Source: Leucoraja ocellata (taxonomy: Eukaryota). Taken from it: 64,000 nucleotides of DNA. The position numbers and the translations under genes are program-made. The first letter of the stretch is position 1; each line of letters opens with the position of its first letter. Of the stretch, positions 1 through 64,000 are shown piece after piece. The notes under the pieces were generated by a model. That model did not search any database. It was not told the DNA's origin and saw only the letters and a list, made by a program, of their open reading frames with translations. The stretch spans positions 7,998,001 through 8,062,000 of the forward strand of contig JAWMAR010000076.1 of the NCBI GenBank assembly GCA_036785375.1. Direction: 5' to 3'.

Positions 1-3000
1 TAATGCCCCTGGCGGGCGATGGTAAGTCCGGCAGCCATTTAAGCCACGCCGGGCAATGTTAGGCCTTGCTTGGAGTCATTTAAACCCCGCGATTCCGGCG
101 GGAGAAGTTGCCATTGCGGGAGCTCCGAAAAGCAGTCTCCCACCAGGGACCTGTGAGCTCCCGATGTTCCTGTCCACCGGGTCTGCAGCCGGAGCCTCTG
201 AAGCTCTGAAGTCGGGTTGCAGTCGCGCGCTACCACAGCTGTCCCCGCTCCGAAGTCGGCCAGCTCCGCGATGGCGAGTCCGCAGAGTCCGCGACTAGAG
301 CCCTCAGGTTGGAGGCAGCTGCGGGCTCCACGATTTTATGCCCAACAACACCGGAGACCCGACAGGGAAAAAGGTCAGGTCCCCGTACAGGGAAGAAATT
401 AAACGGTTTCACCCCCCACACCACCCCCTACATATACACAGTTAAAAAATAATAAAAATTAGAACCAAAAACATACATCTAATGGGACAAAAACAATTTT
501 AAAAGACAGACGGACTGCAGCCGAGCCGTTGCCGTTAGGCACCGCCACTTCGCATAATTGATATTTGATGTTTTCATTCTCGAAAAGCTCTGTTCATCTA
601 CTCTATCTACGCCTCTCATCATTTTATAAACTATCAGGTCACCCCTCAGACCCCAATGCCCCAGAGAAAACCAAACATGATGTCCAACCTCTCCTTATAG
701 CTGATACACAGACAAGTCTAGGTGAACCTTTTCTGCTCCCTCACCAAAGATTCAAGATTCAAGATTCAATTTAATTGTCATTTGGACCCCTTGAGGTCCA
801 AACGAAATGCCGTTTCTGCAGCCATACATTACAAACAAATAGACCCAAGACACAACATAATTTACATAAACATACATCACAACGCTGTGATGGAAGGCCA
901 AAAAAACTTATCTCTCTTGAATCTTGAATCTTGAATCTTGATATAGTGAAAAGCTTTGTTTCCAGACAAATTACACTTTCCATGAGTACACTCCAGTCAT
1001 ACACAAGTACAACAGGTAGTGTAAAGAGAAAATTACCACACAGAATATAATGTTGTAGCATAATAGCATTAAAGTTATAGTCATACCGACCAACTTACCC
1101 ACGCCAACCAACATGCCCCGTCTAAACTAGTCCCGCCTGACTCTGTTTGGCCAATATCCCTCTATACATCTTATCCATGTACCTGTCCAAATGTTTTTGA
1201 AACATTGTGATAATGCCTCAGCTACCTCCTCTGGCAGCTCCTTCCATACACCTACCACCCTTTGTATAAAAACATTGCCCCTCAGGTTCCTGTTAAATCT
1301 TTCCTACCTCACCTTAAATCTATGTCCTCTACTTCTTGAAGTTACAGAGAAAAAGTCTTAATTTCAGCAATGAGATAAGTTGGAAGATCGGGCCGACACC
1401 CCATCTTAAGGGAGATCTCTTCAGAAGTTTAATAACAGTGGGGAAGGGCTTTTCCTGAATCTGGTGGTATGTAGTTTCAAGCTTTTATATCTTCTGCCCG
1501 AAATGAGAGAGAAGAAGAGGGAATAGCTGGGGTAAAAAAGATCCTTGACTATATTAGCTGCCTTATACAATACAATATTTATTGTCATTTGAGCCTCAGT
1601 GAGGCTCAAACAAAATTCCGTTTCCACAGCCATACAAACAAAGACAATTTCCTACAGACACACACACAATTGAATTCACACAAACATTCATAGATAGATA
1701 GATTACTTTATTAATCCCCTTATTCAGGGGAAATTCAGATGTCCTTGCAGCACACTAATAAAAATACAACATAGCATTCAAGAAGTTTAACATTAAAACA
1801 TAAAAACATCCCCCCACAGAGGTTCCCACTGTGGGGGAGGGCACAAAGTCCAGTCCCCATCCTCTTGTCCACCCAGAGTCGGGCCTATTGAGGCCTCCAC
1901 AGTCGCCGTTACGGGGCCCGATGTTCCCGGCCGTTCTCGCCGGGTGATGGTACTCCGACGTCGGGAGAACCCTCAGCAGCTTCGGGTGCCAGGAACGGCC
2001 GCCTTCTTACCGGAGTTCGCGGCTTCCAAGCCAACAGACCACGCTGGACGGAGCTTCACACACTGGCGATCTCGGCGAGAGATCCCAGGCTCCGGGATGC
2101 AAAGTTCAGCGCCGCAGCTGGCCGCTCCACAGAACCGCGGCTCCACAATGTTTTTATCGGCGGTCCCAGCATACTGGAGTTCCAGCGCAGCGACCCAGGC
2201 AAGGCATCGCCCGCTCCGCAATAGCGCTCCAGCGCTGTGCTGCTGCCAAAGCCGAGGTTCTGGCCAGGTCCCCTCAGGAAACGTCGCTCCAGGACCCGCT
2301 GGTAGGCCACGAGGACAGGTCGAAGGCGCTGCTCGGAGGAAGGCAGCCTCTCCGACCAGGTAGAGACTTGAAAAAGCAGATTCCCCCTTCCCCCCCACCA
2401 CCCCCCACACATAAAAAGATTAGACCCCCCGACTACACACTTTATCGTACTAAAAATAATAAAAAATAAGTGAAAAAAATGGACAGCTGCAGGACTGGCA
2501 GCCGTACAGGACAGTACAGCCCCACTCGAAAACCCACTGTGGTGGAAGGCAAAAAGTCTTGTGATGGAAGGCAAAATCTTTTCTCTCCCCTGTTCTCCAT
2601 GTCTCTCCTGATGTCCAAGCCCCAGGCGGGCGATGATAAGTCCCACGGCCATTTTAGGCCGTGCCAGGCAATTTACGGCCCCGCTCCCGATCTAAAAGTC
2701 ACAATGTTGGAGCCCCCGGCGGGTTCTGTAATGTCCCACGGCCATGAAGCCGCGCCGGGCGATGTACGACCCCGCTCCAGGTCGTTCCAACCCCGCGACA
2801 CGGGCTGGAGAAATCGCGTTGCGGGAGCTCCGGTAAGCGGTCTCTCCACCCGGACCCGCGAGCTACCGATGTCCCAGTCCACCAGACCTGCGGCTGCGTT
2901 GCTGGAGCCTCCGAGCCCCAGGAGTCGAGTCGCAGCAGTGAATCACCACCGCTCCCCACGCTCCGAGGCCAGCCCGTCCCACGATGGTGAGTAGTCCGCA

Positions 3001-3130
3001 GCTCCGCAGTCTCCCGAGCCCCCGGGTCGTTCAGGTTGGAGGCCGCTCCACGGTGCTAGGCCCCAACGACAACGGAGACCCGACAGGGAAAAGGTCGGGT
3101 CTCCCGGACAGGGAAGAGATTTTAAACGGA
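1..3130 (-). repeat. Cluster of GC-rich non-coding dispersed repeats (1-550, 1566-3130 with nested 1690-2520) mixed with LINE fragments
   Basis: 1690-2520 is the reverse complement of the family at 15110-15930; 1-400 resembles 2620-3125. Confidence 0.7.
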
Positions 3131-3354
3131 TCGAGACCCTTCTTTGGTCTGAAGATGGTTCTCGACCCAAAATGTCACCAAATTTTCCAAAGATGATGCC
3201 TGACCTGCTGAGTTACTGCAGCTTTGTATGTCTATCTTTAGTGTAAACCAGCATCTGCAGTTCCTTCCAACACACTTGTGCCTTTATGGTCCTTTTGTCA
3301 CATTTGGTGCCTCTAAAAGCTTTTTGCAACACAAACATGCTCCCTAGTTTATTA

Positions 3355-4034
3355 GTCAATGAAAGTAAGCATGCAGATACAGCAGGCAGTGAAAAAAGTG
3401 AATGGCATGTTGGCCTTTATAACAAGAGGAGTTGAATATAGGAGCAAATAGGTCCTTCTGCAGTTGTACAGGCCCTAGTGAGACCACACCAGGAATATTG
3501 TGTGCAGTTTTGGTCCCCTAATTTGAGGAAGGCCATTCTTGCTATTGAGGGAGTGTAGCGTAGGTTTACAAGGTTAATTACCGGGATGGCGCGACTGTCA
3601 TATGCTGAGCGAATGGAGCGGCTTGGCTTGTATACTCTGTGGAGTTTAGAAGGATAGAGGGGATCTTATTGAAACATAAGATTATCAAGGGTTTGGACAC
3701 GCTAGAGGCAGGAAACATGTTCCCAATGTTGGGGGAGCCCAGAACCAGGGGCCATATTTTAAGAATAAGGGGTAGGCCATTTAAAGCGGAGATGAGGAAA
3801 AACATTTTCACCCAGAGAGTTACGAATCTGTGGAATTATCTGCCTCAGAAGGCAGTGGAGTCCAGTTCTCTGGATGCTTTCAAGAGAGAGTTCGATAAAG
3901 CTCTTAAAGATAGGGATATGGGGAGAAGGCAGGATTGTGAATGATCAGCCATGTTCACAGTGAATGGCGGTGCTGGCTCAAAGGGCCAAATGGCCTAATA
4001 CTGCACCTATTGTCTCTTGTTTATTGTCTATTGG
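3355..4034 (+). mobile_element. CR1 LINE 3' fragment
   Basis: RTRGH, FTQRV, NLWNYLP motifs; (TATTGTC)n tail. Confidence 0.85.
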
Positions 4035-4284
4035 CTATACTAAATGAATTTTACTAAAATACTAGCTTTGTTCAGGATATACTGCTCAGTTTAACACAAT
4101 TACAGTCAACAAACACTTACATAGAACAGGATTTATCCATTGACATTCAGTGTTTGTACTTTTACCAAAAGGATTGTTGGTCATTTCAGTGCTGAGTGGA
4201 AGTGTGGAGCTCAGATGAAAAGAAAATGAAACTACAAATTGGGAATGAATGTGCAGAATATTCATAAATATCCATGAGTTTATG

Positions 4285-4590
4285 AACCAGGGTCCACAGT
4301 TTAAAAATAAGGGGTAAGCAATTTACAACAGAGAAAAGGAAACACTTTTTCTCACAGAGAGTTGTGAGTCTGAAATTCTCTGCCTCAGAGGTCGGTGGAG
4401 GCCGGTTCTCTGGATACTTTCAAGCGAGAGCTAGATAGGGCTCTAAAAGATAGCGGAGTCAGGGGATACGGGGAGAAGGCAGGAACCCAGGTACTGATTG
4501 GAGATGATCAGCCATGATCACATTAAATGGTGGTGCTGGCTCGAAGGGCTGAATGGCCTACACCTGCACCGATTGTTTATGGTCTATTTC
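4285..4590 (+). mobile_element. CR1 LINE 3' fragment
   Basis: Same 3' end family as 3355-4034. Confidence 0.75.
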
Positions 4591-6104
4591 CTTTTTGTGG
4601 CAGTGATTCCTGTAACTTCCTTTGATGGTGGGGAGGTCAGAACCGACGATGGACTGGGCAGCGATCACCAGTTTTTGCAATCTTATTCACTCCTGGGTGT
4701 TTGAGTGGCCGAACCCTGATGCAACCAGTCAATATGTTCTCAACTGTATATCTGTAGAAGTTCAAGAGTTAAAATGGAATTGCAAGTTCCTTTTTCTAAC
4801 TATTATTGCAGTTGTATTTAAGCAATGAGGAACACCGTTATTTCGAAACATGTTTCAAAATATGGATTGTAAAAGGCAGGTCTCTTTCTTTAGGTAACTA
4901 GGGTGCTAGGAAAAGTTTAAACATTCTCTAAGTGTTGGGGAAATTCAAGAGAAATCGTGGCAGAATTTCCACCATTGCGCCCATCAACCAGATTGTTTAT
5001 TGCAGTGCAGGATATGTGTCAAGAGTCAAGAGTGTTTTATTGTCATATGTCCCAGATAGAACAACATTCTTTAATTCATTAGCACAACAGAATATGTAAA
5101 CATAGTACACTGTAAACAACATAATAAATGAGAAAAAAAGGTTCAGTGAATGTAGTTATATCTGAAGAAGGATATCGACCTGAAACATCACACTTGAAGA
5201 AGGATCGCGACCTGAAATATCACCCATTCCTTCTCTCCAGAGATGCTGCCTGCCCCACTGAGTTACTCCAGCTTTTTGCCATGCAATGTGTTCACTTATG
5301 TTCTCGGCTGGTTTCGACAAGATACTGTAATACTGGCCTTTTGGATCCTGCACTCTTTGCAGAGCACAATGAAGTTGGCTGACCAATTGACTGTATGGAT
5401 TGCTACTCAATTGCTAACAGTATGGGATGGACGCATTTTGACCTTGTTTTTCCTTATTAATTAAATTGAGCAATTGATGGATCCGAATTTGAGGTAGTTC
5501 CATAAACATACCATCTGCGGTGCAGTGTAAGACCGCTCCCAGTTTGCACAGAGCCTGTCTTCCCAGTAACGGCAGTTCTAGAGATTATAAAAATATCAGT
5601 GCGGGACTGGATACCATCCCTGTTGGGCGTTCCCTTGCTGTTGCTCCAGAGGGACGTAAGAGTTACTTTGTCCTTCAATCTTAAAGTTATATACAGCAGT
5701 ACAACTATAACTGACAACACTACCACATGCTTTGTGTTATAGACACAGGACCCTTATTTTCCTCTTTTTGTTTACCATCTGCTTCCTCCTTCTATGGGGG
5801 TTGGTGTATTTTCACTATCTATCCATTTCTTCATCAGAGATAGCTTAAAGCTTCCCCCGTACGGCAAATCTCCGTTTGACCAATCATCCAGATCGCTACT
5901 AAAAGTTACCACGTACAGTATCGGTCAACTCTGGTCTCTTTTATTACAACATCAGCTGGTGATCCCAGCGTGATGGGGTAGATGCTTAGATGTTTGCACG
6001 TGTGAAAGAATCTTGACAGAGGGAATATATTATAATAAATGCCTGGTCATTTAAAATACTAAGGTGTGTAGACATTTTTGCAGAGAGTAGTGAATTTCTG
6101 AAAT

Positions 6105-6425
6105 TGGGCGGCATGGTGGTGCAGCGCTAGAGTTGCTGCCTTACAGCCCTTGCAGCGCCAGAGACCCGGGTTTGATCCCGAATGTGGGTGCTGTCTGTAC
6201 AGAGTTTGTACATTCTCCCCATTACCGTGTGGGTTTTCTCAGATCTTTGGTTTCCTCCCACACTCCAAAGGCATACAGGTTTGTAGGTTAATAGGCTTGG
6301 TTTAAGTGTAAATTGTCCCTAATTTATTTAGGATAGTGTTAATGTGCAGGGATCGCTGGCTGGTGCAGACTCAGTGGGCTGAAGCGACTGTTTCCGCTCT
6401 GTATCTCTAAACTACACTAAACTCT
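6105..6425 (+). mobile_element. tRNA-derived V-SINE (HE1-type)
   Basis: A/B-box-like head, V-domain GGTTTCCTCCCACACTCCAAAG, (CTAAA)n tail. Confidence 0.8.
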
Positions 6426-9400
6426 GCCTCAGGGAGTTGTAGAAGTTAGACAACTAAAAGTACTTAAGGTGGAGGTAGACAACCTTTTGAGGGATCGGGA
6501 GGATTGAGGGCGATTGTGCACAGAGGATGAGATGAGTTCTGGGCAGGTCAGCCATGATCATATTGAATGGTGAGGGAAGCTTGAGGGGCCTGGATAGGAA
6601 TTACCTACTTCTCTTTGTTGAGGGATCAAAACACAGTGAACCAAAATTAAAAATAGTTGCAGAAGCATTGGAGGCATGATGTGGGTAAAAAAATAGCAGA
6701 GTGGGAGGGGTTGAGAAGTAGCTGCTTGAGTGAAACAGGATGACGGATGCTGAGAGAATTTTTAAATGGAAGGCTCTGTGGATTGGTTCTCCCCAGACAC
6801 TTGCTTTTGGTTAACATAAAATACAACATTTATGAAGCTTGCAGTTAATATCAAAAATTGGCAGTGTTACTGATAGTGAAGAAGAATGTTTGCTGCCACT
6901 GGAGGGCAGCACTAGATTGTCCATTGATTGGGTGGCATGTGGAATTCAATCCAGAGAAGTGTGAAGTGATCGATGGACACAACATGCTGCAGTGACTGAG
7001 TGGGTCAGGCAGTATCGCTGGAGAAAAGGATAGGTGGCATTTTGGGTCGAGACCCTTCTTCAGACCAACCAGGCCTTCTTCGTGTCTGAAAAAGGGTCTC
7101 GACCCAAAATGCCATCTGTTCCTGTTCTCCAGAGATGCTTCTCACCTGCTGATTTACTACAACGTTTTGTGTCTATCTTTTATGTAAACCAGCATCTGCA
7201 GTTCCTTCCAGCACTCTTTGTCTGTTCCACTGCGAAATCTGCTCATGGTATGCCTATCTCGAAGAGGTTCTCCTCTGATGGGAGTTCTGCAACACCCTTT
7301 CTGGCTGCTACTCCTTTCGCTCTGAAGAAGTGTCTCGACCTGAAACATCCTCTAGCATTTTGTGTCTACCTTCGGTGTAAACCAGCATCTACAGTTCCTT
7401 CCTATACACTGTGAAGTGATAGATTTTGGGCAGGTCCAACTTGGTTAGCTCCTGGTAGCCGAACCCCCTGATGGGCATCCGGGCATTCTGGATCAGAGCA
7501 CACCACCACTCCTTTGGGATTGGCATTAGAGAGCAACTGGACACTGGAATATCTTGAAAAGATAAGACTATTGTTTAAAGTCATTGGTGAGTAAAGGCAA
7601 CTCTGGCATGATTGGGATACATGAATGATTAATTTAAATATAACACCAAACGATGTTCAAAATAACCGGGATGACATGCGTTAAGAAGAGAGTGGTTTGA
7701 TATTGACGGATCTAAAATATATGTCGACATATTTTCCCGCAATAAATTCCATCTTCCATAGTCTGGCCACTCAATGCCTCTGTCTGTATCTTTGTAATTT
7801 GCACGACATCCTCTGCTTCCTAATTCAGTCGTGTCTGTAAACATGGAACATCACGTGAACAAGTGTGAACATCCGGTCACTGTCTAAACTATTAACTGAG
7901 TTTCACTCGCAACTTTGCTGTCTGACCCGCTAAATGCTTCCAGGATTTTCCTTCAGATCTGATTTTACTTTTATATATAACTCTGAATTCTCCCATCTGG
8001 TTAAAAGTGCAGATCCCTAAGGATTACCAAGGATTGCCATTTGACACACTCAGCGAATCAAGGAACTTCTCTGTCTCTTGTTTTACAAAGTTACTTCATA
8101 TTTTGTGTGCTCACATTTTTGGAACCTAATGAAATACTTTCTGCAAATTAAATGGAGGCAATATCCACAAAAATTTCATCATCATCATTACTGTCAATGA
8201 GGGAGGAGTTGCCATCTTCAAGCCATATTACTGAGCTCTCTATCCCCTTCTCCTATGTCTGTTAAAAAGACTGATTGCTGACAAGACTCTCAACTGTTCA
8301 TGTACCAAGTCTCACATTTGCACTCTCAATCCCTCTCTGTCCACCCAGAACAAGGATAGGGTTCCCCTTGTCCTCATCTCCCACCTCTGTCAGTTCCACA
8401 TTGTCCCACAGAGCAATTGTGGCAAAGGACATTGGCTTAGAATAGCAGATTGCCACTAGTCACAGACCTCCAACCAGAATATTTTCCTTCCACATCCCTG
8501 TGTCCATGAATAAGCCATTTCTGAATGCATATGACCAAGTCATCGTGAAATACAGACATCTTACATTTCTGGATCAGTTTATCATGAGAGAACTTATCAA
8601 AAGCCTTACTAAAATCCATGTCTACAACATCCACTGCCTAACCTTCATCAGTTAATAGTGCAACTCCTCCAGTACATTTACTCCCTCTCTACCACACCTG
8701 ATACATCAAACCCTGGAACATTAAGCTGCAAGTTATGTCCTGTTTGATAGTTTTGATATCTGTTGATCCTACATACGGAATAGGTTCTTAAACTAAATCA
8801 TTATCTATTTCCAGGCTTACTAAAAATGTTCTCATTCGGATAACAATATTGGTTAGTACGGGTGTCAGAGGTTATGGGGGAGAAGGCAGGAGAATGGGGT
8901 TGGAAGGGAGAGATAGATCAGCCATGATTGAATGGTGGCGTAGACTTGATGGGCTGAATGACCTAATTCTGCTCCTATCACTTATGATCACATGATCCTA
9001 TGATATGATACTCATTTAGTTTTAGGTTTTTGCTAGATCTCCATGTGCGGGCAGTAGAGGGTCAGGTAGAGGTAATGGTGATTGGCATTTCAGTGGGAGA
9101 ACATTTTTGGAACAGTGTTCACAACTCCATCAGAATTTTAAGATAGTTCTGATTAAGGATACATCTGGACTGCGGGGGAACAAATTACAACACTTTTGGT
9201 CACCAGTTAGAGGGATTAATTTGGGAGCAGCTGCTCTTGGGTCAGTCCACATCTAACGTGGGAGTCATTTGAAGACCAAAGTTCAAGACTGGTATGAGTA
9301 GGAAGGAATTTCAGATGCTGGTTTAAACCGCAGATAGACACAAAAAGCTGGAGTAACTCGGCAGGACAGGCCACATTTCTGGAGAGAAGTAATGGGTGAC

Positions 9401-10114
9401 TTTTCGGGTCAAGACCCTTCCTCAGACTAGATAGGGATAAGGGAAACTAGAGATATAGATGATGATGTAGAGAGATAAAGAACAATGAATGAAAGATATG
9501 CAAAAAATAATGATGATAAAGGAAACAGGCCATTGTTAGCTGTTGTCGGGTGAAAACGAGAAGCTGGTGCGACTTGGGTGGGGGAGGGATAGAGAGAGAG
9601 GGAATGCTGGGGTAACTTGAGGAGTAGGGAAAGAATGGGAAGCAGACAGCAAAACTTTGTAAATTTGGCCAAAAAGGAAACAGACCCATTTGTAATATGT
9701 AGGAAGATGAAATCAGACATTAACTTTAAGGAATATAAAGAACGCAGGAAGGAACTAAAGCAGGGAAGTAGGATGACCAAAGGGGCCATGAAATGCCCTT
9801 GACAAACAGAATTAACAACAATCCCAAGGCATTTAGACACACATTTAAACAAGTGGGTAACTAGCGAGAAGATGGGATCACACAGCGCAAAAGGAGGGAT
9901 TTAAAGCTTGGAGTCAGAGGATGCAGGTGAGGTACTAAAGGAGTACTTTGCATCAATATTCAACAAGGTGAAGGACATGTAGCAGAGGAGATCAGTGGGG
10001 TTCACCTCCTATGCCAGTACGTTTACAAATAACACAAAAATGTATGGATTGTGGACAGTGAAGAAGGCTGGCAGAAGATCCAGAAGATTATACATACATT
10101 CACAATCCAACACA

Positions 10115-10335
10115 CATTAGGGACAATTTTACATTGATATCAAGCCAATTAACCTACTAACCTATATGTCTTTGGAGTGTGGGAGGAAACAAAAGATCTC
10201 GGAGAAAACCGACCTGGTCACGGGGAGAATGTACAAATTTGGTAGAGACAGCACCTGTAGTCAGGATCAAACCCGGGTCTTAGGCACTGTAAGCTCTGTA
10301 AGGCAGCAACTCTACCGCTGCACCACCGTGCCACT
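10115..10335 (-). mobile_element. V-SINE (HE1-type)
   Basis: Reverse-complement match to 6105-6425. Confidence 0.75.
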
Positions 10336-10887
10336 CTTAGACATTGGGTTTAAGGTGAGAAGAGAAAAATTTAAAGAAGATACAAAGCCGTCTTTTTGGC
10401 TATATTTAGGCACCTGGAATGTACTGTCAGTGGTGATTGTGGATACGATAGTAGCATTTAAGAACATTTTAGATAGGCAAGTAAATATGCAGGAAATGGA
10501 GGGATGTGCAGGCAGAAGAGATTAGTTTAAGTAGGCGGCATGTTCAGCGCAGACATCATGGGTCGTAGGGCCTAATGGTGAAAGTTCTTGCTGCTACACT
10601 CTGTTTTTCTTACAACTGCATCCTCCCTACCAATCTCCCCAATTGGGAGCAGAATTGTACTGCAGATCAATCTTTAAGCCAATGGTCCACATCCAATACA
10701 AGAGGAGTAGGGTTCTAATGGTGGGGGATTTATACTTCTCCAATATTGACTGAGAGTGCATTAGTGCAAAGGGTTTAAATGGGGAAGAATTAGTAAAGTG
10801 AACCCGGGAGAGTTCAGCCAATGTGTAGATAGTCCTATTAGCTGCACTGGACCTAATCTTGGGAAATAAGGCTGGGCTAATGGTAGC

Positions 10888-11890
10888 AGTTCAAGTTCAA
10901 GTTCAAGTTTATTGTCATGTGTCCCTGATAGGACAATGATATTCTTGCTTTGCTTCAGCACACAGAACATAGTAGGCATTTACTACAAAACACATGAATT
11001 AATAAACTGATAAAGTGCAAATAACAAATAATGGGTTATTAATGTTCAGTTTTGGCTGAGCCAGGTTTAATAGCATGATGGCTGTGGGGTTCCTGAACCT
11101 GGTTGTTGCAGTCTTCAGGCTCCTGTACCTTCTGCCTGAAGGTAGCAGGGAGATGAGTGTGTGGCCAGGGTGGTGTGGGTCTTTGATGATACTGCCAGCC
11201 TTTTTGAGGCAGCGACTTCGATAAATCCCCTCGATGGAAGGAAGGTCAGAGCCGATGATGGACTGGGCAGTGTTTACTACTTTTTGTAGTCTCTTCCTCT
11301 CCAGGGCGCTCAAGTTGCCGAACCAAGCCACGATGCAACCGGTCAGCATGCTCTCTATTGTGCACCTGGAGAAGTTAGAGAGAGTCCTCCTTGACAAACC
11401 GACTGTCCGTAATCTTCTCAGGAAGTAGAGGCGCTGATGTGCTTTTTTGATAATTGCATCAGTGTTCTCGGACCAGGAAAGATCTTCCGAGATGTGCACA
11501 CCCAGGAATTTGAAGCTCTTGACCCTTTCAACCATTGACCCGTTTATATAAACAGGACTGTGGGTCCCCATCCTACTCCTTCCAAAGTCCACAATCAGTT
11601 CCTTGATTTTGCTGGTGTTGAGGGTCAGGTTATTGTGCTGGCACCATATGGACAGTTGCTCAATCTCTCTTCTATACTCGGACTCATCCCCATCAGTGAT
11701 ACGTCCCACAATAGTGGTGTCGTCAGCGAACTTGATGATGGAGTTCCCACTATGACCGGCTACGCAGTCATGAGTATAGAGTGAGTACAGCAGAGGGCTG
11801 AGCACGTAGCCTTGAGGTGCTCCCGTGCTGATTGTTATCGAGTCTGACACATTTCCACCAATATGAACAGACTGTGGTCTGTGGATCCCT
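10888..11890 (-). mobile_element. Rex1/Babar-type non-LTR retrotransposon, 5'-truncated
   Basis: GAPQGYVLSPLLYSLYTHDC, KFADD, KKAHQRLYFLRRL; AATAAA followed by (CTTGAA)n tail. Confidence 0.85.
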
Positions 11891-12349
11891 GGAGCATGGA
11901 GACACAAGATATGGCAGATATTGGAATGTGGAGCAATAAACAAAATGCAAGAGGAACTCGGCAAATCAGGCAACCACTGGTAAGGGAAATGGACAGTTGA
12001 AGTTTGGCGTCCAGACTGGTCCACATATGCTGCCTGACAGGCTGAGTTCTTCCAGGAAATCTTCTTTTTAACAATGGATCATTTTATTGGTGTTATTTTA
12101 TTGGTGTTATTTTATTGGTGTTAATTTGCTTTAAGTTTCAAGACAGTTATGGAAAGGGAGAAAATTGGTGCGGAGGACAAGATCCTAAATTGGGGAAGCC
12201 TGATTTCAATAAGGCAGCACCTGGTGGAAGCAGATTGGGAGCATTTGGTTGTAGGAGTCTTCTAATAGTGAGATTTGTGCAGTTTCAGAGCTAACAATCC
12301 TGGAGAAGTGAAAGGTTAAGATAGTAGGATCAGGGAACACAAAGCGACG

Positions 12350-12632
12350 AGCACCGAGCCCATGCCGACCATTGATTACCTGTTCACACTAGTTCTATGT
12401 TATCCCACTTCTCATCCACTCCCTACACAATAGAGGCAATTTATAGAGGCCAACTAACCTACAAACGCGCACATCTTTGGAATGCGGGGGGAAACCGGTG
12501 CTCCCGGTGGAAACCCATGTGGTCACACAGGGAGAACATGCAAACGCCACACAGACAGCACCTGAGATCAGGATTGAAGCCGGGTCTCTGGCTCTGTGAG
12601 GCAGCAGTCTTCATGCACCAACGTGGCACCCA
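12350..12632 (-). mobile_element. V-SINE
   Basis: Reverse-complement tRNA head and V-domain. Confidence 0.7.
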
Positions 12633-13444
12633 CATTTGATGAAGTAAAGGGAAGCATTTGGCAGGCATAGGCAAATGAAAACAGGAAGGAAAGACACTTG
12701 GGTTTAAACAGAGCAAAAGGCTACTTTAAAAAAAAAATTAGGAGAGGAAAGGGGCAGGAAAAAATTAAAAATTAAGAAGAATCCCAAGGATTGAACAATT
12801 GTATTAGAGTAAGAGGGTAACCAGGGAAAGAGTAGGAGCCAAGGAAAGGGAGGGCTGTTGCAAAGAACAATGGGGACCCGGCATGGGGGGGATTGCATTG
12901 AGGGACGGTGGGAGAACAAAGTGGGAACTGGTGTCTGGGGCACTTTAGTTTTAAAATCCTCTTCCTAGGGCATAAGCATGTGTTTGTTTGTTTTGTTTGT
13001 TCGTTCGTTCTGGTTAAGGCGCTGTACACACAGCAGCCAGCCAACAGTTGCTTGTCTTTTTCTTTTTTTTCATTTTTAATTTGAGTACCTTGTATTTGTA
13101 TTTGAGTACCTTGAGTTTTGTTACTGTTGGCAGAACAATTTCCCTCCGGGGATGAATAAAATGTTATCGTATTGTATCGTAGAACTGCTGCCAGATGCTG
13201 TGAAGTTTTGTATCCAGTGCCCGACAGGAGAGGGGACAAGTAGGAATAACAGGGGAGTGAATGGTCTTTCACTATGTTGGTTGCTTTCCCGAGGCAGCGT
13301 GGAGTGTAGGGTAGAGTAATTGTCAAACTAGGCTGTGATGTAATCAACAGGATGCTTTATGCGGTCCATGTGTAGACATTTGTAAGTGCTGTTGGAACAA
13401 TGTTGAATTTCCTTAGTCTTCATCCGACTGCAACAAAATCTTAC

Positions 13445-14015
13445 ATATACATAGAAACATAGAAACATAGAAAATAGGTGCAGGAGTAGGCCATTCGGCA
13501 CTTCGAGCCTGCACCACCATTCAATATGATCATGGCTGATCATCCAACTCAGTATCCTGTACCTGCTTTCTCTTCATACCACCTGATCCCTTTAGCCACA
13601 AGTGCCACATCTAACTAGAGAATTCCAGAGATTCACTCTCTGTGTGAAAATTCTTTTTCTCAACTCAGTCCTAAAAGATTTCCCCTTTATCCTTAAACTA
13701 TGACCTCTTGTTCTGGACTTCCCCAACATCGGGAACAATCTTCCTGCATCTAGCATGTCCAACCCCTTAAGAATTTTGTAAGTTTCTATAAGATCCCCCC
13801 TCAAATTTCTAAATTCTAGCGAGTACAAGCCAAGTCCATCCAGTCTTTTTTCATATGAAAGTCCTGACATCCCAGGAATCAGTCTGGTGAACCTTCTCTG
13901 TACTCCCTCTATGGCAAGAATGTCCTTCCACAGATTAGGAGAACAAAGCTGTACGCTATACTCCAGGTGTGGTCTCACCAAGACCCTGTACAACTGCAGT
14001 GGAACCTCCCTGCTC
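13445..14015 (-). mobile_element. CR1 LINE 3' fragment
   Basis: ORF 13592-13993 [15 protein letters not shown]; (CATAGAAA)n tail. Confidence 0.88.
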
Positions 14016-14352
14016 CTATACTAAATTAATGTTACTAGAACTGCCAGTTTTGTTCCTGATTTACTGCTCAGTTTAACACAATGTGTACAGTCAACAAGCA
14101 TTTACATGGAACAGGATTTAACCTTTGATATTCAGTGTTTGTACTTTTGAGCTGTTGCTTTTACCAAAGGTATTGTTTGTCATTTCAGTGCAGCGTGAAA
14201 GAGCGAAGCTCAGGAGAAAACAAAAGAGTTTACAAATTGAGGATACATGTGCAGAACATTCATAAATATCCAAGAGCTTTCATGCTGCCTTTTGTTTCAA
14301 ATTATTTTTGTTGTCATCATCTGTTCTGATCTTTTGTTGTTATTACCCACAG

Positions 14353-14703
14353 GTCTAAAGGCAAACACATTCCTGATCCAATCCCCAGGTGCTCTGGTGG
14401 TGCGTGAAGGTGAAACAGTGGAGATACGGTGTGTCCTGAACAGCACCAATGTGAATTACATTGTGGACAAATACGACGTTCACTGGTTCAACTCACGTAA
14501 TGGAGAAATCAAACTTAGTCTTTATGTTAATGGCCACACTTACAGGTCACTGGGCTTCTCCGAGCGATTTCAGCTTTCCAGGGACGTCACCAGTAACAGC
14601 TACTCACTGACCATCAGAGAGGTGAAGATTGCCGACTCTGCTGATTACATCTGTGGCATTTGGAACATTATATTAGGAGATGGAACCAAGCTGAATGTAA
14701 CCA
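14353..14703 (+). CDS. Exon V1: N-terminal Ig V-set domain with fused J-like segment
   Basis: cccacag|GT CTA AAG GCA; [50 protein letters not shown]; donor A|gtgagt; 351 nt, phase 1-1. Confidence 0.93.
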
Positions 14704-17700
14704 GTGAGTATTTAAATTGGTTCTAATTCCAATCCTAACATCACGAGGAATCATGATGTCATGTTGTCAGTTTTACAGAGACAAACATCATTAAAAGTTC
14801 ACTCTGCAAAATGGAGAATGAAAATAGGTCAAAATTATTTTTAACTGAATAATGCAGATCACTCGTTACTACGTTCTGAGATCAGGATGGAGAATGTAAT
14901 TTGGCATTGCCAGAGAGGTACACATAGTGTGAACAGATGAATGTAAAGAAATTACAGTATAGGTAGGCTAGTTTCTTCATTTATAATCACTTTGCTTGAG
15001 TTTACTTTATTGTCACGTCTACCGAGGTACAGTGAAAAGCTTTTGTTGCCTGCTAACCAGTCAGCGGAAAGACAATACATGATTACAATCGAGCCATTCA
15101 CAGTTTATGCACGGGCACTATTAGTTGGGGCACCGTCCTGTATGGTATGGCTGCCCAGCCTGCAGCTGTCCGTTTTTTAATCTTTTTTTTTATTTTTAGT
15201 TAGTTAAAGTGTTTTTGTCCTGGAGTTCTAGTCTTTTTTATATGAGGGGTGGGGGGGGAATGGGGAAACTATCTTTCAGGGTCCCTACCTGGTCGGAGAG
15301 GAAGCTTTTCTCCGGGCTGCACCGTTGACCCGTCCTCGCGGCCTACCAGCGGGCCTGGAGCGGCGTTTCCTGAGGGGACCGCCCAGAATCTCAGCTTCGG
15401 CAGCGGCACAGCGCTGGAGCACTATCGCAGAGCGGGTGATGCCTTGCCCGGGTCGCCGCGCTGGAGATCCGGTAAGCTGAGGTCCGCCGATGGAGCGGCC
15501 GGAAGCGCTGAACTTTTCATCGGGAGCCTGGGATCTCTCACCGAGATCGGCAGTTGTGGAACTCCATCCGGCGCGTCCTTGTTGGTTTTGGAAGACGCGG
15601 TCTCGAGTAAGGAGGCGGCCGCTCCAGGTGTCCCATGCCGCTGAGAAGATTCTCCTGACGCCAGAGCACCATTACCCAGCGAGAACGGCCTGGAACATCG
15701 GGCCTCCGTAGCGGCAACTGCGGAGGCCTCAATAGGCCCAACTATGGGCGGACATGTGGATGGGACTGGACTTAGTATCTTCCCTCATAATCAAAACCAT
15801 TGTGGAGGGATGTTTTTTATGTTAAATTTCTTTATTATTGTCATGTTTGTATTCTTTTTTTATGTGCTGCATTGGCAAGAAGCATTTCACTACACCTCGG
15901 TGTACGTGACTAATAAAGAAACATTTGAACCTAGTTGCACCGTCTGCCACACTGAGATCAATTACTCAATGGTCAGCATGGGCTCAGTGAGTGAAGGACC
16001 TGTTTCCATGCTGCATCTCTACACTAAAGTAAACTAAGCATTACCACCTCAATGATCTAGCTGTACTATTTCCATACCCTCTTATTCCTCCAATATACAG
16101 AGATCTGCTTATCTCTGTAGCAGCAAAGGACTAAATAAACGACTAAACAAAGCTAAATGAAAAATGAAATCCCCATTGTGAGGCAACACCTCCCAACACT
16201 GGAGGGAGAGAGAGAGAAAGAGAATGAGAGAGTGAAAGATAATCGTGAACAGGGAGAAAGTTGCAATCAGCTGCAATCATGATTTTAATATCAGTTGCTA
16301 ACCAAGTTAGCATTACTTTTACATGAGGTTATCTAATGACAAAGGATGAATGTATTTTAAGTTGAAACACATGAAGTATTTAGCAACTCCAACATTATTG
16401 TTCATCTGTTGATATTTTCCCTTTCAAGTTGCAAATCCTCCGATCCTGATCCAATCCCCGAGGCTGGAGCGTGTCACTGAGGGTCACACGGCACGGTTAT
16501 GGTGCTCCATGGAGAACGCTGAACTGGGAAACACTGACGTCCACTGGTACCGAGAACTACCCGGGCAGGACATGGAGTGGGTTTTAACACACGAGGCAGG
16601 AGGCAGCGTACGAAGGAGACCAGGCTTCACTGAGCGGTTCCAGCCGTCCAAAGACGCCTCCAACAGCAGCTTCATCCTGAATGTCACAAACGTGATGCTC
16701 AATGACTCTGCCGTCTATTACTGCACAGTGTGGGGAGATATCAGAGGGAATGGAACCCAGCTCAACGTAACCAGTGAGTACAAATTATATTTGGTTTTAT
16801 TAACCTATGTGTAACTATATTGGGTGTAATTCACTTCCCTTGAATTGGCGCATGTACCGGGAGTACTGAAAGATTAAGGAGATCGTACTGGAGCCCTGAT
16901 TCTGGAGACCAATATATTGTGGCCCCTCACTAATGGTGTGAGCACTAATATGGTAACTGATGTCAGATCTGGGTTGTGGGAAATAAATTTCAATGTGCAG
17001 TGTGTTCTTCATTGTAGAGAAAACTAGAAATAGTGTTCAGTGCTCAGTGTAATAGCATGGCACTGCTCACAGCTGTTTGAGTTAAGGTACAGGAGAGCAG
17101 AACAACAACTTGTCATGGCTTTAGATTAACCAATGCTGCCTCCATATTCCAATGGTTAAATAGTTTTTTATTTGTCACATATGCAACTATGCAGTGAAAT
17201 TATTTTTGCATATATTACACATGCTGGTGGTGCCATGTTTTGGCGTCATGATCATTCAAAGTGCAACGTCCGGTCAGCCCACAGCTCGATGTACTGGAGT
17301 AGTTCCCATGAACCAAAGTCCCTCTCCTCTCCTCGCCCGGCCATCGTTGTGTCCCGGGGGTGCTTCCAGCAGACTATCTGGAGGCACTGGAGACAGTTCC
17401 CTGGTTCAACCTCGCACCGGCCCTTGCTCCTTGTGTCTGACGTCTCCAGCTCTCTCCCGGTCATGCCGACCGATGAGCCTTTTGACGGGTTCCCAGTCCC
17501 ACCGACCGGCAAAACTTCGGGCTTGTTTTCAACCAGGAATCACTGATACTTGAACCCCTCACAGAGCAGAGGCAACAACAACAACAACAACAACAACGCT
17601 GTCACTGGATCCAAGGCCAGGCCTCTGGAACTCACTGAGAAGAAACACGTTACACGTTGATCACCTGGGTTCATGCCCACCCTCAGGCTAACACTTTTTC

Positions 17701-20700
17701 ATTGTTGTCTGGATCTGAGTCATTGCTCATCAGCATTGCATTGATGCGGGCCCCTAATCCATGTCAAATAGTGTGAAGCATAGTTGAAATTCCCCCTCAA
17801 TATAATTTCCATGTTCCAGTGAAGTAGATAACTCGTTGCACCATCGGCAGTAAAGGAAAGATAAGAATCCGACACAAAGGCAGAAGAATAGGGTCAGTGT
17901 AAGAACAGAGTCAACGTGGATGTTTGAAATGGACATCATGGTTCAGAAATCTCTGAAAGTTGGTAGATGTTTGTAACTAGCAAAGTAGGGTAGAATATAT
18001 GGAGGAACTGGAATGAACAGCAGGTATCCAAGCTGAGGGGCTGTGACTAGTGAGAGGTACGGTTTGGTGCTGGGACCCTCACTGTTCACAATCGAGGATG
18101 AGAAGACCAAGTATAACATATCCAGGTTAGTTGGTAGGCAAAGCAACATGGGAGGAGGCTTCAAGGGGCACAGACAAGTATAAAGAGCAGGACAAGTCAG
18201 ATGGACTATATCTTCATTCACTTCTGCAGGTAAAATGGACGTAAAGCATTTTTTTAATGTTGTGAGACAGTAAGGTCAGAAGAATCCAGGTGTTCTCATA
18301 CACAAAATAACTTAAAGTCAACATGTGGATAGAATGAGCAGTTTGGAAGGCAAACATTAAAAACAAAAGGCAAAATCTGTTGGAGTAACTTAAAAGGTCA
18401 GCCAGCAAGTCCGGAGAACATGGATAAATCTGACATCCTCGATAATCTTACTCTTCAATTATCCTGAGCCTCCCTGGGAAGTATGTGATGGGATTCAAAT
18501 TTTAGAAACTGTTACACACTAAATGCTAGAGAAATATGATGCCTTCCATTGAACTCCATGTATATTCACACAGATCCCCTGTATGATCCGGTCCTTATCC
18601 AGTCTCCGTCAGTCAGCAAGGTGGCAGAGGGTGTAACCGTGCAGTTGCAATGTGCCTTGCACAAAGCTGGTGTGAATGACACTGACGTCCACTGGAACCA
18701 GCAGCGACCTGGGAAAAACAGCGAGTGGATAATGAGCCACTTTGTGGATGGCAACGTCACCAGGTCTGGCTGTATCTCTGACCGCTTTCAGTCTTTCAGG
18801 AATGCCATGAGCAACAGTTACATTCTGACCATCACCAAGGTTTCCATCAATGACACTGCTGTCTACAACTGCAGTGTGTGGAGTTACATCTATGGAGCAG
18901 GATCCCAGCTCAATGTAACTGGTAAGTCATTGTTTGCCTACACTGACGATAACAGCAGCTCACACTTCAACCTTCACGCAATGACTCACTGACACATGGG
19001 AATTCTGTGACCACTCCCAGTAAAACAGAGAGTGGAGAAGTTATCCTTGGCGTGTAAAGTGCACCAGCTAGGAAATAGATAAGTGTGTGAAAGGACGAGT
19101 ACAAGAGAACAAAAATCAAAAGTGTGAATAGTCTCCGCAAATGGTTTGTGGATGAAAAAGGATTTGCCTTTGGGTTTGAGCTGTCAGAGATGGAAGGTAT
19201 TACCAACTAATAGCATAACGTCAAATAGTCATACAGCATGGAAACATGCCCTTCTGCCCAACTTGCCCACACCGGCCAACATGTCCAGGTACACTAGTCC
19301 CACCTGCCTGCATTTGGCCCATATTCCTCCTGAAACAAATCAGAGTAAGGAGAGAAAGAGGATCACTTCATATGTTGTTAAAAGGAATAATTAGCTCATA
19401 AAATCCAATGGGAGAAGAAATATTATCAATTTCTTAAGAAAAAGCCAAGCTTGAGGTTATGAGTTTGAGTTTAATTTTACTTCGGAGTCACGTGAGTGAC
19501 TACGTGAAGAACCCACCCAGTGCGCAGGCGCGGCATTACGTCAGCAGCGCAACAGCGGCAGCAGCTGGAGCCAGGCTCTCCAGCGGCAGGATAAAGACAA
19601 GACCTCAGGTAAGTGAGTCTTTTGTATTACAGAGAGTCGCTAGCGGAGGAAGAAGCTATGGCTACCCGAAAGCGACCAACAAAGAGGACTGCCTGCCCAA
19701 CTCCACCCGAGGAAGGGTCAACATCTGGGCGGCAGCCACCAGCGGCGGAGGAGCTGTTTGAACGTTCCCGCACACCCGACGCCGAGCCGCTCCCTGGGCC
19801 GCCGACTTCGACGCCCCGCACAGGGAGAAAATCAACCCGGAAAACAGACCGGCCGGTGGCCTCCGACTCGTCGGAGGAACGGAACACTCTCCACCGGCGA
19901 AACGGGGAGACAGCCGCTTAAGCTGCATGAGGCAGCTGCTCGAGCAGATGCTTGAGCAAGAGATGCAGGCAAGGCATCTCCAAGGAGGACGGGCTTTGGC
20001 CTCCTCCAAACCATCACCACACCCTTCTGTTCCCTCCTTGTTTGAGGTCAGTAAGGGAGGCCAGGACTGGGCTGGCCTATCACAAGGGCAGGCGGACGAC
20101 TGCGCAAGCATGCCAGGCGAGCTGGAGGAAGAAGAGCTGCTGGGTGTAGTTAGCAGGTATGCGGCGCCCCCGAGGACCGGAAGGATGCTAGAGCCAAGAA
20201 TGGCGGCCAGTATCAACAGGCTCTCTAATAAGCCATTGCAGGAGAAAGTTCTTCAAGAGGCCCTCGATACATACACGGCGCCTGAAAACTGCGAAGCGCT
20301 TCGAGTAAAGACCGTAAACGGCCAGATATGGAGCCAGCTGGGACAGCATATCAGGACACAAGAGCTGAAGATGCAGCGTATCCTGAAGCTCCACACCGCA
20401 GCCATCACCGCCTTTGCTCGGTCCACGGAGAACGTGGAGCTCACTACACCTCAGCAGGACTTGCTGGCCCTGATGTGCAACACGCAGTATGAGCTAAACA
20501 ACTTGAGGCGTGAAAACATCAGGCCTGCCCTCAACCCCAAGTACGCGGGCCTTTGCAAAGCTCCGGCGCCAGAAAAGGAGGCGCTACTATTCGGGGCCGA
20601 CTTGAGGAAAAGGCTCAAGGAGCTTGAAGAGGCTGCCAAACCTGTAGGCCGCATGAGGGCAGGACCAGGACCGAGCAGGGTGAAGACACCCAGTTGGCAG

Positions 20701-23700
20701 CACGCCTCGGCATCCACCAGCAGATACCGAGCTGGTGAAAGCCTGGTGACCGCTTCCCACTACCCCCAGAGCTCTTTTTTAGAGCGGGGCCCAGAGCGGA
20801 GCCGTGGGAAGATACGCCGCCCCACCACAGCACCAACAAGGACACCCTCGGGCCAAACCCATCATCGCAGACGCTCCCAGAAATGAACATGGAGGTAGGT
20901 GGGTCTGGTTCCTGTCAACATACACAGACAAAGGGTGTTGTATTAACAGGAGGGCGTTTAAGGTTCTTCAAACATGTTTGGTGCTCCATTACTAACAACA
21001 AGTTTATACTCAACAGTATCAGTGGATACAAAATTGAATTTAAACCAGGCATAGAACCGCCGGTTCAGCACATACCCCAAAGGGTATTCCTTCCCACAGA
21101 ATTAGAGAAGGTAGAAGGACAAGCTGAATTAGATAGGCTCGTGTCCAAGGGCATCATTGAGAGGGCCAGACACGAGCCATTGGAATTTGTATCGAATATA
21201 TTTATCAGAACCAAAAAAGATGGCGGATGTCGCATTATCATTGATTTGACATCACTAAATCAATCTGTTGAGTATCAACATTTCAAAATGGAGACATTTG
21301 TTACTGCCAGACAACTGATCTCCAAGGGATACTTCATGGCAAGCATAGACATTAAGGATGCTTACTATTTAGTACCCATTCATAAGGATCATTTCAGATA
21401 TCTGAAATTTATCTGGATGGGGCAACTATGGCAGTATAGAGCATTACCCAATGGTTTAACGACAGCTCCCAGATTATTTACTAAAATTCTCAAAGTGGCC
21501 ATGAAAAAATTAAGAGAACAAAAACACTTAGTCATGGCTTATTTGGATGATGTTCTCATATTGGGGAGAACAAGGGAACTAGCTGTCGCAGGAGTCTTAG
21601 CTACTAAACAACTCCTTGAAACATTGGGATTTGTTCTACACCCAGATAAATCAGTATTGAAGCCAACAACTAACATGGACTATCTAGGCTTCACCATCGA
21701 CTCTATCCGTATGACTGTCACTCTGCCAAGGGACAAAAAGGCTGCATTAGCAGAAGCATGTAACAACTTAATCACAAAAACACAACCAAAGATCCGGCAT
21801 GTTGCCAGAGTCATTGGTAGTATAGTAGCAGCATTTCCAGCTGAACAATATGGCCCCTTGCATTATCAAAATTTACAAAGAGCAAGGACACATGCACTAC
21901 GTCAAAGTAGGGGGCATTATGACCGAACTATGGATTTACCCGCTGAAGCCATATCAGAACTTCAGTGGTGGGTGGATAACATTTGGCACAGTTACAGTCC
22001 TATCGCCGTCACCAATCCTAACATAGTCATTACGACGGATGCCAGTGCTTTAGGCTGGGGAGCTACTAACTCTATATCCAGCACAGGTGGCAGATGGACT
22101 AATTCAGAGGCATCGCTACTACAATCACTAGGCATAAATTATTTGGAGATGCTGGCCGCCTTTTATGGGCTAAAAGCATATGCATTCGATATGCGGTACG
22201 TGCATGTCAGGTTAATGATTGACAACACGATGGTGGTGACTTACATCCAGCACATGGGTGGCATAAAATCAGTATCATGCGACAAATTGACTACTATAAT
22301 CTGGCAATGGTGTGTCGAGAGACATATTTGGCTATCAGCTGCCTATTTACCAGGCAAGCTAAACACAGTGGCGGACACCAGGTCACGAAAATTCAATGAT
22401 AACATCGAATGGATGTTAGACCCAAAAATATTTGCTAGAATTGTTAAGCAATACGGTACGCCAGATATAGATTTGTTTGCGTCTAGATTAAATCACCAGT
22501 TACCCATGTATGTGGCTTGGGAACCAGACCCAGAGGCAGCAGCGGTAGATGCCTTCACGCTGGATTGGGGAAATTTCTTCTTCTATGCTTTCCCTCCCTT
22601 CTGCCTCATCAGCCGGGTACTCCAGAAAATACAAGCAGACTCGGCTTCAGGTATTCTGGTCGTACCCGACTGGCCTACCCAACCATGGTTCCCAGTTTTC
22701 CACGACATGGTGGTAGAGTCACCTATGGTTTTTCACAGCCACCCACAACTATTGACTCACCCGGTATCCGGCATAAGCCATCCATGCCATCAAAATTTGA
22801 AACTCCTGGTTTGTAGGTTCTGACCAGGCCTTACCAGGGATTGGGGTTATCAGAACGAACAATCACCACCATGTCGGCATCCCTGCGAGTCTCTACCAAG
22901 AAGCAGTACTTGACCTACATCAAGAAATGGGAGCAGTACTGCTTGGATGCAGGGACATCATACAAGACAGCCTCGATCACGGACGTGCTGGAATTCCTGG
23001 CCCACTTACACCATGACCAAAAGATGAGCTACAGTGCCGTCAATGCAGCACGGAGCGCCCTGTCCGCTTACCTTATGCCCACAGGACATCATAGCATTGG
23101 GTCCCACCCACTGGTTATAAAACTCCTCAAAGGGATTTATAATACTAAACCCCCTACACCCAGATACACTCATGTATGGGACATAAGTGTAGTTTTGTCA
23201 CACCTTAGAGGTTGGCCTCCGGTGGGATCCCTTAGTCTAGAGCAATCCACACTCAAGACCCTCATGCTCATGGCGCTCGTCTCTGCACAAAGGGTTCAGT
23301 CACTGCATCAACTAAGACTGGACAACATGGTAACCACCCCAGACTGCATCACATTTACCATGCCGGGGTTGGTAAAACAAAGCAGGCCAGATATGCCCAA
23401 CTCGCCGTTAATCTTCCGGGCCTATCCTCCAGAACCTAGGCTGTGTGTAGTGACCCATCTATACAACTACGTAGACACAACCCATACGCTTAGAGGGAGT
23501 GAAAAAGCCTCATGGGTCAGCCACAAAAAGCCTTTTGGACGGGTTACCAGCCAGACTATATCTAGGTGGTTGAAACAGGTCTTAAAAGCCGCGGGGATTA
23601 ACACGGATGTTTTTAAATCCCATTCTATCAGGGCAGCGTCCACGTCAGCGGCGGAACGGATGGAGGTTCCCATAGACCACATCCTAAGTACAGCGGGATG

Positions 23701-26700
23701 GTCAAGGGAATCAACGTTCCGGAAATTCTACCACAAACCGCTGATGGAAAAGGACTTGCTTGCGGACAAAATTTTAGAATCTGCAAACTTATAATTTAAG
23801 CCCGGGGAGCTATTTTTTGTTATTGTTTAAATAAACATTTTTGTTTTCAAAAAACTAACAAATTCGTTGGTCTTTAGATACCACTTCCTCCCTCGATAAA
23901 CTTCGGCAGTGAGTGATATAGCTGTTACACGGTTTGAAATCACAGACCTTTGAAGTCTTCACGTAGTCACTCACGTGACTCCGAAGTAAAATAGTGAGAT
24001 TAAACGAGTACTTACCAGTACGAAGTTTGATCTGTATTTTATGAGGAGTTACGATGAGGGATTACGTGCCCTCCGCTCCCGCCCTCATTGTATAGATCAA
24101 ACTTGGGCTGATGTCTCTTTAATCTTAACTATCTTTACTTCAATATTGTGTCTACCTGTGATTCCACACCGCTGCTTGGAAGTATGCCGCGCCTGCGCAC
24201 TGGGCGGGTTCTTCACGTAATCCCTCATCGTAACTCCTCATAAAATACAGATCAAACTTCGTACTGGTAAGTACTCGTTTAATCTCACTATTTATTGTCA
24301 CGTGTACTAACATACAGTAAAAAGCTTTTGCAGGCTAACTAGTCAGTGGAAAGACAATACATAATTACAATTGAGCCATCCACAGATACACGATAAAGGG
24401 AATAACGTAAATAAAGTTTGGTGCTAGATAAAGCCAGTGATTCCAATCAAAGATAGTCCAAGGATCTCCAATGTCGATAGTAGTCCCAGAGGAACTCAGC
24501 AGAGGGACCAGGGGTTAAATGAGATGGAGGAACTGAGTGAAATCCAGGTTAGCCGGGAAGTGGTGTTAGGTAAATTGAATAGATTAAAGACCGATAAATC
24601 CCCAGGGCCAGATAAGTTGCATCCCAGAGTACTTAAGGAAGTAGCCACAGAAATAGTGGATGCAATAGTGATAATTTTTCAAAACACTTTAGATTCTGGA
24701 GTAGTTCCTGAGGACTGGAGGGTAGCTAATGTAACCCCCCTTTTTAAAAAGGGAGGGAGAGAGAAAACGGGAAATTACAGACCAGTTAGTCTAACATCGG
24801 TGGTGGGGAAATTTCTGGAGTCAGTTATTAAAGACGGGATAGCAGCACATTTGGAAAGTGGTGAACTCATTGGACAAAGTCAGCATGGATTTATGAAAGG
24901 TAAATCATGTCTGACGAATCTTATAAAAAAAGATGGCGGATGTGCAGGAGTGGGCGCCGTCTGTGTATGGCAGCCTGTCCGCAGTCCGTCTCTTCACCTT
25001 TTATTTATTTTAAGTCCTGTTAAAAAATGTAAGTTTGTTAGTTGGGGGTCTTTTATGTGGTGGGCGGGGGTGGGGAAGGGGGAAAATTTAATTTTTAGTC
25101 ACCTACCTGGTCAGAGAGGCAGCATCCCTCCAAGCTGCTTCTTCGCCCAGTCCTCGCGGCCTACCATCGAGAATGGAGCGGCGTTTTCCTGTCGGGACTG
25201 GCCGGGCTACAGCTTCGACAGCAGCACAGCGCTGGGATACCAACAGATAGCGAGCGATGCCTTACCGGGTCGCCGTGCGGTAAGCTCCGGAGCGCTGTGG
25301 CCGCCGACTCCCAACATTGCAGAGCTGTGGCTGCGGGCGGCCGGACGCTGGCGGCGCTGGATTTGGAGCACCGTGGAGCCAGGGATTGTGTTCGCCAGGG
25401 TCGGAGCTCCAACCGGCGCGGCCTGAGGGCTACAAGTGCACCGGCCTCCGGTCTCTGGGCAGGAGGCAGCCGTTCTAGAATTTCCAAGCCGCTGAGGAAT
25501 GTTTCACCCGACGACGGAGTTCCATCTTCACGTCAAGAGGGCCCTGAAAATCATCGGACTGGCTGCAAAGCCACAAATGGGCCCCGACCTCGGGTGTTTC
25601 AGAGGAAGAGGACTTAACTTTCTGGTGCCTTTCCCCACAGTAGAAATGTTTGATTGTGCTGTGGGGGGACGTTTGTGTTGAACACTAAAATGTGTTGTGT
25701 CCATTTTCTTTATTTTTTTAACCTTTTTCTCTGGTTTGTATGGAAACTTATTATCTAATTTATGTAAAGCACTTAGGTGTCAATGCGAGTTGACTTAAAA
25801 CGTGCTATATAAATAAAACTTACTTACTTACTTATAGAATTTTTCGAGGATGTAACTAGTAGAGTGGATAAGGGAGAACCAGTGGATGTGCTATATCTGG
25901 ACTTTCAGAAGGTTTTTGACAAGGTCCTACATAAGAGATTAGTAAACAAACTTAAAGCACACGGTATTGGGGGTTCAGTATTGATGTGGATAGAGAACTG
26001 GCTGATAAACAGGAAGCAGAGTGTAGGAGTAAACGGGTCCTTTTCAGAATGGCAGGCAGTGACTAGTGGGGTACGCAAGGCTCAGTGCTGGGATCCCAGC
26101 TATTTACAATATATATTAATGATCCGGATGAGGGAATTGAATGCAACATCTCCAAGTTTGCGGATAACACAAAGCTGAGGGGCAGTGTTAGCTGTGAGGA
26201 GGATGCTAGGAGGCTGCAAGGTGACTTGGATAGGTTGGGTGAGTGGGCAAATGCATGGCAGATGCAGTATAATGTGGATAAATGTGAGGTTATCCACTTT
26301 GGTCGCAAAAAACAGGAAAGTAGACTATTATCTGAATGGTGGCCGATTAGGAAAAGGGGAGATACACCAGTCATTGAAAGTAGGAATGCAGGTGCAGCAG
26401 GCAGTGAAGAAAGCAAATGGTATGTTAGCATTCATAGCAAAAGGATTTGAGTATAAGAGCAGGGAGATTCTACTGCAGTTGTACAGGGTCTTGGTGAGAC
26501 CACACCTGGAGTATTGCATACAGTTTTGGTCTCCTAATCTGAGGAAAGACATTCTTGACATAGAGGGAGTACAGAGAAGGTTCACCAGACTGATTCCTGG
26601 GATGGCAGGACTTTCATATGAAGAAAGACTGGATAGACTCGGCATGTACACGCTAGAATTCAGAATATTGAGGGTGGATCTTATAGTAACTTACTAAACT

Positions 26701-29700
26701 CCTAGGTGGTTGGACAGGCTAGATGCAGGAAGATTATTCCCGATGTTGGGGAAGTCCAGAACTAGGGGTCACAGTTTAAGGATAAGAGGGAAGTCTTTTA
26801 GGACCGAGATGAGAAAATCATTTTTTACACAGAGAGTGGTGAATCTGTGGAATTCTCTGCCACAGAAGGTAGTTGAGGCCAGTTCATTGGCTATATTGAA
26901 GAGGCAGTTAGATGTGGCCCTTGTGGCTAAAGGGATCAGGGAGTATGGAGAGAAGGCAGGGATGGGATACTGAGTTGGATAATCAGCCATGATCATATCG
27001 AATGGCGGTACAGGCTCGAAGGGCCGAATGGCCTACTCCTGCACCTATTTTTATGTTTCTATATGGAAGGTACACAAAAATGCTGGAGAAACACAGAAGG
27101 TGCAGCAGCATCTATGGAGCGAAGAAAGGCAACGTTTCGAAACGTTGCCTATTTCCTTCGCTCCATAGATGCTGCTGCACCCGCTGAGTTTCTCCAGTAT
27201 TTTTGTGTACCTTCGATTTTCCAGCATCTGCAGTTCCCTCTTAAACATCGTATATGGAAGGGTTGATTATCATGTGCAGGAGGGATAGGGGAAGATATTA
27301 ACAAAGACTGGAGTTGATACGCGGAAAAGACAATAGATTACAAATAATGAAATCTGATAAGAAAAGGTTGGAATAAAATGTGGAACCCGAGGGCGGATGG
27401 TGAGGTAGATTGGAACCGGAAGGTGGAGGTGATGTGGCAGATAAATGTACCCAGAGGGGCTAGGGCTGTATAATGAATAGCGAGTGGAAAGACAGGTATA
27501 TGTGAGAGTTTTTATTTTTATCTGCACCTTTGTTGCTTGTCAAATGCCTTCTGAAAGTCCAAATTCACATCAGCTAGTTTTCCCTTATCTGTGCTGGTAA
27601 CTACAATCTCAAAAAATTAGCTGATTTGTTGAATATGATTTCCTTTACAAAAACATTTTGACTCCACCCTGTCCTGATATATTCCAAATGCCTCACTTAC
27701 TTATTAATAAATTAATAATAGATTACAGCTCTTCCCTCATCCATGCTTCCCCTCATAATCTTGTGTGGTAATCTACACTCTCAACTCATCCGTCTCACCT
27801 CCTGTGCTTCTTGCTTTAAAGTGAATGCAGTTAAACCTACCAGTCCTCTCATGCTCCCCCTCTCATCTCTGCCAATGCTTCCACTGGACTTGCCTGTTCT
27901 ATTGTCTACATATGAGTCCGTTGTCATTCTGGGTCCCAACCCCTTGTCTCACTAGTTTAAACTCTTTTGAGTAGCAGGAGCAAACCTCTCCACAAACCCA
28001 TTCAGAACTTTGTTTGGCTCCATGCACAAGTTATATAATATTGCAGGATCACTGAACTCAGTAACATTGTTCTGGTTTAAGTATCACAAGGGCCCATTCC
28101 TGTGCTGTGCACACCTATGGCCCTAATCAAAAGGACTCCATATTGCATGCGATAGAATGACTACTTCTTGTGTACAGCGTGCACAGCCTCACGAAACACT
28201 ACATCTAGTGGTTTGTGCACGTCGGGTTGATTGCATTAGTCGAAACAGGGTGGACCAGGTGAAGGTTGCATTCTCCCATCCTATAGAATGACTAAAACAA
28301 TTCTACATATTTAGTGTTAGATTCTGTGCACTCTTTAAGCAGGGTTGTGCTGAGTGTTTTTTTTTAAGAAGACGTATTTTCCCATTAAAGTTGCAAATCC
28401 TCCGATCCTGATCCAATCCCCGAGGCTGGAGCGTGTCACTGAGGGTCACACGGCACGGTTACATTGCTCCATGGAGAACGCTGAAGTGGGAAACACTGAC
28501 GTCCACTGGTACCGAGAACTACCCGGGCAGGACATGGAGTGGGTTTTAACACACGAGGCAGGAGGCAGCATACGAAGGAGACCAGGCTTCACTGAGCGGT
28601 TCCAGCCGTTCAAAGACGCCTCCAACAGCAGCTTCATCCTGAATGTCACAAACGTGATGCTCAATGACTCTGCCGTCTATTACTGCACAGTGTGGGGAGA
28701 TATCAGAGGGAATGGAACCCAGCTCAATGTAACCAGTGAGTACAAATTATATTTGGTTTTATTAACCTATGTTTAACTATATTGGGTGTAATTCACTTCC
28801 CTTGAATTGGCACATGTACCGGGAGTACTGAAAGAGTAAGGAGATCGTACTGGAGCCCTGATTCTGGAAACCAATATATTGTGGCCCCTCACTAATGGTG
28901 TGAGCACTGATATGGTAACTGATGTCAGATCTGGGTTGTGGGAAATAAATTTAAATGTGCAGTGTGTTCTTCATTGTAGAGAAAACTAGATACGTTGTTT
29001 AGTGCTCAGTGTAATAGCAGGGCATTGCTCACAGCTGTTTGAGTTAAGGTACAGGAGACCACAACTACAACTTGTCATGGCTTTAGATTAACCAATGCTG
29101 CCTCCTTATTTCAATGGTTCAATAGTTCTTTATTTGACACATATGCAACTGGGCAGTGAAATTATTTTTGCATATATTACGCATGCTGGCACCGCCATGT
29201 TTTGCGTCATGATCATTCAAAGTGCAACGTCCGGTCAGCCCACAGCTCGATGTACTGGAGTAGTTCCCACAAACCAACGTCCCTCTCCTCTCCTCGCCCG
29301 GCCATCTTTGTGGCCCAGGGGAGCCTCCAGCAGACTATCTGGAGGCACTGGAGACATGTCCCTGGTTCAACTTCGCACCGGCCTTTGCTCCTTGTGTCTG
29401 ACATCTCCAGCTCACTCCCGGTCATGCCGACCAATGAGCCTTTTGACGGGTTCCCAGTCCCGCCGACCGGCAAAACTTCGGGCTTGTTTTCAATCAGGAA
29501 TCACTGATACTTGAACCACTCACAGAGCAGAGGCAACAACAACAACAACAACAACAACAACGCTGTCACTGGATCCAAGGCCAGGCCTCTGGGACTGGCT
29601 GAGAAGAAACAGGTTACACGTTGATCACCTGTGTTCATGCCCTCCCTCAGGCTGACAGTTCATTGTTGTCTGGATCTGAGTCATTGCTCATCAGCATTAT

Positions 29701-32700
29701 GTTGATGCAGGCCCCTAATCCATGTTAAATAGTGTGAAGCACAGTTGAAATTCCCCCTCAATATAATTTCCATGTTCCAATGAAGTAGATAACTCATTGC
29801 ACCATCGGCAGTAAAGGAAAGATAAGAATCCGACACAAAGGCAGAAGAATAGGGTCAGTGTAAGAACAGAGTCAATGTGGATGTATGAAATCGACATCAT
29901 GGTTGAGAAATCTTTTAAAGCTCACGTTGTTAGATGTTTGTAACTAGCAAAGTAGGGTAGAAACTCTTGGAGGAACTGGAATGAACAGCAGGTATCCAAG
30001 CTGAGAGGCTGTGACTAGTGAGAGGTGGAGTAGGGTTTGGTGCTGGGACCCTCACTGTTCACAATCGAGGATGAGGAGACCAAGTATAACATCTCGCCGC
30101 CGCCCCGCCGACTATCCACCCACTGGGACCTCCCACACATCGCCGCGGACCCCGACTGAACTGCCACTGGACTACGACCATCGGGTCCGCTCCACCCCCC
30201 TCCAGCAACCCACAGCCGTCGCCTTACCTGGAGCCTGGACTCTGCACTGGGCCTGAAGCCTCCACGATGCTCACTCCCTCTCTCCTGGGCTCAACTCCAC
30301 TGGGTCCTAGTGCCCCTCTGCCCAGCTTTGCTAACCTCAGTGGCTGTTCCACTGACTCTCCCCCATCCCCCTCCAACTATGTCACCCCCGCTCTTCCCCA
30401 CCCACATTACAGCCCTCTCACCCCCCAACCCCCTGACCACCCACCACCCCCCCAACACCCACAGCCCCCCCCCCCCAGACACATCGCCCCATCCCCAGTC
30501 CACCCACCTGCCTTCCTCTGGTCCCAACTCCCATCCCTGCCGGGTGTTCACCATCCCCCCCGACCTCCCCCTCTCCCACACCGAACGGTCTGTCCTCAGC
30601 AGAGGGCTTACCTTTGTCCCCCCTCCGTCCCCATCTCAATGAGTTCCGCGCCCACCATGACTTGGAGCGCTTCTACCGTCGCCTCCGCCTCACAGCGCAC
30701 TTCCATGGGAAGGAGTCTTCGTCCCCCAATGATGACCCCTTTTCCTGTCTCTTCGTGGAACCCGTCTCGTAAAGTCTCGGCTCTGGAACTCTTTATCCAG
30801 AACTGCCGCCGCGACGTCAACCGCCTCAACTTCTCCACTCCCCTGTCTCACTCCAACCTCTCCCCCTCTGAACGCACTGCCATTGAATCACTCCGCAAAA
30901 ACCCAGATTGGGTCATCAAACCAGCCGACAAGGGAGGTGCCATGGTAGTTTGGCGCGTCGATCTCTACAAAGCTGAGGCCACGCGCCAACTCTCGGACAC
31001 CTCCTCCTACTTACCCTTGGACAATGACCCCACTCATGAGCACCAGGCCACCATTTCTAGCATCATCACCGACTTCATCAATCCCCACGCCCTGCCCGAC
31101 CAAGCTTCCAACCTCATCGTTCCCCAGCCCCGCACGGCCCGTTTTTACCTTCTGCTGCAGAAAGGTTTCGGCCCGAAACGTCGCCTATTTCCTTCGCTCC
31201 ATAGATGCTGCTGCACCCGCTGAGTTTCTCCAGCAATTTTGTGTACCTCCAAGTATAACATATCCAGGTTACTAGGTAGGCGATGCAACATGTGAGGAGG
31301 CTGCAAGGGGCCCAGACAAGTATAAAGAGCAGGACAAGTCAGATGGACTATATCTTCATTCACTTCTGTAGGAAAAATTGACATGCAAAGCATTTTTTTT
31401 AATGTAGTAAGACTGTAATGTCAGAGGAATCTGGGTGTTCTCATACATAAAATAACTTAAAGTCAACATGTAGATAGAATGAGCAGTTTGGAAGGCAAAC
31501 ATTAAAAACAAAAGGCAAAAGCTGTTGGAGTAACTTAAAAGTTACTCCAACAGCTTAAAAAGGTCAGCCAGCAAGTCCGGAGAACATGGATAAATCTGAC
31601 ATCCTCGATAATCTTTCTCTTCAATTATCCTGAGTCTCACTGGGAAGTATGTGATGGTATTCCAATTTTATAAACTGTTACACACTAAATGCTGGAGAAA
31701 TATGATGCCTTCCATTGAGCTCCATGTATATTCACACAGATCCCCTGTATGATCCGGTCCTTATCCAGTCTCCGTCAGTCAGCAAGGTGGCAGAGGGTGT
31801 AACCGTGCAGTTGCAATGTGTCTTGCACAAAGCTGGTGTGAATGACACTGACGTCCACTGGAACCAGCAGCGACCTGGGAAAAACAGCGAGTGGATAATG
31901 AGCCACTTTGTGGATGACAACGTCACCAGGTCTGGCTGTATCTCTGACCGCTTTCAGTCTTTTAGGAATGCCATGAGCAACAGTTACATTCTGACCATCA
32001 CCAATGTCTCCATCAATGACACTGCTTTCTACAACTGCAGTGTGTGGAGTTACATCTATGGAGCAGGGTCCCAGCTCAATGTAACTGGTAAGTCATTGTT
32101 TGCCTACACTGACGATAACAGCATCTCACACTTCAACCTTCACGCAATGACTCACTGACACATGGGAATTCTGTGACCACTCCCAGTAAAACAGAGAGTG
32201 GAGAAGTTATCCTTGGCGTGTAAAGTGCAACAGCTAAGAAACAGATAAATGTGTGAAAGGACGAGTACAAGAGAACAAAAATCAAAAGTGTGAATAGTCT
32301 CCGCAAATGGTTTGTGGATGAAAAAGGATTTGCCTTTGGGTTTGAGCTGTCAGAGATGGAAGGTATTACCAACTAATAGCATAACGTCAAATAGTCATAC
32401 AGCATGGAAACATGCCTTTCTGCCCAACTTGCCCACACCGGCTAACATGTCCTGCTACACTAGTCTTACCTGCCTGCATTTGGCCCATATCCCTCCTGAA
32501 ACAAATCAGAGTAAGTAGAGAAAGAGGATCACTTCATATGTTGTTAAAATGAATAGATTAGCTCATAAAATCCAATGGGAGAAGAAATATTATCAATTTC
32601 TTAAGAAAAAGCCAAGCTTGAGGTTATGTGTTTGAGTTTAATTTATTGTTACGTGTACTAACATACAGTAAAAAGATTTTGCAGGCTAACTAGTCAGTGG

Positions 32701-35700
32701 AAAGACAATACATAATTACAATTGAGCCATCCACAGATACACGATAAAGGGAATAACATGAATAACGTTTAGTGCTAGATAAAGCCAGTGATTCCAATCA
32801 AAGATAGTCCAAGGATCTCCAATGTCGATAGTAGTCCCAGAGGAACTCAGCAGAGGGACCAGGGGTTAAATGAGATGGAGGAACTGAGTGAAATCCAGGT
32901 TAGCCGGGAAGTGTTGTTAGGTAAATTGAATAGATTAAAGACCGATAAATCCCCAGGGCCAGATAAGTTGCATCCCAGAGTACTTAAGGAAGTAGCCGCA
33001 GCAATAGTGGATGCAATAGTGATAATTTTTCAAAACACTTTAGATTCTGGAGTAGTTCCTGAGGACTGGAGGGTAGCTAATGTAACCCCCCTTTTTAAAA
33101 AGGGAGGGAGAGAAAAAACGGGGAATTACAGATCAGTTAGTCTAACATCGGTGGTGGGGAAATTTCTGGAGTCAGTTATTAAAGACGGGATAGCAGCACA
33201 TTTGGAAAGTGGTAAATTCATTGGACAAAGTCAGCATGAATTTATGAAAGGTAAATCATTTCTGACGAATCTTATAAAAAAAGATGGCGGATGTGCGGGA
33301 GTGGGCGCCGTCTGTGTATGGCAGCCTGTCCGCAGTCCGTCTCTTCACCTTTAATTTATTTTAAGTCCTGTTAAAAAATGTTAGTTTGTTAGTTGGAGGT
33401 CTTTTATGTGCTGGGCGGGGGCGGGGAAGGGGGAAAATTTAATTTTTAGTCACCTACCTGGTCAGAGAGGCAGCATCCCTCCAAGCTGCTTCTTCGCCCA
33501 GTCCTCGCGGCCTACCATCGAGAATGGAGCGGCGTTTTCCTGTCGGGACTGGCCGGGCTACAGCTTCGACAGCGGCACAGCGCTGGGATACCAACAGATA
33601 GCGAGCGATGCCTTACCGGGTCGCCGTGCGGTAAGCTCCGGAGCGCTGTGGCCGCCGACTCCCAACGTTGCAGAGCTGTGGCTGCGGGCGGCCGGACGCT
33701 GGCGGCTCTGGATTTGGAGCGCCGCGGAGCCAGGGATTGAGTTCGCCGGGGTCGGAGCTCCAACCGGCGCGGCCTGAGGGCTTCAAGTGCCCTGGCCTCC
33801 GGTCTCTGGGCAGGAGGCAGCAGTTCCAGAATTTCCAAGCCGCTGAGGAATGTTTCACCCGACGACGGAGTTCCATCTTCACGTCAAGAGGGCCCTGAAA
33901 ATCATCGGACTGGCTGCAAGGCTACAAATGGGCCCCGACCTCGGGTGTTTCAGAGGAAGTGGACTTAACTTTCTGGTGCCTTTCCCCACAGTGGAAATTT
34001 TTGATTCTGCTGTGGGGGGAAGTTTGTGTTGAACTCTAAAATGTGTTGTGTCCATTTTCTTTATTTTTTTAACCTTTTTCTCTGGTTTGTATGGAAACTT
34101 ATTATCTAATTTATGTAAAGCACTTAGGTGTCAATGCGAGTTGACTTAAAACGTGCTATATAAATAAAACTTACTTACTTATAGACTTTTTTGAGGATGT
34201 AACTAGTAGAGTGGATAAGGGAGAACCAGTGGATGTGCTATATCTGAACTTTCAGAAGGTTTTTGACAAGGTCCTACATAAGAGATTAGTAAACAAACTT
34301 AAAGCACACGGTATTGGGGGTTCAGTATTGATGTGGATAGAGAACTGGCTGATAAACAGGAAACAAAGTGTAGGAGTAAACGGGTCCTTTTCAGAATGGC
34401 AGGCAGTGACTAGTGGGGTACCGCAAGGCTCAGTGCTGGGAACCCAGCTATTTACAATATATATTAATGATCTGGATGAGGGAATTGAATGCAACATTCC
34501 CTGGAGGCAGGAACGGTCCCAGTGGATTGGAAAATGGCCAATGTAACACCTATATTTAAAAAAGGAAGTAAACAGAAGGCGGGTAACTATAGACCGGTTA
34601 GTCTAACATCGGTGGTGGGTAAAATGTTAGAGACAATTATTAAAGAAACACTAACGGGGCACTTGGATAAACATGACTTCATCGGACAGAACCAGCATGG
34701 TTTTGTGAAGGGGAAGTCCTGTTTAACGAATCTGCTCGAATTCTTTGAGGAAGTAACAACCCGGGTGGATAAAGGGGAACCTGTGGATGTGGTATACTTG
34801 GACTTCCAAAAGGCTTTTGACAAGGTGCCACATAAGAGACTATTGCTAAAAATAAAAAATTATGGGATTGGGGGTAATATATTAGCATGGGTAGAGGATT
34901 GGCTAACAAATAGGAAGCAGAGAGTGGGGATAAATGGTTCATACTCGGGATGGCAACCGGTAACTAGCGGGGTTCCGCAAGGGTCGGTGCTGGGACCCCA
35001 GTTGTTCACAATTTATATAAATGATTTGGAGGAGGGAACCAAGTGTAATATATCAAAATTTGCGGACGATACAAAAATGTAGGGGATGAGGAGGGGATGA
35101 GGAGGATAGGAAGAGTCTGCAAAAGGATATAGATAAGCTAGGTGAGTGGGCAACAACTTGGCAGATGAAATTTAATACTAATAAATGTGAAGTCATTCAC
35201 TTTGGGAAAAAAAATGATAGGGCAAGTTATTTTCTAAATGAGGAGGAGCTGCGTTGTAATGCAACGCAAAGGGATCTAGGGGTATTAGTACATGAATCAC
35301 TGAAAGTTAGTATGCAGGTGCAGCAAGCAATCAGGAAGGCCAATGGAGTTTTGGCCTTTATTGCTAGGGGGATTGAGTATAAAAACACGGAGGTCTTGCT
35401 GCAGCTGTACACAGTATTAGTGAGACCACATTTGGAATACTGTGTACAGTTCTGGGGTCCATACTTAAGAAAGGATGTACTAGCCCTGGAGGCAGTGCAG
35501 CGAAGGTTTACAAGATTAATTCCTGCAATGAGGGGATTGACATATGAGGAAAGGTTAAGTAGGCTGGAACTCTACTCTTTGGAGTTTAGAAGAATGAGAG
35601 GCGATCTCATTGAAACATATAAGATCGTGAGGGGCCTTGATCGGGTGGATGCACCGAGGATGTTCCCAATGATCGGGGAAACTAGAACTAGGGGACATAG

Positions 35701-38700
35701 TTGCAGAATAAGGGGGGGCTCTTTTAAAACTGAGATGAGGAAGAACTTCTTCACCCAGAGGGTGGTTAATTTATGGAATTCACTGCCCCAGGGAGCAGTG
35801 GAAGCAGAAACTTTAAATATATTTAAGACTAAAATAGATGGTTTTTTAGCTGCCAAGGGGATAAGGGGCTACGGGGAGAGGGCAGGGATATGGACCTAGG
35901 TATGGTTAGTATAGTAAGACCTGAGTGATCTCCTGGACAAGTGTCGATCGCCTGGATTGGGGTCGGAGAGGAATTTCCCGGATTTTTTTCCCGAATTGGA
36001 CCTGGGTTTTTGCCTCCCCCAGGAGATCACGAGGTTCTTGGGGTGGAGAGGGGTGATAGCGGTATAAAGGGGAGGGTAGTGTCTTGTGTTCTGTGTCTTG
36101 TGTCTACTGTTTGTGGGTAAGTGTGTCTGTTTAGTGTTCAGCCATGAGCGAATGGCGGTGCGGGCTCGACGGACCTGGTGGTCTACTCTCGCACCTACTT
36201 TCTATGTTTCTATGTTTCTAACATCTGCAAGTTTGCGGATGACACAAAGCTGGGGGACAGTGTTAGCTGTGAGGAGGATGCTAGGAGGCTGCAAGGTGAC
36301 TTGGATAGGTTGGGTGAGTGGGCAAATGCATGGCAGATGCAGTATAATGTGGATAAATGTGAGGTTATCCACTTTGGTCGCAAAAACAGGAAAGTAGACT
36401 GTTATCTGAATGGTGGACGATTAGGAAAAGGGGAGATACACCAGTCATTGAAAGTAGGAATGCAGGTGCAGCAGGCAGTGAAGAAAGCAAATGGTATGTT
36501 AGCATTCATAAAAAAGGATTTGAGTATAAGAGCAGGGAGATTCGACTGCAGTTGTACAGGGTCTTGGTGAGACTACACCTGGAGTATTGCGTACAGTTTT
36601 GGTCTCCTAATCTGAGGAATCTTGACATAGAGGGAGTACAGAGAAGGTTCACCAGACTGATTCCTAGGATGGCAGGACTTTCATATGAAGAAAGACTGGA
36701 TAGACTCGGCTTGTACACGCTAGAATTCAGAATATTGAGGGTGGATCTTATAGTAACTTACTAAACTCCTAAGTGGTTGGACAGGCTAGATGCAGTAAGA
36801 TTATTCCCGATGTTGGGGAAGTCCAGAACTAGGGGTCACAGTTTAAGGATAAGAGGGAAGTCTTTTAGGGCCGAGATGAGAAAATCATTTTTTATACAGA
36901 GAATGGTGAATCTGTGGAATTCTCTGTCACAGAAGGTAGTTGAGGCCAGTTCATTGGCTATATTGAAGAGGGAGTTAGATGTGGCCCTTGTGGCTAAAGG
37001 GATCAGGGGGTATGGAGAGAAGGCAGGGATGGGATACTGAGTTGGATAATCAGCCATGATCATATCGAATTGCGGTGGTGGCTCGAAGGGCCGAATGGCC
37101 TACTCCTGCACCTATTTTTATGTTTCTATGTTTCTATATGGAAGGTACACAAAAATGCTGGAGAAACACAGAAGGTGCAGCAGCATCTATGGAGTGAAGA
37201 AAGGCAACGTTTCGAAACATTGCCTATTTCCTTCGCTCCATAGATGCTGCTGCACCCGCTGAGTTCCTCCAGCATTTTTGTGTACCATCGATTTTCCAGC
37301 ATCTGCAGTTCCTTCTTAAACATCGTATATGAAAGGGTTGATTATCATGTGCAGGAGGGATAGGGGAAGATATTAACAAAGACTGGAGGTGATAAGCGGA
37401 AAAGACAATAGATAACAAATAATGAAATCTGATAAGAAAAGGTTGGAATAAAATGTGGAACCCGAGGGCGGATGGTGAGGTAGATCGGAACCGGAAGGTG
37501 GAGGTGATGTGGCAGATAAATGTACCCAGAGGGGCTAGGGCTGTATAATGAATAGCGAGTGGAAAGACAGGTATATGTGAGAGTTTTTATTTTACGCCTT
37601 TGTTGCTTGTCAAATGCCTTCTGAAAGTCCAAATTCACATCAGCTAGTTTTCCCTTATCTGGGCTGGTAACTACAATCTCAAAAAATTAGCTGATTTGTT
37701 GAATATGATTTCCTTTACAAAAACATTTTGACTCCACCCTGTCCTGATATATTCCAAATGCCTCACTTACTTATTAATAAATTAATAATAGATTACAGCT
37801 CTTCCCTCATCCATGCTTCCCCTCATAATCTTGTGTGGTAATCTACACTCTCAACTCATCCGTCTCACCTCCTGTGCTTCTTGCTTTAAAGTGAATGCAG
37901 TTAAACCTACCAGTCCTCTCATGCTCCCCCTCTCATCTCTGCCAATGCTTCCACTGGACTTGCCTGTTCTATTGTCTACATATGAGTCCGTTGTCATTCT
38001 GGGTCCCAACCCCTTGTCTCACTAGTTTAAACTCTCTTGAGTAGCAGGAGCAAACCTCTCCACAAACCCATTCAGAACTTTGTTTGTCCCCATGCACAAG
38101 TTATATAATATTGCAGGATCACTGAACTCAGTAACATTGTTCTGGTTTAAGTATCACAAGGGCCCATTCCTGTGCTGTGCACACCTATGGCCCGAATCAA
38201 AAAGACTCCATATTGCATGCGATAGAATGACTACTTCTTGTGTACAGCGTGCACAGCCTCACGAAACACTACATCTAGTGGTTTGTGCACGTCGGGTTGA
38301 TTGCATTAGTCGAAACAGGGTGGACCACGTGAAGGTTGCATTCTCCCATCCTATAGAATGACTAAAACAATTCTACATATTTAGTGTTAGATTCTGTGCA
38401 CTCTTTAAGCATGGTTGTGCTGAGTGTTTTTTTTTTTAAGAAGACGTATTTTCCCATTAAAGTTGCAAATCCTCCGATCCTGATCCAATCCCCGAGGCTG
38501 GAGCGTGTCACTGAGGGTCACACGGCACGGTTATGGTGCTCCATGGAGAACGCTGAAGTGGGAAACACTGATGTCCACTGGTACCGAGAACTACCCGGGC
38601 AGGACATGGAGTGGGTTTTAACACACGAGGCAGGAGGCAGCGTACGAAGGAGACCAGGCTTCACTGAGCGGTTCCAGCCGTTCAAAGACGCCTCCAACAG

Positions 38701-41700
38701 CAGCTTCATCCTGAATGTCACAAACGTGATGCTCAATGACTCTGCCGTCTATTACTGCACAGTGTGGGGAGATATCAGAGGGAACGGAACCAAGATGATT
38801 GTCACTAGTAAGTTCAGTTTACACAATACTAAACGATCTCCGTTAGTGAAAATATAGAGCAGTTTTGCGCGTTTTTGGATAGCAGTTTTGCACGTTCATT
38901 TTTATTTCAGTTTACAATATTTAAAATGTTAAAAACATTAAAAGTGTTGAATCTTTTAGTTTTCATAGTCATACAGCGTGAAAACAGGCCCTTCGGCCCA
39001 ACTTGCCCATACCGATTCATTTTCATGTATATATTTATGCAGGGTCAGATTTAGATGAAGAGAGGCCCTAAGCTATTTCACTTGTGAGACCCCCCCATTC
39101 CCTGGTCCAGATGTAAGTAGGAGAAGGTGTCCGAGAGTTGGCGCATGGCCTCAGCTTTGTAGAGATCAACGCGCCAGACTACCATGGCACCTCCATTGTT
39201 GGCGGGTTTGATAACCCAGTCTGGGTTGTTGCGGAGTGAGTCGATGGCAGTACGTTTGGGGGGGAGAGATTGGAGTGAGACAGGGGAGTGGAGAAGTTGA
39301 GGTGGTTGATGCCCCGCCTACAGTTTTGGATAAAAAGGTCTAAAGCCGGAAGATGGCCATGAGGGGGGTCCACGAGGAGGGGGTTGGTTGGAGACGGGAA
39401 AAGGGATCATCAATAGGGGGCGAGGACTCCTTCCCATGGAAGAATGCTGTGGGGTGGAGGCGACGGTATAAGAGCTCCAAGTCGTGGTGGGCGCGGAACT
39501 CATTGAGGTGGGGACGGAGGGGGACAAAGTTAATGCCTCTGCTGAGGACTGACCATTCGGTGTCAGAGAGCGGGAGGTCAGGGGGGATGGTGAACACACG
39601 GCAGGGATGGAGGTTGGGGCCGGAGGAAGGCAGGTGAGTGAACTGAGGCCGAGGCGATATTTGATGGGGGGGGGGGGTCGCAGAGTATCCTCTAGTATCT
39701 TTGCCAGCCACTGAGGTTACCAGTGTTGGGGAGACTGGCACTAGGACCCAGTGCAGTCAAACCCAGGGGCGTGGGACTAGTGCAGCTGGGATATTGTTGG
39801 CCGATGTGGGCTAGTTGGGCTGAAGGGCCTGTTTCCACACTAATCACTCTATGACTCAATGACAATTACCTGTTTTTTTCATCTCTGGCCTTTATCCAAC
39901 CATCTTCCTGTCAAAACCCCTCACCTGTTTTACCTATTACCTGCCATGCTTTGTCCTGCCCTTCCTCTCTTCTAGCTTTCTATCCTCCCCTCCCCCCACA
40001 CACACAATCAGTCTGAAGAAAGATCCTGACCCAAAATGTCACCTATCCATATTCTCCAGAGATTAAGCCTGTTCCCATGCTACACTGTTCTATGTTTTAT
40101 TACAGACATTCACTTTGTTCCACCCCCTGCCCTCCCCCAGGTTCCTGGCTACTTAGACCAACCTGGCCTCTCAGACCAACTCGCTTGCTCAGTTCTGATG
40201 AAGGATTTTCAACTTGCAGAGTAGATTGTATCTCTCCCCACAGATGCAGCCTGATCTGCTGAGTGTGTTCACAATTTTCTATTTTTATCCCAATCTGGGT
40301 AGCTTTGGAGAATGCTATGATGGGGCATCTATGATGGGGCATCAAGCAAGCCTGTGTGTTTGCTTAAAATGAGAGAAATAAACACATGTTGCAACTAAAC
40401 TCTATAAACCTTTGATATTTTTCAGATCAAACATATGAAAAGTTGTCTTCGAAAATCTTGGGCGGTATTGTAGCCTGTGTCCTGGTATTCATCCTCTTAT
40501 TCATCATCTTAGCAATAGCAGTGTGCTATATGAAGAAATGGGTGTGCTTCCAACACATGTTTAAATCCGAAGGGTGAGTAAAATGTATTTCCACATCTTG
40601 CTTTAATATGATATTGAATTAAGCATGGTGGGCACGGGCGTTGAATCCAGCAAAGACCGGAGGAAAGAGTCGTAGAACATGGAAGTTTCATGGGATGGAA
40701 CAGTTCAGGCACGGGTGTAAAGGTGGGTTTGCTGCCTTACAGCGCCAGAGGCCCGGGTTCGATTCTGACTATGGGTGCTATATGTTCAGAGTTTGTCTGT
40801 TCTTCCCGTGACCTGCATGGGTTTGCTTGTTTCCTCATACATTCCAAAGAAGTACAAGTTTGCAGGCTAATTGTAGGTAAAATGGTAAATTGTCCTAGTG
40901 TGTAGGATAGTGTTATTGTGCGGGAATCGCTGGTCGGCGCAGACTCGGTGGGCCGCAGGTCCTGTTTCCACACTGTATCTTAAACTAAATTAAACTAAAA
41001 TTTCAGTTATGTGGAGGGACTGGAGAGGCTGGGTCCCAATGCCAGCACATCCTTCCTCAGATATAGACTGATCATAATACGCCAAACTGCTCATAATACG
41101 CCAAACACGGTCTGAGCAGTGCCTTATAAAGCCTCAGCATTACAACCTATTTTGTATTATAGCCCTCAAAGTAAATGTGAGCTTTGCATTCACCTTCCTT
41201 ACTACCGATTCGACTTGCAAATTAATCTTTTGAGAATCCTGCACCAGCACTCCCAAGTCCCTTTGCACCTCTGATTTCTGAATTATCTCCCCATTTAGAA
41301 AATAAGACAATTTTATGTGATTATTGAACATCCCACCACATTGCAGACCTTTCTTTAGACTTTAGAGATATAGTGTGGAAATAGGCCCTTCAGCCCACCA
41401 AGCCCAGTGATCACAAACACTATCCTACTCACTGGGGCCAATTTACAATTTTTACCGAAGCCAATTAATCTGCAAACCTGTACATCTTTGGCGTGTGGGA
41501 GGAAATTGGAGCACCGGAGAAAACCCACGCAGGTCACGGGGAGAATGTACAAACTTCGTAGAGACAGCAGCCGTAGTTAGGATTGAATTTGTGTCTCTTG
41601 CACTGTAATGCTGCAATTCTACCGCTGCGCCATTGTGTTTATTTATTTATTTATGTATTTATTTGTTTTATTTTTTAATTCATATTTTTATTAGAAGCAG

Positions 41701-44700
41701 TATACAAAAGTATATTGTACCGCTTCCATTTTAATTTTAACAAAGATGAAATAGAAAAAAGAGAGAAAGAGCAAGAAAGAAAAGAAAGTGAAAGAGAAAG
41801 TGAATATGTAAGAATAGAACCCCTACCAAATTAGTGTAATCTAAGAGTAAGTAAAAACTTTTTTTTTTAAAAGGAAAAAAAACACAAAAAGTGTTGATAT
41901 ACCTCACCCATCACCCAGTCCGTAAATCGGTTTAATTCTGATGTTATGTTGCAACATACTATCCTTGTAATGAATCCATGAAAGGAATCCATATATTTGA
42001 AAATTGCTCTGGTTTTCCTGCTAAGACAAGTCTCATATCATCAAGATGTAGCATCCGCTGTGCCATTGTGGCACCACTTTTTTTTTGTCTGTGGCCGTAA
42101 AGCTAAAATGCTATAACACCACATTTGTTTCTCTTGTATTTTTATCTTTGCACCACCTGTTGTAGTTGTATCTGCTTTGATTGTAATATGATTGACTGGG
42201 TAGCATGCAAATAAAACTTTTCACTGTACCTCATTACACATAAGAACAATAAACCAATACCAATGCAGTCCCGTTGTTGTTCTTCAGAGACATTCAACAA
42301 ATATAAATAGTTCACTGACAGTGTGTTCTATATCATTTCACTAGGAACTCTACTGAAGACCTGAACCCAGTTTATTCGACAGTTACAGGTAAAAAGTTAA
42401 TTTCAGTACTCATATTGGGGATTTCTTCAAATGTTGTCTATGTTCAGTAATGATTCCAAATGTAAGAACATAAGAAACAGTCAAGGGAGTAGCCCAGTGT
42501 TGCACCATTCTCAACTTAAACTATTCAACCTCTTTGGCTTTTCAATTCCTTTAAACATACTCAACAAATTAGCTTCACAGTTCTCTGTGAGAGAAATATA
42601 AAGATTTAAAGCAATCTTCAAAGAAAATTCTGCACAACTTAGTCATCTTGAACTAACACCATATCTGAGTGTGGAATCCGTTGCCATGGATGGCAGTGGA
42701 GGCCATGTCATTGGGTATTTTTAAATCAGGCATTGATAGGTTGTTGGCTAGTGAGGGTGCCAAATGTTACAGGGAGAGGATGGGGATGAAAGCGAAATAT
42801 CGATCAGCCATGATTGAATGGTGGAACAAACTTGATGGGCCAAATGCCTAAATCTGCTCCTATATCTTAGATCAATAGGAACAGTTGGAATACATATCTC
42901 CTCTCTATTAGATCTTGTATCTAAACAATCTATTCAAGCACTCAAAGTCTCCATCTAGGCAACTAAAATAGAGTTTTGGTTGATATTTTGGGTCATGATC
43001 ATAGTGAGCAGATAGCCAACTGAAAGAGGTGAAGGGGAGGTGTGAGGCAGGACAGGCAGTAATAGATAGAAACAGATGAAGCGAGGAAAGAGGGGCAGAT
43101 GAGCCAAGTGGGGGAGCAGATGGTTGGAATAGAGGCTGAAAGCTAATGTGGAAAGAAGAGATGCTGGAATCCTACAGAAGGTGACATGCGGAAACAATGG
43201 TTCAAAAGTGCTTTTATTGTCACATTTGCGAAGTGCTAACAATGAAATTATTTTTCATACAAACAGTCCAGTAGAATATTGCTATACTCCGATCCCTAAT
43301 TATAGCAATTGTACAGAAATAGTCTACTGGGCCCGCATGCAAGAGGCGCCATCTAGTAGTGCTATTTTAAAAGTCCTCGCTCTAGTTCTTATGAGAAGTG
43401 CCTGTTCCAGTCAAATCCCAGGCTGTTGCAGATCTCCAGCCATGTCCTTCCTTCAACACCACGCTACCTTATCAGATTCCTGCATCTGCAGTCTCTTGTG
43501 TCCCTAAAATAGAGAGCAGCCTGCCACCAAGTACTGCTGCCTCTGCCCTCCTCCACTAAATGGACACACCATCAGTCTTAAACAAATTATTGGATATATA
43601 TCAATTCCTGCAGCCAATCAAAAGATGCCTGCTGTAAGTGATAAATTAATGGCAGAATTTTAGAAAAACCAACATTAACACAGACTCTCAAATTTCAATC
43701 CATTTGATAGTGGCTGAATTTAAACCTATGATAGTGAACTAAAGGGTATATGTCCATGAATTAATTAAATGATAATCCTTTACATTCAATTGAGAAGTTT
43801 CCGGATCCACCAACTAAAAGGCAACTTCTACAATACTGCACTGAAGCATAGGCCTACACAGTTTGGCTTAACCCCCTAAAGAGGGCCTGATCCACAGCCT
43901 GCAGACTCCAGAAGTAAGCCGGACGTCTAGCCTTTAAGACATATGTGAGTCTTGTCATGCCTCTGTCAAGAGTGAGAAACTCTTCATACATATGACAGCA
44001 CGATGGCGCTGTTGTGTTGTTGTCTTACAGCACCAGCGACCTGGGTTCAATCCTGACTACGGGTGCTGTCTGTACGGAGATTGTGCATTCTCCCTGTGAC
44101 CGTGTGGGTTTTTCCCAAATGTTCTGGTTTCCTCCCACACTTCAAAGACGTACAGGTTTGTCCCTAGAATGTGGAACAGCATCCCTCTTCTCATCAGAAC
44201 TACCCCTCCATCGACTCCTTTAAGTCGAGACTTAAAACTCATCTTTAGTCTCAAGCCTTTCTTGACATCCTCTGAGTGAGGGCTATATGTATTTATGTAT
44301 GTACGTACCAATATTGTATAACGTTAGTACCTCCACCAATGTAAAGCACTTTGGCCAACGAGAGTTGTTTTTTAATTGTGCTATAGAAATAAAGTGACTT
44401 GACTTGACTTGACTAGTGTACGGGGATTGCTGGCCGGCGTATACTTACATAGAAACATAGAAAATAGGTGCAGGTGTAGGCCATTCGGCTCTTCGAGCCT
44501 ACACCACCATTCAATATGATCATGACTGATCATCCAACTCAGTATCCTGTACCTGCCTTCTCTCTTAGTGGCTGAAGGGCCTGTTTCCACGCTGTATGTC
44601 TAAACTAAACATATGTGTTCTGCAGAATGTTGCAGCTATCTGAATGCAGTGGATAAGGGATGACAATAAGTTTGTATACCGCACTATGATTTCATTTTGA

Positions 44701-46343
44701 TTCTCACCCGTATGTGACAACTCAACAGATTCTTATTTTATTTCAGTTGAAACCAAGACCAATACAGAACCGGCCCCCAATGTCACTATGGTAAGTACCA
44801 GACATAAATACAAACTACTGGAGCAACTCGGTGGGTCAGGCAGCATCTGCGGAAAGAAATGGACAGGCGACATTTTGCCCATGCTTTAATTGAATGCCAT
44901 CACTTCCTTTTTAGACCTATACAAGCCATCTCAGGTTTACCAATGTCCACCTTACACTCTTACATATGAACAAGCTTCCATAAATATCATTATATTCAAA
45001 GTCTTACGTACATACATCACGTTCATTCCTGTGACTAGTGATGTGTCACAGGGTTCGGTGCTGGGCCCGTTACTGCTTGTCATGTACAGCAATGATTTGG
45101 ATGAGAACATACAGGGCACGATTAGCAAGTTTGCTGATGATACAAAAGTTAGTGGTTTTGCAGATAGTGAAGATGGTTGTGAAAGATTGCAGCAGGATCT
45201 GGATCGATTGGCCATGTGGGCGGAGGAATGGTTGATGGAATTTAATACAGAGAAGTGTGAGGTGTTGCATTTTGGGACATCGAACTAGGGTAGGACCTAC
45301 ACAGAAAATGGTAGGCCTCTGGGTAGTGTTGTAGAGCAAAGGGATCTAGGAGTACAAGTGAATGGTGCCATAAATGTTGAGTTGCAGGTAGATAAGGTGA
45401 TCAAAACAACTATTGTCACTTTGGCCTTCATCAGAGAGATTATTGAGCATAGAACTTGGGAGGTCATGTTGCAGTCAAGACGTTGGTGAGACCGCATTTG
45501 GAATATTGTGTTCAGTTCTGGGCACCATGTTATAGGAAAGATGTTGTCAAGGTTGAAAGTGTTCAGAAAAGATTAACAAGGATGTTGCCAGGACTAGAGG
45601 GTGCGAGCTATAGGGAGAGGTTGAGTAGGCTGGGTCTCTATTCCATGGAGCATAGGAGGATGAGCGGAGATCTTGTAGAGGTATATAAAATCATGAGTGG
45701 AATAGATCGGGTAGATCCACCATCTTTTACCCAAAGTAGGGGAATTGCGGACCAGAGGACATAGGTTCAGGTTGAAGGAGAAACAATTTAATAGGAATCC
45801 AAGGGGTAACTTTTTCATACAGAGGGTGGTGGGTGTATGGAACAAGCTGCCAGAGGAGGTAGTTGAGGCTGGGACTATCCCATTGTTTAAGAAACAGTTG
45901 GACGTACATGGATAGGATAGGTTTGGATGGTTATGGACCAAGGGCAGGCAAGTGGGACTCGGGTAGATGGGACATTGTTGGCTGGTGTGGGTGAGTTGGG
46001 CAAAAGGGCCTTTTCCACACTGTATTACTCTATGCTTATAACTAGTTTGCTCTTTTTTCCCCTTTTGGTAAATGTTCTTTCTTGTTCATCTTATATGTTT
46101 TTGATGCCATTCATTATAAACTGTGATGGTATGGAGTGATTTTGCGTATTTTCTGACTGATGGACAAAATCGGCTTATAGATTCAGCATTCTCTTGTGTC
46201 ATTTACATTTTGTTTTTCTATTGCAGTCGGCAGAACCGGAGATACTCTATGCTGATATTCAGTTTGTACGACAGAATGCCAAAGCTCCAACCTTAGAAGT
46301 CAGCGAGGAGACAACTGAATATGCTGCCATCAAACGTACATAA
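14353..46343 (+). CDS. Spliced Ig-superfamily type I receptor: 6 VJ-type V domains + TM + ITIM/ITSM tail (SIRP/NITR-like inhibitory receptor); leader exon not located
   Basis: Exons 14353-14703, 16429-16773, 18574-18921, 28391-28735, 31740-32087, 38463-38807, 40426-40573, 42345-42388, 44747-44790, 46227-46343. Each has an AG acceptor and all but the last a GT donor. Intron phases 1,1,1,1,1,1,2,1,0 are compatible. Sum 2435 nt, giving 811 codons plus stop once the split leader base is added. Confidence 0.88.
15110..15930 (+). repeat. GC-rich non-coding dispersed repeat (probable non-autonomous retroposon)
   Basis: Shares CCTACCTGGTCGGAGAGG..TCCTCGCGGCCTACC..CAGCTTCGGCAGCGGCACAGCGCTGG with 1690-2520, 24925-25830, 33276-34180; AATAAA near the 3' end. 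Confidence 0.75.
16429..16773 (+). CDS. Exon V2: Ig V-set domain (type A)
   Basis: ctttcaag|TT GCA AAT; [49 protein letters not shown]; donor gtgagt; 345 nt. Confidence 0.93.
18574..18921 (+). CDS. Exon V3: Ig V-set domain (type B)
   Basis: cacacag|AT CCC; [44 protein letters not shown]; donor gtaagt; 348 nt. Confidence 0.93.
19927..20886 (+). CDS. gag: DIRS Gag-like ORF1 (N-terminus from ATG 19658 probably separated by a frameshift near 19878)
   Basis: 319-aa ORF upstream of pol; its stop overlaps the pol start (ATGA at 20883-20886). Confidence 0.75.
   Translation: MRQLLEQMLEQEMQARHLQGGRALASSKPSPHPSVPSLFEVSKGGQDWAGLSQGQADDCASMPGELEEEELLGVVSRYAAPPRTGRMLEPRMAASINRLSNKPLQEKVLQEALDTYTAPENCEALRVKTVNGQIWSQLGQHIRTQELKMQRILKLHTAAITAFARSTENVELTTPQQDLLALMCNTQYELNNLRRENIRPALNPKYAGLCKAPAPEKEALLFGADLRKRLKELEEAAKPVGRMRAGPGPSRVKTPSWQHASASTSRYRAGESLVTASHYPQSSFLERGPERSRGKIRRPTTAPTRTPSGQTHHRRRSQK
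20883..22823 (+). CDS. pol: DIRS reverse transcriptase / RNase H / methyltransferase-like ORF
   Basis: 646 aa; DIKDAY, LPNGL, YLDD; TDAS and INYLEMLA (RNase H); DLFASRLN and YAFPPF (DIRS methylase-like domain). Confidence 0.95.
   Translation: MNMEVGGSGSCQHTQTKGVVLTGGRLRFFKHVWCSITNNKFILNSISGYKIEFKPGIEPPVQHIPQRVFLPTELEKVEGQAELDRLVSKGIIERARHEPLEFVSNIFIRTKKDGGCRIIIDLTSLNQSVEYQHFKMETFVTARQLISKGYFMASIDIKDAYYLVPIHKDHFRYLKFIWMGQLWQYRALPNGLTTAPRLFTKILKVAMKKLREQKHLVMAYLDDVLILGRTRELAVAGVLATKQLLETLGFVLHPDKSVLKPTTNMDYLGFTIDSIRMTVTLPRDKKAALAEACNNLITKTQPKIRHVARVIGSIVAAFPAEQYGPLHYQNLQRARTHALRQSRGHYDRTMDLPAEAISELQWWVDNIWHSYSPIAVTNPNIVITTDASALGWGATNSISSTGGRWTNSEASLLQSLGINYLEMLAAFYGLKAYAFDMRYVHVRLMIDNTMVVTYIQHMGGIKSVSCDKLTTIIWQWCVERHIWLSAAYLPGKLNTVADTRSRKFNDNIEWMLDPKIFARIVKQYGTPDIDLFASRLNHQLPMYVAWEPDPEAAAVDAFTLDWGNFFFYAFPPFCLISRVLQKIQADSASGILVVPDWPTQPWFPVFHDMVVESPMVFHSHPQLLTHPVSGISHPCHQNLKLLVCRF
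22841..23794 (+). CDS. DIRS tyrosine recombinase (first ATG 22871)
   Basis: [15 protein letters not shown] (HxxR), AGW, FRKFY catalytic signature. Confidence 0.93.
   Translation: MGLSERTITTMSASLRVSTKKQYLTYIKKWEQYCLDAGTSYKTASITDVLEFLAHLHHDQKMSYSAVNAARSALSAYLMPTGHHSIGSHPLVIKLLKGIYNTKPPTPRYTHVWDISVVLSHLRGWPPVGSLSLEQSTLKTLMLMALVSAQRVQSLHQLRLDNMVTTPDCITFTMPGLVKQSRPDMPNSPLIFRAYPPEPRLCVVTHLYNYVDTTHTLRGSEKASWVSHKKPFGRVTSQTISRWLKQVLKAAGINTDVFKSHSIRAASTSAAERMEVPIDHILSTAGWSRESTFRKFYHKPLMEKDLLADKILESANL
24485..27065 (+). mobile_element. 5'-truncated CR1 LINE (copy A), interrupted by GC-rich element 24925-25830
   Basis: [35 protein letters not shown]; TTTCTATG-like tail. Confidence 0.9.
27066..27214. 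repeat. ~150-bp imperfect palindrome of Penelope terminal-repeat sequence (duplicate at 37141-37286)
   Basis: GAAGGTACACAAAAATGCTGGAGAAA...AACGTTTCGAAACGTT...TTTCTCCAGTATTTTTGTGTACCTTC. Confidence 0.88.
28391..28735 (+). CDS. Exon V4: Ig V-set domain (type A)
   Basis: cccattaaag|TT GCA AAT; near-identical to V2; donor gtgagt; 345 nt. Confidence 0.92.
30093..31248 (+). mobile_element. Internally deleted Penelope-like element with 13-bp TSD
   Basis: [10 protein letters not shown] and [19 protein letters not shown] motifs joined to the terminal repeat; CCAAGTATAACAT at 30080-30092 and 31249-31261; single-copy empty site near 18107. Confidence 0.85.
31740..32087 (+). CDS. Exon V5: Ig V-set domain (type B)
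   Basis: cacacag|AT CCC; near-identical to V3; donor gtaagt; 348 nt. Confidence 0.92.
32836..37140 (+). mobile_element. 5'-truncated CR1 LINE (copy B) with nested GC-rich element and nested younger CR1
   Basis: Duplicate of 24485-27065 plus insertion 34498-36219. Confidence 0.9.
34498..36219 (+). mobile_element. Younger 5'-truncated CR1 LINE nested in older CR1
   Basis: RT ORFs 34489-35082 and 35165-35899 (FADD); (TTTCTATG)n tail; AACAT on both flanks; absent from copy A near 26145. Confidence 0.9.
38463..38807 (+). CDS. Exon V6: membrane-proximal Ig V-set domain (type A, distinct J end GTKMIVT)
   Basis: cccattaaag|TT GCA AAT; ends GGA ACC AAG ATG ATT GTC ACT A|gtaagt; 345 nt. Confidence 0.92.
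39095..39770 (-). mobile_element. Penelope-like element fragment (N-terminal ORF region)
   Basis: [27 protein letters not shown]; homologous to 30250-31050. Confidence 0.8.
40426..40573 (+). CDS. Transmembrane exon
   Basis: ttttcag|AT CAA ACA; [50 protein letters not shown]; donor GG|gtgagt; uncharged TM followed by KK; absent from the ORF track. Confidence 0.9.
40707..41000 (+). mobile_element. V-SINE (HE1-type)
   Basis: GGTTCGATTC B-box, V-domain, (CTAAA)n tail. Confidence 0.75.
41352..41636 (-). mobile_element. V-SINE (HE1-type)
   Basis: Reverse-complement V-domain and head. Confidence 0.75.
42345..42388 (+). CDS. Cytoplasmic exon 1 ([14 protein letters not shown])
   Basis: tttcactag|G AAC TCT...ACA G|gtaaaa; 44 nt, phase 2-1 bridges its neighbours; contains YxxV. 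Confidence 0.75.
43995..44610 (+). mobile_element. V-SINE interrupted by two LINE 3'-end fragments
   Basis: Head 43995-44165, resumes ~44415 and ~44565; nested (GACTT)n-tailed and (CATAGAAA)n-tailed fragments. Confidence 0.65.
44747..44790 (+). CDS. Cytoplasmic exon 2 ([15 protein letters not shown])
   Basis: tattttatttcag|TT GAA ACC...ATG|gtaagt; 44 nt, phase 1-0. Confidence 0.75.
45025..46035 (+). mobile_element. CR1 LINE 3' fragment in last intron
   Basis: QGSVLGP, FADD, RPHLEYC motifs. Confidence 0.88.
46227..46343 (+). CDS. Terminal exon with ITIM (ILYADI) and ITSM (TEYAAI)
   Basis: tttctattgcag|TCG GCA GAA; [41 protein letters not shown]. Confidence 0.9.
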   Translation, partial: SAEPEILYADIQFVRQNAKAPTLEVSEETTEYAAIKRT

Positions 46344-46574
46344 TGACTGATTAAAGGTCACCCCTCAGGGTTCTTCTGGCTGGTATCTGTCAAAGCACAG
46401 AACTCCCAAATGTCACAGTTCTTCGTTCTGGTTCTTAGGCATATGCCTCAATATTTTCTTACCCTTAATCTCACATAAAGTAGATAGCCTACAGATTGGT
46501 CTTCACATGCCACATTTATTCTTTTAATATAGTTTCCCAGTCTACCCAACAACTCACAACTCATACAGTCACCC

Positions 46575-47125
46575 CCCCTCGACTCTGTTCAAGGACCCAA
46601 GCAGTCATTCCAGTTGCAACAGAGGTTCACCTGGATCTCCTCCAACCTCATCTATTGCATCCACTGCGCTAGATGTCAGCTGATCTAAATCGGTGACACC
46701 AAGCATGGACTTGGCGATCGTTTCGCCGAACACCTCCGCTCGGTCCGCATTAACCAACCTGATCTCCCTGTGGCTCAGGACTTCAACTCCCCCTCCCATT
46801 CCGAATCCGGCCTTTCTGTCCTGGGCCTCCACCATGGCCAGAGTGAGCACCACCGGAAATTGGAGGAGTAGCACCTCATATTCCACTTGGGCAGGTAACA
46901 CCCTAGCAGCATAAACATTGACTTCTCCAATTTCTGGTAGCCCTTGCTGTCTCCTCCCCTACTCAGTTCTCCCTCAGCTCCCCCCCCCCCCCCCCCCCCC
47001 CCCCCCACTCATCAGTCTGAAGAAGGGTGTTGGCCCGAAATGTTGCCTATTTCCTTCGTTCCATAGATGCTGCTGCACCCGCTGAGTTTCTCCAGCACAT
47101 TTGTCTACCTACGATTTTTCAGCAT
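46575..47125 (+). mobile_element. Penelope-like 3' fragment (GIY-YIG endonuclease + terminal repeat)
   Basis: Translates as SSNLIYCIHCARCQLI*IGDTK..LGDRFAEHLRS, then poly-C and CTGAAGAAGGG..CCCGAAA. Confidence 0.85.
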
Positions 47126-47326
47126 CTTTGTTGATTCTTCAGCATGCCGATATAGAATATCATCTTATACACATGCTGCAAATTCATCTACACAATTAGA
47201 GCTAATTTTATTTCCCAGACCCGATGTGAATTAAAGTCCCAAGATATTACTATGATGCGTTGCTACATTACCTTCTCAACATGATTTCCCACTGATATCT
47301 GTGGTTAGATAAACTGACTACAAATT

Positions 47327-50300
47327 AATAGTAAGATTAAACGAGAACTTACCAGTTTGAAGTTTGATCTGCATTTTATGAGGAGTTACGATGAGGGATT
47401 ACGTGAAGAACCCGCTCAGCGCGCATGCACGGCATACTCCCAAGCAGTGGTGTGGAATCACAGATAGACACAGTTATTGAAGTAAACATAGTAAAGAAAA
47501 GGAGACATCAGTTATCAGTTTGACCTATATTATGAGGGTGGGAGTGGAGGGCACGTAATCCCTCATCGTAACTCCTCATAAAATACAGATCAAACTTCAA
47601 ATTGGTAAGTTCTCGTTTAATCTTACTATTTTACTTCGGAGTCACATGAGTGACTATGTGAAGACTTCAAAGCTCTGTGATTTCAAACCATGTAACAGTT
47701 TTATTTCACTCACTGCCAAAGTTCTTGAGGGAGGAAGTGTGTTATCGTACCCAACCAATGAATCTGTTTTTCGAGAAACAAAAATGGTATTTAGTAACAA
47801 TAACAAATTAATTGCTTCCCCGGGCTTAAATTAAATATTTGCAGTTTGTAAATTTTTCTGCAAACAAGTCAGGTTTCGTCAACGGCTTATTGTAAAATTT
47901 TTCTGAATGTCGTTTCCCTCGACCATTCTGCTGTCGTCAGAATATGGTCAACTGGTACGTCCATTCATTTGGCCGTTAATGTAGACGCTGCCCTGGTGGA
48001 ATGAGATTTGAAAAAAGTTAGTGTCTATTCCGGCAGCCTTTAGTACCTGCTTGAGCCATCTTGCAATGGTTTGGCTCGTTACCCGGCCATGAGGTTTTTT
48101 GTGGCTGACCCATAAGGCTTTTTCACTCCCTCTGATGTTATAGGTTGTGTTTTTATAATATAGTAGATAGGTCATGACACACAACCGCGGCTCTGGCGGG
48201 TAAGCCCGGAACACCACAACTGGATTGGCTTTACGTGGCCTGCTCTGTTCTACCAGACCCTGGATGATGAACGAGATTTGGTCTGGGGTGGTCACCATGT
48301 TGTCCAGTCGCAATCGATGTAGTGACTGGACCCTCTGAGTGGATACAAGTGCCATCCACATGAGCGTTTTCAGGGTAGTTTGTTCGAGGCTGAGGGATCT
48401 GGCTGGTGGCCATCCCCTGAGGTACGTCAGGACCACACTGACATCCCATAAATTGGTATACCTTGGTCTAGGGGTTTGATGTTTTAGATGCCCTTCATTA
48501 ATTTGACTACCAGTGAATGGGATCCCATCGGCTGTTGTCCTGGTGCTGGTTTCAAATAAGCAGACAGGGCACTCCTTGCTGTGTTGACGGCACTGTAGCT
48601 GATTCCTCTTTGTGGTATAGGTAGGCCAGGAACTCCAGTGCGTTGGTGACTGTTGCTGTTGTGTACGTGGTCCCTGTTTCCTGGCAGTACTTCTCCCATT
48701 TCTTGATGCTGGTTAAGTACTGCTTCTTAGTGGATGTTCAAAAGGGATGCTGACATGGTTTGTTCTGACTTCAACAAACATGTCATGCAGTATTGGGAAC
48801 CATGGCTGTGTAGGCCAGTCCGGTACTATCAAACCCTGATGCAGAGTCCATCTGTAGTTTTCGTAGTACCTGACTGATGAGGCAGAAGGGCGGGGAAACA
48901 TAGAAGAAGGAATTTCCCCAATCCAGCGTGAAGGCATCTACCACCGCTGCTGCCTCTGGGTCTGGTTCCCAAGCGACATGCATAGGTATCTGGTGATTTA
49001 GCCTTGATGAAATAAATTGATATCTGGCGTGCCATATAGCTTGATAATTTTTGCTAATACTTTGGGTTTTATATCCATTCGATGTTGTCATTGAATTTGC
49101 ATGACCTGGTGTCTGCCACTGTATTTAGCTTACCTGATAGGTAAGTTGCTGACAGCCAAATATGTCTTTTTGACACACCATTGCCATATTGTGTTGACCA
49201 ATTTGTCGCATGATACCGATTTTATGCCTCCCATATGGTTAATGTAGGCCACCACCGTAGTATTATCCATTTGTAACCGTACATGCAGTGATGCATATTT
49301 GATGTATATGCTTTTAATCCATAAAAGGCACCCAACATCGCTAAATAATTAATGCCCCGTATAAGTAGTAATGATGACTTTAGGTTAGTCCATCTACCAC
49401 CTGTTAGATAATGATAGGGCTGAAACTATGCCAACTGTTTTGATATAGTTTCAGTGGGTAATTTCATGACCCGATCATAATGACCTGCATGCTATTATAA
49501 TGCCTGTAACTTTGCTCTTTGGAGATTTTATAATGCAATTGTCCGAATTGTGTAGCCAGGAATGCTGCTACTATTTTCCCAATTACTCTTGCTACTTGTC
49601 GAATAGTTGGTTGCTCGTTGACCATTAAATTGTGGCATAATTGTGCCAATTCACCCGTTTAGACTTTTGGCAAGTTACAGTCATATGGACTGAATTAATT
49701 GTGAAGTCTAAGTAGTCCATGATAGTGGATGGCTTCAACTTTGATTTATCTGGATGTAAAACAAACCCCAGGGTTTCGAAAACTGTTTTGTAGCTGAAAA
49801 ACAGCTGACATAGCCAATTCCATGGTCTTCTTATTAGTTTTGCCAGGGCTGGTTTTAGTATCTTAATGAATAACCTTGAGCTGACGTTACCCCATGGGGT
49901 AATGCTTTAACTGTCATAGTTGCCCCATCCAGGTAAATTTTAGGTATCCGCGTAGATCCTTTTGAATGGGTACTGAATAGTAAGCATATTTGAGGCCAAT
50001 GCTTGCCATAAAGTATCCTTTGAAATTAGATTCCTTATTTTACATATTTTTGTAGGCACCAGACCCACCTACCTCCATGGATATGGGCATTTCTTCTGTC
50101 TCTTCCCAGACCAGCGAGTCTGGCGCGTTGTCTGACGTGGCGGTGATGTTGGGGGGTGGCGCATTTTCCATGAGGTCCTGTTCTGGGCCGTGGTCTAAAA
50201 GACTCCCGGGCATAAAAAAATGCGGTCCCCGAGCTTTCACCAGTCCCATATGGTAGACGTCGACTGGTGGACGCGATGGGGTGCTGCCGCTTGGGTATTG

Positions 50301-51830
50301 TATTTTTGGGGTTTGCTCGTCCTGGGGCCTGCCCTCATGAGGCCGGAAGTTTTTATTCCCATGAGGTTTTTTGCCAAAGAGCAGTGAGTCTGACTCAGTG
50401 GCTGGGGTTTAGCACAACCCAAATTCGGGATTTAGGGCGGGTCTTATGATTTATATACGGAGGTAATTTATCTCGCTCTGCGTGTTGCACAACAGTGCGA
50501 GAGTGATTTGTTAGTTAGTGGTCATCTCCGTATTGTCCACAGAAAACGAGCAAATGGTGTGATGGCTGACGTCAGGAGCCTGAGGATCCGCTGCAGTATC
50601 AGCTCCTGGTCCGAGTATTTGTCCCGACGTGCCCCCAGAATTGGCTGTTGACTGCCGGCACTTTGTAGGACTATAATTTATTGGAGCTGTACATTTTAAT
50701 GCCTCATTAACCACCTACTCCTGTAGGTGCTTGTCGGAGAGGTGGTCAACGCTGGCCGTTAGTTTTTAGGCTCTAATGGCCTTCCTGCATGTGGGGTAGC
50801 CACGTAGCGGTCCACACACACCCAGCAACTCTTCCTGTTCCTGCACCCCTGGCATACTCCCGAATTCTTCAGCCAGTGACCCCCTCTTCATGACCAGCCC
50901 AGCCCTGGTCACCCCAAAGCTAACCACACTACGGAGGAAGCGATGGGCAGTGCCTAGGCGCTGTGGAGGGTATGCCTGAACCCTCCAGTGAGACTGCCCT
51001 TCACGTAGCGTGTCTCGCAGGAGCTCCTGCTCCAGGAGCCGCTCCAGCGGCTCAGGCGGCTGTGTCTCTCCCATGCGGGTGGAGAGACGTCCCCTCCGAC
51101 AAGTCGGAAGCCACCGGCCGGATGCCTCTTCGGATGGCTAAACATCCAGCCCGCAGCTCAGGCACTAGCGGGACTGGGCTCGGCGCGGTGATGGGGATAG
51201 CGGAGCGCCCGGTAATTGTTCCTACCGCCTGTTGCTGCCCCCCCCTGCAATGGAACTCTTCTCCACTGGAGTCGAGCGGGGGACAGGTTCTTCTAGAGCT
51301 TTTGTGCCTTGTAGAAGCGAGAGCGCCCCTCAAGCAGCGCGTCTCGCAGGCACCTGCTCCGAGAGCCGCTCCAGCGACTCAGGCGGCTCTCTCTCCCCCC
51401 GTGCGGGTGGAGAGACGTCCCGTCCGAAATCGGGAAAACACCTGCCGGATACCTCTTCGGGTGGCTATGCATCCAGCCCGCTGCTCAGGTACTAGCGGGC
51501 TGGGCTCGGCACGGTGTCGGGGAATAGCGGAACACCGGGTAAACGCTCCTACCGCCTGTTGCTGCCCCCCTCCCTGACGGAAAACGTTCCTCCTCGAACG
51601 GGGACAGTTTTGTTCCAGAGCCTTTTTCTCTGCCTGTAAAACACAAGCAGAAAAAGGCTCCCCTGTAATAGAAAACCCGACCTCAGGGTACTCACCTGAC
51701 GGTCCGTTTCATTCTGTAGAGGGAGCGCCTAACTCCCGTTGCAGCCACTGTTGCACTGCTGGCGTTAATGCCGCGCATGTGCGCTGAGCGGGTTCTTCAC
51801 GTAGTCACTCATGTGACTCCGAAGTAAAAT
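47327..51830 (-). mobile_element. Second DIRS1-like element, decayed, related subfamily
   Basis: Termini and ICR (47552-47664) homologous to the first DIRS; frameshifted YR (~47830-48760), RT/RH/MT and gag fragments; internal deletions. Confidence 0.93.
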
Positions 51831-51929
51831 TAGTAATTTTCCTCTTAGTATGCTTAATTTCACCCATTACCTGCTCGTTAGCTTATCCTCTATTTATGGT
51901 CATAAATTACCTACAATACCGTGACCTTT

Positions 51930-52310
51930 AGGACAAAAGGGATAGGAAAATAATTAGGCCATTCGGTCCATCAATTCTACTCTGCCATTCAATCATGGCT
52001 GATCTCTCTCCCTCCTAACCCCATAACCTCTGACACCTGTACTAATCAAGAATCGATCTTTACTTTTCCATAAAAATCTCCACTGACTTGCCCATCACAG
52101 CCTTCTGTGGCAAAGAATTCCACAGATTCACCACCCTCTGTCTAAAGAAATTTCTCCTCATCTCCTTCCTAAAAGAATGTCCTTTAATACTGAGGCTATG
52201 AGCTCTTGTCCTAGACTCTCCCACTAGTGGAAACATCCTCTCCACATCCACTCTATCCAAGCCTTTCATTATACTGTATTTCATTCAGGTCCCCTCATTC
52301 TTCTAAACTC
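51930..52310 (-). mobile_element. CR1 LINE 3' fragment
   Basis: [17 protein letters not shown]. Confidence 0.8.
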
Positions 52311-52996
52311 GGTGTAGTAAATTTACAGAAGCCACGCTCATCGAATGGCTTCTGAAAATCAAAATATATGTTCATCTTTCCACATGGTGCTTCATACATC
52401 TTAAAGAATGTAAATATTTATTGTCAAGTACAGTTTCTATTCCATAAATCCATGTTTAAAAGTGTGCTTTAAAGTTTTATAATATTCTAAATTGTGCCGT
52501 TGCAATGTAAGAAAATGTATATTATTTTCCAAACTTTATGAAATATTACTGATTGAATGAAGGTGGTCCCCATGTTATGGGAGGTTGTGTTTCCTGGATA
52601 ACAGTCCATATCACGAATTCCATACAGTCATCCACGCATGCATTAAGAAACCCGAGTTGAAAATAAAGGTGAATTTTGTGTTGATTAGTTACTACGACAA
52701 TAAATCAGGACAAATTTTAATCACTATTTCAAACTTTGGGTTGTAATTTGTGACGGTGAATTTCCATTAACAGGACATTAACAGTAACGCAAGAGTCACC
52801 TGCACCAGGTTAACTTTGATAGCTTATACAGGGAGGTTTGAAAACATGGAACATATGCCCAGGTGGGCAGATGTTATAAGTGGTGTTCTCTCTTTAGTTA
52901 TTCAATATTCCATCTACATATAGAAATGTTTAGACGTGATGGCATTATTGTTTGTGGGTCTTGGACTATCTTCAAATTGGTACAGATTCCCTTGAA

Positions 52997-53351
52997 TACC
53001 ATTTCAAGCAGGGTGCAATGCCACCAAATTCGTGTGGTTTCATGCCATTTCAAGCAGGGTTCAAGGCCACCAAATTCTGGTGCAGTTTCATACCATTTCA
53101 AGCAGGGTGCAAGGCCACCAAACCCGGGCCGTTTTGTACCATTTCAAGCAGGGTGCAAGGCCACCAAACTCGTGCAGTTTTGTACCATTTCAAGCAGCGT
53201 GCAAGGTTACCAAATTCAAGTGTAGTTTCATGCCATTTCAAGCAGGGTGCAAGGCCACCAAACTCAGGTGCAGTTTCATACCATTTCAAGCAGGGTGCAA
53301 GGCAACCAAACTCAAGTGCCGTTTTGTACCATTTCAAGCAGGGTGCAAGGC
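52997..53351. repeat. Minisatellite, 8 units of 46/48 bp (core CCATTTCAAGCAGGGTGCAAGG)
   Basis: Core starts at 52999, 53045, 53093, 53139, 53185, 53233, 53281, 53329. Confidence 0.95.
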
Positions 53352-53372
53352 GGGCTCTGTACCCAAGAGCTG

Positions 53373-53990
53373 CTCTCTCTCTCTCTCTCCTCTCTCTCCC
53401 CTCTCCCCCCCCTCCCACTCTCCCCCTCCCTCTATCCCCCCTCCCTCCCCCTCACTCTCCCCACTCCTCCCTCTCTCCTCCCCTCCCTCTCTCCACCCCC
53501 CCCACTCTCCCCTCCTCCCTCTCTCTTCCCTCTCTCCCCCCCGTCCTCCCCTCTCTCCCCTCTCCTTCCCTCCCCAATGTCTCCCACTCTCTCTCCTCCC
53601 CTCTCCCCCTCTCTCTCTCAGCTCCCTCCCACCCTTTCTCCCCCTTCTCTCTCCCCCTCCCTCTCCCCCCTCTCTCCTCCCCTCTCTTCCCCCTCTCTCT
53701 CCCCCTATCTACCCCACTCTTTCCCCCTCTCTCTCCCCCCTCTCTCTCCCCCTCTTTCTCCCTCTCTCCCCCCTCTCTCCCCCTCTTGCTCTCCACCCTC
53801 CCCGCCCTGCTCTCTGTCTCTACCCTCTCTCTCTGCCGCTCTCTCTCTCTGCCTCTCAGTCTCTGCCCTTCTCTCTCAATCTCTGCCCCTCTCTCTCTCT
53901 CTCTAACCCCCCCCCCCCCCTCCTCCCTCTCTGTGCCTCTGCCTTTTCTCTGCCTCTGCCCTCTCTGTGCCCCTGTCCACTCTGTCTCTG
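53373..53990. repeat. ~600-bp C/T low-complexity polypyrimidine tract
   Basis: Almost only C and T on the + strand. Confidence 0.95.
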
Positions 53991-55721
53991 AGGGGAGATT
54001 AATGGGAGCATTATTAATGTGAGAAATGATATCAGCAAGTTGAATCCTGTTCACCATCGTGGAGTTTGCAGCTCTGGGGGGGGATTGGTGGTTGGACGCT
54101 CTGGAAGGTCAATAGGCTGCAGGACTTTTCGGTCATGCTAGGCCTCACTGGTCGGGTCCTCACAGCTCCAAGAGGCATGAATCATCAGTCTGAAGAAGGG
54201 TTTAGGCCCGAAACGTTGCCTATTTCCTTCGCTCCATAGATGCTGCTGCACCCGCTGAGTTTCTCCAGCATTTTTGTGTACCATCCAAGAGTCATTCCGG
54301 GAGGTCCTTTGGTCCCAGGAGTCAGAGAGGAGATTAAGAAGAGCATAGTTAGAGTAAGAAATGTTGCTGTAGATATAAAGATTTAGATGAGTGGAGCAAT
54401 TGTAATGTATGATCATAAATCCACTTCTGGGACCTGCACGCAGAGTCGCCTGACTACAGCACCATAGACCAGTTAGAATATTCAGTCTTTTTTTCCAGGG
54501 TAGAAATATCAAACATTAGATATCAAGGCTTTAAGATGAGAGTAGGAAAGTTTAAAGAATATATATGAGGCAACTTCTTGTTTTCACAGAGTGTTAGGTT
54601 CCTGGAACACATTGCCGGGGGAAGTGGTGGAGGCAGATCTGAGTGATAGTTTATAGACATTTCGACATAGACATTAACAAGTAGAGAATGGTGAGACCAT
54701 GTGCAGGCAGATGGGAATAGTTTAAATTGGCATCATGTTCGACACAGATATGGTGGGCCAAAGAACCTTTCCCTCTGCTGTACTGTTCTATGCTTGTGTG
54801 AAACACTTGATCAGAGTACAACGTTTTAAGAAAGGAGGAGATAGGAAGAGAGCTTGGACAGGGGGTGGGAGGGGGGAGTGGTGGAAGAGGGGGTAATGAG
54901 GGGTGCATGTTAAAGGCATGACCATCAATAGCTGACTGAAAGCAATGAGGAATGTACGAGAGGCCAGCATGTAAGTATCTTCATAAATTATAGGAGCAGA
55001 ATTAGGCCATTCGGCCCATCAGGTATACTTGGCCATTCATTCATGGCTGATCTATCTGTCCCTCTCAACCCCATTCTTCTGCCTTCTCCCCATAATCTCT
55101 GACACCCGTAGCAATCAAGAATCTGTCAATCTCCACCTTAAATACTGTATATCCATTGACTTGGCCTCCGCAGACTACTGGGGCAATGAATTCCACAGAT
55201 TCACCACACTCTGACTTATATGAGGCGACCTAAAGTTGAGCAGAGAGATGTGTGATGAGTGACCACATTTTTCAAGGGACAATATCATCCTGAAATTGAA
55301 TTTATTCACATTGTTAAATGTATTTCTAACAAGCAGTGGAGATGAATCCAACTCTAAAGAAAACCACATCTGCTTATTTTGGAGGGATTATTTTTAAATG
55401 CTAACTCTGAGTATTTCTTGATGCACGTGAGTTAAGTACTATTGACAAAAAGGCAGGCGAACTACATTTACGTTGAGCCTGCAGAAGTTTAAGGGTGCCT
55501 CTGAACAAGAAATTATGCAATCTGTCAAGTAACATATTTCAGAAGAGGGAAATTACATTGCAAATTACTTTGCAAGGATTTCTATTTTATCCTGCATGCT
55601 TTTGCATTTTCTCTGAAAAGGAAGTAATGAGGTTACCCACATACACAGTTTTCCACTTTTGCCAGAAAGTTTCTCCCTCCCTTGTCCAAAACCCGTTACG
55701 AGTTTGACCATGGTCCACAGG

Positions 55722-56303
55722 GTTTTAGTTTAGTTTAAAGATACAGCGGCCCACCAAATCCGCGCCGACTAGCAATCACCCATACACTGGGTGGCACGGT
55801 GGCGCAGCGGTAGAGTGCTGCCTTACAGTGCAAAAAAAACACGGGTTCACCCTAACTACAGTTGCTGTCTGTTTTTCTGGGTGCTCCGGTTTCCTCCAAC
55901 ACTCCAAAGATATACAGGATTGTAGGTTAATTGGCTTTGGTAGAAATTGTAAAATTGTCCCTAGTATGTAGGATAATGCTGGTGTGCGGGATGATCACTG
56001 GTCGGCATGGATTCGGTGGGCTGAAGGGCCCGTTTTCACACTATATCGCTAAAGATTAAAGAAAAAGAAAAAGAAAAGGCTAGTTCTATCCTATATATTT
56101 GTGATAATTTACAGAAGCCAATTGACCCACAAACCTGCATGTTTTAAGAATATGGAAGACAATTGGAGGACCCGGAGATAACCTACGCAGTCACAGGGAG
56201 AACATAAAAAATCTCTGTACAGGCAGTACCCGTGGTCAGGAACTAACCCGGTTCTCTGGCGCTGTAAGGAAGCAACTCTATCGCTGCACCACTGTGCTGC
56301 CCC
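55722..56303. mobile_element. Nested V-SINEs (a + copy inside a - copy)
   Basis: Minus tail 55722-55790, plus copy ~55790-56060, minus head ~56080-56303. Confidence 0.7.
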
Positions 56304-57004
56304 GCTGCTCAAGTTAATGAAGGACTGGTTTCTCCATTTTTATCATGTTTAATACAAATGAGGCTTGACAAACTTCTGTTAATGTGTCAGTTGTTATAAT
56401 TTAAAAATAGTCCCTCTAAAATAACTGATGTGGTTTTATTTGGAGCTAACTTCCTCTTTCATTGCTTTTTAAAAAGGCTTATCAAATGTAAATGAATTCA
56501 GATTTCATGATAGAGTTTTCCTGCAAAATTTGGTCAGGTCATTCAGGTATCACAGTAAAAAACAATTCAGTGCATTTCCTTTAAGTGCCAAAACTATATA
56601 ATCTGCAAACTCATAATATGCAGAAATTTAGGAAATGTAACCATAAGAGAAAAAGGGCAAACAGCATGAAAATAGCCTCTGGGACTGACAGACGTGAAGC
56701 ATTGTTCATATTCCACAGTAGCTTTGTGAGGCTGGTCATGACACACAATAACTCCAGTCCTTGTCAATAGACAATAGGTGCAGGAGTAGGCCATCGGCCC
56801 TTCGAGCCAGCACCACCATTCAATGTGATCATGGCTGATCAACCCCAATCAGTACCCCGTTCCTGCTTTCTCCCCATATCCCCTGACTGCTATCTTTAAG
56901 AGCCCTATCTAGTCTTGATCCATTGCAATTCACCTACCACCAAAACCGGTCCACAGCAGACGTCATTTCCCTGGCTGTGCAACACCTGGTTAACAAGGAC
57001 ACCT

Positions 57005-57300
57005 CAATAGTGCTTTATTTGTCACATATGCAACTGCACAGAGAAATTCCTCTTGCACATATTACACATGCGGGCGCTGACATTATTGGCGTTATTATGT
57101 CCAGTCGGCCCCCACGCTCGATACACTGGAGCATCATTCCTCTCTCCTTTCCTTCTCTGGCCATCTTTGTGTCCTGAGGGTACCTCCTGCAGCCAACCTT
57201 GAAGACGCTGGAGGCATTACCCCGGTTCACCCTCCGACACCGGTCCTTGCCCCTTGCATCCGACTTCTCCAGCTCCTTCCTGGTTACGTTGTTCGCCAAG
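57005..57300. repeat. Dispersed repeat homologous to 17160-17480 and 29120-29430
   Basis: Shared TATTTGTCACATATGCAACT..ATATTACACATGC..GCTCGAT..ACTGGAG blocks. Confidence 0.65.
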
Positions 57301-58589
57301 CCTTTGCCGAACCTACACCAGACTCCTATTATTATTGACCATAGCTTCACCTTTGTAAACAAGAGCCAGAGACAGTGTGTGATTTAAACACATCTTTAAT
57401 GAGCACTTGAAACTTAGCAGCATTGAGGACGACAGGTTGTCAGTGCATCCTAGCTGCTCGAACTGCAGTGCTGGAAACGAGTGTTAATATAAGTGTTATA
57501 GTGGGGTGGAGTTAGTGATGCTGGCTTATGTGTGATTGGTTCACATGCATCATCAATCTACAACCTTGAACACCATAAGTCCAGCCAAATGAGAGAGTGT
57601 GGGTCTTTGATGATGCTGGCTCCCTTTTTGAGGCAGTGACTCCTGTAGGTCCTTTGATGGTAGAGAAGTCAATACCCGTGATGGACTGTGCAGTGTTCAC
57701 CACTTTTTACATTCTTCTTTATTCCTGGATGTTTGAGTTGCACTACCAGGCCGTGATGCAACCAGTCAATATGCTCTCCAAACTCCTGAACTGATGAGTC
57801 AGTACCCACCTCTACAATTGGATCCTTGACTTCCTGACCACAATCAGTCAGGATAGACAACAAATACATATTGATTTTGTTGGCTTCTTTCTCAAGGCAA
57901 TGTGAAGTGTAGATGGAGTCATTGGTGGGGATATTGGTCCATGTGATGAACTGGGACACATCCACAACTTCCAGAAATTCCTTTCAGCACTTTGTGCCTT
58001 GTCCCAAAATGACACCTATCCGTGTTCTCCAGAAATGCTGCCTGACCAGTTGAGTTACTCCAGCACTTTGTGTCTTTTTTGGTAAACCAGTATCTATATC
58101 TGAGGTTATGAACACCAAACCTTACAACACTTATGTCTTACTTTTTCCTTAAATTTGACCTCCCAAAGTACAACACCATTCACTTGCTCAGATTAAACTG
58201 CAACTGTCATTTCTCCACCTATTTCTGTATTTCATTGTATATTTTGACAACCTTCCTTACTGTCCACAACTCCACCAATTTTGGTGTTGTCTGCAAACTT
58301 ACTTACCTAGCCATCTACATTTACGTCCAGGTTATGCTTACATATGTTTGCTCTTTCTTTTGGACCAAATTTTCGACCTCCTTCGTCATCCAAAGTTCCT
58401 TTCCTCAACAACTTGTCCCAAGGTCCAGACTTATTCTCATTCATAGCTTCGTATCCTCATAAGCTATAAGATAGTTATGAATAAAGACAGGTCTGGACCT
58501 TGGGGGTAGGTATTAAATTGTAGTACAGCAAATGACAACAATATTAGGTAGCAACTAGCAAAAGTAAGTTGGGAGTTTAAGAAACAATT

Positions 58590-58915
58590 AGAAACATAGA
58601 AACATAGAAATTAGGTGCAGGAGTAGGCCATTCGGCCCTTCGAGCCTGCACCACCATTCAATATGATCATGGCTGATCATCCAACTCAGTATCCCGTACC
58701 TGCCTTCTCTCCATACCCTCTGATCCCCTTGGCCACAAGGGACACATCTAACTCCCTCTTAAATATAGCCAATGAACTGGCCTCGACTACCCTCTGTGGC
58801 AGAGAGTTCCAGAGATTCACCACTCTCTGTGTGAAAAAAGTTCTCCTAATCTCGGTTTTAAAGGATTTCCCCCTTATCCTTAAGCTGTGACCCCTTGTCC
58901 TGGACTTCCCCAACA
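58590..58915 (-). mobile_element. CR1 LINE 3' fragment
   Basis: [17 protein letters not shown]; (CATAGAAA)n tail. Confidence 0.85.
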
Positions 58916-60249
58916 TTAGACATGTACATGTATGACAGAAGGTCCCATATGATTCCATGACTATGGATAGGGCAGGTTTAGAGGGATATGGACTAAATGC
59001 AGGCAGATGGAACTAGTGTAGATTGGGCATGTTGTTTTGTGTGGGCAAGTTGGGCCGAAGGGCCTGTTTCCACACTGTATGATACGATACGATAGAACTT
59101 TATTCATACCCAGAGGGGAATTGGTCTGCCAACAGTCACAACACACAACAGGAACACGAAAACGTGAAATTAAATTTAAATTAAAATAAAAGTGAAAAAA
59201 AAAGACAAGTGACTTGGCTGGCTGTCATGTGTACAGTTGCTTAACTGGAATGAACAAACAAACAAACACAGGGTTATCTCCTGGGCAGAGGATTCTAACA
59301 CTAGAGTCCCCACCCTCTCACCCACACTGGTTCCTTTGTTCTCCCACCTTCCCTCATGGCGGTCGTCCTACGCTGGGTCCTCCATTGTTCTTCTTGGTGG
59401 TCCCCCGCGCCAGGTCCTCCATTGTCTTCCCCTCTCACTCGCACGCTCATCGATCGCTGATCGCATGACAATCACGAGGCCCCACCACCGCCGAGGCCCC
59501 ACCGCCGCCAAGGTTCCCGTTGCTGCCGAGGCTCACACCGCCCCGGACTCCTTTGGCACAGACAGGCCTTGCTGCCCAGGTTCTCTGCAGTCCCCTGCAT
59601 GTGCAAGTCAGGCCCCTGGGTGAGTAGGGCCTACCGGGGTGTGTTCTGGTTGGCGGCGTGGTTCTTCGGTGGGTGGATCAGGTCTGTATGGCTCCCTGGG
59701 ACTCTATTGACTCTATGACTCTATTGTTATTGGGTAAGTTCACATCTGACATGCGGGGGCCTATTAAAGTCCAAATGATCAAAAGTTCAAAACCGGCATG
59801 TTCCAGTCAGGAGGAGGGACATGGTTGTCAAGGTTGGGTACATTAGACGGCAATAAATGTCAGTCGCATGGCTAGAACCAAATACCAGTACATTCCAGTA
59901 AGGTCACTTTTCGAATTTAACTACCCACACACTTTTCAAGAACGCTTTCCGGATTGAATCTAACAAACCCTGCCCTAACTATGCCTCTAGCACAAAGGAA
60001 GTCTGAGTTAATATTGGGGAAGTTAAAAAATCGCTCTTTCTGACAACCCTGATAGTTTTAAAGTTTCCTGTAATCAGTTTATATATTTGTTCTATTTCCT
60101 GCTGGTTTTTGGAGGGCCCATTATATCATCCCGTCAGCATGATCGTGCCTTTGTTTAATGTGAACTTTACCCGCTGTGAATAAACTACCCACAGTGGATT
60201 AATCCTCTAGTATGTCCTCTCCAAGTGCCACTGTGAACTTCTCCCTAAT

Positions 60250-63200
60250 ATAACATAACATATAACCATATAACAATTACAGCACGGAAACAGGCCATCT
60301 CGGCCCTACTAGTCGGTGCCGAACAACTTTTTTGCCTTAGTCCCACCTGCCTACACTCATACCATAACCCTCCATTCCCTTCTCATCCATATGCCTATCC
60401 AATTTATTTCCAAATTATACCAACGAACCTGCCTCCACCACTTCCACTGGAAGCTCATTCCACACCGCTACCACTCTCTGAGTAAAGAAGGAACTCATGT
60501 TACCCCTAAACTTCTGTCCCTTAATTCTGAAGTCATGTCCTCTTGTTTGAATCTTCCCTATTCTCAAAGGGAAAAGCTGATCCACATCTACTCTGTCTAT
60601 CCCTCTCATCATTTTAATGACCTCTATCAAGTCCCCCCTTAACCTTCTGCACTCCAGAGAATAAAGACCTAACTTATTCAACCTTTCTCTGCGACTTAGT
60701 TGTTTAACTCCAGGCAACATTCTAGTAAATCTCCTCTATACTCTCTCTATTTTGTTGACATCCTTCCTATAATTGGGTGACCAAAATTGTACACCATACT
60801 CCAGATTTGGTCTCACCAATGCCTTGTACAATTTTAACATTACATCCCAGCTTCTATACTCAATGCTCTGATTTATAAAGGCTAGCATACCAAAAGCTTT
60901 CTTTACCACCCTATCTATATGAGATTCCACCTTCAAGGAACTATGCACGGTTATTCCCAGATCCCTCTGTTCAACTGTATTCTTCAATTCCCTACCATTT
61001 ACCATGTACGTCCTATTTTGATTTGTCCTGCCAAGGTGTAGCACCTCACATTTATCAGCACTAAACTCCATCTACCATCTTTCAGCCCATTCTTCCAAAT
61101 GGTCTAAATCACTCTGTAGATTTTGGAAATCCTCTTCATTATCCACAACACCCCCTATCTTGGTATCATCTGCATACTTACTAATCCAATTTACCACACC
61201 TTCATCCAGATCATTGATGTACACGACAAACAACAAAGGACCCAACACCGATCCCTGAGGCACCCCACTAGTCACCTGCTTCCAACCCGACAAACAACCA
61301 TCCACCATTACCCTCTGGCTTCTCCCATTCAGCCACTGTTGAATCCATCTTGCTACTCCTGCATTTATACCCAACAGTTGAACCTTCTTAACCAACCTTC
61401 CATGAGGAACCTTGTCAAAGGCCTAACTAAAGCCCATATAGACAACATCCACTGCTTTACCCTTATCAATTTCCCTAGTAACCTCTTCAAAAAATTCAAG
61501 AAGAATAGTCAAACATGACCTTCCAGGCACAAATCCATGCTGACTGTTCCTAATCAGACCCTGTTTATCCAGATGCTTATATATATTATCTCTAAGTATC
61601 TTTTCCATTAATTTCCCCACCACTGAACTCCAACTAACAGGCCTATAATTGCTAGGTTTACTCTTAGAACCCTTTTTAAACAATGGAACAACATGCGCAG
61701 TACGCCAATCCTCGGGGACTTTTCCCGTTTCTAATGACATTTGAAATATTTCTGTCATAGCCCCGGCTATTTCTACACTAACTTCCCTCAATGTCCTAGG
61801 GAATATCCTGTCAGGACCTGGAGACTTATCCACTTTTATATTTTTCAAAAGTATCAGTACTTCTTTTACTTTGAAACTCATAGTATCCATAGCTACTCTA
61901 CTAGTTTCCCTTACCTCACATAATTCAATATCTTTCTCCTTGGTGAATACCGAAGAAAATAAATTGTTCAATATCTCCCCCATCTCTTTTGGCTCTGCAG
62001 ATAGCTGTCCACTCTGTCTCTCCAATGGACCAATTTGATCCCTCGTTATCCTTTTGCTATTAATATAGCTGTAGAAACCCTTTGGATTTACTTTCACCTT
62101 ACTTGCCAAAGCAACCTCATGTGTTCTTTTAGCTTTTCTAATTTCTTTCTTAAGATTCTTTTTACATTCCTTATACTCCTCAAGCACCTAATTTACTTCA
62201 TGCTGCCTATAATTATTGTAGACCTCCCTCTTTTTCCGAACAAGATGTCCAATTTCCCTTGAAACCCAGGGCTCTTTCCAATTTTTACTGGTTCCTTTCA
62301 ACCGAACAGGAACATAAAGATTCTGTACTCTTAAAATTTCCTCTTTAAATGTCCTCCATTTCTCTTCTACATCCTTCCCATAAAACAAAATGTCCCAGTT
62401 CACTCCTTTTAAATCATTTCGCATCTCATCAAAGTTAGCCTTTCTCCAATCAAAAATCTCAACCCTAGGTCCAGTTCTGACCCTCTCCATAATTATATTG
62501 AAACTAATGGTATTGTGATCACTGGACCCGAAGTGTTCCCCAACGCATACCTCCGCCACCTGTCCCGTCTCATTTCCTAACAGGAGGTCCAACACTGCCC
62601 CTCCTCTAGTAGGTACCTCTATGTATTGCTGCAAAAAACTATCCTGCGCACATTTTACAAACTCCAAACCATCCAGCCCATTTACCGAATGTGTTTCCCA
62701 GTCTATGTGTGGAAAGTTGAAATCTCCCACAATCACTACTTTGTGCTTACTACTAATATCTGCTATCTCCTTACATATTTGCTCTTCCAATTCTTGATCC
62801 CCATTTGGCGGTCTATAATACACCCCTATAAGTATTGCCACCCCTTTCCCACTTCTCAGTTCCACCCAAATAGCCTCCCTAGATGAGCCCTCCAATCTAT
62901 CCTGCAAAAGCACTGCTGTAATATCTTCCCTGACTAGTAATGCAACACCTCCACCTCTTGCCCCTCCAATTCAATCACACCTGAAGCACCGAAATCCTGG
63001 AATATTTAGTTTCCAATCACAGCCCTCCTGCAACCATGTTTCACAACATCATACTTCCAGGTGTCTATCCAGACTCTAAGCTGATCCACCTTTCTTACAA
63101 TGCTCCTAGCATTAAAATATGCACATTTAAGAAACCCCCCGCCTCTTATTCTCTATTTATTTCCTTTTTTTTCTTTCTCCTCTTGTGCCCGAGTGCTTCC

Positions 63201-64000
63201 CTTTTCTGCTTCCTGCCTCCCATTCTGTCTACTAGCTTTCTCTATTTGAGTCCCTCGCCCCAACCATTCTAGTTTAAAGTCCCCCCAGTAGCCTTTGCAA
63301 ATTTCCCTGCCAGGATATTGGTCCCCCTCGGGTTCAAGTGCAACCTATCCTTTCTGTACAGGTCCCACCTTCCCCAAAAGAAGTTCCAATGATCCAGAAA
63401 CTTGAATCCCTGCCCTCTGCACCAGTCTTTCAGCCACGCATTTATCCTCCACCTCGCTCCATTCCTACTCTCACTGTCGTGTGGCCCAGGCAGTAATCCT
63501 GAGATTGTTACGTTTTTGGTCCTTTTCCTTAACTCTCCTCCCAACTCCCTAAATGCTCCCTTCAGGACCTCTTACCTTTTTTTACCTATGTCATTGGTAC
63601 CTATATGTACCACAACCTCAGGCTCCTCTCCCTCTGATTTCAGGATATCTTGAACGCGTTGAGACACGTCCGAGACCTTGGCACCAGGGAGGCAGACCAC
63701 CATCCTGATCTCCCGACTGCGTCCACAGAATCACCTATCCGACCCCCTAACAATAGAGTCCCCAATTACTATTGCCCTCTTCTTTTTGTCCCTACCTTCA
63801 GGAGCAACAGGGCCGGTCTCTGTGCTGGAGGCCCATCCGCTCTCGCTACCCCCGGGCAGGCTGTCACCCCCATCTGTACTCAAACAGGAGTACTTATTTG
63901 CAAGGTGTACCGACATTGGAGTACTCACTCGTCCCTGCCTCTGCCCCTTGTCCTTCCTTAACGTGACCCACATGTCTCTCTCCCGTGGTTTTGGAGTGAC
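60250..64000 (-). mobile_element. Long CR1/HER1-type LINE, decayed (ORF1 SGNH esterase, APE endonuclease, RT)
   Basis: IVIGDSIVRG and LHLNPRG (esterase); VYYRPP, GDFNFP, SDHN (APE); VPQGSVLGP and YADD (RT); premature stops; short-repeat tail near 60250. Confidence 0.93.

Follow-up and report, generated by a model that had tools for sequence, protein, structure and literature searches.

A gene of the skate Leucoraja ocellata, predicted to encode an inhibitory receptor, most likely gained its six-domain form when the two near-identical type-A exons of a U-A-B-A ancestor underwent a single unequal homologous exchange, which would have lengthened the predicted stalk; we put the probability of this reading at about 80%. 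In the window, the whole 64,000-nucleotide stretch that was analysed (scaffold C76), the gene has six V-set Ig exons of types U-A-B-A-B-A, a transmembrane exon, and a tail with ITIM and ITSM motifs. Its leader exon lies beyond the window, at C76:7989164. The exons within the window are listed below.

14353..14703, + strand: V1 exon, type U, a V-set domain of the joined-VJ kind; highly polymorphic, and predicted to be the ligand-binding head
16429..16773, + strand: V2 exon, type A, with first-position flanks
18574..18921, + strand: V3 exon, type B, with residue 66 as its third cysteine
28391..28735, + strand: V4 exon, type A, with chimeric flanks
31740..32087, + strand: V5 exon, type B, open in the window; the C5 version is 1 bp longer and frameshifted
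38463..38807, + strand: V6 exon, type A, with last-position flanks and a derived J end
40426..40573, + strand: transmembrane exon, a hydrophobic stretch without a charged residue
42345..42388, + strand: cytoplasmic exon 1, with the VYSTV tyrosine
44747..44790, + strand: cytoplasmic exon 2
46227..46346, + strand: last exon, phase 0, carrying ILYADI (ITIM-like) and TEYAAI (ITSM-like) ahead of the stop

All six V exons have AG/GT borders and phase 1, and a single frame is open through the transmembrane segment and tail. In profile searches V-set gave the best score for each of the six domains, and none of them had a C1-set match at E<=0.001. The type U and type A domains have two cysteines and type B has three. 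V1 combines V and J within one exon, with a GxG motif and an antigen-receptor-like fold, and so qualifies as a joined-VJ domain; the motif reads FGxG in seven of eight U domains and LGxG in the V1 of the window. Sequons number 2 in V1 and 25 in V2–V6, a glycan-rich region in which the A exons are homogenized. At the level of sequence, the ITIM and ITSM of the tail and the uncharged transmembrane segment predict an inhibitory receptor. The ITSM consensus is the one given in PMC11599192. In the proposed mechanism, V1 would use CDR-like loops, themselves under diversifying selection, to contact a variable ligand; V2–V6 would serve as a glycosylated spacer; and SHP-type phosphatases would be recruited by the tail.

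Comparison of the window with itself shows a tandem unit followed by a final A exon, with 94–97% identity between the copies. The two copies and the insertions within them are as follows.

16413..28374, + strand: repeat copy A, with V2 and V3, each followed by its intron
28375..38446, + strand: repeat copy B, with V4 and V5, each followed by its intron
19477..24289, + strand: 4.8-kb DIRS-like tyrosine-recombinase retrotransposon with three open frames, missing from C5
30093..31261, no strand assigned: 1.16-kb insertion with a 13-bp target-site duplication, in copy B only, on both scaffolds
34498..36224, + strand: 1.7-kb CR1-like LINE fragment within an older LINE, missing from C5

The flanks of V4 are chimeric, as originally noted. 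The first 60 bases downstream of V4 match V2 at 59/60 positions and V6 at 21/60, and its upstream intron tracks that of V6. V2 and V6 themselves are alike upstream at 14 of the last 16 bases and at 11 of the preceding 44. V4 thus has the form expected of a junction copy left by unequal exchange: its upstream side is that of the distal repeat, its downstream side that of the proximal one. The downstream intron of V6 is indeed unique, with no match between the V6-transmembrane intron and the V2–V3 or V4–V5 introns. The same claim for the upstream side of V2 holds with the reservation that the V1–V2 intron shares repeat fragments, 72–84% alike, with the V3–V4 and V5–V6 introns. The exchange point in V4 lies between 28375 and 28712, and a single site (220) suggests 28611–28712; exon SNPs other than site 220 give no placement of the breakpoint.

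Two proposed copy markers, the J-end sequence and the (AAC)n length, were dropped. GTQLNVT had been read as a marker of V2, but the last A exon of a neighbouring four-domain gene shares it together with V6-type flanks, and it is the GTKMIVT of V6 that is the unusual J end. The (AAC)n tracts differ in the window (8 and 9), yet both have length 6 on C5, a second scaffold with the same gene. Three copy-specific insertions had also been cited: the 1.16-kb insertion occurs on both scaffolds and stands as such, whereas the 4.8-kb and 1.7-kb elements are absent from C5. The label DIRS-like for the former is our assignment from its open reading frames and what is generally known of the family.

In the preferred mechanism, gene conversion would have brought the first and last A exons to about 96% similarity and left their introns unrelated; the 360-bp A blocks would then have mispaired and recombined, copying A-B once, with the frame preserved by the all-phase-1 exons; and the exchange would be slightly older than the split of the two haplotypes, with the transposon insertions later. 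First and last A domains are 91–96.5% identical in Leucoraja versus 67–69% in three ray genes.

C5 is collinear with C76 at about 98% across 290 kb and overlaps it at the ends; searches of the same genome for the overlap found the counterpart, with some queries swamped by repeats. From this assembly layout C5 is probably the other haplotype. It has the identical six-exon layout with V4 chimeric as in the window. A rival reading is an assembly artefact, two haplotypes falsely joined in tandem, and two observations point that way: the B-A intron copies diverge by 2.1–2.8%, close to the 1.7–2.1% between alleles, and C5 contains scaffold gaps. Against such a join, each scaffold carries both copies, the copy-B insertion is common to both, and each has private indels. 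Informative sites in the two unit introns are copy-specific in 37+27 cases, haplotype-specific in 3+5, and crossed in 9+4. The copy-specific sites, shared by both scaffolds, thus outnumber the haplotype-specific ones by 64 to 8, which indicates one older duplication and not a false join; we regard an assembly artefact as very improbable. The prediction that this was no simple assembly duplication is thereby borne out. The suggestion that domain number varies between alleles is not, as both haplotypes examined (n=2) have six exons. The scaffolds do differ in a neighbouring paralogue, by the presence or absence of 11.5 kb containing a broken A exon.

The four-domain neighbour has the layout U-A-B-A-TM, with an open frame on each scaffold. 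Together with U-A-B-A models in eight species it supports the proposed V1-V2-V3-V6 ancestor. Exchange between the two type-A exons is likewise supported, by the chimeric flanks and by the two copies, which resemble each other more than either resembles the neighbour. Over the initial 760 bases of the B-A intron the copies are 2.3–3.5% apart and lie 7.4–8.9% from the four-domain neighbour, and in this intron their closer mutual relationship is clear. In the A-B intron it is weak: the four copies group against paralogue p0 with support of only 81/88.

The two halves of the unit have diverged unequally. A-B intron copies differ by 5.2–5.8%, twice the 2.1–2.8% of the B-A intron, and A-B intron alleles differ by 3.4–3.9% against a background of 1.1–2.0%. 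It is therefore likely that later or intergenic exchange is mixed in. An intergenic origin would fuse the 5' portion of one gene of the family to the 3' portion of a closely related sister, since lost or replaced, with the break again in an A exon. The excess divergence of the A-B intron fits this, as do the 81/88 tree support, the distance of p0 (5.5–6.4%, versus 3.9–5.7% between copies) and the shuffling of A exons across all cluster members. However, the LINE insertions of the B-A intron are common to both copies and absent from the four-domain neighbour, the B-A intron copies are 96–97% alike and only 87–89% alike to the neighbour, and no closer sister gene was found in the 294 and 290 kb searched. 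We consider intergenic fusion unlikely, and exchange within one gene remains the preferred origin.

The duplication could be real in the DNA but neutral or silent, with the extra exons skipped or decaying and a protein of three or four domains. The V5 of C5 carries a 1-bp frameshift, possibly a sequencing error, and skipping V5 restores the frame. Skipped-exon isoforms occur among the models of relatives (e.g., P0013/P0043). In three further skates the tail-bearing models read U-A-B or A-B, which may mean that those species skip or lack the last A exon; V4 and V6 share the acceptor of that exon and may be skipped in the window gene too. No selection test favours six domains. On the other side, all six exons are open in the window with AG/GT borders, and the A exons show mild constraint (pN 0.022 versus pS 0.029), which does not settle the question. 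A silent duplication seems to us possible but doubtful. Read data are uninformative on expression and splicing: three raw RNA runs from the same or related species, sampled at 1–5%, gave V4 and V5 bins of at most 0.43 depth per strand, and among the 15 RNA-read joints listed, from comparison with part of the gene, none was exon-to-exon. DNA contigs of run X1 hit pieces of the repeat unit, and among the eight listed none held an A exon with both flanks.

The V1 head varies strongly between the scaffolds. It differs at 31/351 bases (8.8%), whereas the intron that follows differs at 32/1723 (1.9%; P=2e-9). Pooling four U pairs, which are not independent, gives pN 87/1061 versus pS 10/331 (P=8e-4); for the V1 of the six-domain gene alone the excess of pN is non-significant (27/266 versus 4/82, P=0.18). 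Residue differences in the U domains fall within 24 loop positions of 116 in 38 of 68 cases, and a reverse-strand paralogue has 3 of 13 changes in loops.

The tail motif is kept in sharks and rays. It is borne by 38 of 110 scanned proteins, nine of which are U-A-B-A, from eight shark and ray species. Unnamed elasmobranch RefSeq models (e.g., Leucoraja XP_055495050.1, Rhinoraja XP_078261638.1, and Carcharodon XP_041063830.1) share the U, A, B, transmembrane, and tail segments with the window gene, at 86–96% per domain to Leucoraja, but carry three, four, or five modelled domains to the six of the window gene. Parallel expansions are seen as U-A-B-A-B in Mobula (devil rays) and A-B-A-B-A in Carcharodon (white shark). 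U-A-B-A-B-A itself occurs in none of the 38 tail-bearing models; the Carcharodon model, which lacks its N-terminus, may be one. In Heptranchias, Carcharodon, and Pristiophorus the A domains form species-specific groups, and their support is starred. Beyond elasmobranchs the searches found only turtle pIgR-like matches at 23–24%. The neighbours of the receptor cluster are a nicotinic receptor alpha subunit gene and PTK2B, in a synteny scan covering 146 of 904 candidate ORFs.

Several shark relatives are automatically named SIRP-alpha-like by NCBI. SIRP-alpha is a plausible functional analogue, and the SIRP ectodomain is V-C1-C1; identity with SIRP was rejected, given six V-set domains and no C1-set match at E<=0.001. 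PRARP and VJC1 genes are recognized by synteny and a V-C1 structure. For skate MDIR/CD300 the comparison concerned cysteines: CD300-type V domains have a second disulfide, and a second cysteine pair is absent from the domains of the window gene. G6b-B (MPIG6B) had an Atlas feature match of 0.94 (rank 13), but its Pfam domain G6B (PF15096) was unmatched at E<=0.001. Joined-VJ receptors of the immunoglobulin superfamily include SIRP, NITR, CD8, NKp30, PRARP, and CD79, as set out in part of PMC11599192. Like them, the skate family has a germline VJ exon with GxG/FGxG, tandem ITIM and ITSM, a polymorphic N-terminal V domain, and clustered paralogues differing in their tails; unlike them, its ectodomains are all V-set, with no C1 or I domain and two to six or more domains. 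The CD28/PD-1 family, with one extracellular V domain in the account of PMC11599192, was set aside on the six V exons. NILT proteins have additional CX3C/CX6C/CX7C cysteines and NITRs one V and one V/C2-type domain, according to passages of PMC3022915; the cysteine counts of the skate domains exclude the first and the tandem V-set array the second.

Intragenic exon-block duplication is a known process; here it occurs in a predicted inhibitory receptor with an unusually variable outermost domain. In human CR1 (CD35), an immune receptor with length allotypes, several exons were duplicated as a block within the gene, introns included, and the ectodomain changed in length (PMC2188435). CR1 consists of complement-control repeats and its length polymorphism segregates in people, whereas the long skate form is on both haplotypes seen. 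Shark UrIg2, in the relevant part of PMC12227049, is a non-rearranging elasmobranch VJ gene whose stalk was lengthened by duplicating two adjacent exons; its repeats are homogenized by gene conversion, shark species have 9 versus 11 C domains, and two-exon duplications also occur in IgW/IgNAR. The skate gene resembles UrIg2 as an elasmobranch VJ gene with a stalk grown by two-exon duplication and homogenization. It differs in having V-set repeats, an ITIM/ITSM tail, and nicotinic receptor/PTK2B neighbours, where UrIg2, as described there, has C1-type repeats, a place in the IgH/TCR complex, and antibody-like dimers. Identity with UrIg/UrIg2 was rejected, as this requires VJ and C1 domains and the skate gene lacks C1.

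The crossover is a clean, well-kept case, and the gene family is of greater importance. The family is elasmobranch-wide, has automatic names only, and has intact VJ exons of the sort that has been looked for as kin to the pre-RAG antigen receptor (PMC12227049). A search by title and abstract, covering few subscription journals, found no description of it. Inhibition of human NK cells is controlled by receptor-ligand length, according to part of PMC3001952, so the four- and six-domain neighbours with near-identical tails allow a direct test of selection on stalk length. The variation of V1 at CDR-like loops between two haplotypes of one animal is as expected for a pathogen-conflict receptor or a reader of polymorphic self ligands. 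We tentatively suggest that elasmobranchs may hold a cluster, so far undescribed, of antibody-like inhibitory receptors encoded in the germline near CHRNA2/PTK2B-type genes, with a hypervariable VJ head and a homogenized V stalk whose length would have been repeatedly retuned, through unequal exchange, exon skipping, or a mucin stalk in one paralogue, for ligand reach or cell-contact spacing.

The window gene has six V-set exons of three types, ordered U-A-B-A-B-A, and its closest matches are skate proteins (91-95% identity). V1-V6, a transmembrane (TM) exon and three cytoplasmic exons form a single frame whose tail ends in ILYADI and TEYAAI; the leader exon is found 23 kb before V1, beyond the window. 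Self-comparison of the window recovers the tandem repeat predicted inside the gene, at 94.0-97.1% identity. Features below are in window positions, the window being G000:C76:7998001-8062000.

14353-14703: V1, type U
16429-16773: V2, type A
18574-18921: V3, type B
28391-28735: V4, type A
31740-32087: V5, type B
38463-38807: V6, type A
16413-28374: copy A (V2, A-B intron, V3, B-A intron)
28375-38446: copy B (V4, A-B intron, V5, B-A intron)
16413-18122 and 28375-30095: repeat block, 94.0% identity
18107-19477 and 31249-32644: repeat block, 94.6% identity
24290-26149 and 32641-34497: repeat block, 97.1% identity
26145-28744 and 36220-38816: repeat block, 96.9% identity
19477-24289: DIRS-like element, three open frames, private to the haplotype of the window scaffold (C76)

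Flank alignment bears out the original prediction that V4 combines the upstream intron of V6 with the downstream intron of V2. Its downstream flank is as V2 at 59/60 bases and as V6 at 21/60, and upstream V2 and V6 have only the last 16 intron bases in common (14/16 identical, then 11/44). The outer introns, upstream of V2 and downstream of V6, are unique overall, but repeat fragments within them match elsewhere. The J end GTQLNVT does not serve as a V2 marker, since the last A exon of the neighbour, a four-domain paralogue downstream, terminates in the same motif, and thus only the intron is diagnostic. The breakpoint falls within the shared block, no further than exon base 322. Site 220 is C in both V2 exons and T in both V4 and both V6 exons of C76 and C5, a second scaffold that is probably the other haplotype; this site alone hints at a breakpoint at 28611-28712. 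The proposed unequal crossover between type-A exons is largely right; meiotic crossover, sister exchange and homology-guided template switching are indistinguishable from sequence alone.

C5:255-545 kb aligns collinearly with C76:7.83-8.12 Mb (about 98% identity) and carries the same six exons and the same chimeric V4. The final bases of C76 match C5 near 1.05 Mb and the start of C5 (G000:C5:1-110000) matches C76:7.39-7.59 Mb in reverse, an end overlap suggesting two retained haplotypes; two further overlap probes were dominated by repeat matches. The reverse match at the start of C5, with the cluster itself matching forward, possibly reflects a heterozygous inversion or a scaffolding flip beside the cluster. 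An assembly join of two haplotypes in tandem is rejected by the same six exons and chimeric V4 on C5 and by the dominance of copy-specific sites: informative sites in the unit's two introns are copy-specific at 37 and 27, haplotype-specific at 3 and 5, and crossed at 9 and 4. This excess indicates a single duplication older than the split of the C76 and C5 sequences, and only slightly older, because B-A intron copies differ by 2.1-2.8% and alleles by 1.7-2.1%. Both haplotypes have six exons and do not show the variation in domain number between alleles that was suggested as possible for this gene.

Among three insertions described as copy-specific, only that of 1.16 kb, which has a 13-bp target duplication, distinguishes copy B on both scaffolds. 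C5 lacks the 4.8-kb DIRS-like and the 1.7-kb CR1-like insertion, which are therefore later than the duplication; the DIRS-like element, private to the window haplotype, is probably recent. An older, more decayed relative occupies 47323-50022 (minus strand). (AAC)n lengths differ between copies in the window (8/9) but not on C5 (6/6). V5 of C5 (G000:C5:451888-452236) carries an additional T within a short run of Ts, possibly a sequencing error. With V5 included the frame is truncated; skipping V5 would restore it. The upstream paralogue p0 has a partial B exon on both scaffolds. On C76 it includes 11.5 kb (G000:C76:7883769-7895317), containing a broken last A exon, that are absent from C5 (at C5:310062), so exon content varies within the cluster.

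We compared A domains from 19 selected proteins with 8 from this skate genome. Identity between the first and last A domains is 67-69% in the four-domain genes of Mobula, Pristis and Hemitrygon; it rises to 74-86% in Narcine and carpet sharks, and to 91-96.5% in Heterodontus, Heptranchias and Leucoraja ocellata. In three sharks these domains cluster by species at starred support (skate group support 87/95), which argues that homogenisation of the A exons provided the homology for exchange. The homogenised exons would be the substrate, and exchange between them would duplicate the A-B block. Copies A and B have LINE insertions in common that the neighbour is without, and over the initial 760 bases of the B-A intron they are 2.3-3.5% apart vs 7.4-8.9% to the neighbour, both in favour of an intragenic event. 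Divergence is higher in the A-B intron (copies 5.2-5.8%, alleles 3.4-3.9%), whose copies are only weakly separated from p0, so later exchange with neighbouring genes was probably superimposed on the duplication.

The proposed V1-V2-V3-V6 ancestor draws support from the adjoining downstream gene, which is U-A-B-A-TM and open on both scaffolds, and from relatives. We scanned 110 proteins, 38 of them with this tail (several being isoforms or partial models): 9 are U-A-B-A (8 species), 10 U-A-B, 5 U-A, 2 U-A-B-A-B (Mobula), 1 A-B-A-B-A (Carcharodon) and 11 others. Counting against a four-domain ancestor, the tail-bearing models of the three other skates are U-A-B or A-B, although Amblyraja has an A-B-A fragment. 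At the neighbour's TM exon (G000:C76:8106331) the donor is GC on C76 and GT on C5. Three further family members (G000:C76:7837113-7960678, one on the minus strand) differ in their TM, carry a YEN-type tail and are possibly partners with other signalling.

Frames flanking the cluster (G000:C5:243-254 kb, 559-910 kb) match a nicotinic receptor alpha subunit, DUF4772, stathmin, a TRIM-type RING-B-box protein, PTK2B and a class A GPCR. This block may correspond to that of human 8p21. In searches of limited sensitivity, full-length relatives came from elasmobranchs only, with weak turtle matches outside them. SIRP, CD28/PD-1, NILT, NITR, UrIg and G6b identities were rejected, the skate receptor being without their defining features (for NILT and NITR, as described in PMC3022915); it fits the joined-VJ group as named in PMC11599192. 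A similar course in shark UrIg2, IgW and IgNAR, with two-exon duplication, gene conversion and domain number differing by species, is described in PMC12227049, and length alleles of intragenic origin are described for human CR1 in PMC2188435.

The predicted structure of V1 is an antibody-like V domain (pLDDT 90), with antibody V domains the nearest solved structures. Between scaffolds, V1 differs at 31/351 bases vs 32/1723 in the next intron, and at 22/116 residues, with 3-7 per domain in V2, V3, V4 and V6. The U exons (window 14353-14703 vs G000:C5:439384-439734, and three paralogous) are 6-9% different between C76 and C5, largely through replacement changes in the CDR-like loops. Pooling the four pairs, which share sequence by conversion, gives pN 87/1061 and pS 10/331 (P=8e-4); for V1 of the six-domain gene alone the difference is not significant (P=0.18). 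Three loops matching CDR1-3 (24/116 positions) hold 38/68 residue differences, the reverse-strand paralogue being the exception (3/13). N-glycosylation sequons number 25 in V2-V6 and 2 in V1. We infer a receptor with a variable head, a glycosylated spacer and an inhibitory tail. The B domains (18574-18921, 31740-32087) have an unpaired third cysteine, present also in Mobula and absent in Carcharodon; doubled by the duplication, it could form dimers. Two extra V domains would add roughly 7-8 nm of length. That receptor length matters is supported by PMC3001952. At a distance of 0.4 Mb, a paralogue (G000:C5:871896-882498; C76:8539475-8544469) has two V domains, and its A exon continues into a 1988-codon frame that matches a 1999-residue Rhinoraja protein; it looks like a mucin-type stalk, which suggests an alternative way of making a long one.

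A limited literature search found no publication naming this receptor family. The duplication is real and is a new example of an already known process; of wider interest are the receptor family, which is unnamed, and its variable head.
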